From NCBI GenBank assembly GCA_030704615.1, contig CM060733.1, positions 48,918,001 through 48,982,000 on the forward strand: DNA of 64,000 nucleotides. Reading direction: 5' to 3'. Below are positions 1 to 64,000 of this stretch, in pieces. Positions within the stretch are counted from its first letter, which is position 1; each line of letters begins with the position of its first letter. The stretch is from Takakia lepidozioides. Lineage: Eukaryota; Plantae; Bryophyta. The position numbers and the translations under genes are program-made. A model generated the notes under the pieces. That model was not told where the DNA came from. It did no database searches and worked only from the letters and a program-made list of their open reading frames with translations.

Positions 1-7
1 AATTCAG

Positions 8-667
8 ATGAAGAGGAAGGAACAGTTTGATGAAGGCAAGTTAAAAACTTTTAAGACGGGAGATTTGGTTTTATGGTTGCAGAAAAAGGGAAAGATTAAA
101 GCTTCTAAGCTTAAATCACCATGGAAAGGACCTTATGTCATACAAAAGATGTATGATAACAACACCGCCATGTTACAAACCATTAACAAAGAAATGCTGG
201 GAAGAGTCAATGCCAATAAGTTGAAGGGGTACAGTGGTATCCATGACAAACCATTGCAGCATGATTTGCATGTTGAAACGCAAGAGCAGTCACGGGCTGC
301 ACCAGTGTTACGAACGGAGTATGGAGCACTTGTTGCTAGGCCGAGCATATATGACCAGGGCGGGCAAAACAAGCGTGACACAGCCTATCACAGCCCATCA
401 CGACGTGACACAGCCTATCACAGCCAATCACGACGTGACACAGCCTATCACAGCCAATCACAACGTGACACAGCCAATCACAGCTCATCACGACGTGACA
501 CAGCCTATCACAGCCCATCAAGGCAAAGCACAGCCTATCACAGCCCATCACGACGTGACACAGCCTATCACAGCTTACCACAACGTGTCACAGCCTATCA
601 CAGCTTACCACAGTGCATCACAGCCTGTCATAGCGTATCACAGTATGACACAGCCTGTCACAGCTAA
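8..667 (+). CDS. pol C-terminus (integrase GPY/F domain) reading into a translated tandem repeat; 5'-partial
   Basis: FKTGDLVLW...KLKSPWKGPYVIQKMY..NTAML..VNANKLKGY is the typical Ty3/gypsy integrase tail. It is followed by RRDTAYHSxS repeats. Confidence 0.85.
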   Translation: MKRKEQFDEGKLKTFKTGDLVLWLQKKGKIKASKLKSPWKGPYVIQKMYDNNTAMLQTINKEMLGRVNANKLKGYSGIHDKPLQHDLHVETQEQSRAAPVLRTEYGALVARPSIYDQGGQNKRDTAYHSPSRRDTAYHSQSRRDTAYHSQSQRDTANHSSSRRDTAYHSPSRQSTAYHSPSRRDTAYHSLPQRVTAYHSLPQCITACHSVSQYDTACHS

Positions 668-778
668 ACACAGCCTGTCATAGCGTATCACAGTATGACA
701 CAGCCTGTCACAGCTAAACACAGCCTGTCATAGCGTATCACAGTATGACACAGCCTGTCACAGCTCAACACAGCCTAC
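376..778 (+). repeat. Tandem minisatellite of 10-bp CACAGC-based subunits in 30-40-bp higher-order units
   Basis: Directly visible repeats of GTGACACAGCCTATCACAGCC(C/A)ATCACGAC, then CACAGCCTGTCATAGCGTATCACAGTATGA. Confidence 0.95.
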
Positions 779-1480
779 TAGGGTTACACGATCCATAGAA
801 TCAATGACAGGTGGACGCATAATAACTTCAGGAAAATGGCTGACGGAAGAAAAAACGGAAACTAGTTTAAAAATAGACACGTGGAAGGCAGGGCGCGACA
901 CACAGCTGAGAAGGAAGTGCAAGAACAGGTGTCATAAAGAAAGAGGACAAGACCGGCCATCAAAAGGGATGAAAGGCGGGCCCATTAATGAATACGGAAA
1001 AAGGGAAACGGAACGAACGGCAAGTACAGAAAAGCGAAAATTCTTGTCACATGTGTGATCCTAGTGGACTATCCAGCAGGGAAAGTCCACTAAAGAAAAT
1101 AAAATCTAAAATCCAGTCACAGCGGATACAGCCAATAGAAAACCAGAGAAATGATCAAGAAAATGGAGGGAAATTGAGCGCAAGAGGCGGCGTCGTTCTG
1201 AGTAACGGGCGTCTCGACAGGACAGACCATCAATGCTATAGCTTGGAAACTATGGAGGAACTAACAGACTATACGCTCGCAATATTACTTACGCAGTGGC
1301 ATAGACACGAAAGAACAGAGCGGAACTTTTCTCTTGAGCGATGCTTGCAAGCCCCGCAGGCTTACAAGAAATTACCCATAGCTTTCTGTGGCAACCATAC
1401 GTTTATGCTTTGTGCACTACAGGCATTTCTGGAGTTGTTACAGCCAAAATATTTCTGGGAAAATAAGGAGAGTGAGAGGA

Positions 1481-4400
1481 ATGGAGGAAATCAGGGTGAA
1501 GAGCACCACAATTCTGCAGAAACAAACGATTGCTACCCCACAGGCGATACATATACTGAAGGAGCTGAGATTGCAAGGATTGCAAAGCATAGATTGGACA
1601 TTACACCATAGACAGTACATGTTACAATTTTTGCAGAACTTTGAGCCAAGGACAGGAACAACAACGGTGAAGGGAGTTGAATTAGCAATTACTCCCCTAT
1701 ACCTCCAGCAATTGTTTCGATTGCCAGCAGGTCAGGTGCATATGGAGGAACACAGGGCAAGACTGCAAATAGGGGACTTATTCCAAGAAGGGAGTTTCTT
1801 TAAAACTCAGGGTTATGCTTGTACCAAGGCTGTGTACCCAGGGCTAAAGGAGGTAGGCCAGGTATTGAACGTTCTGATTGCCATGAAACAGAACCAACAG
1901 TATTTGAGCAGATCCTTCACGGAGGAAATACTCAAAGCCCTGAAGGGACAAGAAGTAGAATGGGCGGACATAATGTACAACGCACTGGTGGAGGAGATGA
2001 AAAGATTACAAGGTACTACCGCAAAGTCTCCTATCATAGTGTCTGGCCCAATCATTGCTCAAATAATTCTTGATTCTGGCATACTTGATGCGCAAGAAAG
2101 AAAAGAGATGGGAGTGTTTGAGCCAGAAACCACTGCAATGGAAGAGCAAGCCTCTTCACACAGTGAGGGTGGACTAGCAGGGCAACCCGAGACTAAGAGG
2201 CAGAGACGGGGAAAAACTGTAGTGGCGGATCCACTGGCTTCACGGATTTCGCATGATAATGTTTCCCAAGCTCATGTGCAGGAAGGGGCACAACAGCACA
2301 GAGAAATGCTATTTCTGGAAGCAGGACCTTCAGAGAGGGAGGAGGAAGTTACTTCAGTATCACAACCATCACAGCCAGCTGATCGACTTGTCACAAGGTC
2401 ACAAGTTGTCCATGCAGCTCAACCATAAATAATTGATTTGAAAAGAGAAGGGTTAGATATTCCAACTACAGAACAGATAGTGGCAGAAATGGAGAAGGGG
2501 GACCTTCTCTATGAATATTCTGGTCTGGTCAAGGAGACAGAGATTCCAGAGGTGCAACAGTTGCCCAAGGAAAATCCTGAGGTGCATATAATACACACAC
2601 CTGTGTCGGAGGTACCACAGGCAGAAGGTCATGACACTGTAGCACCGGTGATAGATGAAGTGGTTCAGGAAGAAAATCCGGTGGGACAATGGCCTGAGTG
2701 GTTCGTGAGACATCACACTGTTGAGGATCAGGAGGAACAACAGCAACCTCACCATGATGACCCTCAACATGCAATGCTGATGAGTTCCATAGGTAGGACA
2801 CTTAATTTGTTGGGGACTTATGTCAAATCCCATGTTCCAACTACCCAATTGACAGCCTTGAGAGAGGAACTCAGGAAGGAGTTTGAGGCTCGACTAGCCA
2901 CTGAGTGTGCAAACAAGGTCGATGAAGAGGTCATTCTCAAGATGCAGCAGGACTTGGGAAATACAGAAGCGGCTTTGCAATTGGCCAAGGAACAATTGAT
3001 TGAAGCAGGCCTCGCACAAGACCAGTTGCACGAAGCACATAAGCAACAGCTATACCAAATGCAGGTGCAGCATGAAAGTAAGTTGCAAGAAGTGAATGCA
3101 CTACATACGGAGTTGCAGACAGTGCATGACAGGATGACGATACAATGTGCTACATTTACAACTATGCTTGACCAATCTACAAAAGAAATAAACAGTCAAG
3201 CGGAAAAATATACGAAGGCAGATGAAGAGAATGTTGAGCAAATGAAACTCATTGTCGATATGAAGAATACAATCTGTCGCAATGAGGATACTTTCAAGCA
3301 ATACAGGCAGATTGAAGCTGATCAAGAAAAGCACATCGTGGAGTTGCAACAAACCATCATGGCCAATAGAAATGAAATCGCGGTCAATAACAAGGCTTGG
3401 AGGGAAGCCAATAATCTACTGGCTGCTTATGCGAATTTGGTTGAACCTCATGCGAAGCGCATGGAGGCTTTACAACAGCAGTTAGAAGTGTACAAGCAAA
3501 GAGATGAGCAAACTCTCAGGGGAACCATAAGCAACTTGGTGGATAACAGCCTTATGCAGGTCTGGTTAGCACAAGGGCCGGTAGAGGGCAAAGCACCACG
3601 AAAGCTCACCCAAAACGAGATGAATGAGCTCAGACTACAAGTGCAGAACATTGCCACAACTACTATAGACAATGTCTATAGTAGGATAGCAGAGTTACAG
3701 GAAGATGTAGACGGACTGCAGACTCAAGTGGATGACCTCAATTCAAACATCGACAAAAGAGTCTATATCCCTCAGGAACAGCTAATGGCTTCTTATTTAC
3801 AAGCCAGAACTTTGGCTTTTCAGTCTTCACAGGAGGTGCAGGAGATGCCAATGATACAAGAGCCAGTACCACCAACACCACAACAAGTCACTGTACCAGT
3901 AGCTGAACCTATTGTTACTACAACCACAGCGCAGCCACCATAGCCTGAGGTATGGGGCAACGCTGCTTTTAACCCACCTAAAACTCCAGCTGCAAGGGAG
4001 TACAGTAAGGCTATGATTATGCCCTTCAACCAAATTCCCATCATGTTGGATTTGGCTTGGAAAGAATTTAGTCCTCCGCAGTCATTCGCACATTACTACC
4101 AAATCATGCGCATTTGGCTGCCAGTGGCAACTAGGACTAAAGTTCTTCCGAACAATCGACCAATTGAGGATCATCACTTTGCGCAGTACTGGCACGAGGC
4201 AGGTACCATGTTGAGGGAATTGATTGCTTTCCAGGTTGTACATGGACTCATTTATACCAAGACCAAGGAGGTAGCAAGTATTGTCATGGGATGCGGGTTA
4301 TACTACGCTGCTTGTTTTCTAGTACGTTATCACATTGAGCAACAAAAGATGCAAGCACGCTTTCTGAGTTATTCCAGTGGGGATCATTGGGTATTACCTT

Positions 4401-5014
4401 CGGTGCCACCTCATATGTACCTATATGACGCAAAAGTTATGATGCAAAAGGATTCTCAAATTCGTTCATGGTTTCAAGCGGCCTGGAACAATTTGTCAAC
4501 ACAGAAATTCGGCATTGATGATATTTTCTAAAAGGGACATGTGGCATGGAAATACTTGCACGCTGCACCAATAATTGGTACCCCACTCACCTGGACAGAC
4601 AAGGAGCTCAGTGTCTACACCAATTTTGTTGTTCAGCGGTTACACCAAGTTGTAAAATATAAACTTCCAGACATGGTAGGACAGCATTGTATGCCCCAGA
4701 GGATTCCACAAAAAGTTCGAAAATTAAAACACCTGAGAGGCGATGAGGATTCTGATACAACTGTTTCTTCACCGAATTCTTTTGACATGGGAGAAGACTA
4801 TGCAATTCAGATGGCAGAGAAGAAGCGACGGGGGTCTCCTATGCCTGAAAGGTTACCTCGATATCAGCCTCCAGAGGGCCTCACTTATCCAGGTAGTGAT
4901 CAACCATCTCCATCAAGCAGAGACAGACCTCGGGCTCGTACACACAGTCCGCCACGAAACTCTCAACGTCAGAAAGGTGCTCACTCACAAAGGTTTGCTA
5001 ATCGCAATCAGTAA
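1481..5014 (+). pseudogene. Retrotransposon extra ORF (~1,177 codons): N-terminal plant-transposon/Athila-ORF-like domain, long coiled coil, hydrophobic C-terminal domain; broken by three in-frame stops
   Basis: ORFs 1388-2428, 2438-3943, 4013-4531 and 4541-5014 are in the same frame, separated only by single stops (TAA 2426, TAG 3941, TAA 4529). Motifs include VKGVELAITP..LQQLFRLP and EVEWADIMYNALVEEM..GPIIAQII. A Q/E/L heptad-rich stretch lies at ~2860-3780. Confidence 0.8.
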
Positions 5015-5052
5015 ACCGTGAGGACACGGCTTTTTGAGAGGGGAAGGGGTAA

Positions 5053-5855
5053 TGTTAGAGGACTGTCGGGGACTTAGACACTTATACGGGATCTATAGGG
5101 TACCCTTAATTTTGGCACAGACTGAGACCAACAGGAGCCTTAGGGGTGACAGCAGCGCACTGTAGAGGGGGGTTACACATCCCGTCACAGCCAACACAGC
5201 CGTCACAGTCGTCACAGTCATCACAGCCGACACAGCCAACACAGCCCGTCACAGTCGTCACAGCAGACACAACCACACAGCCAGTCACAGCCCGACACAG
5301 CCAAACACAGTCGCACAGCCAGTCACAGCCCGTCACAGTTTCACACAGCCAGTCACAGCTTGACACAGCTGTCACGACCATAGGGAACGGAGAGCAGGAC
5401 AAGGAACGACTGTGGGGAACAACACCTGCAAATGGAACATGTTAGTTCACAGACGACGATTAGTGAGGGAAACGGTTAGAGCCACGGGTAGGAAGATAAA
5501 GCGAGAAGCAAGGATGGAAGGGGGGCTTTTTGGGCAAGGGGAAGCACTTCACGGGAGAGGACTTCTTGGTCATGCAGGAGAGGGGATCCGGCAGAGATGA
5601 AGAACGGAAGTGAAGATAGAGAGATGATGAGTAGATGCTTGTTATATGCAAAGCTATAGTGATATTGTAGAGCAGATTAGAGACACAATGGCTTCGGCCT
5701 GATACCTGATAAATCATAATCTGATACTTATACGATACAATCACACTGTGTAGAGAGATCTGAGTGAAGATGTGGAATGAATGGATGAGTTGATGGAATC
5801 CAATAGATTGATGAAGGAAACTGATACTTAATTATCAATGGTAAGGTAGCTAACA
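5053..5855 (+). repeat. 3' LTR (~803 bp) with an internal CACAG microrepeat array (5184-5376)
   Basis: Follows the PPT directly and has TG...CA ends with a 6-bp inverted repeat TGTTAG/CTAACA. The 5' LTR is outside the window, so the TSD cannot be checked. Confidence 0.75.
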
Positions 5856-5942
5856 TGAATGCCAAAAGGGAAACAAATAGGAAACACCCCCATGATACAC
5901 TAGCTGTAGGTCATGACTGATTGTTCTGCGCGGGCTGAGTAC

Positions 5943-6714
5943 TTAGAGATTTCCAACTCTTCTATCTTGGAGTTTCCGCCTCGGATAGCAAAGGGATGGG
6001 TGAGTAAAAGCCGCGCGACAATAGTACTCAAAATCCGCGTCCATGGATTCCTTAACCTTGGCCATGTCACTGGGTTCCTGTTTGTCTGCTAGCAAAATGC
6101 TAGGATCAAGATATCTGATGCAGAGTCCCCGCAAGGAGCTCTGCCAGTAATCCTTCCCCTCACACCCCTGGTCTACTTCCCCCTTAGAGTTTAGTTGTAC
6201 CTTGTGCTGCTTCAGCCCAACAGATTTGCGGGTTTTCGCATCAGTTTCATGTTCCTTTGCAGCGAGCCTTTTTTGTCTTTTTTTGTTTGCAGCCTGCGAC
6301 GCCACATCCCCTTGCTGTGTGGAATCTTGATCATCACCAACAGGGGGGGGTGAATGGAGGAGCAGCACCATTAAAAGGGGGGCCTGCCCACTGCCCACCA
6401 GCGGCATTGCATGGAGGGCCCCAAGTTTGGGCACCTCCTTGTACCCAAGCTCCTTGGGGTCCTCCATTAGACCCACTTGGAATCCATGACCACGTGTTCG
6501 TCATCTGTGGAGGGGCCATGGGCTGCTGCCAGGTAGGTGCTCCTTGCTGCAGCCACGTTTGCCCACCTCTGGATTGCACCCCAAGGGCCATTCGGGCCTT
6601 GTTGCACCCATGTCGTAGGTGGACCAGTAGCATTTGCCACAGCCTCGGTCCCCCCTTCCTTTGCGCGCTTTGATGCATCCTAACACAAGCCCCTCCACCC
6701 CACAAAGTTAGCAA
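5943..6714 (-). pseudogene. Transposon-associated ORF remnant: W/G/P/Q-rich low-complexity N-terminus plus a helical domain (possibly CACTA accessory-type)
   Basis: ORFs 6334-6714 and 5943-6476 join if the G8 run at 6343-6350 is corrected. The downstream part reads GKDYWQSSLRGLCIRYLDPSIL..KVKESMDADFEY. Confidence 0.4.
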
Positions 6715-7447
6715 TGATGGAAAATAAGGTCAACCGGGCAACGAGCAAGGTCGGCAGTTCGTGAACTGCATACAAACCTTGGCCCAACGTGCCAAGAAAA
6801 GTTTGGCATCCAATGGCGTGAATGCATGGAATGTCATGCTCTGGCACCCTAGCAATGTCCCACATCCATTCAGTATTAAAACCCTAACACATGTTCTAAC
6901 CCTTTGAAATTTAATCCAGCAGTCAAGCCATACATAGTCCAACTCGTAAGCCATTCATCTTTCTAACAAAGTTTCCAGGTCATTCACATTTAGGAAAGAA
7001 CCAAGGTTTGATATATAACATTTACCACCATATATGTAGATTGTAAACTCGTCACAAAAGCTGATTGCAGGTTTGGACATAAATCTCCAGAACCAGGCTC
7101 AAAGCATATCAGGTTCGAAATGAAACAATCGACCACTCATGCCTTAAGTTCACAAGCCAATCATAGTAGTAATAGGCTTGGTTATATAAACCAATCACCA
7201 TCTCAGTCACTGTAAGCATATACATTTCATGAGCCATTCTCTAGCCTCTCCCTCACTCTCAGTCCAGCCCCATACACTCCCTTCTCCATCAGTTCATCAC
7301 TCCAAAGATCATTCCTCCGCCATACACCCCAACTTATCCTTGTCGTAAATGTCGGATGCCTCGGGTCTCTTCACATCGGGACCAAAGGTTGGATCAATGG
7401 ATTTCTCAATAAAACTGGCAAAAAATCTGGAAAAATACTAAGGAGAC

Positions 7448-7950
7448 ATGTTTCCATTTGGTTTTAGTAGAACTTTCAAAATACCGATATTGCGAATGAA
7501 TCTGCTCCTAGACATATGGTTTACTGACCTTTGAACCTCAATCACAATGATGAGGTTAAAACCTGACTCCTACAGCTCCGACATCTGGATGCCAAACATC
7601 CGGTATACCTCACTCCACTTGATCCAGAGAAGGGGGACGAAGTGTATGAGAAGATACCAATGAGATCAGTGGAGGTCGACGATTCTTCGATGAAATTTTT
7701 CATTATCGGAGGGCAACACACGATCGTGGCTGCCAAGGTACTCGCTAACCATATCTATGTCTCTTGACTCTAGAATTCAACAAGTAGATTTGAAATTTGT
7801 CTAGAACCTCGACATTTATGTCAACGTTATATGCTATGGACGTCTATTAGAATGAAGTTGGATACTATCGAGTCAATTGAATGAATTAAATTTTTACAAC
7901 ATGGAACTGTGTCTGCAGGAACTTACTTAGATTTACCCTAAACCTTGCTC
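7448..7950 (+). pseudogene. ParB/sulfiredoxin-like domain exon of a decayed intron-containing gene, truncated 3' near the LINE
   Basis: Frame from 7501 reads SAPRHMVY*PLNLNHNDEVKT*LLQLRHLDAKHPVYLTP...MKFFIIGGQHTIVAAK|GT (7738). Both stops are TGA (CGA/Arg-derived). GT-AG intron 7738-7918; 1-nt frameshift near 7495. Confidence 0.55.
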
Positions 7951-8044
7951 GGTTCTGCCTCTACCTCTGCCTTACACAAAACCCTACCCTAAACCCTACA
8001 CATCATGAAAATGCTCAATTGCAATCTGAGAGGAACCAAGGGTG

Positions 8045-10050
8045 AGATTGTACTCATAAGACGTTGTTTGCCGTAGCCTTGTGGCCATTGACCCCGCGCC
8101 CAGTTTGAGCGGGAACAAAAGGAACAAAACCTACCTCTGTCAGGGGCTGACATTGGTAGTAAGACTTACCTTTATATAAAGAATTAATCCCGGTTTCCCA
8201 GATATCCTCTAGAAATCCCTTCACACAAGCATCAATCTGCTGTGTGTGATTTGCCCAAAAACTAGGCCTCAGGAGGGCCTGGGCTTTTGGCTCAGCCTCG
8301 AGACTTTCAAAGTTGGTAAACAGGGGTACAGACACAATTCCCTTAATAGAATTGAAGAGAGCGTCTCTTTGGTGAGAGAACCTCGGACAGTGTATCAGAA
8401 AATGAATACTGTCTTCAGATTGCCCACACAACGGACAATTGCGCTCTCCCTTTCCTCTTTGCTTCTGTTAGCTGTTCAAAGGTAGGCTTCCTGCCCTAAG
8501 TTTAAATTTCAGTCTAGTGCCGAGAGTGGGTAGACCCTTGAGGTCATCCAAGATGTCCTCCCCCATGTCACTGACTGGAAACAAGTTCAGGGAAGTTTTC
8601 TGCCTATCTTCATTTCCATCAGACAATCTCATGGCAACAGACATGGCTTTGGACACTACAGCCTCTAAGTCAGATTTATCCAGCAGGGTCAAGACTTGGG
8701 GATCCATGTCCAGGTCCTTGAGAATCTCTTCTACTCTCTTCTACCAGGACTTAGCCTGTTTGACATGGCGGTCCTGTTTCCAAGATATAGAGTCGATTAA
8801 CTTAGGATATCTGGTGTTGGGCATATGTTGCAGCTGACCCCACCATCTGACCTTGAATTCATCTCGTCGGGAGCTTAAGGACGGAATGCCAAACTCACCC
8901 CGAACAGCCACATTGGCTGTTTTGGAGCATGTCGACATACACTCCTTAAGCACCCCCACTTGAATGGATTCTACAGACTTAGCCTGGTTGGAGTTATCAA
9001 CCCATATAGCAGATTTGTACTTCCATGCAGGTCTAATAACGCGACAAAGCATGGTTTTCTTAACCTCAGAGTTGACCCCTCTGCAGTGGAAAAATTTAGT
9101 GAGCCCTAGACCTTTGCCCTTGCCAGTTTGAACAACTTTCCGGATATGTGCATCCCAATTACAATTGGAGGAAAACTGAACGCCCAGGTAAGTGTAGGGT
9201 TTAGGGTGGACAGGGATCTCTTGGGTACCCCACTGCCACTTAAGATCACTTCCTCCCTCTCCTCTGTCGTTGAATGCTACCACTGCACATTTGCTGACAT
9301 TAGCCTCTAGCCCCCAAAGATCAAAGTATCTCTTCGCGCAATCAATCAACTCCTGGAGATTGGTTGGAGTCTCTCCTATGCTTGCGAAGTCATCCGCAAA
9401 CATAAGGGTTGGTATGGTGGTATCACCCACCCTTAACCCTAAATCCCTCACTTTCCACATCCTCGAGGAGTTGATTGATGAAAACATTGAAGAGCAGAGG
9501 GGAGAGAGTACATCCTTGAGCTACACCTTGGTCTATGTCAAAGAAGTTGGACTTCTGTCCGTTAACAGTGACACAACTATGTTAACTAAGGGTGAGAGAG
9601 GGAGAGAGATAGAGACAGAGACAGAAGGGGTCTTAGGGATCCCACTGCGGGCTTGTTACCCTCCTTGGTTGGGGTGGATGTCCTTAAGGGCCGCTTGGAA
9701 GGAGTCATGCAAACGACGATCTTCTCAGCACTCTGGTCTTCCTCCTCGTTTGTGCTCTCGCTCTCTGCTGAGTAGTCAGCACTGGGAGTCGCTCCACTAT
9801 CCTCCCCTGGGTTGGTCTCCAAGTTGCTGGACTCCTTCTCCGCCACCCCCATGTGAACAAGACTCCTCTCCCTCAAACAAGTACTCCTTCGCACTGGGCC
9901 GTTCCACACATAGCGGGCAGTACGCGGGGGTCTCTCTTTCTCTCTACTCTCCCACAATTGCCCGGGTCACTCACAACAAAACGCCCTCACAAGCCCGGGA
10001 AGCTCAAAAAGCGAAGCACACACACTTAGTACGCTCGCGTGAGAGACATG
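8045..10050 (-). mobile_element. LINE, internally deleted: ORF1 5' remnant joined to the RT C-terminal half and CCHC tail
   Basis: 8741-9487 has LMFADD, NVSKC, YTYLG and AVRGEFG; 8054-8440 has CPLCGQSEDSIHFLIHCP. Endonuclease and RT domains 1-4 are absent. Related 3' ends occur at 40198, 40372, 55306 and 56080-56360. Confidence 0.85.
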
Positions 10051-10059
10051 AGGTTGTCC

Positions 10060-13000
10060 AAGTGCCGGGTTGCATCCGACGGTCCACGTCCATCCAATGG
10101 CGGAGATGGGATGTGGACACGTCGTTTTTTTTATTAAAAAAATTAGGGTACATATTAACCACTACACTAGTGTCTATAACCACTACATCCTGATGACATG
10201 GCAGTCTTCTAGGGGCTCTTGGGACCTCAACTACCTTTCATGAAATAGACGTAAGTCTGGCATGGAAGCAACGCAGGGGAGGCCATCTCTCGGCTCAGGT
10301 GTTGCGATCGCATTGCAAGTACAGGGAAGGAGGGAACAATGCAATGAAGGAGGGAAGGAATCATCGCATGAAACAGTATTTGAGCAGGGAGATAGCTTCG
10401 ACTTACAGTGCAGTGCCCTTGGAGCTCCAATCCAACAACCAAGCTTTGTTTTCAGCTACCCTGATAGCACGATACCGTTCATATTCCACCATCCCATTGC
10501 ATTCTCCTGGGGTAAGTGACTCCTCTTCTCCTCCACTTTTGCTCTCTGCTGAACCAGGTGCTATTGCCAAATCGCCTCCAGTGCCATCGTCGTTCAAATG
10601 TTTTGGGCTGCGTTCACTCTTTGCCATAGAACCTGCACTCTCCTTCAGCAAAATTGAAAAGAGACTGAGCCTAACTAAACCCTACAAGTGCACATTCAGA
10701 TTGAGCGATGGAGGAGGCTGTAGATATAAACACATGACAACAAACGGGCTAACGCCTTTGTGCTAACTACAAATGCATATGATGGGCTGGGCTACTGCTC
10801 ACAACCTTCAAGACATCCTATCTTAAAGCACTATAGCTTGTACCTAGAAGTAGGGTCTGCTAGGTCACCACGTAGTGACTCAATCCACTCTGAATATTAC
10901 TAAGAAGGTGGTTTGTAGATGACAAGAGACAGCTTTTTCCATTTTCTGCACTGTCAGAGTCATACTCACTCATTTTGTAGTTCTAAAGTTGAAATATGAG
11001 GTGTGAAACAACCACTCAGAAAGTGGTACCTTACAACTCTATGAGTAGAGACGTATAGTAGATTGTTGAAATTCTTGCTTTTTAGGGACTTGGTATATTA
11101 ATCTTGATTCTCCCCTCATACCAGGAAAGGAATTCCTTAGCATCATGGAGCCTGACAGAGCAGCTGCCGTGCTGAGATTACAACAGTGCGACGATGCTCT
11201 TTTTCAGCGTGAGGTTGCGCGGTGTCGAGAGTATGGTCTCAACAAGTTAAGATGCCCTTGCAATCACTGTAAGGGTGGACGACCGGTCTCTATAGAGAGA
11301 GTGAGAAAACATCTAATGGCCAATCATAGATCCCCCTACGTTTAGATCCTGGAGAGGAGCAAGGAGGCATGCTTCTGACGATGAATGGGAAGACACGGCC
11401 GTGGTGGTTGGTGACGACGTAGCTTTAGCAAATCATCGGACACAGGGAGAATTGGACAGAAATGTTGAGGTACAGCGCATGATCCAAGAGACCTTTCAGA
11501 TCATAGACACACCTGAAACTGGAAATGGGGCAAAAGTGGAATTAGATGACCTAGATGTTCCCGGTGACACGAACATCCCTTCCTTAGCCCATGACCCGGT
11601 TGCGGGTGGGGACTCTCACACTGATGATCCCATCTCATTGGAAGAGGCATGTCTACCTTTGTATGAAGGCTGTAAATCCTCTAAGCTTGCATCCACCATG
11701 CTTATAATGAATCTATGCGCAACACATGGGGTTACAAATGGCTTTGCGGATGAAATGTTCTCTTTGCTGCAGAAAACCTTGTTGCCACAACCAAACGTAC
11801 TACCCACATCTTTCTACCATGCAAAGACCATGGTGAGCAAGCTTGGGCTTGCTTATGAGAAGATCGATGCTTGCCCAAAGGGATGTGTGTTGTTTAGGGG
11901 GGACTTGAAAACTTCAGAGAGTTGCCCCAAATGTCAAAGCGCCCGATTCAAAAATGTGGGGAGATCCAAGGTACATGTTAAGGTGCTTCGCCATTTTCCA
12001 TTGATACCACGCCTTTTGCGTATGTATAGATGTTCTTCTATTGCAGAATTAATGACATGGCACAGTCGAAATGCAAGCAACGATGGCCTTGTGCGCCATG
12101 CAGCTGATTCAAAGGCTTGGAAACACATTGATGCTACTTGGCCCGACTTTGCAGCAGAGCCTCGCAATGTAAGGCTTGGTTTTTCCTTCGATGGAGTCAA
12201 CCCGTTTGGTGATAAGAACAATTGCTGGTCAACATGGCCAGTGTTGATGCTGGTATACAACCTACCTCCCAGGCTCACTACAAAGAAGTTCTTTGTCATG
12301 CTTGTTCTCTTGATTCCAGGAAAGCAGTCAGTTACAAGTGAGCACATAGATGTGTACTTAGCACCACTGATGGAGGAGTTACTTGTTTTGTGGAGGGGGG
12401 TTCGGGCATATGACATATGCAAACCTGTTGGTGAGAGAACCTTCATACTACGCGCCATACTACTGTGGAGCATCCACGATTTTCCTGCTTATGGCCTATT
12501 TGCAGGATGTGTCACAAAAGGCTACAAAAGGTGTCCAGTATGCGGTCCTCATGTAGATGCAAGACACTCAAAAGTTATGGGCAAAACTGTCTACCAAGGT
12601 CACCGCAGGTTCCTCCCTCAGGCCCATCCATACCGCAGGAACCGCATACACTTCAATGGACAGGTGGAGATGCGTGCGAAGCCACATCCGTTCACACCGG
12701 TTGAACAAGAGGCCGCTGGTGTTGAGGCTGAAGGTTATGACCTTGACCCCCGTGCTTTTCCTGATGCTGAAGTTCATCCAGCCAAGGTTCATGGTATCAA
12801 AAGGTGCAGCTGCCTATGGGATTTACCATACTGGAAGGTACCCCCTGCACTTGTACTTGTTTGAGTTCAATATTCTTTGTAAATGACAAAGGTAGTGCCC
12901 CTGTAGTGGTTACTTCTTACTTTCCGAGTGGTAAAGTAGCAGTACTGCATGTAATTTGGACTTCACATTAATAACTCGTGGAATGGTAAAAGGTAGTATC

Positions 13001-15963
13001 CATGATGCTCAGGAAGTTGTTGACATCACTTGAGAGGCTAATAATGCACTAAATGAGTTGTTTGAACCATTGAGGAGGGACTGTCATGCATCACAGCCAC
13101 TTTAGACATGAAAGTATATAGTGCTCATAAAGGAATCTGATTTGTATAGGACTGCAATCTGTCGGAATGTTCCTGAAATGGTGTCACCAATTGCAGGATC
13201 TGTTGCAACGCTACTTATTGGATCCCATGCATTGCGAAAAGATTTTTTGTGAAAACTTGTTGAAGACGATTTTCGGACGGAAGGACACGGTGAAGGTGAG
13301 GAACGACATGGAGGTAATCGGCATCAGACGTCACTTGTGGCTTCGGCCTGATCCACAGAACCCTTCACGTATCATGAAACTAGCAGCACCGTATGTTCTC
13401 ACTCCCGCTGAAATCACGATATTTCTTGATACTTTAGGGGCTATCAAAACTCCTTCGGGATTTGCAGGTGCATTTCAGAAACACATACACCCGTCTAGGA
13501 AATATTTGACAAGTATGAAGTCCCATGATTATCACGTTTTAATGCAACAGATTTTACCTGTGTGTATTCGCCATTGCATGGCGGGGGGCCCACGTGGGGT
13601 CATTATACGTGTGAGTCGCATTTTCCGCCGGATTTGTGCCAAAGTATGGGACCCTAATGAAATAGATTCATTGCGTGAGGATGTTGCTATAACCTTGTGT
13701 CTGTTAGAGAAAGAGTTCCCCCCTTCTTTCTTTGATGTCATGACCCATTTGCTAGTTCATCTCGTAGATGAACTAGACACATGTGGTCCGGTGTCTTCAC
13801 GGTGGATGTATCCCATGGAGCGTTACATGAAAGATCTCAAGGGATACGTTAGGAATTACGCAAAGCCATAATGGAGTATGGCTGCAGGGTATGTTCTTGA
13901 TGAGCCATGGGTTTCATGAGTGAGTATATGTAATCATTTGATGCAACTCAACGGCGGATTTGGGATGCAAATGCGGAGGAAGGGGTTGAGAACGAGGTCT
14001 TGGAAAGTGTCGGCAAAAAGCGGGACATGAGTGGAGCTGAGAGAGATGCAGCACATTTGTATGTGCTGAACAATACCAATGTGATGGTTCTTTGGGTGCA
14101 ATGAGTTCTTCTTTTCATTGCACCTTATTCATATCAAGTTCAAATGCAATTGTGACTGTCACCAGTGTAATAGAACCACCCACAAAGTCACAAATGTCAG
14201 TGGTTCATCGTGATATAACCACTTCTGTAGTAACTGAATGTCTAAGTAAATGACTTTTTGGAAGAGCATGTTCATTTACAAGTCATTCTGCTCACTCATC
14301 CAGTGGTTTTCAAAGTATCATTCATGCTAGGTATTTTTTGCAAAGTAATGCAACACTTCATTGCTAACATGTGTCATTTTTGTTGTCATTTTGTGACAGA
14401 AAGTATGCAACAGAGAAGGCACAGTTCACTGCAGACAGAGAGGCATGTGCTCGTGAGTGGCGTGCCAATCGTCGACGTCACCGCCGCCTTCCGGTGCCAT
14501 ACCCTCCCCATTTGTTGGAGTTTTCACCCCTACCGGTATGGATACGCCGTGTAGTCCAGACCCATGTCTCTAAGCATGGTGTTGAGAATACGGATGTAAT
14601 TCATTTGTCTACTCCCCCCTCATTGAGATCAGCTTCATTTCGCGGCATGAAGGCGTATGGAAATCATTATCGAGTGGATGACACGGAAGTCGTCTTCTTG
14701 TCTCTTTTGATTCCGGAGTTGCATCCGTCTTCCAGCAACAGAGCAGAAATAGTGTGCGTGATAGAAATCCAGTCATGTCACCATTAGAGTACGTTGGGGT
14801 CATCAAAGAAATCTTCAAATTGGATTATGGACGAGTGCACCCCATTGTATTTCGTGGTGCCTGGGTGCGGGCCAACCTCGTTGGACAAAATGCTACAATG
14901 AAGCAGGATTCGTATGGTTTTCTACTTTCAAATTTTGGGAGGATGTTACCCGCCAATGATCAGCCATTCATCTTTCCATCTCAAGTTGAACATGTGTTTT
15001 TTTCGGATGAGTCCCCAAGTTCGGAGTGGAAGGTAGTCATTCGGAAGGATCCAAGAGCAAAAAGGATTGTGGCGGACATAGATCAATGTGACATTGGAGA
15101 AAATGCAGATTTCGATGGCCTTCAGACACCGTCCACCTTATCAGATCAGTCAATACCTAGGTCATTAGATGGTGCCACGGCTCTAAATAAAGAAGACCTG
15201 GCTATGTTGGCTACCATTCAAGCGGCGTTTGTGCAACCAACCGCTATTCCAGTTGAGCAAAGTGATTCATAGGGTGACGAATATGTTTTATTGTTGGAAC
15301 CATTTGTTCAATAGCATCATGCCACAATGGTCTGGCCACTCGTCTATTTTTCAAAGTCTGTCACAGCTGCACAAACCACTTAAAATTTTTCATGTATCAC
15401 CCAAAAAGTGGTACCAATCACTTGTTTGTAGGCAACCACTAGAATAGTGGTTCCAATTACTACAGTATCTTTCACCACCCACTCTCCACCACTATCAAAG
15501 TGGTACAAATCAACGAGGTGTCTTTAACCACTCAAGATCAACGTGCAGCACTGTCCCCGTCCACGTGGAATATTATATTTATGAATGAATACATATTTCC
15601 AAATCATAAATCACAAATAAAATTTGAATTATTACACGTGGAGGAGCAAGTGGTTTCAATCACTTCCCATCACTGAGGTGTCTATAACCACTCACAATGT
15701 ACCACTGCACTCGTCCACGTGGAATATTATATTTATTAATTAAAATATATGACCAAATAAATAATAATAATAATAATAATAAATAATAATTTATTACACG
15801 TGGACTATTGAGTGGTTGAAACCACTTCCAACCACTGTCTGTGATGCCACCGTGGCATTTCATTGGGATTAACCACTGGCTAGTGGTTACTAGTGGTTTA
15901 TAGAGTGGAAAAAGACAGTAGTGGTTAAAGGGCCAGTGGTTATTCCACGTTTTTCTTCTAGTG
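10060..15963 (+). mobile_element. CACTA (En/Spm) DNA transposon; right end intact, left terminus missing
   Basis: TNP2-type transposase, many ACCACT/AGTGGT subterminal repeats at 10150-10190 and 15370-15950, and a right TIR ...TTTTCTTCTAGTG (reverse complement CACTAGAAGAAAA) ending at 15963. Confidence 0.9.
11145..15272 (+). pseudogene. CACTA TNP2-like transposase (transposase-associated domain, Transposase_21, DUF4218, DUF4216)
   Basis: Motifs CPCNHCK..VRKHL, IDACPKGCVLF, RHFPLIPRL, FDGVNPFG, HDFPAYG, LDPMHCEK, MKSHDYHVLMQ and SRWMYPMER. Intron 12838-13196; a second intron ~14101-14399 has an AT donor. Stops or frameshifts at ~11345, 13869, ~13905, 13931 and ~14690. Confidence 0.92.
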
Positions 15964-16497
15964 TGGTAGCTTAGTAGGACTTAGTGGGGGTGGCATAGGA
16001 CTCACCATGGGGCGGAGACCTTGTGGTGGGAGTCGTGGGGAGTCTTGGGACTCATCACGGTCCAATGGGGCCGTGGTGGGTGGGCCAAGACTTACCGCGA
16101 CTCATCACCGGGAGTCGAGGGTCTTCGTGGTGGTTCGCCATAAAATGGCAGGGTTGTTTGTGAAACCCCTGCGGATAGTCACAGAAGTATATATAGGGAG
16201 TAGTAACCTCGAGAACGGTGCAAGCCCGTTGGTGACCAAAAACTAGTGAGTGAGCGAGCGAGCCGGGAAGCGACCAAGGAGTGGGGAGCTATTCCGGACT
16301 GCCATCTACCAAAGGGAATTTCCACCAGGCCCAAATTGGTGGAGGGTCTTTTGGAGGAGCCAAGGGGGACCGTTATGTCCCGGTGAGCAGCCGAAGCTCC
16401 GAATTGGCCCGACGGCCAATTTGGGAGTTAGGCGCGCGCATCAAAGCGAGTAACTATGACTTGAAGGGGAGCTTACCGAAGTGAGGTGCGCGACACT

Positions 16498-16509
16498 TGG
16501 TATCGGAGC
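16498..16509 (+). promoter_or_regulatory. Primer-binding site, tRNA-iMet type
   Basis: TGGTATCGGAGC lies 2 nt after the LTR end; it has one mismatch to TGGTATCAGAGC. Confidence 0.85.
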
Positions 16510-16550
16510 TTAGAGTTCAGTACACGATCGTCCTTGAGATCGGCCTCATC

Positions 16551-19500
16551 ATGGGGTCGGGCAAGCCAAAGCGAAAGCGGAACGGCCCGAAAGATGATGA
16601 TCCTGGTGAGCCCGATGGGAGCGACGTGTCACCAAAGCGGCAATTTGAGGAGGCGATTCATGCTTTTGAAAGCGAGGCCGCTCAGGAACGGGATGAATCT
16701 GGGGAGTAGGAGCCCGAGGACTTCCCGGAGGCTCCGCCAGACCAACAGATGCCTCCCATGCCAGCAGCCTTTTGGGAAGGGTTGTTGGCGCAGTTTGGCA
16801 GGACGTTGAAAGACGTGTTGAAGGTGGCTAATGCCACTTTAAGGCAAAGTTTAAGGTGAAGCCTAAGAAACCCGACACCTTCGAGGGCGTCCGAAATCGG
16901 AAGGCACTCAACACCTGGCTCTTGGAGCTAGAGCAGTACTTCCGGGCGGCCAAGTTGAGTGACGAGGATCAGGTGGAAGTGGCTCCCACCTATTTGAGGG
17001 GCTATGCTCAACAATGGTGGTTTGCCCGGGACAAGATGAGGAATTGAAGCAAATGGATGACATTCGGGGATATGTTCACGCTTTCAATGTGTTGTTGCTC
17101 GAAGTTACGGATATGGCGGAACCAGAAATGGTCTTCAACTTTGTGGCGGGATTGGCCCCATGGGCCAGGCGGAAGTTGGAGGAGAAGCCACCTAAGACTT
17201 TGAACGAGGCAATTGAAAGGGCTGAATGTTTCTCGGATGTCCCTACGGGTGAAAGACAAGGCCATACGGAGCTGAACCACAATAAGACCCGGCGGGAGGG
17301 TGACTCCTTCCGACCGAAAAAGAAGTGGGATAGGCCACGTGACGACAATGGCACATGGAAATCAAAGAGAGGGCCTTCACACGTCAAGGCGGCACCCGGT
17401 GCTCCAAAAGAAAAATTAGGTGCGACGGCTTATGGCGGACAGAAGGCGACCTTCGATGGAGTGTGCTTTAATTGCGGGGAGCGCGGGCACATGGCTAAGA
17501 AATGCACGAAGCCCCGTCAATTAAACATGACTCGGGCAACCACGGAGTTGTCCGAAGATTCCATCAGCCGCTTGGTGGAAGCGGTGGTCGCCAAGACTTG
17601 CAAGGTGGGAAACTACTCTTGTGAGTTGTACCAGGAGACCGGCCCCTTGCGTAAAGGGAGTTAGTTAATATTCGTGAGTGGGATAATTTTCGGAACTAAC
17701 GTGTCGTTGTTGGTGGACACAGGAGCGTCGCACTCCTTCATGACACCGGCAACGACACGAAGCTGGGGCTCCCGACAAGTGATGTGGGGGCCTCCATTGA
17801 AGTGCGTTTGGCCAAAGGAGAACCACAATTGGCGACAAGGTTGGCGTTCGATGTTCCTCTTCAACTCAGGAGTTGGGAGGGACGTGAAAACTCCACCATT
17901 TGCGAGATCGATGGAGTGGATCTCATTTTGGGGATGATCTTTTTGAGCAAATCCGGAGCGGTCATAGATGGCCGCAAGAGAGTAGTCACGCTACCGTGTG
18001 GGAATGGTGGTGAGGTCTTACGAGTGTCGGAAACGCCCAACCCAATGGGAGGGTGAATAAACCTGCTGTCAGCAAAGGAGTGGGCCGTGGAGGAGCCACA
18101 CAAACTCCAGTTTTTGCTTTACGTAAGACAAGTGGAAGGAGAAGTCGATAGGGAGCCGAGCTCTGATTGGATCAAGGGGATCTTGGAGAAATACCAGGTG
18201 GTGATGCCGGAGGATTTACCAAGCGGCTTGCCACCGCGAAGAGGAGTTGACCACAAGATTGAGGTGATACCGGGATCGGAGCTGCCTGCGAAGGCACCCT
18301 ACCGGTTGAGCCACAGACAGTTGGTCGAGCTAAAGGTTCAGCTCAAGGATCTAATGTCAAAGGGGTACATCCGGCCGAGTAAGTCACCCTACGGAGCCCC
18401 GGTGCTATTCGCAGACAAGAAGGATGGAACGCTGCGGATGTGTGTCAATTACAGGGCTCTGAATAAGGTGACTATCAAAAACCGGTACCCTTTGCCAAGG
18501 ATTGATGACCTCTTCGATTGGTTGGCAGGAACGAAGTATTTTAGCCAGATCGATTTGCGCTCCGGCTACCATCAAATCCGAGTGGCGGAAGGAGACAAGG
18601 AGAAGACCGCATGCAAGACAAGATATGGTTCATATGAGTTCTTGGTGATGCCTTTGGAGCTCACCAACGCACCCGCGACCTTTAGCACGCTAATGAACAG
18701 CCTTTTCCAGGAGTGGTTGGATGACTTTGTGATCGTGTACATCGACGACATCTTGGTGTACTCGAAAACAAAGGAAGAGCACCTGGAGCACCTCAAAAGG
18801 GTGTTCCAGAGATTGCGGGAAGAGAAGCTGTATGCCAAAGCTTCAAAGTGCGAATTTGGGGTCACAAAAGTGGAGTTCGTGGGGCATGTGATTACACAGG
18901 ATGGGATCAAAATGAATGACAGAAAGGTGAGGGCGATCTTGGAGTGGGAGCCTCCAACTTCGGTCCCGGGAGTGTGATCCTTCCTAGGACTCGCCTCCTA
19001 TTACCGAAAGTATGTGAGAAATTTTGCCAAGATCGCGGGGCCACTATCAGACCTTCTGTGTAAGTCCAAGGTATGGGTATGGAACACCTTTTGTGGCCAA
19101 GCTTTTGCCGAGTTGAAGCAGCGGATGGCGGAAGCTCCAGTCTTGAAAATCCTGGAGTTCGACCGTCCATTTGAGATTCATATAGATCCGTCGGACTTCG
19201 CAATTAGGGGTGTACTCATGCAAGATGGACGTCCAGTGGCTTACGAAAGTAAAAAACTGAACGAAGTGGGGCGAAGGTGGCCTATGCACGAGAAAGAAAT
19301 GAAGGCGGTGGTGCATTGCCTTGAGCTTTGGCGCCACTATGTTGGTTCCAACCCAGTGAAGATGTTCACGGACAATGTCACGGTGAAGTATTTTGCCACG
19401 CAGCCTAAGTTGTCCCCAAAACAACTTAGGTGGCAAGACACTTTGGCGGTATTCGACGTGGATATCCAGTACAAACTGGGACGGGACAATGTGGTGGCCG

Positions 19501-20576
19501 ATGCTTTAAGTAGAAAGCAGCAGCTCATGTTGATGTACAGGGGCGAGACGGCGCTCCAAAGGAAGATCCGGAAGGCTAACCGGAAGGATGAGATGGCAAG
19601 GTCCGTGATGCGGGACTTGAGGATGGGGGTTAAATCACAGTTCCACTTATACAATGGACTGCTCCGGTACAAGCAAAAGCGTCTCTACGTGCTGAAGGGA
19701 GAGATCAGAGATAGTCTCTTGAGAGAGTGCCATGATGGCCTGCTTGCGGGCCACGGCGGAGCCAAGCACACCGCGGCATTGAAGAAAGAGTATTTCTGGC
19801 CCAAACTGAGGGAGGAGGCCGAGGAGTATGTCAAGACATGCACCATATGCCAACAAAACCGGAGCGAGTACAAAAAGCAAGCGGGGCTATTACAACCCTT
19901 ACCGATTCTAGAGGGGTCTTGGGAAAGTGTCTCGATGGATTTCATGACTACTATGCCGCTATCAAAAGGATTCGATGCAATCATGGTGGTGGTGGATAGG
20001 TTCAGTAAAATGGGCCATTTCATCCCCACCAAGGAGACGGCAATGGCGCAGGAGACGGGGCGACTTTACTTCGCCCACGTCTTCAAGCATCGTGGACTCC
20101 CGAAGGACATTGTCTCGGACCACGATCCAAAGTTTACAAGTAAATTTTGGAGGGCACTTTGGAAGAAGATGGGGACGAGACTCAAGATGAGTACGGCCTT
20201 CCGACCTACGACAGACGGCCAAACGGAAAGAGTGAATTCCGTGGTGAAACAGATCTTGCGGAATTATGTATCGGCAGACCAATCAGACTGGGTGAGTACT
20301 TGGATGCGGCAGAGTTATGTTATAATAACACAAAACACTCCGCAACGGGAGTTTCCCCTTTTGTATTGGTCTATGGAAAAGCACCTCTGGTGCCGACAAA
20401 TTGGTCCGCCCAAGACGTTGAGGAACCGGCAGCAGCAGCAGTGCTGGAAGAACGCGAGCGTTTGTTGAAGCTCGCAAAGTACAACATTGCCAAAGTTAGG
20501 AAACAGTATGAACGACAGACGAATCGGAAGTGGATGGAAGTTAAGGTTGAGGCAGGCACGGAGGTTTGGTTGAACA
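16551..20576 (+). pseudogene. gag-pol polyprotein, frameshifted
   Basis: Gag KPDTFEG..WLLELEQYF, zinc knuckle CFNCGERGHMAKKC, protease [28 protein letters not shown], RNase H EKEMKAVV/NVVADALSR, integrase HHCC and SMDF..VVDRFSK..TDGQTER. Gag appears internally deleted near 17035. Confidence 0.93.
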
Positions 20577-20990
20577 CACTACAACAGATGAGCGTTTTTA
20601 TGACTGCAAATATGACTATTTTTTCAATCTTATATGCGTTCATGACTACATGATTCTGAAGTGAAAAAAACTGCGTGATAGCGACTAGTCTTTAGGACTA
20701 CGTTTTGCAAGTCATAGCCGTAACTGCGTGCGTGGCACCTGTAGTCATGTAGAGGAGAGTGATGTAGTCACAACTCTATGATTTACATATGACTAATTAT
20801 ATGACTACATTGTCTGCTGAGCGTTGCCTGCATGGAGAGGCTTCAGTGGAACACGTGCACCACTGCGCAAGCGACATGTCACGCATTCGTGAGGGGATCA
20901 TATGACTATATGTTTGCAGAGCGATGTCTACATGGAGAGGCGCCGGATGGACACGTGCGCCACTGCGGATTTGACACGTCATTTTTTTTA
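20577..20990 (+). mobile_element. Left end of a second CACTA family
   Basis: CACTACAACAGATGAG starts exactly where the gypsy integrase breaks off. It is followed by many ATGACTA/TAGTCA subterminal repeats in both orientations. Confidence 0.85.
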
Positions 20991-21293
20991 AAAATATTTT
21001 TGAATAATATTTTTAATTTTAATAAATCAAATTACAAAATTACAAAATTTAGATTATTAATTGATTTAATTCTTCATTATGTTTTTGGGAAAATAGAATG
21101 GAAGGCCAACGGGGCTTGTACAAGTCCTGTAAATCATATTACAAAATTCCAAATTGGACAAGCATCCCCACGGATGCCTCAAAGTCTAATGAGGAGCAAA
21201 AATTAAGCAAACCGACACAAGGGCATAAGGTTTTTAGTACTACTACAGTTTTGGTATTACTAGAACGAAGGACTCTATTTACAACTATCGAGT

Positions 21294-21420
21294 GCAATAC
21301 TCCTTACAACTGCATTTGGCCAACAACTCCAAAACGAACTTGGTGGCAGTGTGGTAGTCACCACACACCCGAAGATTCTTCACGAGATGGAGAGACGTCC
21401 CTGCAGCTCATCAGCCCAAA
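21294..21420 (-). pseudogene. Degenerate DYW deaminase domain remnant
   Basis: Minus strand reads TSLHLVKNLRVCGDYHTATKFV...KCSCKEYC, versus the DYW consensus KNLRVCGDCH.ATKF...CSC.DYW. One Zn-ligand Cys is changed to Tyr and there is an internal deletion. Confidence 0.75.
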
Positions 21421-21909
21421 ACCTCGATTGTCCCACCATTGACTGGGGTCATAAAAGTTCCACAGCTTCTCCTTGTCTCTGTTACCTGTTTTTGGATACT
21501 TTCTTATTGTCACGTTGGCAATTTCATGTCAAAGTCACTCCAAACTATCAAAGGTTCACTCAACCAGCTAACTTGCAGAATTCATAATGAAAATTGAGGG
21601 CCGATTTTGATAAGAGGGAAAAACAGAAATCGGCCCTCTTGGATGATTCTGGACCCACACTCTATCCCTGCTCCTTCAGCTATCCATGCCTCTACACAAA
21701 TCATGCATACATCCTCGCCTTGCTGCTAGCAACTGACAATGACAGCCTAGAATTGTTCCAACAAACACCCCAACCCTACTTATCACACTAGTTCCTATGC
21801 TCAATTGCATCTGCTACTCTCTATAATCCAACAGGCATTCACCTTCTTGCATCGATTGTCCCACCATTGACTGGGTTAGAAAAGTATTCATTCCACAACT
21901 TCTCCTCGT

Positions 21910-24900
21910 CATTTGCCCCTAGGTCTCCAAAGCCTCCATCCCGCGCCCTTGCTGTGCATACCCTGCAATCATCACACTCCATGACACCACATGTCGTTCA
22001 GCCATACTGTCGAACACTCCCTTTGCATCCTCAATGCACCCACATTTGGCATACATGTCCACCAAGGCAGTGTTCAGAATGACATCAGGTGCAATTCCAG
22101 ATTTGATGATGTCACCATGGATCTCTTTGCCCTTTTCCAGGGCTGCCAGGCTTGCACAAGCATTGCAATCACACACAAACGTGATCTGGTTACACTTCAC
22201 CCCTGCCCCCATCATAGGTCTCCAAGGCCATCCCGCGCCCCTTCTGTGCATCTCCTGCAAGCATGGCATTATATGACACCATATCTTGTTTAGCCATACT
22301 GTCAAACACTCCCTTTGCATCCTCGATGCACCCATATTTTGCATACATATCCACCAGGGTATTGTTCAGAATGACATCGGGTACAATCCAGCTCTGAAAA
22401 TGTCACCATGGACCTCTTTGCCCTTTTCCAGGGCTGTCAGGCTTGCAAAATCATTGCAAATGCACACAACGTGATGTGGTCAGTGGGCTTCACCCCTTCC
22501 CCCATCATTTGATCATAGGTATCCAAAGCCTCCATACCATGTCCCTGTTGTGCATATCCTGCAAGCATCGCGTGGGTCTCCAAAGCATTCCTACCACATT
22601 CATGCTTGGTAAATCCTGCCAACATTATATTCCACGAGGCATTCTGTGAAACACTTGGTGAGCATCCATGATGCTCCTGCACTTAAGGTGTTGAGTAGAA
22701 AACCATTTGGCGTGAATCCACTTTGGATATTGTGAGTGTGACCTGCTTTCCAGCTTCCAGACCTTCCATCTTGATGCACTTAAGCAAGAGACAGACATAC
22801 GTAGGTCCTAAATCTGCTGAAATGCCTCATTGGTCTAAAGTCTATAGAGCCTCTGTCAGTCTGCCTGCCGCAAAGCATCTTCACATGCCCAAAAGTGCAG
22901 CCAGAAGTGGCATTGTGGACTCCCTCTCTTGTTCCTCTTTCAGAAGCTGTGGTCATGGTTGAGGTGCCTGGTTATATCAACTGTGCCGCTGCAGCTGCAA
23001 CCTTTAGTTGACCATCTATCCATGCAGGTTTCTTGTAGCTATTGATCCACAGGGAATCACATTTGGTACAATTCCAGCTTTGGCGATGCAACCATGCACC
23101 TCTTTGCCATTTTCCAGGGTTGCCAGGCTTGCACACGCACTACAAACGCACACAAACCTGATGTGGTCGGGCTTCACCCTTCCCACATCATTTGCTCATA
23201 GGTCTCCAAAGCCTCCATCCCGTGCCCCTGCTGTGCATACCTTGCAAGCATCGCGTTCCACGACACCACATCTCGTTCAGCCAGAGTGTGGAATACTCCC
23301 TTCGCATCCTGAATGCACCCACATTTGGCAAACCTGTCAGTTTAGGATGACATCTGGTACAATTCCAGCTTTGACGATGTCAGCATGGACCTCTTTCCCC
23401 TTTTCCAGGGCTCCCAAGCTTGCACACGCATTGCAAACACGTGATGTGGTTGGGCTTCACCGGCCCTTCACGCAGCATTTGCTCATAGGTCTCCAAAGCA
23501 TTCCTACCACACCCGTGTTAAATCCTGCCAACATTATATTCAACGTGATCAAAGTTCGTTGAGGCATTCCGTTGAACACTCGGTGTGCATTCATGATGCT
23601 CCTGCACTTAACATACATGTTCACAAGGGTGTTGAGGAGAAAAACACTTGGCGTGAATCCAATTTGGATAATGTGAGTGTGCACCTGCTTTCTAGCTTCC
23701 AGACCTTCATTTTGATGCACTTAAGCAAGAGACAGACATACATATCTGAATCTGTTGAAATGCTCCTTGGTTTAAAGGTTGTAGAGCCTCTTTCTGTCTG
23801 CCTGCCTCACAAAGCATCTTCACATGCCCAGAAGAGCCAGAAAAGGCATTATGGACTCCCTCTCTTGATCCTCTTTTATTCGCTGTGGTCATGGTTGAGG
23901 TGCCTGATTTAAATCAGGGCTGCCAGGCCTGCAATGCACACAAACATGATGTGGCCGAGTTGAACCCCTTCCCCCATCATTTGCTCATAGGTCTCCAAAG
24001 CCTCCATCCCACGTCCCTGCTGTGCATACCCTGCAAGCATCGCACTCCACGACACCACATCTCGTTCAGCCATAGTGTTGAACACTCCCTTTGCATCCTT
24101 GATGCACCCACATTTTGCATACATGTCCACTAGGGTATTGTTGAAAATGACATTTGGTACAATTCCAGCTCTGAAGGTGTCACCATGGACCTCCTTCCCC
24201 TTTTCCAGAACTGCCAGGCAGTGTTTAGAATGACATTAGGTACAATTCCATTTTTGATGATATCCCCATGCACCTCTTTGCCCTTCTCCAGGGCTGCCAG
24301 GCCTGCAATGCACACAACCATGATGTGGCTGGGCTGAACCCCTTCCCCCATCATTTGCTCATAGGTCTCCAAAGCCTCTATCCCACGTCCCTGCTATGCA
24401 TACCCTGCAAGCATCGCACTCCACGACACCACATCTCGTTCAGCCATAGTGTTGAACACTCCCTTTGCTCCTCGATGCACCCACATTTTGCATACATGTC
24501 CACTAGGGTATTGTTCAGAATGACATTTTGTACCATTCCAGCTCTGAAGATGTCACCATGGACCTCCTTACTCTTTTCCAGAGCTGCCAAGGCAGTGTTT
24601 AGAATGACATTAGGTACAATTCCAGCTTTGATGATATCCCCATGCACCTCTTTGCCCTTCTCAAGGGCTGCCAGGCTTGCACAAGCATTGCAATGCACAC
24701 AAACATGATGTGAGAGGGCAAAACAGGCTGAAATAGGTCAAAGAAGAAGGTGCCCTCACCACATTGTCCTTGAGCTTGTGTCATGACTTGACCGACCATC
24801 AACCCAAAAGGACCTTTTGTGTGTGCTGCTTGTGTCTGTAGTCAGGTAATGTCGGATTGGTCTGTGAGATCGAACCACCATGGTGCAGCTGGGTAGGCAA

Positions 24901-25110
24901 AGATTGAAACACGGCCTGCTAAGACCAAGCTGACTCTCCCAAGAACGGCGAGCTCGCAAGAATGTTGTGAGCTTCTCCTCGTCTCATCTCCTCCTCCTCT
25001 CCTCCTTCCTGCATCATTTGCTCAACGCCTCCATCCCACGCCCCTGCATATCCTTCGATCATCGCGTTCCATCCCTCGCCTACATGGTGTGGCACAGGAG
25101 ACAAAAAAAC
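21910..25110 (-). pseudogene. PLS-class PPR gene remnants with multiple internal duplications
   Basis: Repeated GKEVHGDIIKxG..PNVILNTALVDMYAKCGCIEDAKGVFD.M.ERDVVSWS.M.AGYAQQGRG.EALE..EQM motifs. Duplicated blocks 22590-22975/23520-23905 and 23925-24130/24290-24500. Many frameshifts. Confidence 0.9.
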
Positions 25111-25238
25111 GCTAAGTCCCAACCCTCCTCTGTGTTCACGATTACCCTAATGGGCAACCTTATTAGCAACTTTTTGACTTTTTAACCTTTTGCACTTTGA
25201 TTCATTCTAGGTCAGAGGCTAAAATCCTGCTACCAGGC

Positions 25239-25569
25239 TTATCTAGAAAACCAAAACACCACGTAGACAAACATTTGACAGTGGTAGTAAAATATATTAC
25301 CATTGGGCTGGTTTGAACAATTGTTAGTAAAGTTATAGTAGAAACTTTCACTTTGAGTTATTGAAATTGAAATATATATATTATAAGTTATATTTTCATA
25401 ATTAAAGGTGTCAATGTTTGACTTAGGGGTGGTAGAATAAAGGACTTTGTAGTGAAACTTTTGATAGTTGTAGTGAATTGTTTTATTAGTATCAGCACAT
25501 TTCACTACGTGGTTCTAAAAATAGTGAAAAATGGCAAATAGTGAAATTCATAGTGAAATACCGACGGTG
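25239..25569. mobile_element. AT-rich DNA-transposon-like remnant with TAGTGAA subterminal repeats ending in ...CGACGGTG
   Basis: Sits between two copies of a duplicated block (24990-25205 and 25610-25860). It has repeated TAGTGAA motifs and a CACCG-type terminus on the minus strand. Confidence 0.35.
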
Positions 25570-25949
25570 CTGAAAACCATAGTGTGTTGAAGTGCCTCGC
25601 TGTGCCTATCCTCGCCCCTTCCTGCATCATTTGCTCAAGAATAGGTCTGCAAAGCCTCCATCCCACGCCCCTGCACATCCTGCGATCATTGCGTTCCATG
25701 CTCTAGGCTCGTGGATACTAAGAAAACATATGGTATGGCGGGAGAAAAAAAAAAACCCAAAAAGAGGCCAAGTCCCAGCCCTCTGTTCACAGCTGGCACC
25801 CTAATGGGTAACCCTATAAGCAACTTTTTGAAAATTTTTAATCTTTTGCACTTTGATCATTGATGAATGAACTTACCCAATGGATGAATACATTCGTGTA
25901 TGTGCCTTCAAAATGACATGTGTAGTGATGCAGTCGTATAATTAGAGCT

Positions 25950-26190
25950 GTGAAACCTCTAACTTTTAATGGGTCAAAAAATAAGCTGTCTAATATAAAT
26001 GATGCAGTGTGGCCATTCATCTCGAACATGATAGGATTATCCAGTGTTGTTGAGTACGTGAGTGAGAGCTTTGCAAAAGCATCTCGCGCAGCGATAGATC
26101 GGGATCATCCACTATGGTCTTGGTATGGGCGATATTTGGATCATTTTGTTTTCCATCCGTGGACAAGTCAGCCTAATTACCTTGGTATGT
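25950..26190 (+). pseudogene. Possible C-terminal fragment of an FCP1/NIF-like domain
   Basis: PLTFNGSKNKLSNINDAVWPFISNMIGLSSVVEYV aligns by eye with the NIF tails at 35694-35880 (DSVWPYLERL) and 29406-29580 (LNVPDYV). Confidence 0.35.
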
Positions 26191-26769
26191 ACTTCGCCAT
26201 TCATGTCAAAGTTACATAAATATTGAATGGTAACATGCACTCTTTTTAGGTATGTACTGTTCTTTATTTTAGTTTCTCAATTAGTCGGTTGTTTCTGATT
26301 GGGTTTGTGGGTTTTGATATTTTTTAGTGACTTACAAGTATGAGTCGGTATTTGCAGGATTGGGTGTCTCATTTTTTGCGTAACATGGCAGTTTCTGCAG
26401 GGACCTCCCTCCATGGTTTTACCCATAGTTGTCCAACAACTCAATATTTCATCTAAATTTATATGGTGTAGGGTGTACCAATTGTTAGATTGCAAAAACA
26501 ATCATGTACCAGAGAGCCATGGACTTTTAAAGTTGATTACTGTGGAGTGCATATGTTACACATAAAATCTTATGGACTGAAAAAACATCATATACATTCA
26601 TACAATGCCACAAAGAAAAACACACTAGGGGTGCCATTTTAAAATCCAACCCAAATCCACTTTTATATGGACTAGTTATCTTAGGAATTGAGAGCTATGG
26701 ACTATTTTGTACCTAAAAACATGTTGATTTGCTCTAGTCCAGAGCATCTTATGTTTTGGGTTTTTGAGG

Positions 26770-27520
26770 TGTCGTTTCGCACTAGCATGTGAACTCCCAA
26801 AGAAGACGCAAGTTTCCTTGCCCCTTGGATGGGAGTCACCCGATTTCGACACTACGCAAACACACGATTAATCCAATTTACCTCTCCCACTTTGTAAACT
26901 AACATGCTTTCTACACACTAGCCAATCATACCATGCATCACCATTCCTAACAAAATAAGACGCACAACATTTGGAAACCATTTCATTTATAACAAATTTG
27001 TATAACACAAGTTTTTGCAATCGGATTCCTGAGTTAGCTAAGCCGGACTAAGCATGCATTTCCTCCCCCACGATCCAAGGTTGATGTCCCCATCAACGCT
27101 TCTTCCGCTTTTGAGGTCGTCTTTCGAAAGCTGCAACCGCCTTGGATGCGTTTCTCATTTATGAGGCACGCACCCAAGTTGCCTCCACTTGATGATAGCC
27201 CTTCCATTTCACGAGATACTCCGTTTCTTGATTCTTGAACCTCCTCGACTTAAGCATTGCCTCCACCTCGTACTCAGGTTCATTTTCATGATCCAACAGC
27301 ATAGGTGGCGGACGCAACACTTGATGTCGATTTGGACGCGCTTCATCTTTGAAGTAAGGCTTCTAAAGGGAGACATGGAATACCGGATGCACCTTGCTAT
27401 TTGCCGGCAGCTCCAATTCATACACATCCTCATTCATAACCTTCCGGATGCGAAAGGGCCCCGCATACGGAGGTATGAACTTCGGACTCACTTCCGGAGG
27501 TAGTCGAAAATTACTAGCAA
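26770..27520 (-). mobile_element. 3' end of another chromovirus: integrase GPF motif, chromodomain, PPT and short LTR
   Basis: NFRLPPEVSPKFIPPYAGPF..VHPVFHVSL*KPY..EYEVEAML..EYLVKWKGY..EATW. PPT GTGGGGGAGGAAA at 27059-27071; the LTR begins TGCATG at 27058 and possibly ends CGACA at 26770. Confidence 0.85.
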
Positions 27521-30500
27521 GAACGGTTTGAATATCCTTAATGAGATATCTCATCCCAGGCTTAATATAGCCGGCTGTCGCATTGCAATGCTCATTGGAC
27601 CAAACAAAACAGAAGAGCTTTATCATATCAATGGGCATAAAAGATTGTAGCATCTTAAGAACAATGTCTCTTTCAGAGCAAGACCAAATTGCGACATGAA
27701 AGTTTTTAAAAAGACGCCTCAGGAACTCCACCGCTCCAGGCCGGGGAATGACAAAAGGAGTATCCGGGACCTTAATGGTCACATTTCTCCCTGAAAATCT
27801 GTTTTTGAACATCTCTCTTCCGGTCGGAGGTAGTCGATAGCAAAAGAGACCATTAACACTCAATATTATGAGCTTCATCCGCCTTTTTGGAGGAAAGGCA
27901 TCTTTGTCCGAAGAAGCATAATTATCCTGAAACCAATGTAATTGAGATTAGTGCAGATAGAACACCTATGCAACCTCGACATTTATGTCGAGGTAAATGC
28001 ATCATTGAGATTCACCGAAGATAATTTGAATATCTCCACGACACTACAGAGTCTTTATGAGGATATACCAAATGGATAAATGAATCACAATACTTTAGAC
28101 AAACTATAGAGTCGAGCATTAGAGAAAAATATGCAGCTACTACGCCTTCTGAATCCCTCTTCATTGAGATTCTGTAGAACAAATTCTATACACTTACATA
28201 ACGTTGACATAGACTTAATCCATGACGATGATGGTGTCATCTGGTCATGGGAAGAAAATTCAAACATCCAAAATTCCTTCTGTCCAACAGAAGAGAAATA
28301 ATCTACAATCTTTAATCATTAGCGGATCAAATGAGAGCATCGTCCACATGGTCGATTGAATATACAATGATATGCAGATACATTACAAGAATCAGTCGGT
28401 TACCTTCTGCAACCCTCTCGACTGAAATTTTGTAGAACTAGTGCGGGAGTCGGTTGAGTTTTGAAGGGACAGTAAAACATCTAACGCAATCTTCACGTCT
28501 GAGCAAACGATAAGCCTCTTACGAGTGGATCGCGATTTCTTCGAACACTCCGAAGTTTTTGGGCCAGACGCGCGACATAAATCATCCACTTGCTTTTTCC
28601 TTTCAAAGATTTGGACGTTGAGTGCACAAGGGGATGACATGAGGCCATTTGGAGATACATCCGGACTTGAGATCTTCATATCTTGAATTGAACGTCAAAT
28701 ATTGAGATTATGTTGGATTATAATGCAGGAGAAGACGTCGCTTCACTTCATCCAATCTTACCTGGAGTAAAACAAGATCATCAGAAAAAAGAAAAGACTG
28801 AATGAGGAAGACAAAACAAGAAAAATATAGGCAAAAATTCACCTTGTTCCTCCTCAAGTGTCCATTTGTCCATCCATGATGTTGTGGGATAAATGTTGGG
28901 ATATTCCTCCGAGGCAAATCGTCGACTTGCTGTACATCGTCAATACCTGAATGAGTTGTAATTGGATTGACATTGTGTTCAATGGATTGATGATATCACA
29001 TATCATCAAGCTTTTCAATCTCTTGAAGACAACGTTCCACCACAGCAAGAGAGATGGCTGACTGTCACTCTGTTGAGTGATAACCTTGTTTTCGCTCAAA
29101 TCCTCCAACTAAGATCTAATAGACTCAAGTCTTGTGGAAACTCCATTGTCACATTCAATAACACGATGTTCTTGAACATTTTGTACCGACTTTGAAACCT
29201 GTAATAGACACGACATGATCAAATGAGACTGAACCTCGATACATCCTCGATATTACTGTCGAAATTAGTGGAAAGTACACTTAGTGGACAACACAGGTTC
29301 TATGATGAAGCAACGTCATCAAACGATAAAACACTTAAAAGTTTTTAGCTACTTACAATCTTAGCATTCATACGGAACAACAACGATGTAAGCCTGCAAA
29401 ACATGCTAGATTGAACGTTTACTCAAAATTTGCGCAAAGTGAATATGTACATCAACCCCAATCCAGTTCTTAACAACATAGTCTGGAACATTTAATGGAC
29501 TCTCTAGCATCCCATCAAGAAACTTTTGAAGCACCAACAAGTAGTTGTTGTCGGTCTCAATTGACTCAAATGTCTTCAAAAATAAGCATGACCCTACAGG
29601 ATTGAGTAGACATTTTAGAGGAGTATCATCAATCAGAAGCGTATTTCTGTCATCGAACTTTCCTCTCGTCTTCACCCATAGCCCCGCAAGTGGCGGAGTT
29701 TTTTAATCTATCATTATAGTTTGGATAGACTTTGCTAGGACACGAAAGGCAATCCTCCTGCAACGTAATGAAGTTTGGTTGTGGTAACCATTCCAACATG
29801 ATATCAAGGACGGGCTTGAGGTTCCTTAGCTCCATGCAGCTCCAAATAGCTAGGTGGAATCGCTCATGTAAATGCTTCCACACCTCTCAATATTTCTCCC
29901 GCCTAAAAATTTGCCTTCTAATGACCCCAATAGGAATGCTGAAGTCGTTCTCGGAGTATTTAGGCACAGGATTATTAGATCCTTGAGACCGGATGATTTT
30001 GCAGAGAACACTATTCAGATCAAATATAATCAGACGAGATTTACCACTATCCATAGCTAAAGACGTAGGTGGTGGTTGAATCTGTGGATGAATAGAAGAA
30101 CAGAGTAAGGGATTGATTCAGTAGAAAATAAGGTATCAGTCGAACATATAAAACTTCACCTCGACACTAATGTCGAGGTAATCTACCATTAGCGATAAAA
30201 CCCAGAGTTGCATCCCTTCGGTAAAAAAGAAAGATATCACTGAAAAATGTGTTCATACGAGCGTTCGCAATCCTAGGACTTACTCCCTGTGGATACATGG
30301 CCATACTTACCATGTTAACCACATATTCCATAACATTTGCCATAACATAAGGCATTTGCCAGTGTTTCAAATAAAGTCTTGTCGTTCCAATTGTGCAGAT
30401 ACACCCTTTCAACGAATCCTAGAATTCAATGGGTTAAGTTGTAAAAAAAAACTATAGAGTGCAACTTGATTAGAAAACTCAAAACAAAGTAAGGATTACT

Positions 30501-31848
30501 GATTATAAATATAAGAATAAAGTCATATCTGCTTGTGAGCCTTCTGTGTTCATTGCTGGGGACTCGTCACTTCTTCGATGGAGTCGGTCGGTAACCTCGC
30601 CATTGAGGTTGATGTTCCCACAAAAGTTGTTGTCAGAGCAGTGTTCTTCACAGTCACATCTACTAGTCTGTTCGAAGCGTTGTTCTTCGAAGTGAGAGGT
30701 CTTAACGTTTTGGATTTTGTCATCTACATCTCAACTCATGGGATTTGAATTATGCTCTGGTTATCAACCATTCGAAGACTCAAGTTTCTTGCTATAAAAA
30801 TGATATGCGAATATCTTAAAACAATGAGAAAATCTCAGAACCATTTACACAACCAGCTCTGTATCAGATATCACGTACATTTTTGTGGTCCAGTTTGGTT
30901 TTCATCCTCCGCTTGCTGCTACGCCCCATTATTGGGGATACTATGCCGATTGAAAAATGACCAGCAGCCGGCGTGAATGTGTCAGGCTCGGAATCGTCAG
31001 CAATAGTGATTGATTCTGTCTCTATAGCTTGCTTATTTTTTACTTCCAGATTATTGCTTTCAACACCTACATCTCCACAACCACAGTCTCCACAACCCTA
31101 TCCAAGTCCTCCATATTGGTCTCGTCATTGAGCCACGTGCCCTCATTACCCTCATTATTATCCTCATCAGCCTCGTGAACTGCCTGCTCAACATGGTCAT
31201 CTTTTTTTATTTCCTTCTCCGTCTCGTTGTTGTCAGGACCACCAACTGATCCAACTGCTCTAACTTTTTCAAGCTTTTCAGCCCCCTGCTATTCAACGTC
31301 ATCATTATCCTCCTCCGGATCCTTGCCCTCAGTGGACTCGTCCGAGCTCCCACCACTCTCTTGACCATCAATGTCATCTTCTGCTTCCTCATCAGCATGT
31401 GGTTCTTCCTCAATCTCCTCTTTGTCCACAACATCCACTTTGTCCTCAATGTCCTCATCTTCATCAGAGACCTCCACGACCTTGTTTGTGTTGGAGGCAC
31501 CCTCATGTTTATCAGCATCTCCTTCTTCCTGAAACTTTATTCCTTTCTCCACTTCCAGAACCTTGAATGATGTCTCCATCTTATCATTGCAATGTTGAAC
31601 TTGGCTCTTCAGGTTTACATCCATAACATGAACTCCGTGTGCCTACAAAAGAACTGATCACTGTTATTTCCAAGTCAACAAAATTCAAATGACGAAATCA
31701 ATATAACAGTGGCAATTGACGTTGACATTCATGTCGACGTTTGAGTCGTAACAACGAGGAGGTGATTATCCTTAGCTCACCTGAAGATGGTAGCTGAGCA
31801 TAGGACCACCAAATATATTGAAGGCTGACATCCCTTCCTGACAGAACT
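27520..31848 (-). pseudogene. Large multi-exon gene remnant: methyltransferase-motif-I-like segment, acidic linker, two FCP1/NIF HAD-like domains
   Basis: Exon 31781-31848 spliced (GT-AG, 31780-31643) to 31642 gives FCQEGMSAFNIFGGPMLSYHLQ|AHGVHVMDVN. D/E-rich tract 31150-31540. NIF1 (29406-30060) has LIIFDLNSVL..FHLAIWS..NTLLIDDTPLK. NIF2 (27520-27878) has LIILSVNGLF..RPGAVEFL..FHVAIWS..FVWSNEHC..IKDI. Confidence 0.7.
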
Positions 31849-33190
31849 TGTCGCGCACCTCACTTCGGTAAGCTCCCCTTCAAGTCATAGTTACTCGCTT
31901 TGATGTGCGCGCCTAACTCCCTAACTGGCCGCCGGGCCAACTCAGAGCTTCGGCTGCTCACCGGGACATAACGGTCCCCCTTTGCTCCTCCAAAAGACCC
32001 TCCACCAATTTGGGCCTAGTGGAAATTCCCTTTGGTAGATGGCAGTCCAGAATAGCTCCCCACTCTTTGGTCGCTTTCCGGCTCGCTCGCTCACTCACTA
32101 GTTTTTGGTCACCAACGGGATTGCACCGTTCTCGGGGTTACTACTCCCTATATATACTTCTGTGACTGTCCGCGGGGGTTTCACAAACAACCCTGCCATT
32201 TTATGGCGAACCACCACGAAGACCCTCGACTCCCGGTGATGAGTCACGGTGAGTCTTGGTCCACCCACCACGGCCCCATTGGACCATGATGAGTCCCAAG
32301 ACTCCCCACGACTCCCACCATAAGGTCTCTGCCCCATGGTGAGTCCTATGCCACCCCCAGTAAGTCCCACTAAGCAACCACCACCTCGTGGAACCACCCC
32401 CACCGCAACCCGGTGTGCGGGGCTCCACCTAGTGAGCGCCTCCGCCTCCTTGAGTGCCTTGGGCACTCAAGGGTGCTTCAGCCCCCGTACCTATTGTTGC
32501 CACTGCCCCCACCACAGGGGCAGCCCCTCTTGTGTCCCGACCCCCCTGCCCTCAAGGCAAAGGGCCGCGACACACACCCCTACCAACAAGGAGTCGATGT
32601 TCTTATCGACTTGTCCATTTTGCAGAAACTAACATCCAAGTTGTGGCGTCCCACATCAAGGAGTTTGTTTCCGTACCATGACGTCCCATGGTAGAGAACC
32701 AAACCCCCACTTGACTCTACTCTCCACTAGCTAGTTCGATCGACTTCCTCCAAGTCTCGGCCAAGGGTGGAGCCTCTCGAGCTCCACCCAGTGCACTCTT
32801 CTTGGCCCACTTCAAGGCCAAGGAACGATCCTCCCCGAGGATCGAATCGCCTTACTGCAACAATATTGCTTGTGACCGCTCATAATGCCACTTTTGGCAT
32901 CACCTTGAGCAAGGGTTCACCTTGAACCCTTTTTTACTAGGAAGATAACCTTGAACCAACCGCGCGCCCCAATCACTACAATTGGGTCCGCTTTGGAATG
33001 CTGGCCTGAGGTACGGGAACACGCCAAAGCCGCACTACGACTTCGTCCCGAGGTTACACGATTATAGTACGTGAACGGAAGCACGTAGTTTCCGCGTTAA
33101 TCCGCACTACAAGACAACCCCCTCGGTAGCGCAGTTATAGTACGCGCACGCGCTAGGTGTTTTACTAAAAAGACATACAAACCTATAATC
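31849..33190 (-). repeat. Isolated LTR of the same family as the element at 15964, in inverted orientation
   Basis: 31849-32380 is the reverse complement of 15964-16495 (roughly 95% by eye). No PBS is adjacent. The right boundary is approximate and no TSD was found. Confidence 0.88.
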
Positions 33191-34804
33191 TAGAGGTGTC
33201 AGGTGGTATATGGACAAGTGGTTATAAACTCTAGATTTTGACGGCTAAGTATTTTAAAATATCTAATAAGGAATGTTTTTAATATTTGATTTACTAAAAA
33301 TATTATATATACTACTATCTTTAAAAAAATAAAATAAACTGAAAGCAATAGACTCAATTTTTTTTTTTTTCCATGGACTTCCAATGGACTCAACATGTGC
33401 CGCTTTTGATCCACCCAATCCTGCAACTTCCCGAGTTGAGGACCCTGGTTCTCAAAGAAAAATCAAACATTCGTCAGAATGGTTCAAAATCGAAATGGTT
33501 GAAGATCGGACTGGTTGAAGATCTGAATGGTTCAAGATCTTCAACTTCGTCAACCACACGTTCCAGTATCAATTCTGATGATCTATTCGACCATTCCGAG
33601 AATAGATCATTCTCTTCTGGTACAGAAAGTCAAGCTGGAATCGGATGGGGCATGGGGAGGTGTCTTTGAACTCAGCCTGTTTCCATCCCCATACTGCCCG
33701 CTATGTTCAACCACCCACGTTATCTCGTACGCATGCCACAACGGGCCATGTTCTCACGTTGAGCGATACCACGTGTTGAAATCTAGCAACTTTTAGAGAG
33801 TCATAAATCTGACTGTGGATGCGTTCGTGCCTGAACACGTGGCGCTCTTTGTATGGTATCAGGTAGGAGTGGGAAATTATCCTGGTCAGAAGCATAACCA
33901 TCTTGGTCATGAGAATGACCATTTTATAACTTTAGGTGGTCGTGTATCTAACTCAAGTCTCATTGAATGGCTACGTGGCGCATAATGTATGGTATGAATT
34001 TGAAATGTGAAAGGTATTTGAGTCATGAGTATGACCTCATTGGTTTGAGTTCATGAGTATGCCTGGACACGTGTCACGCTTTGCATGGCTGTTGGTGCCT
34101 AGTTGAGTCATGGGCATGACCCATCTCTACTCCACATGTAGTATTCTAACTAGTTGGATTTTTAATATTTACCTTAATAGTACATTTTTTTCTGTTTATT
34201 TTTATTTTGTATTTTATTTATTTTCAAATTAGAGTGGATAGTGGTTTAATTTGTATTATATGTTTACTGAATTAGTATATTTATATGTATTCAAATATAA
34301 TACCATTTATATGTAATTTATAATATGAGAATATATCATTTTGCACAAATACACGGTGTCATGAGCCAATTGGGTAAAAAAAAGATTCGACAATTGATGG
34401 AAAATATGATAGGAAGACAATGGTTTGTTTCAAGTCTGTACAGTGCTTCCAGATCAACACAAAAGTGGAGAGTTCAAAGAATCTAATCTCTCAACGGTAG
34501 CCCAAGTACCCAAGTACCCACTGCACATATATGAATCCAAAAATGTGACAAACCGAGCACCTTCCTCCTCGTTGATTGTCCATAGCATGCCTCCTTCTAC
34601 CCCATCACCTTCTGCCTCTTTCCTTACAAGAGATCATGATCGCATGTCCTGCACGTCACTGCACACATGTATAAACAGATCAACAACACTAGCTGAGAAG
34701 AGGTTGTTGCTTTCAATCCACTGGTTCGTGTAAGTACTACATGAGATCTATTTAGCTAATCACTCAAGGGTAACCGCATGTCAAAGTAAGAGCATTATCT
34801 AAAA

Positions 34805-36720
34805 TCATCGTTGAGGCAGCACTTTCAGCAGCTTATCACTCCACACTGTGACAAAGTCCAGAGTGTGACCAAGTTCTGTGTGGGCTGGCCGTACTGAAGT
34901 ATTGAAGTATGCAAGCGGGGTGCTGGCCGTGCATACGTCATCCACACGCACAGCCACGTACCCAATAGGTATAGATGGGTATCCCTCTGGGGGTGTACTG
35001 CACTGCAAACCCATCACCAAACCACTATCTACTTTGGCTTTTGATAGGGCATCCAAAAGCCACACTCGATGGCCTTGAATCACCTGCCACAATCCACAAG
35101 CAGTGTCAATTAAAAATGAGTCCCATATTTCACAGGTTTGAACCGAGTCACATGCAACCAGTGCAATCATGAGAAGATGATAGGGGTGTATAGTTTTTCT
35201 CACCCCATTTTGCTCCGAGGGTGTTGGAATAATGATCTTCTGAGCTGGTGTTGTTTTCACTAGGACAGCTTGCTTTCTATGTCCAACCTGCAACAACGTG
35301 GGGAAATCGCAAACATAAAGGAGATCAGCCCACTGCCAGGTGTTTTTTGCCTTACCCGTGTCATGCTACGGGGGTTGCATCCACAATGTGCCCTGTTGTG
35401 CCCTTCAACCTCATGCCAACTATGTGTCAAGAAACAATTGAACTCCCACAGGTAAATGATTATAGTCCTCATAACTGTAAGCACAAAAAAAGTAAGAGAT
35501 CTTACCATATTTTTCTCCAAGGCAGTGTTTGCTGCGCCCGAAACCCTCGCTGTCCCTGGCTTTCTGCGACCATGCGGCTGATATTGCATTGTACAACAAC
35601 GATATGTCAAATAGCTGTTCACAATACTGACAATGACAAACACTATCGTCAAATGTCCACAAACCTATGACTAACATAAGATATTAACATTCACTAATGC
35701 AAGGTAAGGGCCAGAGTGTACCTCTCTGGCCACGCCTTCAGCCTCTGTAGTAATAGGTCCCTGTCCATATCCCCCTGTTGTGCGTATGAATTCGGGCACA
35801 TTGGGGACTGTGCCAGTCTTTCGAGGTAGGGCCACACACTGTCCAACAGCCCAGTGTCAGCAACCCCTGTGTCATGTGTCCATGAAACTGGATAAACCCC
35901 AGAGTAGGCGGGATTGCGCATCCCCTTGTAAGGACTGTTGTCAACTAAGACAGTGTTTCGGGTTGACCACTGTGGCATTGCCTTCCACACCTTCTCCAAA
36001 CATTTGTAAAAACAGGCTTTGATGAGGATTGCATGTTTTTCCCTTCCTCACGTTCACAGTGGGACTGATCCCATACAAACTGAAGCCTTGTAACATGCGC
36101 CCTGAATATCCAATCGACGGCTGCCCGGACATTGTGAATTTGTGCAGAGGACCAAATAGCCAATTCAAAGACTTTCAAATTGCAATAAATTCACAACACC
36201 CCGGTCTTAAATCACGAGCTTTGAACCACATTTCTTGGACACAATTCCTTTTGGGACAGAAAGAACATGGTGAGTGGCATCACACAACAATCCATTCAAG
36301 TCCAAAATCAATAGATGTCTGGGTGTAGGAGGTTCAAATTGTGCAGGTAACATGCCCTGACCCTTGCTCGATGAAGTAGGTGATCCACGATCACTATCAA
36401 CTGGGTCTCCGTTGCTGTTGACTTCTCGCACTGGATAAGGTGACCGCATGGACTGTGAACCCTCCACGTTCAGTACTGGTTTACTGCCAACCGCCTCAAT
36501 CATGTTAAAACGTGAGTCCAGACGAGTTGACACGGTAGGGACATGTGTAGCTCCATCTACCACGATAGATGAGCCTGCACGTGTGTTGCCATCGGAACAA
36601 GGGTCAAGCTTCAGGCCAAACTTCATAGCCAAAAGCCTGTTGAACTCCTTGGCTTCAGACATGAATTTCCTCATGTCCGCCATACCTCCCTCCAACAAAT
36701 GACACTTTTTCTACCAATTC
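34805..36720 (-). pseudogene. CACTA accessory (TnpA/Tnp1-like) gene remnant carrying an FCP1/NIF domain
   Basis: NIF: LLILDLNGLLC..RPGC.EF..FELAIWSSA..FVWDQSHC..KPVF..NTVLVDNSPYK..NP..VWPYL. The last exon, VWLLD..KVDSGLV..IPIGYVAVRVDDV..PL..TELG..VTVW..LL, resembles the Tnp1/En/Spm C-terminal domain. Confidence 0.65.
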
Positions 36721-37049
36721 GCGGATGGTGCTTGTCTTGTCCTGCCAAACAAACCGTCAAATGTCAATAGACATACTACAAATGAAGGCATAAACAACAT
36801 AATATACTAAAATGAACAGCCTCTCCTTTCTTAAATGACTCACTCTAGGGCCAGTGGGCTGATCACCCAAGTCGTTTGGGAAGGGAATTGTCATTCATGA
36901 TGGCTTCTCAAGTCTAGAATATGTCATCCCATGATGTTAGTTCTTAAAAATTATAGTATTATTTACGGCTATGGCAGGGCATATAGATAATTTGCTGTAA
37001 AAATCGCAAGTTCTTTAGTGTGTATCTGTACAGTTCGACTAAGGGAGTG

Positions 37050-37598
37050 AGCGCGTTGGTGGCCAATATATTGGGCGTACCTGAATTTGAGTGTTTTGTC
37101 GGATTTGTGCGTCAGTGGTGGCTTTGGTTAGCCAGAAGTGATTTGAGAATTTATGGTGTAGTATATCGGATTGAGTCCATTTTTTGATGTGTACTTTGGT
37201 ATGGCTGATGGAGGCGGCAGCTTGTTTGTTTGCTTCTTTGGTCAGCGTGGTTAGAAGGTTGCGGACTGGTCTAGGTGCAGGGGGGTCCGGGACTGGGTGT
37301 ATGAACCAGAAGGGGTGGGTGTGAGTGATATAGAGTCGTTCGTTGGTACTACTGGGGGTTTGGAAGCGCCGAGTTGAGCGAGTAGGTCTGCTTCCTCATT
37401 TCCATGAATACCAGTGTGTGAGCGGACTTTGAGTAAATGGACTGGGTGGTTTATGGAGGTGGTTTTTTGGACAATGGCGGTAATAAGGTTACGGTCGGGG
37501 AGATGATGCTGGGAAGAGGGGCGGGAGATGTGGTTACGGATAAGATATAGGGAGGTGAGGCTGTCAGTGAAGATATAGTATGGTGGGGGGGGCGTCAA
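37050..37598 (-). mobile_element. Fragment of an RNase H-bearing LINE
   Basis: IFTDSLTSLYLI...LLKVRSHTGIHGNEEADLLA is the C-terminal half of RNase H1. Confidence 0.8.
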
Positions 37599-39165
37599 GC
37601 AGGGAAAGAGCGTTGTGGATGGCCATAAGTTCTGCTCTTAAAATGGTGGCAGGGCTGGGGAGCCGGAAGACAACACCCTGACCCAGGGATGCTAGACCCT
37701 GAGCCTGGCCGCGTGAGCGTGTGAGCGCAGCCAGGCTCACGCCACGTCATGCAAGAAGGATGCCGTGTGATGATGATGTGTGTAGGCATGGCCATACCAT
37801 GTCATCCTTCTTGCATGACATGGCAACCGACAATCCCTGACGAATGGACCTATACCCGTGGACATTCTTGAACAGGGCCCTATTACCGTGGGGTTGAGTA
37901 TAAGCAGAGAGGGCAGCAGCAGTGTTCAGCAAATTTGGTGGAAATTCGGCAGACGAAACCTGTGAAATGGGTCAGCTACTTTTTATAAAGGAATTTTGGG
38001 AGCAAAACTCGGAAAAATCGCCAAAAAGTGCCAATGGTCAAATATCAGCAGCCAAAATTTAGGGTTTAGGGACCTCAAAAATTGTGACACCTATTATATA
38101 TAGTCAATTTTTAGAGCCTGCCACCTCGTTACTCTCGTCACATGGGCACTGGATAGGTACATATACCCTTTGTGGCAATTTTGGATAAGTGAAAAGAAAG
38201 CTGAAGAAGCACAAGAAAGCTTATACTGAATGTTGCTGAATTGTGAATGTTTATGAGTGTTTGCAGAAAACGAATATAGAAGAATGGTTGTGGATGAATT
38301 AATGAGGATGAAGGAGAGCCAATGTGGATGGGACGCTCCAAATATGGATGAATGTGGATGAGAAATTGTGGACAAATATGGATGAAGGAGAGAGTGGATG
38401 AATGTTGAATGAGGATGTCATTCCAACATTTATCTAAAACAAGCACAACGATCAATGTCTTTTGCACAAACATCAAAATTAGGAAGAGATCCAGGTCTTG
38501 TGCATGAGGAGTTCTAGTTCTTTCACAATGTGCAACAAAAATTTGACAAAACTACTTGGCAGCACATGCCTTGTCTTCCTGATTGACCCATAACCAATGT
38601 TAGGCATCAATGTGGTGCCCTTGAACTTGCGCTGAACCCGAGAGTGTGCATACATACATCATCCCCAAGGCTTGCACCTAAACCCTTTGCTCATGCAGAT
38701 GCAAAATCCAGACTTAAATCCAGACAGAAGCCTCTGTTGCAAATGCATACAAGCCATGAAATTGAGAAACCATCATTGAACGCCATTAGCGGGCACACAC
38801 CTTCCTATGCAGCTTTAATATGACCCTTTGCAGATTTATGCATTTGTGTTACAATATTGCCAAAACATAAGGAAAAGAAAAACTCCAGCAAATAGAGGGT
38901 GACAGGATGATGCCAATTGACATAAAATTGATAATTCTCAGGTATGATGAAAAAATTGAGAGTAAGTATGTCTGCCAAAAATAATCTTGATACTAATGAT
39001 GAAAGCTTGCAAAGAATGATAGGGTAGCCGCAACAGAAATTGTCTCTCTTTCTCTCAACTTAACAATTATTGTTGAATCCCAGGAAACCAGTTTCAACAA
39101 CCTGTATCAATGCTAACCTGCTGCCATTACTCGAGGGTAAGCTGGGCTAGTAGAACTTCTCTCAG

Positions 39166-42100
39166 TCACTTAACCTCCTGGGTGAACAGCTTCTTCACCT
39201 GCACCGGGGCAAAATTGATCCAAAAGAAATCAAAACCAGCTTTTAGTGAGAGAGTCATACCATAGGAGTGAAGTACCGAGGAGATTTCATTTTTCATGTC
39301 ACAGAGTGAAGGGTGCAGAGCAACCTGGGAAACAACCCATCTTCGCATACCATGTTTGAAGCAAAACCTTAAGAGCTTCAGTGATTGTGGAAGATGATGA
39401 TTTGTGAGGGGTGTATTATTTCTATGCCGTAATTGGGACACTTGACAATAGCACCAACTGTAGATGGAACTCTGGACCTGCACTGAAATGTGAATGACAG
39501 GGAATGTATGAAAAACTACCAACCTGTTCCAAAGTTAAGAACATGATGACGTTCCAGGAGCCAAGTCGACCAAAATTGGGCACAAAGCCCTTGTAGAATG
39601 CCATTGGGCCCTGCATAAAATCCAAAAGCATACCCCTGTTACTAACAGTCTCCTTGTTACAGAGTTTATCATTACCGACACTTAAAAAAGCAAAATTATC
39701 AAGACTTCATCTCTTCTTTTCAGCTTCCCTCTTATGTCAGATAACAGTGCACTGCTACCAAAGAAATTGGCAGCAATACTAGACTCCTTGAGTTCGAGTA
39801 TCTACCCATAAAACGCATGTGACAAGACCAGAAAAGTAGAGGAGGGAAGGAGAGGAGTAGAAAAAAGGGGCTGGGGTGAGAAGGCAGCATACATCATTCT
39901 TGAAAGTCTGGATGAAGCAATCAATTGTGCCCTTGTAAGCTGTGGAGTTTCCCATCATTCGTGACTTCACCTGCATCCCCCATTACCCGCAGGCCCCCAA
40001 AAACTTCCATTTACGACTCAACCGGATTTTATAAACTCTCCGAAGTCTACTTGCACAGTCTTCACGATAAATAAAGCAGAAATAGCATTATCAATCAAAG
40101 AAGTCCCAATGTCATGATGGAACTTTGAGGGACCAGCTTCTCTCGGCTCTACTGAGGTGAGGTTTTCTACTGAAGTTTCTACGGGGTTTTTCCCCTAGAG
40201 AATGTACTCATAAGATGTTTGGGAGGGGGGGGAGGAGAGGGAGAGAGAGAGAGAGAATTTGATACCTCCAGGAGGCTAGATGGCCAACGGGAGCAAGTAG
40301 AACAACTAGAAACCAAAGAGTATGTCAACCATCCACTTGGTCTCATATTTGAAGGAAAGTATTTTGAGTAAGAGAATGTACTAATAAGACGTTGTTTGCC
40401 ATAGCCTTGTGGCCATTGACCCCACGTCCAGTTTGAGCGGAAACCAAAGGGACAGAGAGAAAGAGACTATGAAGAGACTGGCAGACATAGATGTATGGAG
40501 CAGAGAAAAAGCTCCTTAATATACCATTGGAATAAACGTCCAAAGGAAGAGAAGGAGCGAATTCATTGGGCACATACCACATCGACGGGAGAGCCAACGC
40601 AAACAGCAATGAAGCCCGCACCTAACCCAGAAAGCAAGTGAGTGACAATGTTGTCTGAGAAACCGGGCAGCTTCAGCAGTGTCTGCAATGTCCCACACAG
40701 TACATTAATAGACTAATGGGGCGCAGAGGGCCTGCCTCTGTAAGAACAGACTTCAGCACAACTGAACAGAAATGTCGCTCTCAACTTCATGTGGTGGCAT
40801 CACTATGGTGCTAAGCTATGTAGATTTTACACACTGAGAGGCGCACCTGCTTGACTTGGTCATAGCTGGCTAGCTCAGCAGCATTGATGATGGCATTCCG
40901 AGCCACATTAGGGCCAAGCCCAGTCCATAGGGCAGCAACTCCTTCCTGGTGGAAAGAAAATTGAAAAGTATTAAAGAAGGTACCAACAATGACAGTGATA
41001 CGATAAGTGCACCACCAAAACCTGTTAAATCAATTGATAAAATGTTTCCATGCAAGTGAGAGCATGCATGGTAACTCTGATGCTAAATGCTTCACAAGAC
41101 ATCCTCTCTCCTCACCCATCATTCGTTATTACAGCTCACTTGAGCAAGGTAAGCCTCAAACCTGCTTGACAATTGTGGAATAAGCATTCATGGCTCCACT
41201 GTAACGCCGAGGCACCCCAGGAGGCAGCTTGCCTTCAGCTTGCAGCCGCACCTTCACCAAATCAGTGGGGCTGGCCACAGTGATGGCTATTGCACCTGCT
41301 TCCACCAACCCCCATACTCGAGATTTTGACCCCAACAGTATGAAGAGAGTGCCAGCATAACCACCATTATGATTCAAAGTAGGCAAGAATGACACATAAA
41401 ATCAGATTGTGGCAGGAGAATGGAGACATGAAGGCAGAGTGGATGATAGGCCACTCCCAGTCGCAAAGGTTGGAAGACAGGGGTTGACTGTGGACGAGAA
41501 GAAAGATAGAGGGAAATAGGCTTGCCTGTAGTGAGACCAGCTAGAATTTTCTTCAGCAATGGGACATCTCCTACATGATCAGGCCCTATGTACAAGTTCT
41601 TAACCTGAAATTTACCACACACCACAGAAAGAAACTATCAGCAAGTTTCGTACTGAGACTCACACTTACCAGAGGCAGCCTTATTGGTCCTGTACTTGGC
41701 CATGCAAACCATTCGGGGGGGCTACAAGTATAGAGCTTCCCTGATCAGTCCAAAAGTTCACTATCTTTGTCTTCCCATAACCCATACAATTAATTTTCTG
41801 GCCATTTCACCTTTTCCCTTTCGTTTGTATCTCTCATCTTTCCCTCCCTCCTAGAAGAAAAGCCTTCAGCTATCAGGACCGAAATACTTAGCAGTTTTAA
41901 CCTACCTGCACTGTCTTTGGGCAAAGTTTAGGATTTGATCTATTTTCCTTATCAGTGTTCTGTGACCTCCTGTATGACAAAATCAAAGACTGGTTGTTCT
42001 GTGGGGGCATGAAGCAAGAAAACTGAAGTCTGACCAATACCATCTGTTCCCCATGTCCCATTTACTCTTCTAAAGATTGCACCCACAATCCTGCAAGTAG

Positions 42101-43760
42101 CTACTTTGGCACTCAAGACTTCAAACAGACAAAAGTGGGCAAAACAAGGATGTGTGGATGGTCAAATCAGGCTGGATCGTGACAGTGAAAATGGAGTGGC
42201 AAAGAGGATCTTCGCAGATTCTTCACCAATCTAAGAGGAATCTATCATTCTTACCCCAACTCACACAAGGTTGAGACTATCGACTTTCTTTGGAAACTTT
42301 AATCTTCCACATCAAACTGTTCTGGAATTGGCATTACTGTTCCTTCAGCTCTACTCCAAAAAGTTCAGGTCTTTCTCTAGGTTATATTGAAAAATTTACT
42401 GAAATGCTTGTGGCGTCAGAACCCCTCCCAACAGAGCTGTGAGTTGACATCAGGATACGGTGCGTAAAAGTTAAAGTGACTTCACTAGATTGAAGAGTCA
42501 GTGCTAGGGCCAGGGTTGATGCTCTCGACTCAAAGGAGACTTTGCAACTATGATCCAGATACCATGGAGTGTCAATGCTAAGGAGGGTTTAAGCCCTGGA
42601 TCCAAAACATCCAGACTTCCTGCATTGACCCAGGTATTAGAGGCACATAATGGAGAGTGTAAGAGCAAGAGTTTACTTAAAGTTGGTGTAAGGGAGAGGT
42701 AAACGCACAGGTTCATAAAGTCCGATGCGGAGGCCTCCAAAGAGACACTGTCGGTGAAGACCTGGAACAATGCCTCGCCAAAGAGAAGCTAAACCTTCTT
42801 CCCTTGCTATGGTTGCAACGGTCCCCAGCATGCCCTTGTACTTGGGAGCTACGGCCAGTTCACCTGCCAGGGCTTTCCCCTGCAGCTGCAGCCTAACTTT
42901 GGCTGTGTCTAGCGGGATAGTGCATATCTGTCATCCATCCGTCCACCCCGTGCCTTGATATTAGTGAACGAGCTTTACTCTTTAGAACTTGCATCAAAGT
43001 CCCCAATTTGAGCACTTTTGAGTAGCATTTTGCTTGTTGTCGATAGGTGAATCCGTGAGGCCTAAAATTGTTTTCAAATCAGTCACCAGAAGCTCTCCTC
43101 CCCTCCATGTACACACCCATGCACATAGGAAGAAGACAGACACATATTTTCTCCAATGTCCTGAAAGGAAAAGGCATGAAATCCAAGTGAACTGAAAAAA
43201 TCTAGCAGACATTCGCGATCACACAGAGCCCCTAAGCCTTCCAACTCCATATCTTAGCTATCTCCGGTGTTACGAAATTTGATCCAACCCGGATGCATGT
43301 AGAAAACATTGAGAGATCGGGACTTATGTGGAATGAGGTGTGAGGTAATGCCGAATAATCTCATACAAATCCACATCCGTGATCAAAATTCAAAACACAG
43401 GCTAATTCACCTCAAATACCCAACAGAATGAAAGCACTAGATCCAAGAAAAAATCACGAGAAAAGAGAAGGAGAATCTCATATGCAGACGGTTCAGAAAA
43501 AGTCGATTACAGAGGCCAATTCAACTTACAACTTGGATCCAGGGGAAAAATCACCAGAGACCCCGAAATCTCATAATCAAGGCAGAAGAGTGACAGGCGA
43601 TGCTTTCTATACTAATTCAACTCATGGAATAGCACACGAAGCAGCTGCAAAGCGATGGAAGAGATGGAAGCACCTCTGCCCAGCAGGCACTGAAGGCGCT
43701 GCTTGCGAAAGTTCCATAGAGAGGTATGCTAGTCTTGATCTTGGGTTTGTCCTCCGCCAT
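39166..43760 (-). CDS. UCP1: Mitochondrial uncoupling protein (SLC25 carrier), 9 exons, 306 aa, intact
   Basis: Exons 43760-43674, 42927-42709, 41604-41526, 41295-41162, 40945-40847, 40682-40578, 39970-39893, 39610-39524 and 39198-39166 sum to 921 nt in frame. Three carrier signatures: [30 protein letters not shown]. Intron 3 has a GC donor. Confidence 0.96.
40198..40455 (-). mobile_element. Two short 3'-end fragments of the LINE family at 8045, inside UCP intron 6
   Basis: GAGAATGTACTCATAAGATGTT at 40198, and GAGAATGTACTAATAAGACGTTGTTTGCC...CCAGTTTGAGCGG at 40372-40450, match 8044-8125. Confidence 0.8.
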
Positions 43761-44125
43761 AGCTGCGGGATGCGAGCAGCGAGAAGAGAAGAGAGAGCGC
43801 AGTGCAGACGGCAGAGTAGTCGAGCCTCTCCCGTCGCTGCCGCTTTCGCCGACACCTTCGCCGGGCGTCTTTCCGGTAGCCATCTGTCCATGTGGGATTG
43901 GCTTATATTCCGATGCCCTCATGTTGGAGGTAATTCCAAGATGGATGAGGATTCACCATTGCGGCAAGTCATCCATAATGTCGCGAAAATCTAAATAATA
44001 AACAAATACGGAAAATATTATTATAGAGGGTCCACTATATACAGAGAACAGTTAGTGGTGGCTGAAAAACGGGATTTTGGCACACATGTATATATAATAT
44101 TTGTAATATTAATGGTCATATAGAA

Positions 44126-44870
44126 TTTTTTTTATAAAAATAAACAGGGGACGGAGCCCTGGGATAAGTTTTATTTAGACCTATTGGAAGGAAAAAAATT
44201 AAAACCCTCTATCAAACCATGAGGCGATGTCAGTGAATGACGAACCATACTAGCGGAGTAATTTCGAGTCAAGCTATACTTGGTAGAACAATTCTATCCT
44301 TCTATTACTGCCTTAGTAATTGCTAAATAGCCTTGCGGTATGAAGCCTAGGTAACCTTGCGATATGAAGCCTCCGGTCCTGTATCATGAGAGATTGCGGG
44401 ATGGTGAAGTAGGTGCTAGCAAAATGCAAGTACTCATCAGCGAAAGTGAAGCCTGGATGGCTTGACAGTGTCCTTGATATGTTTCCAATTCACGTCCCTG
44501 TCATACTCCGGCGATGCGATGGACTGCAGAGCCGAGGTTGCACCAGCCAGGTAGAGGCTGCTTGTTCCATTCACAATGGTCTGGTGAAGTGCTAGAACAG
44601 ATGATGCTTCCAAGTGCTCAGGTAAATGGGAAGCCCTGGTGCAGTTGACCTGCGTTCCGAGGGGCTTTTAGATTAGCAGCTTGAAGTTTGATCCACGCTT
44701 TTCTTGCTTCTATTAGAAGGTCATAATAGATAGCTGCTAATAGAGTGGAAATAGACATATAGTCCCAGAGAATGTTCTCTTACATCTCGCCCTCCAAATA
44801 TGCCATAATGTAGCACATCTAAGGGCGTTGAGGACTGGGCAATCCCTTGCTTTCTGCTTTGTTGCTTGAT
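44126..44870 (-). mobile_element. 5'-truncated L1-type LINE 3' end
   Basis: Minus strand reads LRCATLWHIWR..RCKRTF (the LW.IW..R motif of the L1 ORF2 tail). Short A-tail appears as the T run at 44126-44133. Confidence 0.55.
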
Positions 44871-44973
44871 CGTAGTTTAACAAGATAGAATAATAAATCT
44901 TAATGCGTTGAACTATTTATCTTTAATTAAAATAATGATAACAGACTAAGTTGGTTACTTTTTGCCCCTCTTG

Positions 44974-45480
44974 TAGAGAGAGACTTTGGGGAGACATGCA
45001 AGTCAATGGAGAAAATGTGGTCAAAGGACCTTACACCGTGTCAAGGCGCTGATTGGTGTGTTTGTGCTGAGTTATGCTCCCTAGTCTTACGTTCTTCTTA
45101 TGTTGTGCCAAAGCAAAGCAAGAGAGCCAATTGCTGTGTTTGAGGCTTGTTTGAAAAAGGGACAAATGTCCACTGAGGAAACCAATAGGTTCGCCTCCGT
45201 CTCACATCTACCAATAGCTTCCCAATTTTTTATTCCTCCTCTGTAAAGGGCCTGAAATGTAAGTTGTCATTCCTAGGGTTTTTTATTTTTATTTTATTGG
45301 CTGTCTTCTAGAGAGACACTTTGCAATATGTTCAAGTCAACGGAGAAAATGTGGTCAAAGGACCTTACACCGTGTTAAGGCTCCGATTGGTGTGTTCTGC
45401 TGAGTCATGCCCCTTACTCTCACCTTCCTCTTATGTTTTGCCAAAGCAAGAGACCCCATCGCCATTTTAGGCTTGTTTTA
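44974..45480. repeat. Degenerate direct duplication (~170-bp unit, ~330-bp spacing)
   Basis: GGAGAAAATGTGGTCAAAGGACCTTACACCGTGT and its flanks occur at ~45008 and ~45342. Confidence 0.85.
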
Positions 45481-45687
45481 TTTTTAAATGGAACCATGCC
45501 CATCATTCAGGCCCTTGAGGAGGGGGAAAAAATAACCCCATTTCCTTATGGGCCATGGGCCATGGGCCATGAGACACATCAAAAGACGCTTCCCGAAGGG
45601 AGCATAAATTATGGCGTCTCTTCATCACACCACAAGGGCTACTGCCTTCCAGCTGAAAGGTGGACACTTTCATGACACACCAGACCG

Positions 45688-45858
45688 TGGTTTGAACCCA
45701 CAACCACATCCAACGTGGTATGTACCCATTACCACTGGGCCATGAGACACATAGTACCCGAAGGCAGACCGCCAGGAACAATCCACACATAGGACAGGGC
45801 AGTAGATTTGCACCTGGAACCCGCAAGGTGATACCGTGCACTTACCAATTGAGCTACC
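45688..45858 (-). mobile_element. tRNA-derived SINE-like sequence with two A/B-box heads in tandem
   Basis: Minus strand: TAGCTCAATTGG ... GGTGCAAATC, then TGGCCCAGTGG ... GGTTCAAACC. Confidence 0.5.
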
Positions 45859-45877
45859 AGTATAATAAAGTTATCCG

Positions 45878-46140
45878 TTCTAGCACATGTGTCGCAAGAT
45901 TTTATAAATTCTTTAACGAGTTTCCACATCTGCGGCCACCAATAGTCCCTGGATATTAATTCCATTGCTTTGTTGAAGCCGAAATGTCCTGTAACTGGAA
46001 GATCACGACCTGTTTGAAGAATTCGAAGTCGTATAGATCCTGGAGGTACATAGAAAAGTCCCTTGAAGTGAAGAAAGTCATCTTTGAATTTGAAATCATT
46101 TGCAACATATGGGTGGTCTTGAGGTTGATTCAGTTGACTT
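45878..46140 (-). mobile_element. Ty3/gypsy integrase zinc-finger fragment
   Basis: LFYVPPGSIRLRIL...TGHFGFNKAMELISRDYWWPQMWKLVKEFIKSCDTCAR. Confidence 0.85.
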
Positions 46141-46539
46141 CATAGTGAAACTTCCCCATTGGAGGTTTCTTGATGGAGAAGTTTCCTTAAACAAAGGAGG
46201 TATCTTGATGAAGAAGTTTCATCCAAAGGAAGCTTCCTGAGCAGTTTTCCAAGTTACTCTCGGTAATTTGGAAAACTTCTGATAACTTGGTAACTAATGA
46301 TAAATCACGATAGATCATGGTAAATTATAGTAAATCATGATAATGTTTGATAACATGGTAACTTGGTAATTTTTGGTATTTACTCATAGTAAGTTCCTCT
46401 GGGCTATGTCTGTGATAGAGATGAGGGCAATCATGATGAGGGTTTTTAGTGATGAAGTGAAGTCAAATTTGGCAAGAAAAAACTTATGGCTTAATACCGA
46501 TTCTTAAGCAACTCGTGAAATACATGATCTCTAATTGCC

Positions 46540-46760
46540 ACACACCACATCCATATGCAGTCATATATTCTAGTCATAAGAATGACAATGTGACTACATC
46601 GGTGGATCATGAGTGCCACATTACCATATAGACTGTCACATATGATTATATGACTTCATGGTCGACATGACTTGGTGTTCATCACTTCAATGACATATAG
46701 TCATACGTGACATGACAGTCATTACAAACGTAGTCATAAAAACCACAATTTGGAGTAGTA
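46540..46760 (+). mobile_element. Right end of a CACTA related to the one starting at 20577
   Basis: TAGTCAT/ATGAC subterminal repeats end in GTAGTCATAAAAACCACAATTTGGAGTAGTA, which resembles the reverse complement of 20577-20607. Confidence 0.6.
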
Positions 46761-47516
46761 GTATAAGTGAGCCCTCTTGTGGCACCTTATATACAACCGC
46801 CGAACAAGTACTGATGCATATGGGTACGTGGTTCCTCTCCATACACTGAAGTCACTCAAGTAGTGTGTCATTTGTATATTGAACTTGACAGATGGGTAAT
46901 TGCAAACAGGCCCCTGCCTTTACAATGTTATCTATGTAGCATATTCACCATACTTGTGTCCAAGAGGAAAAATTAAACACACGGTGTCATCACTTATGTG
47001 TTTTCAATTGCATATTGTACACACCCCGAAACTGACCTAAACATCCACACTTCTCATGTACGTCTATAATTGGACAAACATGGCACAGAAAGAATATGAA
47101 CCTTTGTAAGGGTGCACGGAGGACATCAAGCGTCTATGTTGGCGCCGCCTCAGCAACAGCAAACCAACGTACAACCCAATCATACTCTACGAATGCTACC
47201 TCATTTTCTTTGGGATGGATGACTTCCTCTTCCCAAAGCACAGTCTCCGCCACCTTCCGTGCATCTAACTTCACTACTGTGAAGTTCAGATCCTCCCGTT
47301 CCGATGTGGATGTGGCTGACTCCGACGCCTCATACCCAGGGCCTTTCCTTAGTGTATCTCGTTGTTGTCGGGTCATCACTGCGTAGCTACCTTTTCCGGG
47401 GCTAGTTGTCGTTGTTGGAGTGGCCTCCGGCTCACTCGCAATCCAATTTATTTGGTGCTGCATTTCCTGAGGGCGTCCAATGACACAATAAAAAACAAAA
47501 ATTTCAAATTATTTTG

Positions 47517-47538
47517 ATATATATATATATATATATAT
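47517..47538. repeat. (AT)n microsatellite
   Basis: Directly visible. Confidence 0.95.
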
Positions 47539-49590
47539 CCACCATAGCAGTACTGTTGCAATCTGTCTTGTGATATGTATCTTGAGCCAAGAGATCCTCC
47601 TATCAAGATATCTTGGATTTTTTTTCTAAATTCTCCCCAATATTGAGAAAAGTGCTTTCAAAGGACCTAAAGACTTGGTTTGGTAAAACAAAGTAGCAGA
47701 CACATTGTCAAGCACTTCACCCTCAACCCAAAACCCACTGACACATCACATTTTGGACAGAGAAGGGCTCTTGGACTTGGAGACCGAACAGTGGTAGGTA
47801 TGGACCTCTTTGCGTGAATTGCCTAAGCATAAGGGCATTTTGCGAATTCCCTTGATACCTGGAGAATGTTCTACAGCGAAATATAAACGTGCGAAACTAT
47901 TTCCAGCGGTTCACATGAGCACATAAAGAACCAGTATCCCCTATACTTGATAAATATGTTACCTATAGACGTGGATTTTCCTCGCGTTATGCTCACACGA
48001 TACCATACCCTTTTCATAATAGGCGTGAGAGTGGGCGGTGAGACTTCAAGTCACATTTAAGGTCCTCACCTATGGATAATTTGGCAGGGCGAAACTGTGA
48101 CCCCTGAAACTACTTTTACATTTTGAGATATACTTTCTTAGGGAATAACAGAAAAAAATACAGGGTTTATGCTCCAGTTATCCGGAGAGATTTCCATTGA
48201 ATATGCATAGAATATATCGGAACATATCTCCTAAACCCTATTCTCTCTCATGACACTGAAGATGAATATCAAAACATGATTATGCTAAGACTTACCCCGA
48301 TATTGGGCTAATTTTGGATGTGGAATTGTTGGGTGTTGGGATTTTCATATAGAAAGTTTGGTATAGCCATAGTTTGTGGCTATATCACCAAATTTTTCTC
48401 CATGCGAGCCCGCCGCCACCATTGCTATAGGTTTTTACTCGAGGTTTCGCCTTCGCGAAACCCTGGTTGAATTAGAGTTTATTGTTTTTCGTTGAAGGTG
48501 AACCACAAAAATAGTTTAATATTAAAGTATTTAATATGCTTTGGTTTGCAAGTGATTATTTGGAGTGTATTCAATGTTTATAAATGTATAGATAGGCCAG
48601 CTGGTTTATCGAATTGATACAGTTATGCCCTATAAACACAACAATCCTCTACACCCGCTTATGCATATAACTCCTCCTATGACCAAGGTTAAGAAAAACA
48701 TAAAACCCCCATTACCGTGGGTTGTGAGCATGCTCATGCTATGTCCTCACGATACCAACCCCCTGAATGGTGCCAGACAAGGATATTCAACTAGTCTCCC
48801 CCATCATATGCCCTAGTCTTGTAACGACCAACATCTACACACTCAACAATAGTTTCGCCGGATCAATCTCTTCCACTACCCACACTAGCCAACTACAACC
48901 CCCAAAGCACTTCGCTACTGAGGTCTGTTGCCTTGTTGACCAGTATCTACGCGATACCCCCACTTGAGGATGTCCGAGGGGATGGTGTTATGGGTATAGG
49001 CTTGTGCTAGTTTGTCGAGGGTGCAGGGCTCTCTTGAACTGCTCATATGCTACTAAGGCTTGGGCAGGGAGCCTCTCTTCATTATCACGCCTCACTATCA
49101 CGCCTCCTTCGCCATATATTGTTGCTACATCCACAATGCCTTATAATGGGTGGGTGCTCGGCCCAATGAAATTACCTTCAACTATTTCACCACTTGTTGG
49201 GATGTGTTTGGCATGCCTACTCCTAACATGCCATCTGTGGCATATGTTGTAGGACGGTCGAATAAGATTGAACTATCAAGGATCCAACATAGCAAAAAAC
49301 AATGGATAGACACACTTTAGGTTTTCCTTCAATCATATTAATTACTCTGGTTTTAAGCAACTCAAGTGTAGAGGGTAGAAGCTCGCAGTTAAAACCTAAC
49401 TTTCCTGTTGATCTGGCGCTTCAGCTCTTTTGAGGTTTGGTATTGTAGTCTTTTCCAAGCTTTCTGACTCTTGAGAAGCCTCCGATGAGGGAGAGAAGAT
49501 GGAGCTCATACTCCGTGGGATCTGAAGCCATCTCCTGTATATAAGGAGCCATGAAAAGACAATGAGGTGGGCTTCTGCTTTGCTCTGCTC

Positions 49591-50701
49591 TCACCACTTG
49601 AGAGTGGCAGACTCAATGTCCTGCTCTCGCTTTGCTTTGTCTTTTTGAAACCAGTCACACACTTTGCCAGCATTCAAATCCTCCATGGTGACACCTTCTT
49701 GCTCTGCTATGACGCGAAGTAAATTCAGTGAGGAAACCTGTGCCCATACACCCAAATACCCCCATGGTGTGTCACCAGACCTGGATCAAGAATGAAGATT
49801 GAGCTAAGACCAAACATTGATACACTCATTCCACTGTGACAGAGGGAGGGTGGGGGCCAAGGAGAAAGAAAATTACTGTCAGGCGGGCAAGAAATCGCTC
49901 ATGCATTTCCAGGTTTGACATTTCGATAAGCCCTGCTTCTTCCATAGTTAAAAATGTCTCAGGGCCCCCTCCCCTAGTACCTTGAGCTCCATCACTTGCG
50001 CTCACTCTTACGGCCCTTCGCTCCCGACGACCTGTCGGTCTCAGAAAACGAGAGAGAAGTTATTCCCCTCATCCCATTGGAATATGCCATGCCATGTCTC
50101 TGAAATGTGGTACCCTGCTACCTGTGTCACATCTGTGGTACGTTCTACACCAACAAGTGCAGTGACCTTAAACTACTTGCTTGCATCTCTTAGAATCTTT
50201 CAGGGGATTTCAGTGGTTGTGTGCAAGCTCTGTCCTCGCTCTGAGCGAGGAGAACGGTACTGACCAGGTTGTATCTCACATGGTTGTGGCCGGAGACTCC
50301 CCATACAAAAAAATTGTTTGTTCTCCACCATACAATGAATGGACAGGGGAAACTTCCAGGAGTCTCGGATAATCAGTATACTATCGAAGGAGCTCAAGGA
50401 CAAGAGTTATATCTGCAGTTGCAAAACCAGATCCCGCTCAGACACACACAGTTTAGACCAAAAATTTCACAGAAGGCTTCATGTCCCTACCTTTCATTGG
50501 AATCCCCGAAGGATGGAGAGGTGTGATACCCATCACTGGGCTTTGGCCAGGCAAAGTCAAGGTGGGTGCCCAATGCAGCTCCACAACCTGAAACGTTGAT
50601 CTCCTGCCTGATATGGTTCCACACGACCCGCGACAGCAAACAGAAGACGGAGCCACGCGTATGGCCTCCCCCCACCCACACATGATAGCGCACGTTGCCA
50701 T
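49591..50701 (-). CDS. Conserved uncharacterised plant protein, probably plastid-targeted, 170 aa, 3 exons
   Basis: Exons 50701-50491, 50031-49877 and 49737-49591 give 513 nt with consistent phases and GT-AG junctions. The N-terminus is S/R/T-rich like a transit peptide. I recognise the core FLTMEEAGLIEM..LEMHERFLARLTVSSLNLLRVIAEQEG..EDLNAGKVCDWF.KDK.KREQ...LKW as a conserved plant family. Confidence 0.8.
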
Positions 50702-52179
50702 TCCTGTGCCTCTGAGAGAACGAAGATCTCTTTTTGAGGCGGAGGCTTTCTGTAACTTACCCCGACCGAAGCATAACAAGCTTCTGGCTCAAACCAAAAA
50801 TCAACTGGACTTTGTACTTTACTTCCCTCCTGCTCCTCTTCCTTTCCATCATTGAGCTCATGAGCGAAAAACAGAGCAACGAGCCACCACAAGAAAAATT
50901 ATCCTAACCAAACTAAAAACCACCATACGGATCCTCAAAAGCCAAACAATCTTTCTAGTTCTTGCTTTCTCTTCGGTCGATTGTTGAGCGATCTTTTGCT
51001 TTATTGCAATGAGATCACACTTTTCTTTCTTATTCGACCTTCAAACCTTCTTACTTCCATCAGGCTGAGTGTCCTTTCTTCATGCATACAACATTACAAC
51101 CCGAGAGATCAAGTGACACTGTAAGTTAAATGCTCCCATGCAAGCACCCATGCCCATGTTACACACATTTCCGGTGGTTGGAAAGGAAACCCAATCCACA
51201 CCAGCTGCAGTCTCTCTTCCACTGTGAGAAATTTGCAGCCTGATTGTATCAAGGATGGCATTTCCATTTCATTGAATTTCACAAGACCATGTAGTCACTT
51301 CGGTAAAACCCCCACAGGCTATAGCACTTCGCTGTAAAGAATGTGACAACCTGTCATACCGTAATACTTTCGAACCAGTCCTAAAGCTCAATTCAACCTT
51401 CTCTACCAGATCCACGAAAGCCCCTCTGGATTCAATACAAGTAACTGTGCCAGTGCCAGGGCTTGTGGAGCTTCAGATAGACACCGAGAGAGAGAGAGAG
51501 AGATGGGTACTCGTCGAGATTGTCAAGGGCACAAACTACAAACCCCACAGACTTACGTAGAACAGAAAAGCAAAAGGGCTCAAGTAAGCCAAACAGGGGC
51601 AGAGCCCAGCCCGCAGGCAGAGAGAGACAGCTCACAGGGGTTTGAACCCCAGACCCACACGCCAATGCAATGCCATTGTGCAGATACTATTAGTCCAAAA
51701 ATGAGGTAATTTTAGCAACCAAAATCATTCCCTATTAATAAACTCTACAAATCATCCAAAAATGCAGAGACGGATGACGACCAATTATTCATCCAGGATC
51801 CGAGGCAGGCGGTGCGGGTTTAGGTTTGAGAGGCCGAAGCAGGAGGCGAAGGGGTCGCAGAGGATCGGTCGAAGGTGGCGGGGGTGGTGCCGCTTGGTTT
51901 GGGCGATCCATGCGCGTGAGGGTCGTCGATGAGAGATCCGACGGCCATTGTCGGGGAGCGTTCGGATTCAGCGTTACAAAGAGAGAGGGAGAGGGAAACT
52001 TGAAGGGGTTGCGGTGTGGGTGTGCAGGCGGAGCTCGACTGTCTGCCAACACTCCAAGACTAAGTTAGCACCACTCTCTTGCTTTCCAGTTAGAAAGGTG
52101 GAAAAATGACTGCAACAGTTGGGTCTCCAACACCTGATTATAATAAAACTTCGATTCAACTTGCAGTGATTCTCTAAAA

Positions 52180-52183
<4 letters not shown>

Positions 52184-52214
<31 letters not shown>
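52184..52214. repeat. (GA)n microsatellite
   Basis: Directly visible. Confidence 0.95.
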
Positions 52215-52218
<4 letters not shown>

Positions 52219-52688
52219 AAGATATAAAGGAATTCATCGCATGTACCCACAACCTGCATAAACCCATGCCCGGGGGTACGAGTAGGAGAGAGGGAGAGGG
52301 AGCTGTAGAGGACAAGAGAGAGAAGGGAAAACATGCAGGGTTCACGTTCTCAGAATTTCAGCCCCATCTGTCAACACACTCTTGCCCTTTATACTATTGG
52401 GTACAGCATAAAAAAGATTTTATTCTGGTTTGGACATGGAAATCTTATGTGGAGCTTTCTGAAGATCGGTTCTTTCACACCTTGCGGGCCTAGTGTCGAG
52501 CTAATACTTTTTCTGTCTCTCTCTCTAGTGATCTTGCTTCTTTTGTTTGTTATACATTTCCAGACATGTTACTGCGTAACTAATGCTTCATTTCTTAATA
52601 CCTCGTCTGTGTACATGTGTATCTTTGTTTGTCAGTCTAAAGGCGGGCCAGAAGACGGCACAATCATTTGAGGCACAATTGAAGGGAG

Positions 52689-55600
52689 ATGGCCGAGGCG
52701 GAGAGAAGAGCACGCATGTACATGAAGGAGACACCGTGGAGTAGGTATGAACGCATTCAGGAGCTGGCAAGGCACCGGGAGCGCATTCGGAGGATGAAGC
52801 CAAGCATCGACTGTGGCCCTCCCCGATCGAATAAATACCAAAAAGAGGCTCATATGCAAGCTCAAGGTTTTGCTCTTTTCTAGATTCCTCACTTGGATCA
52901 CTGTTAGTATGCAACTCTCTATGCAACTTTGGTGGAGGTGAGCATGTTACTCTGCATTTTCCTGAGCCCGAGTATTGTTGCATCCATGCAACAGCTGTGC
53001 GGGTACAGAGTACAAGAGAGAAGAGGGATGAAGGGGGGGTTCTGCTTGAGATATGGCAGAGAGGAGATGGAGAGAGTTGCTCATCAAGCATTGTGAGTGC
53101 AATGCCCTGGAGGCTACAAAGCCATATGCATGAAGCCATGCTAGCACAAAAGCATATGGAACTCTTTCACATCTGAATTAGGACTGAATCATTGCACAAG
53201 CCTTACCAGCTCAAAGCTCAAACTACAGAGACAGGAAGAGAGGAGACAAACCATATTTTAGTTCCTAAGCATTCACAACTTCAGTATTTTTCCACCTGCT
53301 CGGTTTGTTGTCAAATTCCAAGCTCCAAGCTCCCCTAGTGCTAGTGGGGGCATCAGAGTTGACATAGGGCTGAGGCATGGGATGTTGCTCAATTAGCTCT
53401 AGGTGGTGGATCAAACTATACTGGCAAGTACCAATTGACCGGCCCCCCCTTGTCAACTTTGAAATTGACTCTAAGAGGAGGTAAACAACACACCATTCAC
53501 TGTTCACAATTGAACTGCATTATGTAACTCACCAGATTCTTAGCTCTGACTAATGAGTTTTGGAGGTAGCCCAGGTCAGCCACATCTGGGCGTTCACCCT
53601 TGAAGTGATAGGATCACTTTGGCGTTGATTTGGTCACAAAGGAGATTTCTTTGCCCATGTCGTAAAATAGATTTCAAAGTGAGTGGCAGGTGTGTTATAT
53701 AATACATTGGGCTTCCTAAGAACTTTATACATTTCTTCAGGCTCTGAATACACTTGAGGGACAGTCGCTTGAAAAGACATCAGGTGTTTCTCAGCAGAAT
53801 TGTTTTCTGTGGAAAAAACTTTTAATCTCAAATTCCTCTCTCATCTCCTTCCTTCTAACATTGAGAGAAGTTGGGCATATTCCCAATTAGTGCTATCATC
53901 AACTTTTCTCAGCCTCTTTTATTGTATTAAATCCATTACGTGCCTTCCTCTCAAATCCTGGTTTAACCTTTCATGTTCTCATATTTGGTATCTCAAGACT
54001 GGAGTCAAAGGTAGGTAGCCACCTCATGATGACATGGAACACCAACTGGTATGGTTTCCACATTCTTCCGTATGTATTGATCTGCTGACCCTCAACACCA
54101 TACTGATACAAATAAGTTTGGCTATGGCAGAAAAGAAGAAAGAGAAGATCAATCCGTTTGGTGAGCAAAGGGGGCCTGATGGCATTACCTACAACCTGGT
54201 TCTGCAGTCAAGCTCATGCTGCTATGACTTGGAAGGGAATCTAAAGAGAGAGAGGGAGAGTCATAATCTGAAACTTAGTGGTGACACAGCGAGAGAAATG
54301 GATAGAAAGATAGAAAATGCGGCCGAGGGGTTGGGGTGGTTGGGGGGAGTTGGGTTGAAATGGATACTAACTGAGGCTATTAACATGGTTCAATGCCGAG
54401 TTATTGATGATGTGGATGATCCTGTTATTGCAGTTTTCCATGCTGGATTGTTTGGGTCTTTATGGGGAACTCCAAAGGAGGTAGTAGGAGTCTTAAATGA
54501 AGCCAAACTCGACATTACATTGTGATCCTCTCTCTGTGTGTCACTCTAGGAATGGTCATGTCGTCAATAGAACTGTTGGTCATAACTTACCGACGCGCCA
54601 GTACTAGTACCAGTTTCCCTCGTTGCTACTCAATGTCCCATGAGTGCTTGGGACAAGCTATTCAGGATTATTCTCTTTTGGCATTGGCTCTGAGAGAGGT
54701 TTGGCATAGCTCCATCTCGCGATTGTCTCACAACCAATTGTAGAGCTCAACCCCTGTGGAGTATAGGTGACCACAGCTATGGCAATGGAAAGCATACAGC
54801 TCATCTCTCTCGCGCTCTTCATAGCAGGAGTTCTCTATAGCTCTAGAGCCAGACTTTGTGTCAGTAATAGCCACGACCCCATCAGTTCTACCTCAAGTGT
54901 GCAGGTTCACAATAAAATTGAGATCTATGAGAGCCTACTTCTGTAGCTTAAGGCCAATTTCAAAGGGTCTGACGGTTATCTGTGGTGCCACAGATAAGCA
55001 GCGAATAATTGAGCAGCACAACTTAGAGATGTTCAGGAGGCTGAAAAAGATTCATAAGTATCACACTTGCTATAAGCCTAGACATAAAACTTATCTCAGC
55101 CGAGGAGAGGCACCCTATGGAAGGTTCTCTCCCTATCTCTTTTTTGGAAGTTTCTGTCGACCTATTTGTTTTGTGGTATTGTGTTGTTCCACTTGTGTCT
55201 TGCAGATGTAATAAAGTCTGCTCTCTCCCTCTCCCTCTCCCTCTCTAGTTTCTTGTGGTTTCTTGTTCTACTGTCCCCCAAGGGTTTTTCATTCAGTTTG
55301 CGGATAGAATGTACTCATAAGATGTCGCCTTGTGGCCATTAACCCCACGCCAAGTTTGAGTGGAACACAAAGGGACAGAAACTACCTTTGTCAGGGGCTG
55401 AGGGCCTACTCCAATTGTCAGTTCCAAGGTAAGGCCCTTTGGGACCTACTCCAATTGTCTCTTCCAAGGTAAGTCATACTACCGAATTCACGATGATAAA
55501 TTCACGGATGAATGGATTTGGGATGAACGTAAAAGTGTTATGGATGAACGGATGAAGCACGGATGAGAAGTTGTCCAGATGAGGGGTCTATGGAGGACTG

Positions 55601-57120
55601 TATGAGCATGTGTCCTGAGGGATCAGCAAGCGCATGCACCAGGCATTAAGGTGTCGTCAACGACATCCCAAAGGGCCTGGGTTTTTGGGCTGCTCAGTGG
55701 GTTGTAGAAGCTGTGGAGGTGGTTGCTGGCCATCGATTTATCTTAAAATGTTGAAAAATTAAATTACTCTATGGTTTTTCTTGATCCTACCTCTTTATTT
55801 TATTTCTGAAGAACAATATGGTGTTGTTTATGGTGGGAAACTTCTTCCCAGCCAGTGGAAGGCCCTATTTATGCTGTTACAGCCGAGCCTATGATGGTTT
55901 GTGTAGGACACACATCTGATTTTTGGGCCTTAGTTTGCTTTGCTTACCCTCTTGTAGGTTAAACCAAAAAAAGGGGGCTGCAAGGCATGTTTTGCAGCAA
56001 CCATTTTGATACCCATGATCGTAAAATACCCCTACTGTGTTTAAACCTGGATGGCCTTTCTTAGCTGCATGCTTAGGCCATGATATGGAGATTTTCAGGG
56101 GTTGGTAAACAGAGGTACAGGCTTCAAATCCCTTGACGGATTTGAAGAGGGCGGTTCTCTGGTGAGAGTACCCAAGACAATGAATCAGAAAGTGAATATT
56201 GTCTTCAGGTTGCCCACACAACGGGCATTTGCAATTCCCCTTTCCTCTCTGCGTTTGTTTGCTGTTCAAAGGTAGGCTCCCCCCTTGAGTTTAAATCAGT
56301 CCGGTGCTGAGAGTGGGTAACCCTTGAGGCCATCCATGATGGCCACCCCCATGTCACAGACTGGAGTCTGTGGATAGAGACTGGTAGGTGGGACAACCTA
56401 CAACGTGAGGACTGCCTGTGCCTCGCTTGCGCTGGAAACGATAGGGAAATCAGAAGTGCAGAATATCTTTCACTGTCCTCTACTATGAGATCCATGGGAG
56501 ATTCTAGTGTCTATTCCAAGATACTCTCTCAGAGACGTCTTCCATTATGAGGATCCATTAGACAATCCCTTGAACAATACTTGTTTTTGGGGCTGCTTGT
56601 GGAGGGCCCCTCTCTCGTCCCATAAGCTCTTTTAGCTTTCTGCGGACGTTATGACATAATCTCATTTCATTTCTTCTATTCTTATGAGGACTAGAGGGGG
56701 GCTCTGGTTTGAACTCCGTGAAGAAAGATCCAGTAGACTAATAGCATACACATGCGTATTGGTTTTAGCATCAGTAAAGTTTGCAAATCTTACTAGGGCT
56801 AGCCAATGGACTATAGACTACTACACGATTCCCTATTGCTGAACAGTGGTTGCCAGTGCAGGAAGAAACCCATACCTTCAGCCTTAAGAAATATACCCCG
56901 AGTCGGAAGAAGGAAACAGACGCCAAACGAAGTTCCTCAGACAGGTTTGGCTTCCCTTCCCGTCTCTGGCAAACCAAAAGAGGAGAAAAAGTTGCCTCCT
57001 AAAGCCCCACCTGAAAATCCCAAAGCTGGAAAGAAGGACCCTGACGAAATATCTGATGGGGTTGCCTCCCTCAGCATGAAGAAGGGTGAGAGAAACACAC
57101 TAAATATAGCAACTCGCTAG
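52689..57120 (+). CDS. CFAP97/Hemingway (KIAA1430)-like flagella-associated protein, at least 3 exons
   Basis: Exons 52689-52866, 54994-55123 and 56862-57120 join in frame with GT-AG sites. HRERIRRMKPSIDCGPP...KQRIIEQHNLEMFRRLKKI fits the family pattern H..v..KP.ID..P...I..eN..l..l..I. The last exon end is uncertain (possible donor near 57087). Confidence 0.6.
55306..56360 (-). mobile_element. Interrupted 3' fragment of the LINE family at 8045, in intron 2 of the CFAP97-like gene
   Basis: 55306-55401 matches 8045-8150. 56080-56360 matches ~8300-8570 (CPLCGQPEDNIHFLIHC). Confidence 0.8.
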
Positions 57121-58266
57121 TGATGTGTACACTCCACCATCTCCCACATACCTCAACACCTAAAGTTCAACAAGCATCAACAAGCACTCGATGGTTCCCA
57201 TCTACTGAACAGAGCAGCGAGAGTACCACGTGGTTTGCACCAAATTGTGAAAAGAGAGTGTTGCCTTTAGGAGTGGTTTGAGAGATAGGAGAGTTACAGG
57301 CTTGTCACGGTGGAAATGTGGATTATAAACATGAGGGGTCACACATAACTCTCAGCACCCTGCAAAATTAACCTGATATACTGTGGGGTCTTTGGATTTC
57401 GTGCAGAGTAAACATCAATTGATCCTGGAGTGTCCGGGCCCTAGCTCTTGAGGAAACAAAATCGGTTGCGTGATAGATTGTCAAGGGAAAGGTGGGGCAG
57501 GCAAGACCAAGAAACTCAGCATAGACAGGTTTGAAAAGGTACATCAGGGAAACTACAGAGGTAAAGTCAATTTCTGATACATTCAGATTTTTTTAACATG
57601 GTAGCAAGTGCAAGGTACCTAGTCTTACTGTGGATCTGCAGATGGAATAATTTTGTGCTCACTGGAGAAATTTCACATTCATTTCCACAAGGAAATTAAG
57701 CAGTTTCCTGACTCCGAAATGAGCCAAGTGCAACCATAAGGCGTGTGATTCAAGATGAATCATCATAGAGGTGGACACCATCTACAAGCACCCTGACAAT
57801 ATGGTTACTGAAGACTGTTGACTTGATGTGCCGCTATTGATATCATACTAGACCCCATAATTGTAAGTTAAGGTTTATACAAGTCTCCTCACAACAAGAG
57901 AATAATGTAATGAGTGGAGAAAAGCACGTCCATTGGGACCAGGAGGGGAGAGGGAGAGAGAGAGAGATAAAATTGTATCAATTAGCACATACAAATTCAG
58001 CTTCACTGAAGCACTGACAGATATGAGGAAGGCAAGTCTCACTGTATTGTACACTTTTGCCTCCTCTTTCTCATGGGGAATGAGATAACCTACTTTAAAA
58101 TCCAAGTTGTGTGTACCCCCCTTAGTATAAGGGCTAACAACTGAAAAATGCGGTGATAGCTATGGGAAGCCTCAGTAAGAATCACCACTTACTGGGCAAA
58201 TGTGAGTTTGTACTACAGAGTTTAAAGAGAGTTGATGCGTGATTTCCTCAGCTCCATAATTTGAGA

Positions 58267-61200
58267 TTAAAACTCCCATCTCTCCAGCTGCACCTCGGCT
58301 TCCGAAAGATCCTTCTGTGCTTTCTTGCGGCGGTAGAAAATTGGACAATCTCGGCTGACAACCCCACACTGAATTTATTCACGGTTTTATGAAAGTATTG
58401 TCTAGTTGCAATTCAGCTTACTGACTTGATCAAGAAAATCATAGGCGGGCACCTCTGATAGATAGTCAAGCCTGCAAATGGTCACCTCACCCACTGTCTG
58501 TAAACTCCTGATATTTACTCACAGAATACGAACTGTGGGGTCACAATTTGTTTTTTCTATAACATTTTGTTGAGCAAAGGCAACATCTAGATTGTAATCA
58601 GTCTCTCTATCCACCCCAACACCAATTTATTACCATTTCACAACCATGGTCATAAGCCACAATAAATCTGGTTCACACACCCCATCCCCCCTAACCAGTA
58701 CCACTAATAGAAGTTTGAAGCCAAACCTAGTGCAAAGAACATCCTGGTGCAGAGAGCCTTGACAGCGTTGGCACTGGGTCCATAGCCTCCCAAAAAGCTG
58801 CTCCAGATCCCTCACTAACAAACAAAGGAACAACGACAGTCAAGCTACAATCCACAACTGACAACAACGGACCCAGTAAAGAACCCCCCTGTTATTAGTA
58901 GAGTCAAATGCCCGTTAATGTCCTGTTCCACAAATTTTTGTCCTTTGGTGAGGGCAACTGTGAGTTATGTGCAACTGTTTGGCAAGGTAAGGGAGAAACA
59001 TACACACACAGAGAGAGGGCAACAAGGCAGAGTCCAAGTACCATTGGTTACGGTCTTTTGGTACAACTCAGCTTCCCGGCCCTTACAATGTTGACATAAT
59101 GCTTGGTTCTCCTCACTGCAAGCCAGCATTATGTCAGCCGTGCACTCCCTGTGTGTGTCGTCAATACGGTCGACCTCTTTCCACATGACTTAAGCTATGC
59201 TATCAACTCACAACCCTCACCAAAACAGCAGAAATGATGTCCAAAGTCATGAAGGTTAAACAGTATATCTATGTGAGCCTTCCAACTCACAAACGAGACG
59301 TAACCAAAGATATTGTGAGAATCACATGCAAGGTCCAGAACTTCCAAAGATGAAAACACAAGACACAAGAGAAGCAAGAACTGAAGGAGAGGAAAACCAT
59401 AGAGTAAAACCACATTGAGGTAGAAACGTAGAAACAACATAAAGAGGAAAGAAACCAAGAGAATGCTGCCTTACAACTTACAGATACAACGAATACAAGA
59501 CCAATCAACCACAACTTTTTTAACAGTGAAAAACATGGATTCCTTGCACCCTTGTGACAGGAACCCCAGTCAAAACTTCAAAGAACAGAAAGGAGGGAGG
59601 GAACATGGTAAGATGAAAGGATGGCCACTAAAATCACTTGACATTCTCTAGTCACGCGACTTAGAAGAATTGTTACTAATTCTCGCCTTCTTCAAGCACT
59701 TGATTAAGGTACCTAAGAAACACAGGGAGATAAGGAAACATTGCCTGCACAATCAAGTTTGATTACGCTGACTGGCTGTGGAGAGGGACTACCTGATTGG
59801 GGTCCTGCAACCGATGCAACTGACACGCTTCTTAGCAAACTTCATGATGCCACTATTGGAGGGTGTGGATATGGAGACAGCACGAGTGTGGCTGCCATGA
59901 AGCAGCTCCTTGCTCGCATTCTTCAAGATTGGCTCAAATATTCGCAGTAAGGGCTGGCCGACACCATTGATAACCCTCTTAAAACCAACACTCTTTCTTT
60001 CTCTAATGCAGGCATGCTTTCCTGTTTCACTGGATTGGTGGTAAGATAACAGTATCGTCCATAACGCATGATAACAAATTGATTAAGTACTGCTTAGTGT
60101 CACAGTTGTTTTTAACTGGACCATAGGTTCAAGCTGAACTTCATGAAGAGGATGCAAATGAATGTGAAAGTAATGGCAGTTGCGCAATATAATTGTCACC
60201 CAACTGACAAATAAACAAAAATCTTTTTCTTGATCTACATGCTTCCACATCAATTTGTGTAGCTTCATCCCTCCTGAACAAGTGCAGGAGAAGTTGGCTA
60301 GTCTACGATTCTAACTCACCTTGCTGAGCTGGTTCTCAAGGTAGTATTGAGGGTCTATTGGAATATTGTTCTCCAACACATATATCGGATCTTCTGACTT
60401 CTCATATGCCTGCAGTTTTTCCCCGGCTCAAATTAGATCTCGTCAAACAAGACATTCTCACCAGCAATTCACTCCTGGACTCTCCCCTCTGGCTTCCAGT
60501 GGATGTTATGAAGTCCATTTCTGTTAGCAAAGTAAAGGAGGAAAGCCCATGGCCATAACTTGCAGAGAAGGACAGCAAATGCCTTCCAAGGGAAAAACAA
60601 CCCCAACAAAAGGCCACAAAGAGGTAGGAATAAATTAGCACAAAATGCAGAAGGCAAAGAGTATGACACTTGGAAGGGAAACTTAGACACTCTCTGTAAA
60701 ACTACTGCCTCTTCAGGCTGCTCCTCCCTCGCAAGACATGGTGTTTCAGAGACCACAACAGCTTGGCAGCTTACCTTCATGAAGCACTCCGTCTTGGTGC
60801 AGGACCAGGATTCTAGTACTTTTTCTTCTGATGCATCTTTGCCCTTTAAGGTCTTTTGGGCTTCCCGTGTATGGACTTTGCTTCTATCTCTTGATGCACA
60901 CACAGGCTGAGGTATGTGCATGGAACTGTCATTCGTACCTTGGCACCTCTTGCAGCTTTAATGATGACATACGGTACCCGATCACCCACCGTAGGGGCAG
61001 TGGCAGCATCCCGCTGCACCAACAAACAGTTATATACTATTATACTCTAGCAACACAATGTCTTGAACATCTATTCCTTTATGGAACGATTTAGCAGCTC
61101 CAAGCCTTGTCAATAATCACTTCAATCATAATGAATTCTGTCGTGTGGTTCTCTCCTCTGTTGTGTTTTGTTTGGCAACTGGGCACCAGACTTAGCCCCA

Positions 61201-64000
61201 GGCTATAGCAATCGCAGTTTCATGAGTATAGTAATTCTCTTGCAGCCTTCCCTCCTCTTCTCATCTTCTTCCCTTCAACTAGTATTACCAACAGAAAGGC
61301 CTGCATTAAAGCCTAAATCTGACTAAATTCTGAACAAATATCTTCTCTTCCTGATCAAACATCAACTGCATGATTACCTTACGCATGCGCTCAGCTAGCT
61401 CAACATGGGCAGCCTTGTTTGCATAATCGTCCCCTGACTTTGTTAACCCCTGCTCGCCCAATGTGAGAAGTAATTAGCAACAAGGCAAGCTATTTACAGA
61501 TATAATTCTCATCATTGAAGAATCATGAATGAAGTTTGGTTGCTATTTCCCTTAATTATTCCCCATTTGAAAAAGAGGCCTATCTCTTACAGAGTGGGTC
61601 TAAAAAGATATATGTCTGAGAAGGGCTTTAGAACATCATGCAACAAATTCCGCCCTGAGAGAGATGGGAGGTCGATTTCAAGACCTTTGTGATAACCAGC
61701 AGAGAGAGATCCATGCGATTCATGAGCAGATCAGATATGGTGTTTTTAACAAACTGCACAGCTCCAGGAATGTTGCGATCAATGAGAATTTTCTGAAGGC
61801 ACTCAGTCACCAAATTTTTCACCAGCAAGCAATTATCCCTCCTCACTGTCTCTATCCCTGCATCCAAAATGTGATAATGCATTGAAAACATTTGTCAGTC
61901 TCTACTTTTATAATCGTCACAAATCTGTCTGTCTGCGTATGTCAACACACGGTCCAACTGTGCCTAGTCACACTGTGCCTTGTGCCTTCTTGTAGAGAGG
62001 GAAAAAACTATTTGATCCAAGACACATCACAAGTCATCAGTCTCTCAGTTAAGAGTCTTTCTCACATCTCCCTCCACTGTCTTCTCACAGATAGTCCGTC
62101 CTTGGCAGAAGACTCCAGCTACAAGGACCTGAAGTGCTTAGCAGCTTACCTGCAATCTCAGCAATGTTTGGGGTGCAGTTCTATTTTGTCTGGCTGTCAC
62201 AGGCCCTCTGGTCCTCTGGGGTAGCAAGTCAGTTGAGCTTCAATGGTTGTCTAGGAGTCAAACACACTGCAACTGGTACAATCTCTAAATAAAATTAGGA
62301 CAGCAGATAGGCTGAAAATAGTCAAGAGATCAAGGTAACTTGCTACCTTTAGTATCCATTTTGTCATATTTCTCTGCCTTGGTCCAGAGAAGCCCGGCAT
62401 ATCGCTTTTTACTGATGAGCAAGTACGGAAAGTACACCTTTTCAAACTCCAATTTAATGGGCTGTATTTCAAAACCACCACATGAAGCACAGGAAAATTC
62501 ACCAACCAAGAAAGCGTCAGTCTCCTCTTTCTTCTCTTTGGCAAGGAAGGGACCATCCTAGAAGAACAGAACTCTGGGAAAACATTCATTTCCCCATAGG
62601 CCTCCTTTCTTCTCTTTCCCCGTCTGTAGACCGTGACTGGTCATGTGACAAAATTGGGGACTACAGCTGTACGGCTGGAACCAACATATCAGCTTGTACA
62701 TCACATGCGTAATACACTGTGACGAGAATTGACATTGGCATGCAAGCACAAAGAATTTTTTTGAGTTGAGCCTCAAATGTACCCTGGTAGGCTGAAACCC
62801 CCCAGCTGGCTCCAGGAGGGTTAGCAGACTGTGCCCTCAAGGGAAGCCCATAGCCAATGTTTGCAGGAGCCAACAACATGTACTTCTCTCTCCAACAAAC
62901 CTATGGGTACAACCACCCCTCTCCACCTCCCATACCAAAGACTGTAAACTTCCAGTACAAACCTTGGACCCGGACTGCTACGTCCCTGATAGAAAATTCT
63001 CAAAACAGACCCACTGTGCAGTTAGTGGCAAATTGTACCTTGGTAAATGTGTTGCTGATATGCTCAGCTGCTTCCCTTCCCAGCTTCATGGACTCTTCTA
63101 CAGTGGGAACTCCAAACTGTACCATTACCGAATCTGTGTCTCCATACACTACCTGATCCCTCAAACCCCACAAGCACTAAGAAGATGAGAACATGCCTTG
63201 ATATCACCAGGCCAGAACATCAATACTTCAACTTTATGTACATGTCTGTATCTTCCATAGTCCTTTCTGGTCAAGGATGTAACAGAAGTCGAATGCACAA
63301 GAAAACCTCAACTTCCAACTGTTTCTCTACCCCACTCCCTTGCTACCTTTCCATGACCCTCTGCTCTGTCTTCCCATGTTCAGGCATTGGTCATGAAAGA
63401 AATGGCATGTAAACTAAGGTATTGAACCTGCCAGGGGCACACAAACCTCAGCATCATGACCATAGCCATTGCTTATGCTGAAACGCTCTTGCACAAGCTT
63501 TTTAGTGTGTTCAATCATCTGTCGCCCTACCACCAATCCATGTACACACCTGTTAATCGTCAGAAGGCAAGGCAAAATCTGTTGCAATGGTCAACAAAAC
63601 AAACATCTATTTGTTTCACAGCCATTGAGACCTGTGCTGGTAAAATCTCGGAATTGACTCAGTTTGATGACATTCCGGCCAATCACTCTGGTTCACGTTC
63701 AGGCATACTAATCCAGGGAGGTATGAACACATGGCGTCACTCTAATAAGGGCGTCATTCTGTGGTGTAAGATATGTCATCATTATAACTCAATTCCATGA
63801 TACATTGATAAGAGTAATTAGAGGACATTGGGTTTCTTGGGCCAAGAAATCTCTTTAGTTACGTACTCAACTGTTTGCAAGTGGCTTCACATTACTGTAA
63901 GACTACCTGTGAGTAGTTAATTACCATAGCTGGTCACACTGGAGGAGATCTCAAGGCAAGGAAGCTGCCCAATAGTTGCTCCAGTGAATCCGTACACTGA
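58267..64000 (-). CDS. POLD1: DNA polymerase delta catalytic subunit, 3' exons (5' part outside window)
   Basis: Exons encode [42 protein letters not shown] (from 63152), [73 protein letters not shown], and the CysA/CysB motifs CIGC..CQHC and [23 protein letters not shown]. Stop at 58267-58269. Confidence 0.97.

Follow-up and report, generated by a model that had tools for sequence, protein, structure and literature searches.

Two decayed gene remnants of Takakia lepidozioides, a seed-free land plant, lying 20 kb apart on opposite strands, share a 22-bp palindrome, and we consider it somewhat probable that both are dead, truncated copies of one moderately repeated family of DNA-transposon type with a multi-exon cargo. 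They lie in the window analysed here, a stretch of 64,000 nt (GCA_030704615.1, CM060733.1:48,918,001-48,982,000, forward strand), with remnant 1 on the plus strand from 7451, remnant 2 on the minus strand at 27513-31848, and LINE, CACTA, gypsy and PPR debris between them. The cargo gene or genes of such a family would encode a conserved 'IIGGQHTIV-AK' N-terminal domain, an acidic tract and two NIF domains, the latter being FCP1/SCP-like HAD domains that have lost the DxDxT motif, and each short intron would hold one family-specific 22-bp palindrome. In intact copies the palindromes are predicted to be dimeric sites for an element-encoded DNA-binding protein, by which the element could recognise itself. 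What the window holds is inert debris: gypsy pieces, telomere-like repeats and rearrangement have cut the fragments. A preliminary description of this DNA had seen in the remnants the two ends of one transposon-borne protein; its observations are confirmed in part, and its interpretation is supported in part.

The shared palindrome

The palindrome, ACCTCGACAT-NN-ATGTCGAGGT (22 bp), is found at 7806-7827 in remnant 1 and at 27973-27994 and 30158-30179 in remnant 2. A search tolerating 3 mismatches returned 5 strand-matches against 0.00 expected, and all 8 of the exact half-sites in the window (ACSTYGACAT) lie inside the two remnants (0.43 expected; 0 in 100 shuffles). The palindrome is, as had been described, confined to them and absent from the other 59 kb. 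The subterminal motif of the CACTA element excepted, no other repeated palindrome was found in the window. Each half-site has 10 bp, AC[C/G]TCGACAT, and two halves build one palindrome. The first copy (7806..7827) has the halves ACCTCGACAT and ACGTTGACAT; the second (27973..27994), whose 10-bp arms are perfect, lies in an intron-like gap of ~88 nt; the third (30158..30179) stands ~8 nt beyond the GT that follows '...GFIANG'; and the fourth, of G type (ACGTTGACAT / ACGTCGACAT), occupies 31719..31740 in an intron-like gap of ~140 nt. These four palindromes, to which no strand is assigned, are element-specific inverted repeats within the two remnants, associated with the putative cargo gene. The exact half-site search also returned a single half-site, ACGTTGACAT, at 28201..28210, and degenerate copies are seen at 29244..29265, matched over 29247-29262, in the gap that follows NIF domain A, and at 26194-26209 (sequence search), the first two again without strand.

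The palindromes occupy non-coding gaps that resemble short introns, with a candidate GT donor 8-70 nt upstream of every copy. Half-site variants are mainly changes of TCGA to TTGA, that is, CpG decay, and the arms carry no compensating changes. Since the variants are of this type and uncompensated, decayed DNA sites fit the copies better than a selected RNA stem.

The two gene remnants

Both stretches are decayed gene remnants, as had been proposed, with frameshifts, in-frame stops and cut ends. Remnant 1, a single exon (7451..7737, plus strand) that ends in 'KFFIIGGQHTIVAAK', comes from a conserved plant gene, which we recognised by tblastx and tblastn against L001 and L002, two moss-type metagenome contigs that hold a homologue. 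Identity is 35% over 57 aa and 81% over a 16-aa motif, colinear to 'FPFG'. A 1-nt frameshift, located between 7463 and 7506, and two in-frame stops, at 7525-7527 and 7564-7566, mark the exon as pseudogenised. A first intron had been placed at 7515-7566, but this segment is coding: the copy of the second plant aligns in a single frame between 'FPFG' (7451) and 'AAK' (7737), and the supposed intron is exon, frameshifted and broken by stops. A putative GT...AG intron follows 'AAK' (7738..7918, plus strand), and in L001 a GT comes directly after '...IVIAK', which places the splice donor as in remnant 1; the L001 intron at this homologous position has no palindrome. A new finding, on the evidence of these alignments, is that the plant gene behind the 'IIGGQHT' exon is old and that both the gene and its intron position are conserved. 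The homologue in L001 and L003 runs on for ~170 aa and then stops, with no methylase or NIF match there, and an atlas search with the downstream exon of L001 gave no usable match. L003 (13 kb), the sole other fetched copy of this exon, shows neither a NIF exon nor a palindrome of this kind in its vicinity. Near 7930, remnant 1 itself gives way to telomere-like CCCTAAA repeats. A position inside the CACTA element was considered for it and rejected, since the CACTA subterminal motifs begin near 10150; a 5' terminal repeat match was also lacking.

The same exon had been called ParB/Srx-like, and here the profile, PDB, phage and large protein searches were all without a ParB match. At E<=10 it matched nothing in Pfam, NCBIfam, PHROGs or PADLOC, and neither the PDB nor a phage tblastn returned anything. 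A phmmer search of 1.84e9 representative proteins gave only two matches, bacterial Ig/MBG repeat proteins, which we rejected as spurious because repeats had inflated their scores, and a search for protein homologues gave no matches for this exon, for NIF B or for NIF C, a blank that carries no information given the length window and word index of that search. Its language-model neighbours were DUF6551, DUF3723 and ParB_N at 0.87-0.89, below the threshold of 0.9 for a lead. The nucleotide-binding motifs of ParB/Srx, GxxR, DGHHR and FGGCHR, carry a conserved arginine after the central strand. In the exon the sequence is IIGGQHT-IVAAK (window) or IIGGQHT-IVIAK (L001); Thr stands at the position of the expected Arg, so the putative ParB motif is without the arginine of GxxR/DGHHR. 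An AlphaFold2 model of the exon on a 3-row alignment was unusable (mean pLDDT 47.3, pTM 0.23). The 'IIGGQHTIV-AK' N-terminal domain may have a ParB/Srx-type fold.

Remnant 2 contains the two NIF domains that had been reported, B above the Pfam cut-off and A sub-threshold with a match to B. NIF domain B (27513..27947, minus strand) has lost its 3' part at the gypsy integrase; the piece 27366-27947(-) scores 29.8 bits against Pfam NIF (PF03031; gathering cut-off 21.8, E 5.7e-7). NIF domain A (29409..30117, minus strand), apparently one exon, is interrupted by a stop (29887-29889) and changes frame at ~29694, where other copies have 17 extra bases. The piece 29409-29702(-) stays sub-threshold against Pfam NIF (17.6 bits, E 3e-3), and tblastn relates domain A to B (E 3e-4) and to C (E 4e-4), a third NIF-like copy at 35697-36710(-), 4 kb away and without palindromes (Pfam E 1.7e-5). 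Pairwise identity among the three is only 25-30%, and searches of the PDB with their joint profile, or with NIF B by itself, gave nothing useful. The catalytic motif is present in none of them, FDLNSV (in domain A, 'FDLNS'), LSVNGL (in B, 'LSVNG') and LDLNGL (in C) standing in the place of DxDxT. Because DxDxT is lost, phosphatase activity is unlikely, and the domains probably serve for binding, not as phosphatases.

Upstream of the NIF domains, the acidic tract of the preliminary description is present (30867..31642, minus strand) as a series of ORF pieces interrupted by in-frame stops and a change of frame, and its core at 31292-31489 is 50% D+E; it has no Pfam family, and the acidic ORF had no record in a look-up for the exact protein. 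The 5'-most exon is a stump of 23 aa, '...AFNIFGGPMLSYHLQ' (31782..31848, minus strand), cut by an LTR at 31848/31849. It had been taken for motif I of a methyltransferase, of which only FGG is present, and no ORF piece of 27300-32000(-) gave a profile match to support this; searches for the N4/N6 methyltransferase domain (PF01555, permuted beta class), marked by motif IV (DPPY) and motif I (FxGxG), in Pfam, NCBIfam, PHROGs and PADLOC likewise had no matches among the pieces of remnant 2. The preset profile-search test for ParB/Srx and for a Rossmann methyltransferase thus gave no match for either in these fragments.

Remnant 2 is repeated in the genome. Across 27642-31745, up to 7-10 distinct contigs per position were recovered from DNA runs of the same organism at 80-99% likeness; they vary by indels of 17, 13 and 8 nt, and at hundreds of sites, mostly by transitions, all of them differ from the window copy. 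This repetition, seen in public contigs of the organism's DNA, is demonstrated for remnant 2 only. Both ends of the remnant are truncated by Ty3/gypsy pieces that lie outside the family. On one side stands an LTR (31849..32381, minus strand) 95% identical to the LTR at 15963-16495 and with no primer-binding site after it. On the other side is the SH3 tail of a gypsy integrase (profile positions 16-58; SH3_Tf2-1 E 9e-11) with a chromodomain (27162..27512, minus strand), a stretch of very high depth whose gypsy copies continue past 27512 as loose ends. The gypsy element is split, its pol breaking off near 20600(+) at SH3 position ~15, with SH3 16-58 found at 27363-27512(-); a single inversion was rejected as the cause of this split, the minus-strand LTR at 31849 being a misfit. 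The only DNA transposase in the window is the CACTA TNP2 (11401-15269), whose element seems to start on its 5' side near 10150, and among 87 ORF pieces of >=85 aa outside known TEs there was no DDE, Sola or DUF7869 family. Of the earlier proposal of a transposon-borne family, the repeated and transposon-like character of remnant 2 stood, whereas a family transposase or terminal repeats were not found in the window.

One family or separate origins

We infer that both remnants come from one family and that the palindromes of intact copies serve as dimeric binding sites. By blastn the remnants have no similarity beyond the 18-24 nt of the palindrome, and only about 22 nt link them. The one-family account is weakened by this narrow link and by L003, which lacks both the NIF exon and the palindrome. 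It is further weakened by the absence of ParB or methylase signal from every profile and sequence search, by the Thr in place of the ParB/Srx/DGQHR Arg and the unusable structure model, and by the missing family transposase, terminal repeats and RNA support for the introns. Moreover, the palindrome-less NIF-like copy 4 kb off could suggest a host gene cluster.

A more ambitious form of this account, possible but on the doubtful side, is a cargo cassette of a new kind on a giant land-plant transposon, with a divergent ParB-type clamp and tandem dead NIF domains, loading on its own intronic palindromes, be it as one protein or as neighbouring genes. The dead NIF modules could then dock on, or compete for, the phosphorylated Pol II CTD, and the element would mark itself and steer its own transcription or escape silencing. 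The preliminary description went further and proposed a single ParB-methyltransferase-acidic-NIF-NIF protein that loads on its own intronic palindromes and alters local chromatin or transcription like VANC, which we likewise hold to be doubtful. The specific palindrome common to both remnants would be in keeping with it, as would the ParB-clan-type families among the language-model neighbours of the first exon and the published ParB-methylase fusions in algal TE cargo (PMC12477816). However, neither a ParB nor a methyltransferase profile matched, 'motif I' comes down to FGG in a 23-aa stump, the homologue in L001/L003 reaches its stop after ~170 aa more with no methylase or NIF match, and the remnants lie 20 kb apart on opposite strands. 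Nothing in the window puts ParB-like and NIF exons together, and the view of the remnants as 5' and 3' ends of one protein finds no support here.

It is unlikely that we are dealing with unrelated pseudogenes, namely a decayed member of a local NIF-like cluster and a fragment of some other gene, that acquired a short mobile or recombination-prone palindrome, such as a tiny MITE or introner-type insert, as it spread into introns. The likeness between the remnants does end at 18-24 nt, the third NIF-like copy (35697-36710) lies on the same strand as remnant 2, and the palindrome is missing from the homologous L001 intron. Against this, the whole 4.3-kb NIF segment, intron-like parts included, is repeated at 80-99% in the genome and so is not a single host locus; the palindrome does not recur in the remaining 59 kb of a TE-rich window; and the three NIF copies are just 25-30% identical. 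An introner-type origin was rejected: the intron-like gaps have the palindrome alone in common, and are therefore not copies of one insert, and the L001 intron after 'AK' exists without it. Finally, an action of the palindromes as RNA, in intronic hairpins near 5' splice sites that would tune splicing or feed small RNAs, is very improbable: the hairpins at 27973-27994 (-18.7 kcal/mol, z -6.2) and 30158-30179 (-16.2 kcal/mol, z -4.9) and the placement of all copies 8-70 nt beyond a candidate GT donor speak for it, but the other two copies (-3.5 and -7.0 kcal/mol) are no better than shuffles, the arm differences are uncompensated, no RNA contigs were seen on the remnant 2 segment, and a stem length of 9-11 bp is low for a Dicer substrate.

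Comparison with known systems

If intact copies confirm the architecture proposed for the family, land plants could be added to brown, red and green algae as hosts of large DNA transposons with ParB-type self-recognition cargo, and the tandem dead NIF domains would suggest a Pol II CTD link undescribed for transposons in the literature found. The palindromes offer a directly testable candidate binding site. The contribution of the window is small, as it holds debris only; it adds a conserved first exon with its intron position, a NIF segment that is repeated, and NIF domains lacking DxDxT. At the same time, for these fragments, motif resemblance by itself led to ParB and methylase calls that profile searches do not bear out.

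The idea of a self-binding ParB-type cargo acting on its own inverted repeats has algal precedents from 2025 (PMC12477816; bioRxiv 10.1101/2025.02.11.637652). Sola1-1_Ec32, a giant transposon of 21.5 kb in Ectocarpus, carries a cargo gene with ParB-like and N4/N6 DNA methyltransferase parts (PMC12477816). The proposed Takakia family resembles it in that a large DNA transposon would carry the cargo gene, for which a ParB-type domain and an action on the element's own DNA are proposed. It differs in that the remnants have no ParB or methylase profile match, belong to a land plant and have no transposase in the window, and in the NIF domains and acidic tract, which are undescribed for the algal genes. 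In the red alga Bostrychia, Plavaka (EnSpm) elements have the ParB-like PAG3 beside inverted-repeat arrays, and the ParB-like N-terminus of PAG2/PAG3 is itself of very weak significance (HHpred E 0.29; bioRxiv 10.1101/2025.02.11.637652). Inverted repeats accompanying a gene, proposed self-binding and mostly degenerate copies are common to PAG2/PAG3 and the Takakia remnants. The Plavaka repeats, however, are tandem arrays beside the gene, whereas those of Takakia are single palindromes in separate introns, and PAG3 has a 2OG oxygenase and PAG2 a PF01555 and SET pair, neither having NIF.

VANC of the Arabidopsis VANDAL elements is an anti-silencing protein that recognises short motifs across its own element and is not known to have a ParB or NIF domain. 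It is given as an analogy in the Bostrychia preprint (bioRxiv 10.1101/2025.02.11.637652). Its motifs are not known as intronic palindromes, and the likeness to the Takakia family would lie, by analogy, in the proposed recognition of motifs of the own element. FCP1 and SCP1 are CTD phosphatases, and TIM50 is a relative without DxDxT. The Takakia domains are linked to these proteins by NIF homology (PF03031), B being above the cut-off and C significant, and they differ from FCP1/SCP1 in being tandem, in lying on a repeated element and in having DxDxT replaced. Lastly, the motifs of TNPA in En/Spm (CACTA) are also short, element-specific and arranged in inverted pairs, and the CACTA element of the window has such pairs (AACCACT..AGTGGTT) at 15433, 15813 and 15869; TNPA motifs lie within a few hundred bases of the element ends, whereas the palindromes span >4 kb inside a gene.

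The palindrome shared by the two remnants

The two gene remnants at 7451-7930 (+) and 27513-31848 (-), hereafter remnants 1 and 2, carry a 22-bp palindrome of two 10-bp half-sites and a 2-nt spacer. Allowing up to three mismatches, it was found in the window only at 7806, 27973 and 30158 (0.00 expected). Its half-site ACSTYGACAT occurred 8 times against 0.43 expected, a count reached in 0 of 100 shuffles, and all eight exact half-sites of the window lie within the remnants, which bears out the preliminary description of a shared and specific palindrome. A looser core pattern gave further sites at 31722, 29247 and 26194. The half-sites are of two types, ACCTCGACAT and ACGTCGACAT, with a recurrent variant, ACGTTGACAT, carrying TTGA in place of TCGA, the change that CpG decay would be expected to produce. 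When all palindromes with 9-bp arms were scanned, about 37 were found in the window, each unique except for two recurring families, namely the shared 22-bp one and the AACCACT..AGTGGTT palindromes in the subterminal region of a CACTA element.

Every copy sits in a gap of 88-223 nt between ORF pieces, and begins 8-70 nt past the GT. Since these gaps begin with GT and end with AG, the palindromes are plausibly intronic. The one possible RNA run, which covered the LTR and two small patches only, lent the introns no support.

Coding content and decay of the remnants

The exon of remnant 1 ends in KFFIIGGQHTIVAAK, followed by a GT donor, and had been described as ParB/Srx-like. It gave no match at E<=10 in four HMM libraries and none in the PDB or in phages, and two matches among 1.84 billion representative proteins were rejected as repeat-inflated similarities to bacterial surface proteins. 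Its AlphaFold2 model reached a pLDDT of 47. ParB is suggested solely by the language-model neighbourhood (three nearest named clusters DUF6551 0.89, DUF3723 0.88, ParB_N 0.87; 8 of the best ten neighbours in a common family or clan), in which scores below 0.9 rate as a lead only. Moreover, the motif has Thr at what we take to be the position of Arg in the ParB, sulfiredoxin and DGQHR-type families. We put the chance that this exon is ParB-like at about even.

A scan of JGI metagenome contigs detected a homologue of this exon in two near-identical plant-type contigs, L001 and L002, whose AT-rich sequence has 34% G+C, and in longer versions of these from other samples (L003 and L004). Identity between remnant 1 and L001/L002 is 35% over 57 aa and 81% across the IIGGQHTIV-AK motif, the GT donor position is identical, and upstream the homology reaches 'FPFG' (window 7451), keeping to a single frame. 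Relative to this moss-type homologue the window exon has a 1-nt frameshift and two in-frame stops and, because the homology is colinear in one frame, the segment 7515-7566, previously read as an intron, is broken coding sequence. Three stops mark the homologue, too, as a pseudogene. In L003, a locus assembled in at least six samples, it lies between an alpha/beta-hydrolase-like gene (380-1484, -, GHSFGG) and a gypsy element (8100-13197, +); neither a NIF exon nor a transposase nor a ACCTCGACAT-type palindrome occurs in these 13 kb, and the 170 aa that follow the homologue gave no family match. Since the same exon and donor site occur in contigs of a second plant, the exon can be assigned to a gene family of long standing in seed-free plants. 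In the window, CCCTAAA-like plant telomere-type repeats lie at 7935-7990, directly 3' of remnant 1, where the homology ends.

Read along the minus strand, remnant 2 begins with a 23-aa exon stump cut by an LTR, followed by an intron-like gap with a palindrome, the acidic tract already reported (50% D+E over 66 aa), uncharacterised ORF pieces and NIF domain A (30117-29409). Beyond A come a gap holding a degenerate palindrome copy, additional pieces, a further gap whose palindrome is perfect and, last, NIF domain B (27947-27513). The two NIF domains were recovered as described: B scores above the Pfam cut-off (29.8 against 21.8 bits), A matches weakly (E 3e-3), and A, B and a third copy, NIF C, match one another at E ~3e-4. 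Because their mutual identity is only 25-30%, A and B are domains that diverged long ago, as opposed to products of a recent duplication. The DxDxT motif is absent from all three (DLNSV in A, SVNGL in B, DLNGL in C); in HAD phosphatases its first Asp is the nucleophile and its second the general acid, so the NIF domains are probably pseudo-phosphatases. NIF C (35697-36710, -; "LLILDLNGLL", Pfam NIF E 1.7e-5) has an apparent frameshift and lacks the ACCTCGACAT palindrome; it may be what is left of a host gene, or else belong to another element. The proposed methyltransferase motif I did not survive, since no piece of remnant 2 matched a methyltransferase in Pfam, NCBIfam, PHROGs or PADLOC, and the motif comes down to the tripeptide FGG in the 23-aa stump.

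Remnant 2 is broken by a stop at 29887-29889, by stops within the acidic tract and by truncation at both ends. In addition, the frame of NIF A changes near 29694, the very point at which 17 extra bases are present in other copies. At 27512 the frame of NIF B passes directly into positions 16-58 of the gypsy integrase SH3 domain, a point from which contigs of other gypsy copies carry on into the beginning of SH3, absent here. Elsewhere, copies of the LTR run on from 31849 into a primer-binding site; here the LTR runs into NIF family sequence.

To assess repetition, Logan contigs from two same-organism DNA runs, a plant metagenome and what may be an RNA run were mapped onto 27300-32400 (5101 letters) at 80% likeness. 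The gypsy parts were enormously repeated. The NIF segment was covered end to end by short contigs of 80-99% likeness, with up to 7-10 distinct contigs at single positions and with indel variants of 17, 13 and 8 nt as well as small replacements. At hundreds of sites in this segment the window differs from every contig, and the differences are mostly transitions (238 against 107 transversions in X1). One contig matched the window exactly at a depth of ~50 and others had depths of 600-900, depth being no measure of copy number. The segment exists in several diverged copies, probably tens, of which the window holds a decayed one. These copies rule out a single-copy host gene for remnant 2, the only remnant to which the argument applies.

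Transposon debris around the remnants

The window (G+C ~45%) is plant DNA full of transposon debris, and both remnants lie within it. A LINE reverse-transcriptase fragment (8054-9487, -) precedes a CACTA element (11070-15963, +) with TNP2 transposase, DUF4218 and DUF4216 at 11401-15269. The 3' end of the latter, CACTAGAAG, abuts a gypsy LTR at 15963, and its 3' subterminal region (15370-15960) is dense in AACCACT/AGTGGTT motifs, several of them palindromic; a search for a matching 5' terminal repeat found none. Next come a Ty3/gypsy element (15963 to ~20600, +) with LTR (15963-16495), primer-binding site and gag-pol, and a decayed, stop-ridden PLS-type PPR repeat array (21850-25700, -), internally repeated with periods of ~290, 375 and 790-940 nt, which looks like a pseudogene amplified through local duplication. 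A gypsy integrase tail with chromodomain (27162-27512, -) and a second LTR (31849-32381, -), 95% identical to the first, flank remnant 2.

The gypsy chromovirus lies in complementary pieces (15963-20650, +; 27162-27512, -; 31849-32381, -): the plus-strand copy ends at about SH3_Tf2-1 position 15, and the minus-strand fragment, which includes the chromodomain, begins at position 16. The inverted LTR stands 4.3 kb beyond the tail, without a primer-binding site, and the NIF fragment occupies the gap. A single inversion was rejected as the origin of this split, as the order of the pieces does not fit.

Elsewhere, CACAGCC-rich tandem arrays at 2-777 and 5175-5375 (period 30 bp at 369-777; 9/18 bp, CCGACACAG, at 5175-5375) lie on either side of a 4.4 kb ORF block, whose long open ORFs (973-5011, +) match no Pfam family. 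A "CTD-like" decapeptide repeat (DTAYHSxSRR) in the ORF at 2-664 is the translation of the 30-bp array, across which a second frame (234-683) is likewise open; CTD-like repeat ORFs of this genome may accordingly be repeat arrays that do not code for protein. Outside the studied region, two ORF pieces of at least 85 aa hit the mitochondrial carrier family (best E 8e-15) and another hit Integrase_H2C2, indicating one or more ordinary host genes and an additional piece of a retroelement.

Interpretation and known systems

The observations of the preliminary description are partly confirmed and its interpretation is partly supported. We lean, by a modest degree, towards both remnants being pieces of a single repeated transposon family, in whose intact copies the palindromes would serve as DNA sites bound by an element-encoded dimeric binder; the window itself holds only truncated debris. 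That a single ParB-methyltransferase-NIF protein acts on these palindromes, as first proposed, we consider unlikely: against it stand the failure to match any methyltransferase profile and the L003 homologue, whose surroundings give the fusion no support. Slightly less likely still are two unrelated pseudogenes with a common mobile motif; blastn found no similarity between the remnants outside the palindrome. An RNA role is very improbable, DNA sites being preferred over RNA hairpins because the half-site sequence recurs without compensatory changes, and two of the four palindrome copies fold no better than shuffles, an argument that the decay of the window copy weakens.

The mechanism first proposed is a hypothesis already published for algae, in works on Ectocarpus and Bostrychia. 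In Ectocarpus, the 21.5 kb Sola1-1_Ec32 carries a gene for a 1104-aa ParB-like and N4/N6 methylase protein opposite its transposase (PMC12477816). The Plavaka elements of Bostrychia have two accessory genes, PAG2, which combines PF01555 with SET, and PAG3, which joins a ParB-like N-terminus (HHpred E 0.29) to a 2OG oxygenase and is adjoined by tandem inverted-repeat arrays; the analogy to VANDAL/VANC has been drawn for these genes (10.1101/2025.02.11.637652). We found no literature on DUF7869, nor any that treats DUF3723 and ParB together. The family described here would represent a new form of a system first reported from algae in 2025; if true, what would be new is the land-plant host, the NIF pseudo-phosphatase modules and the placement of the palindromes singly in introns.
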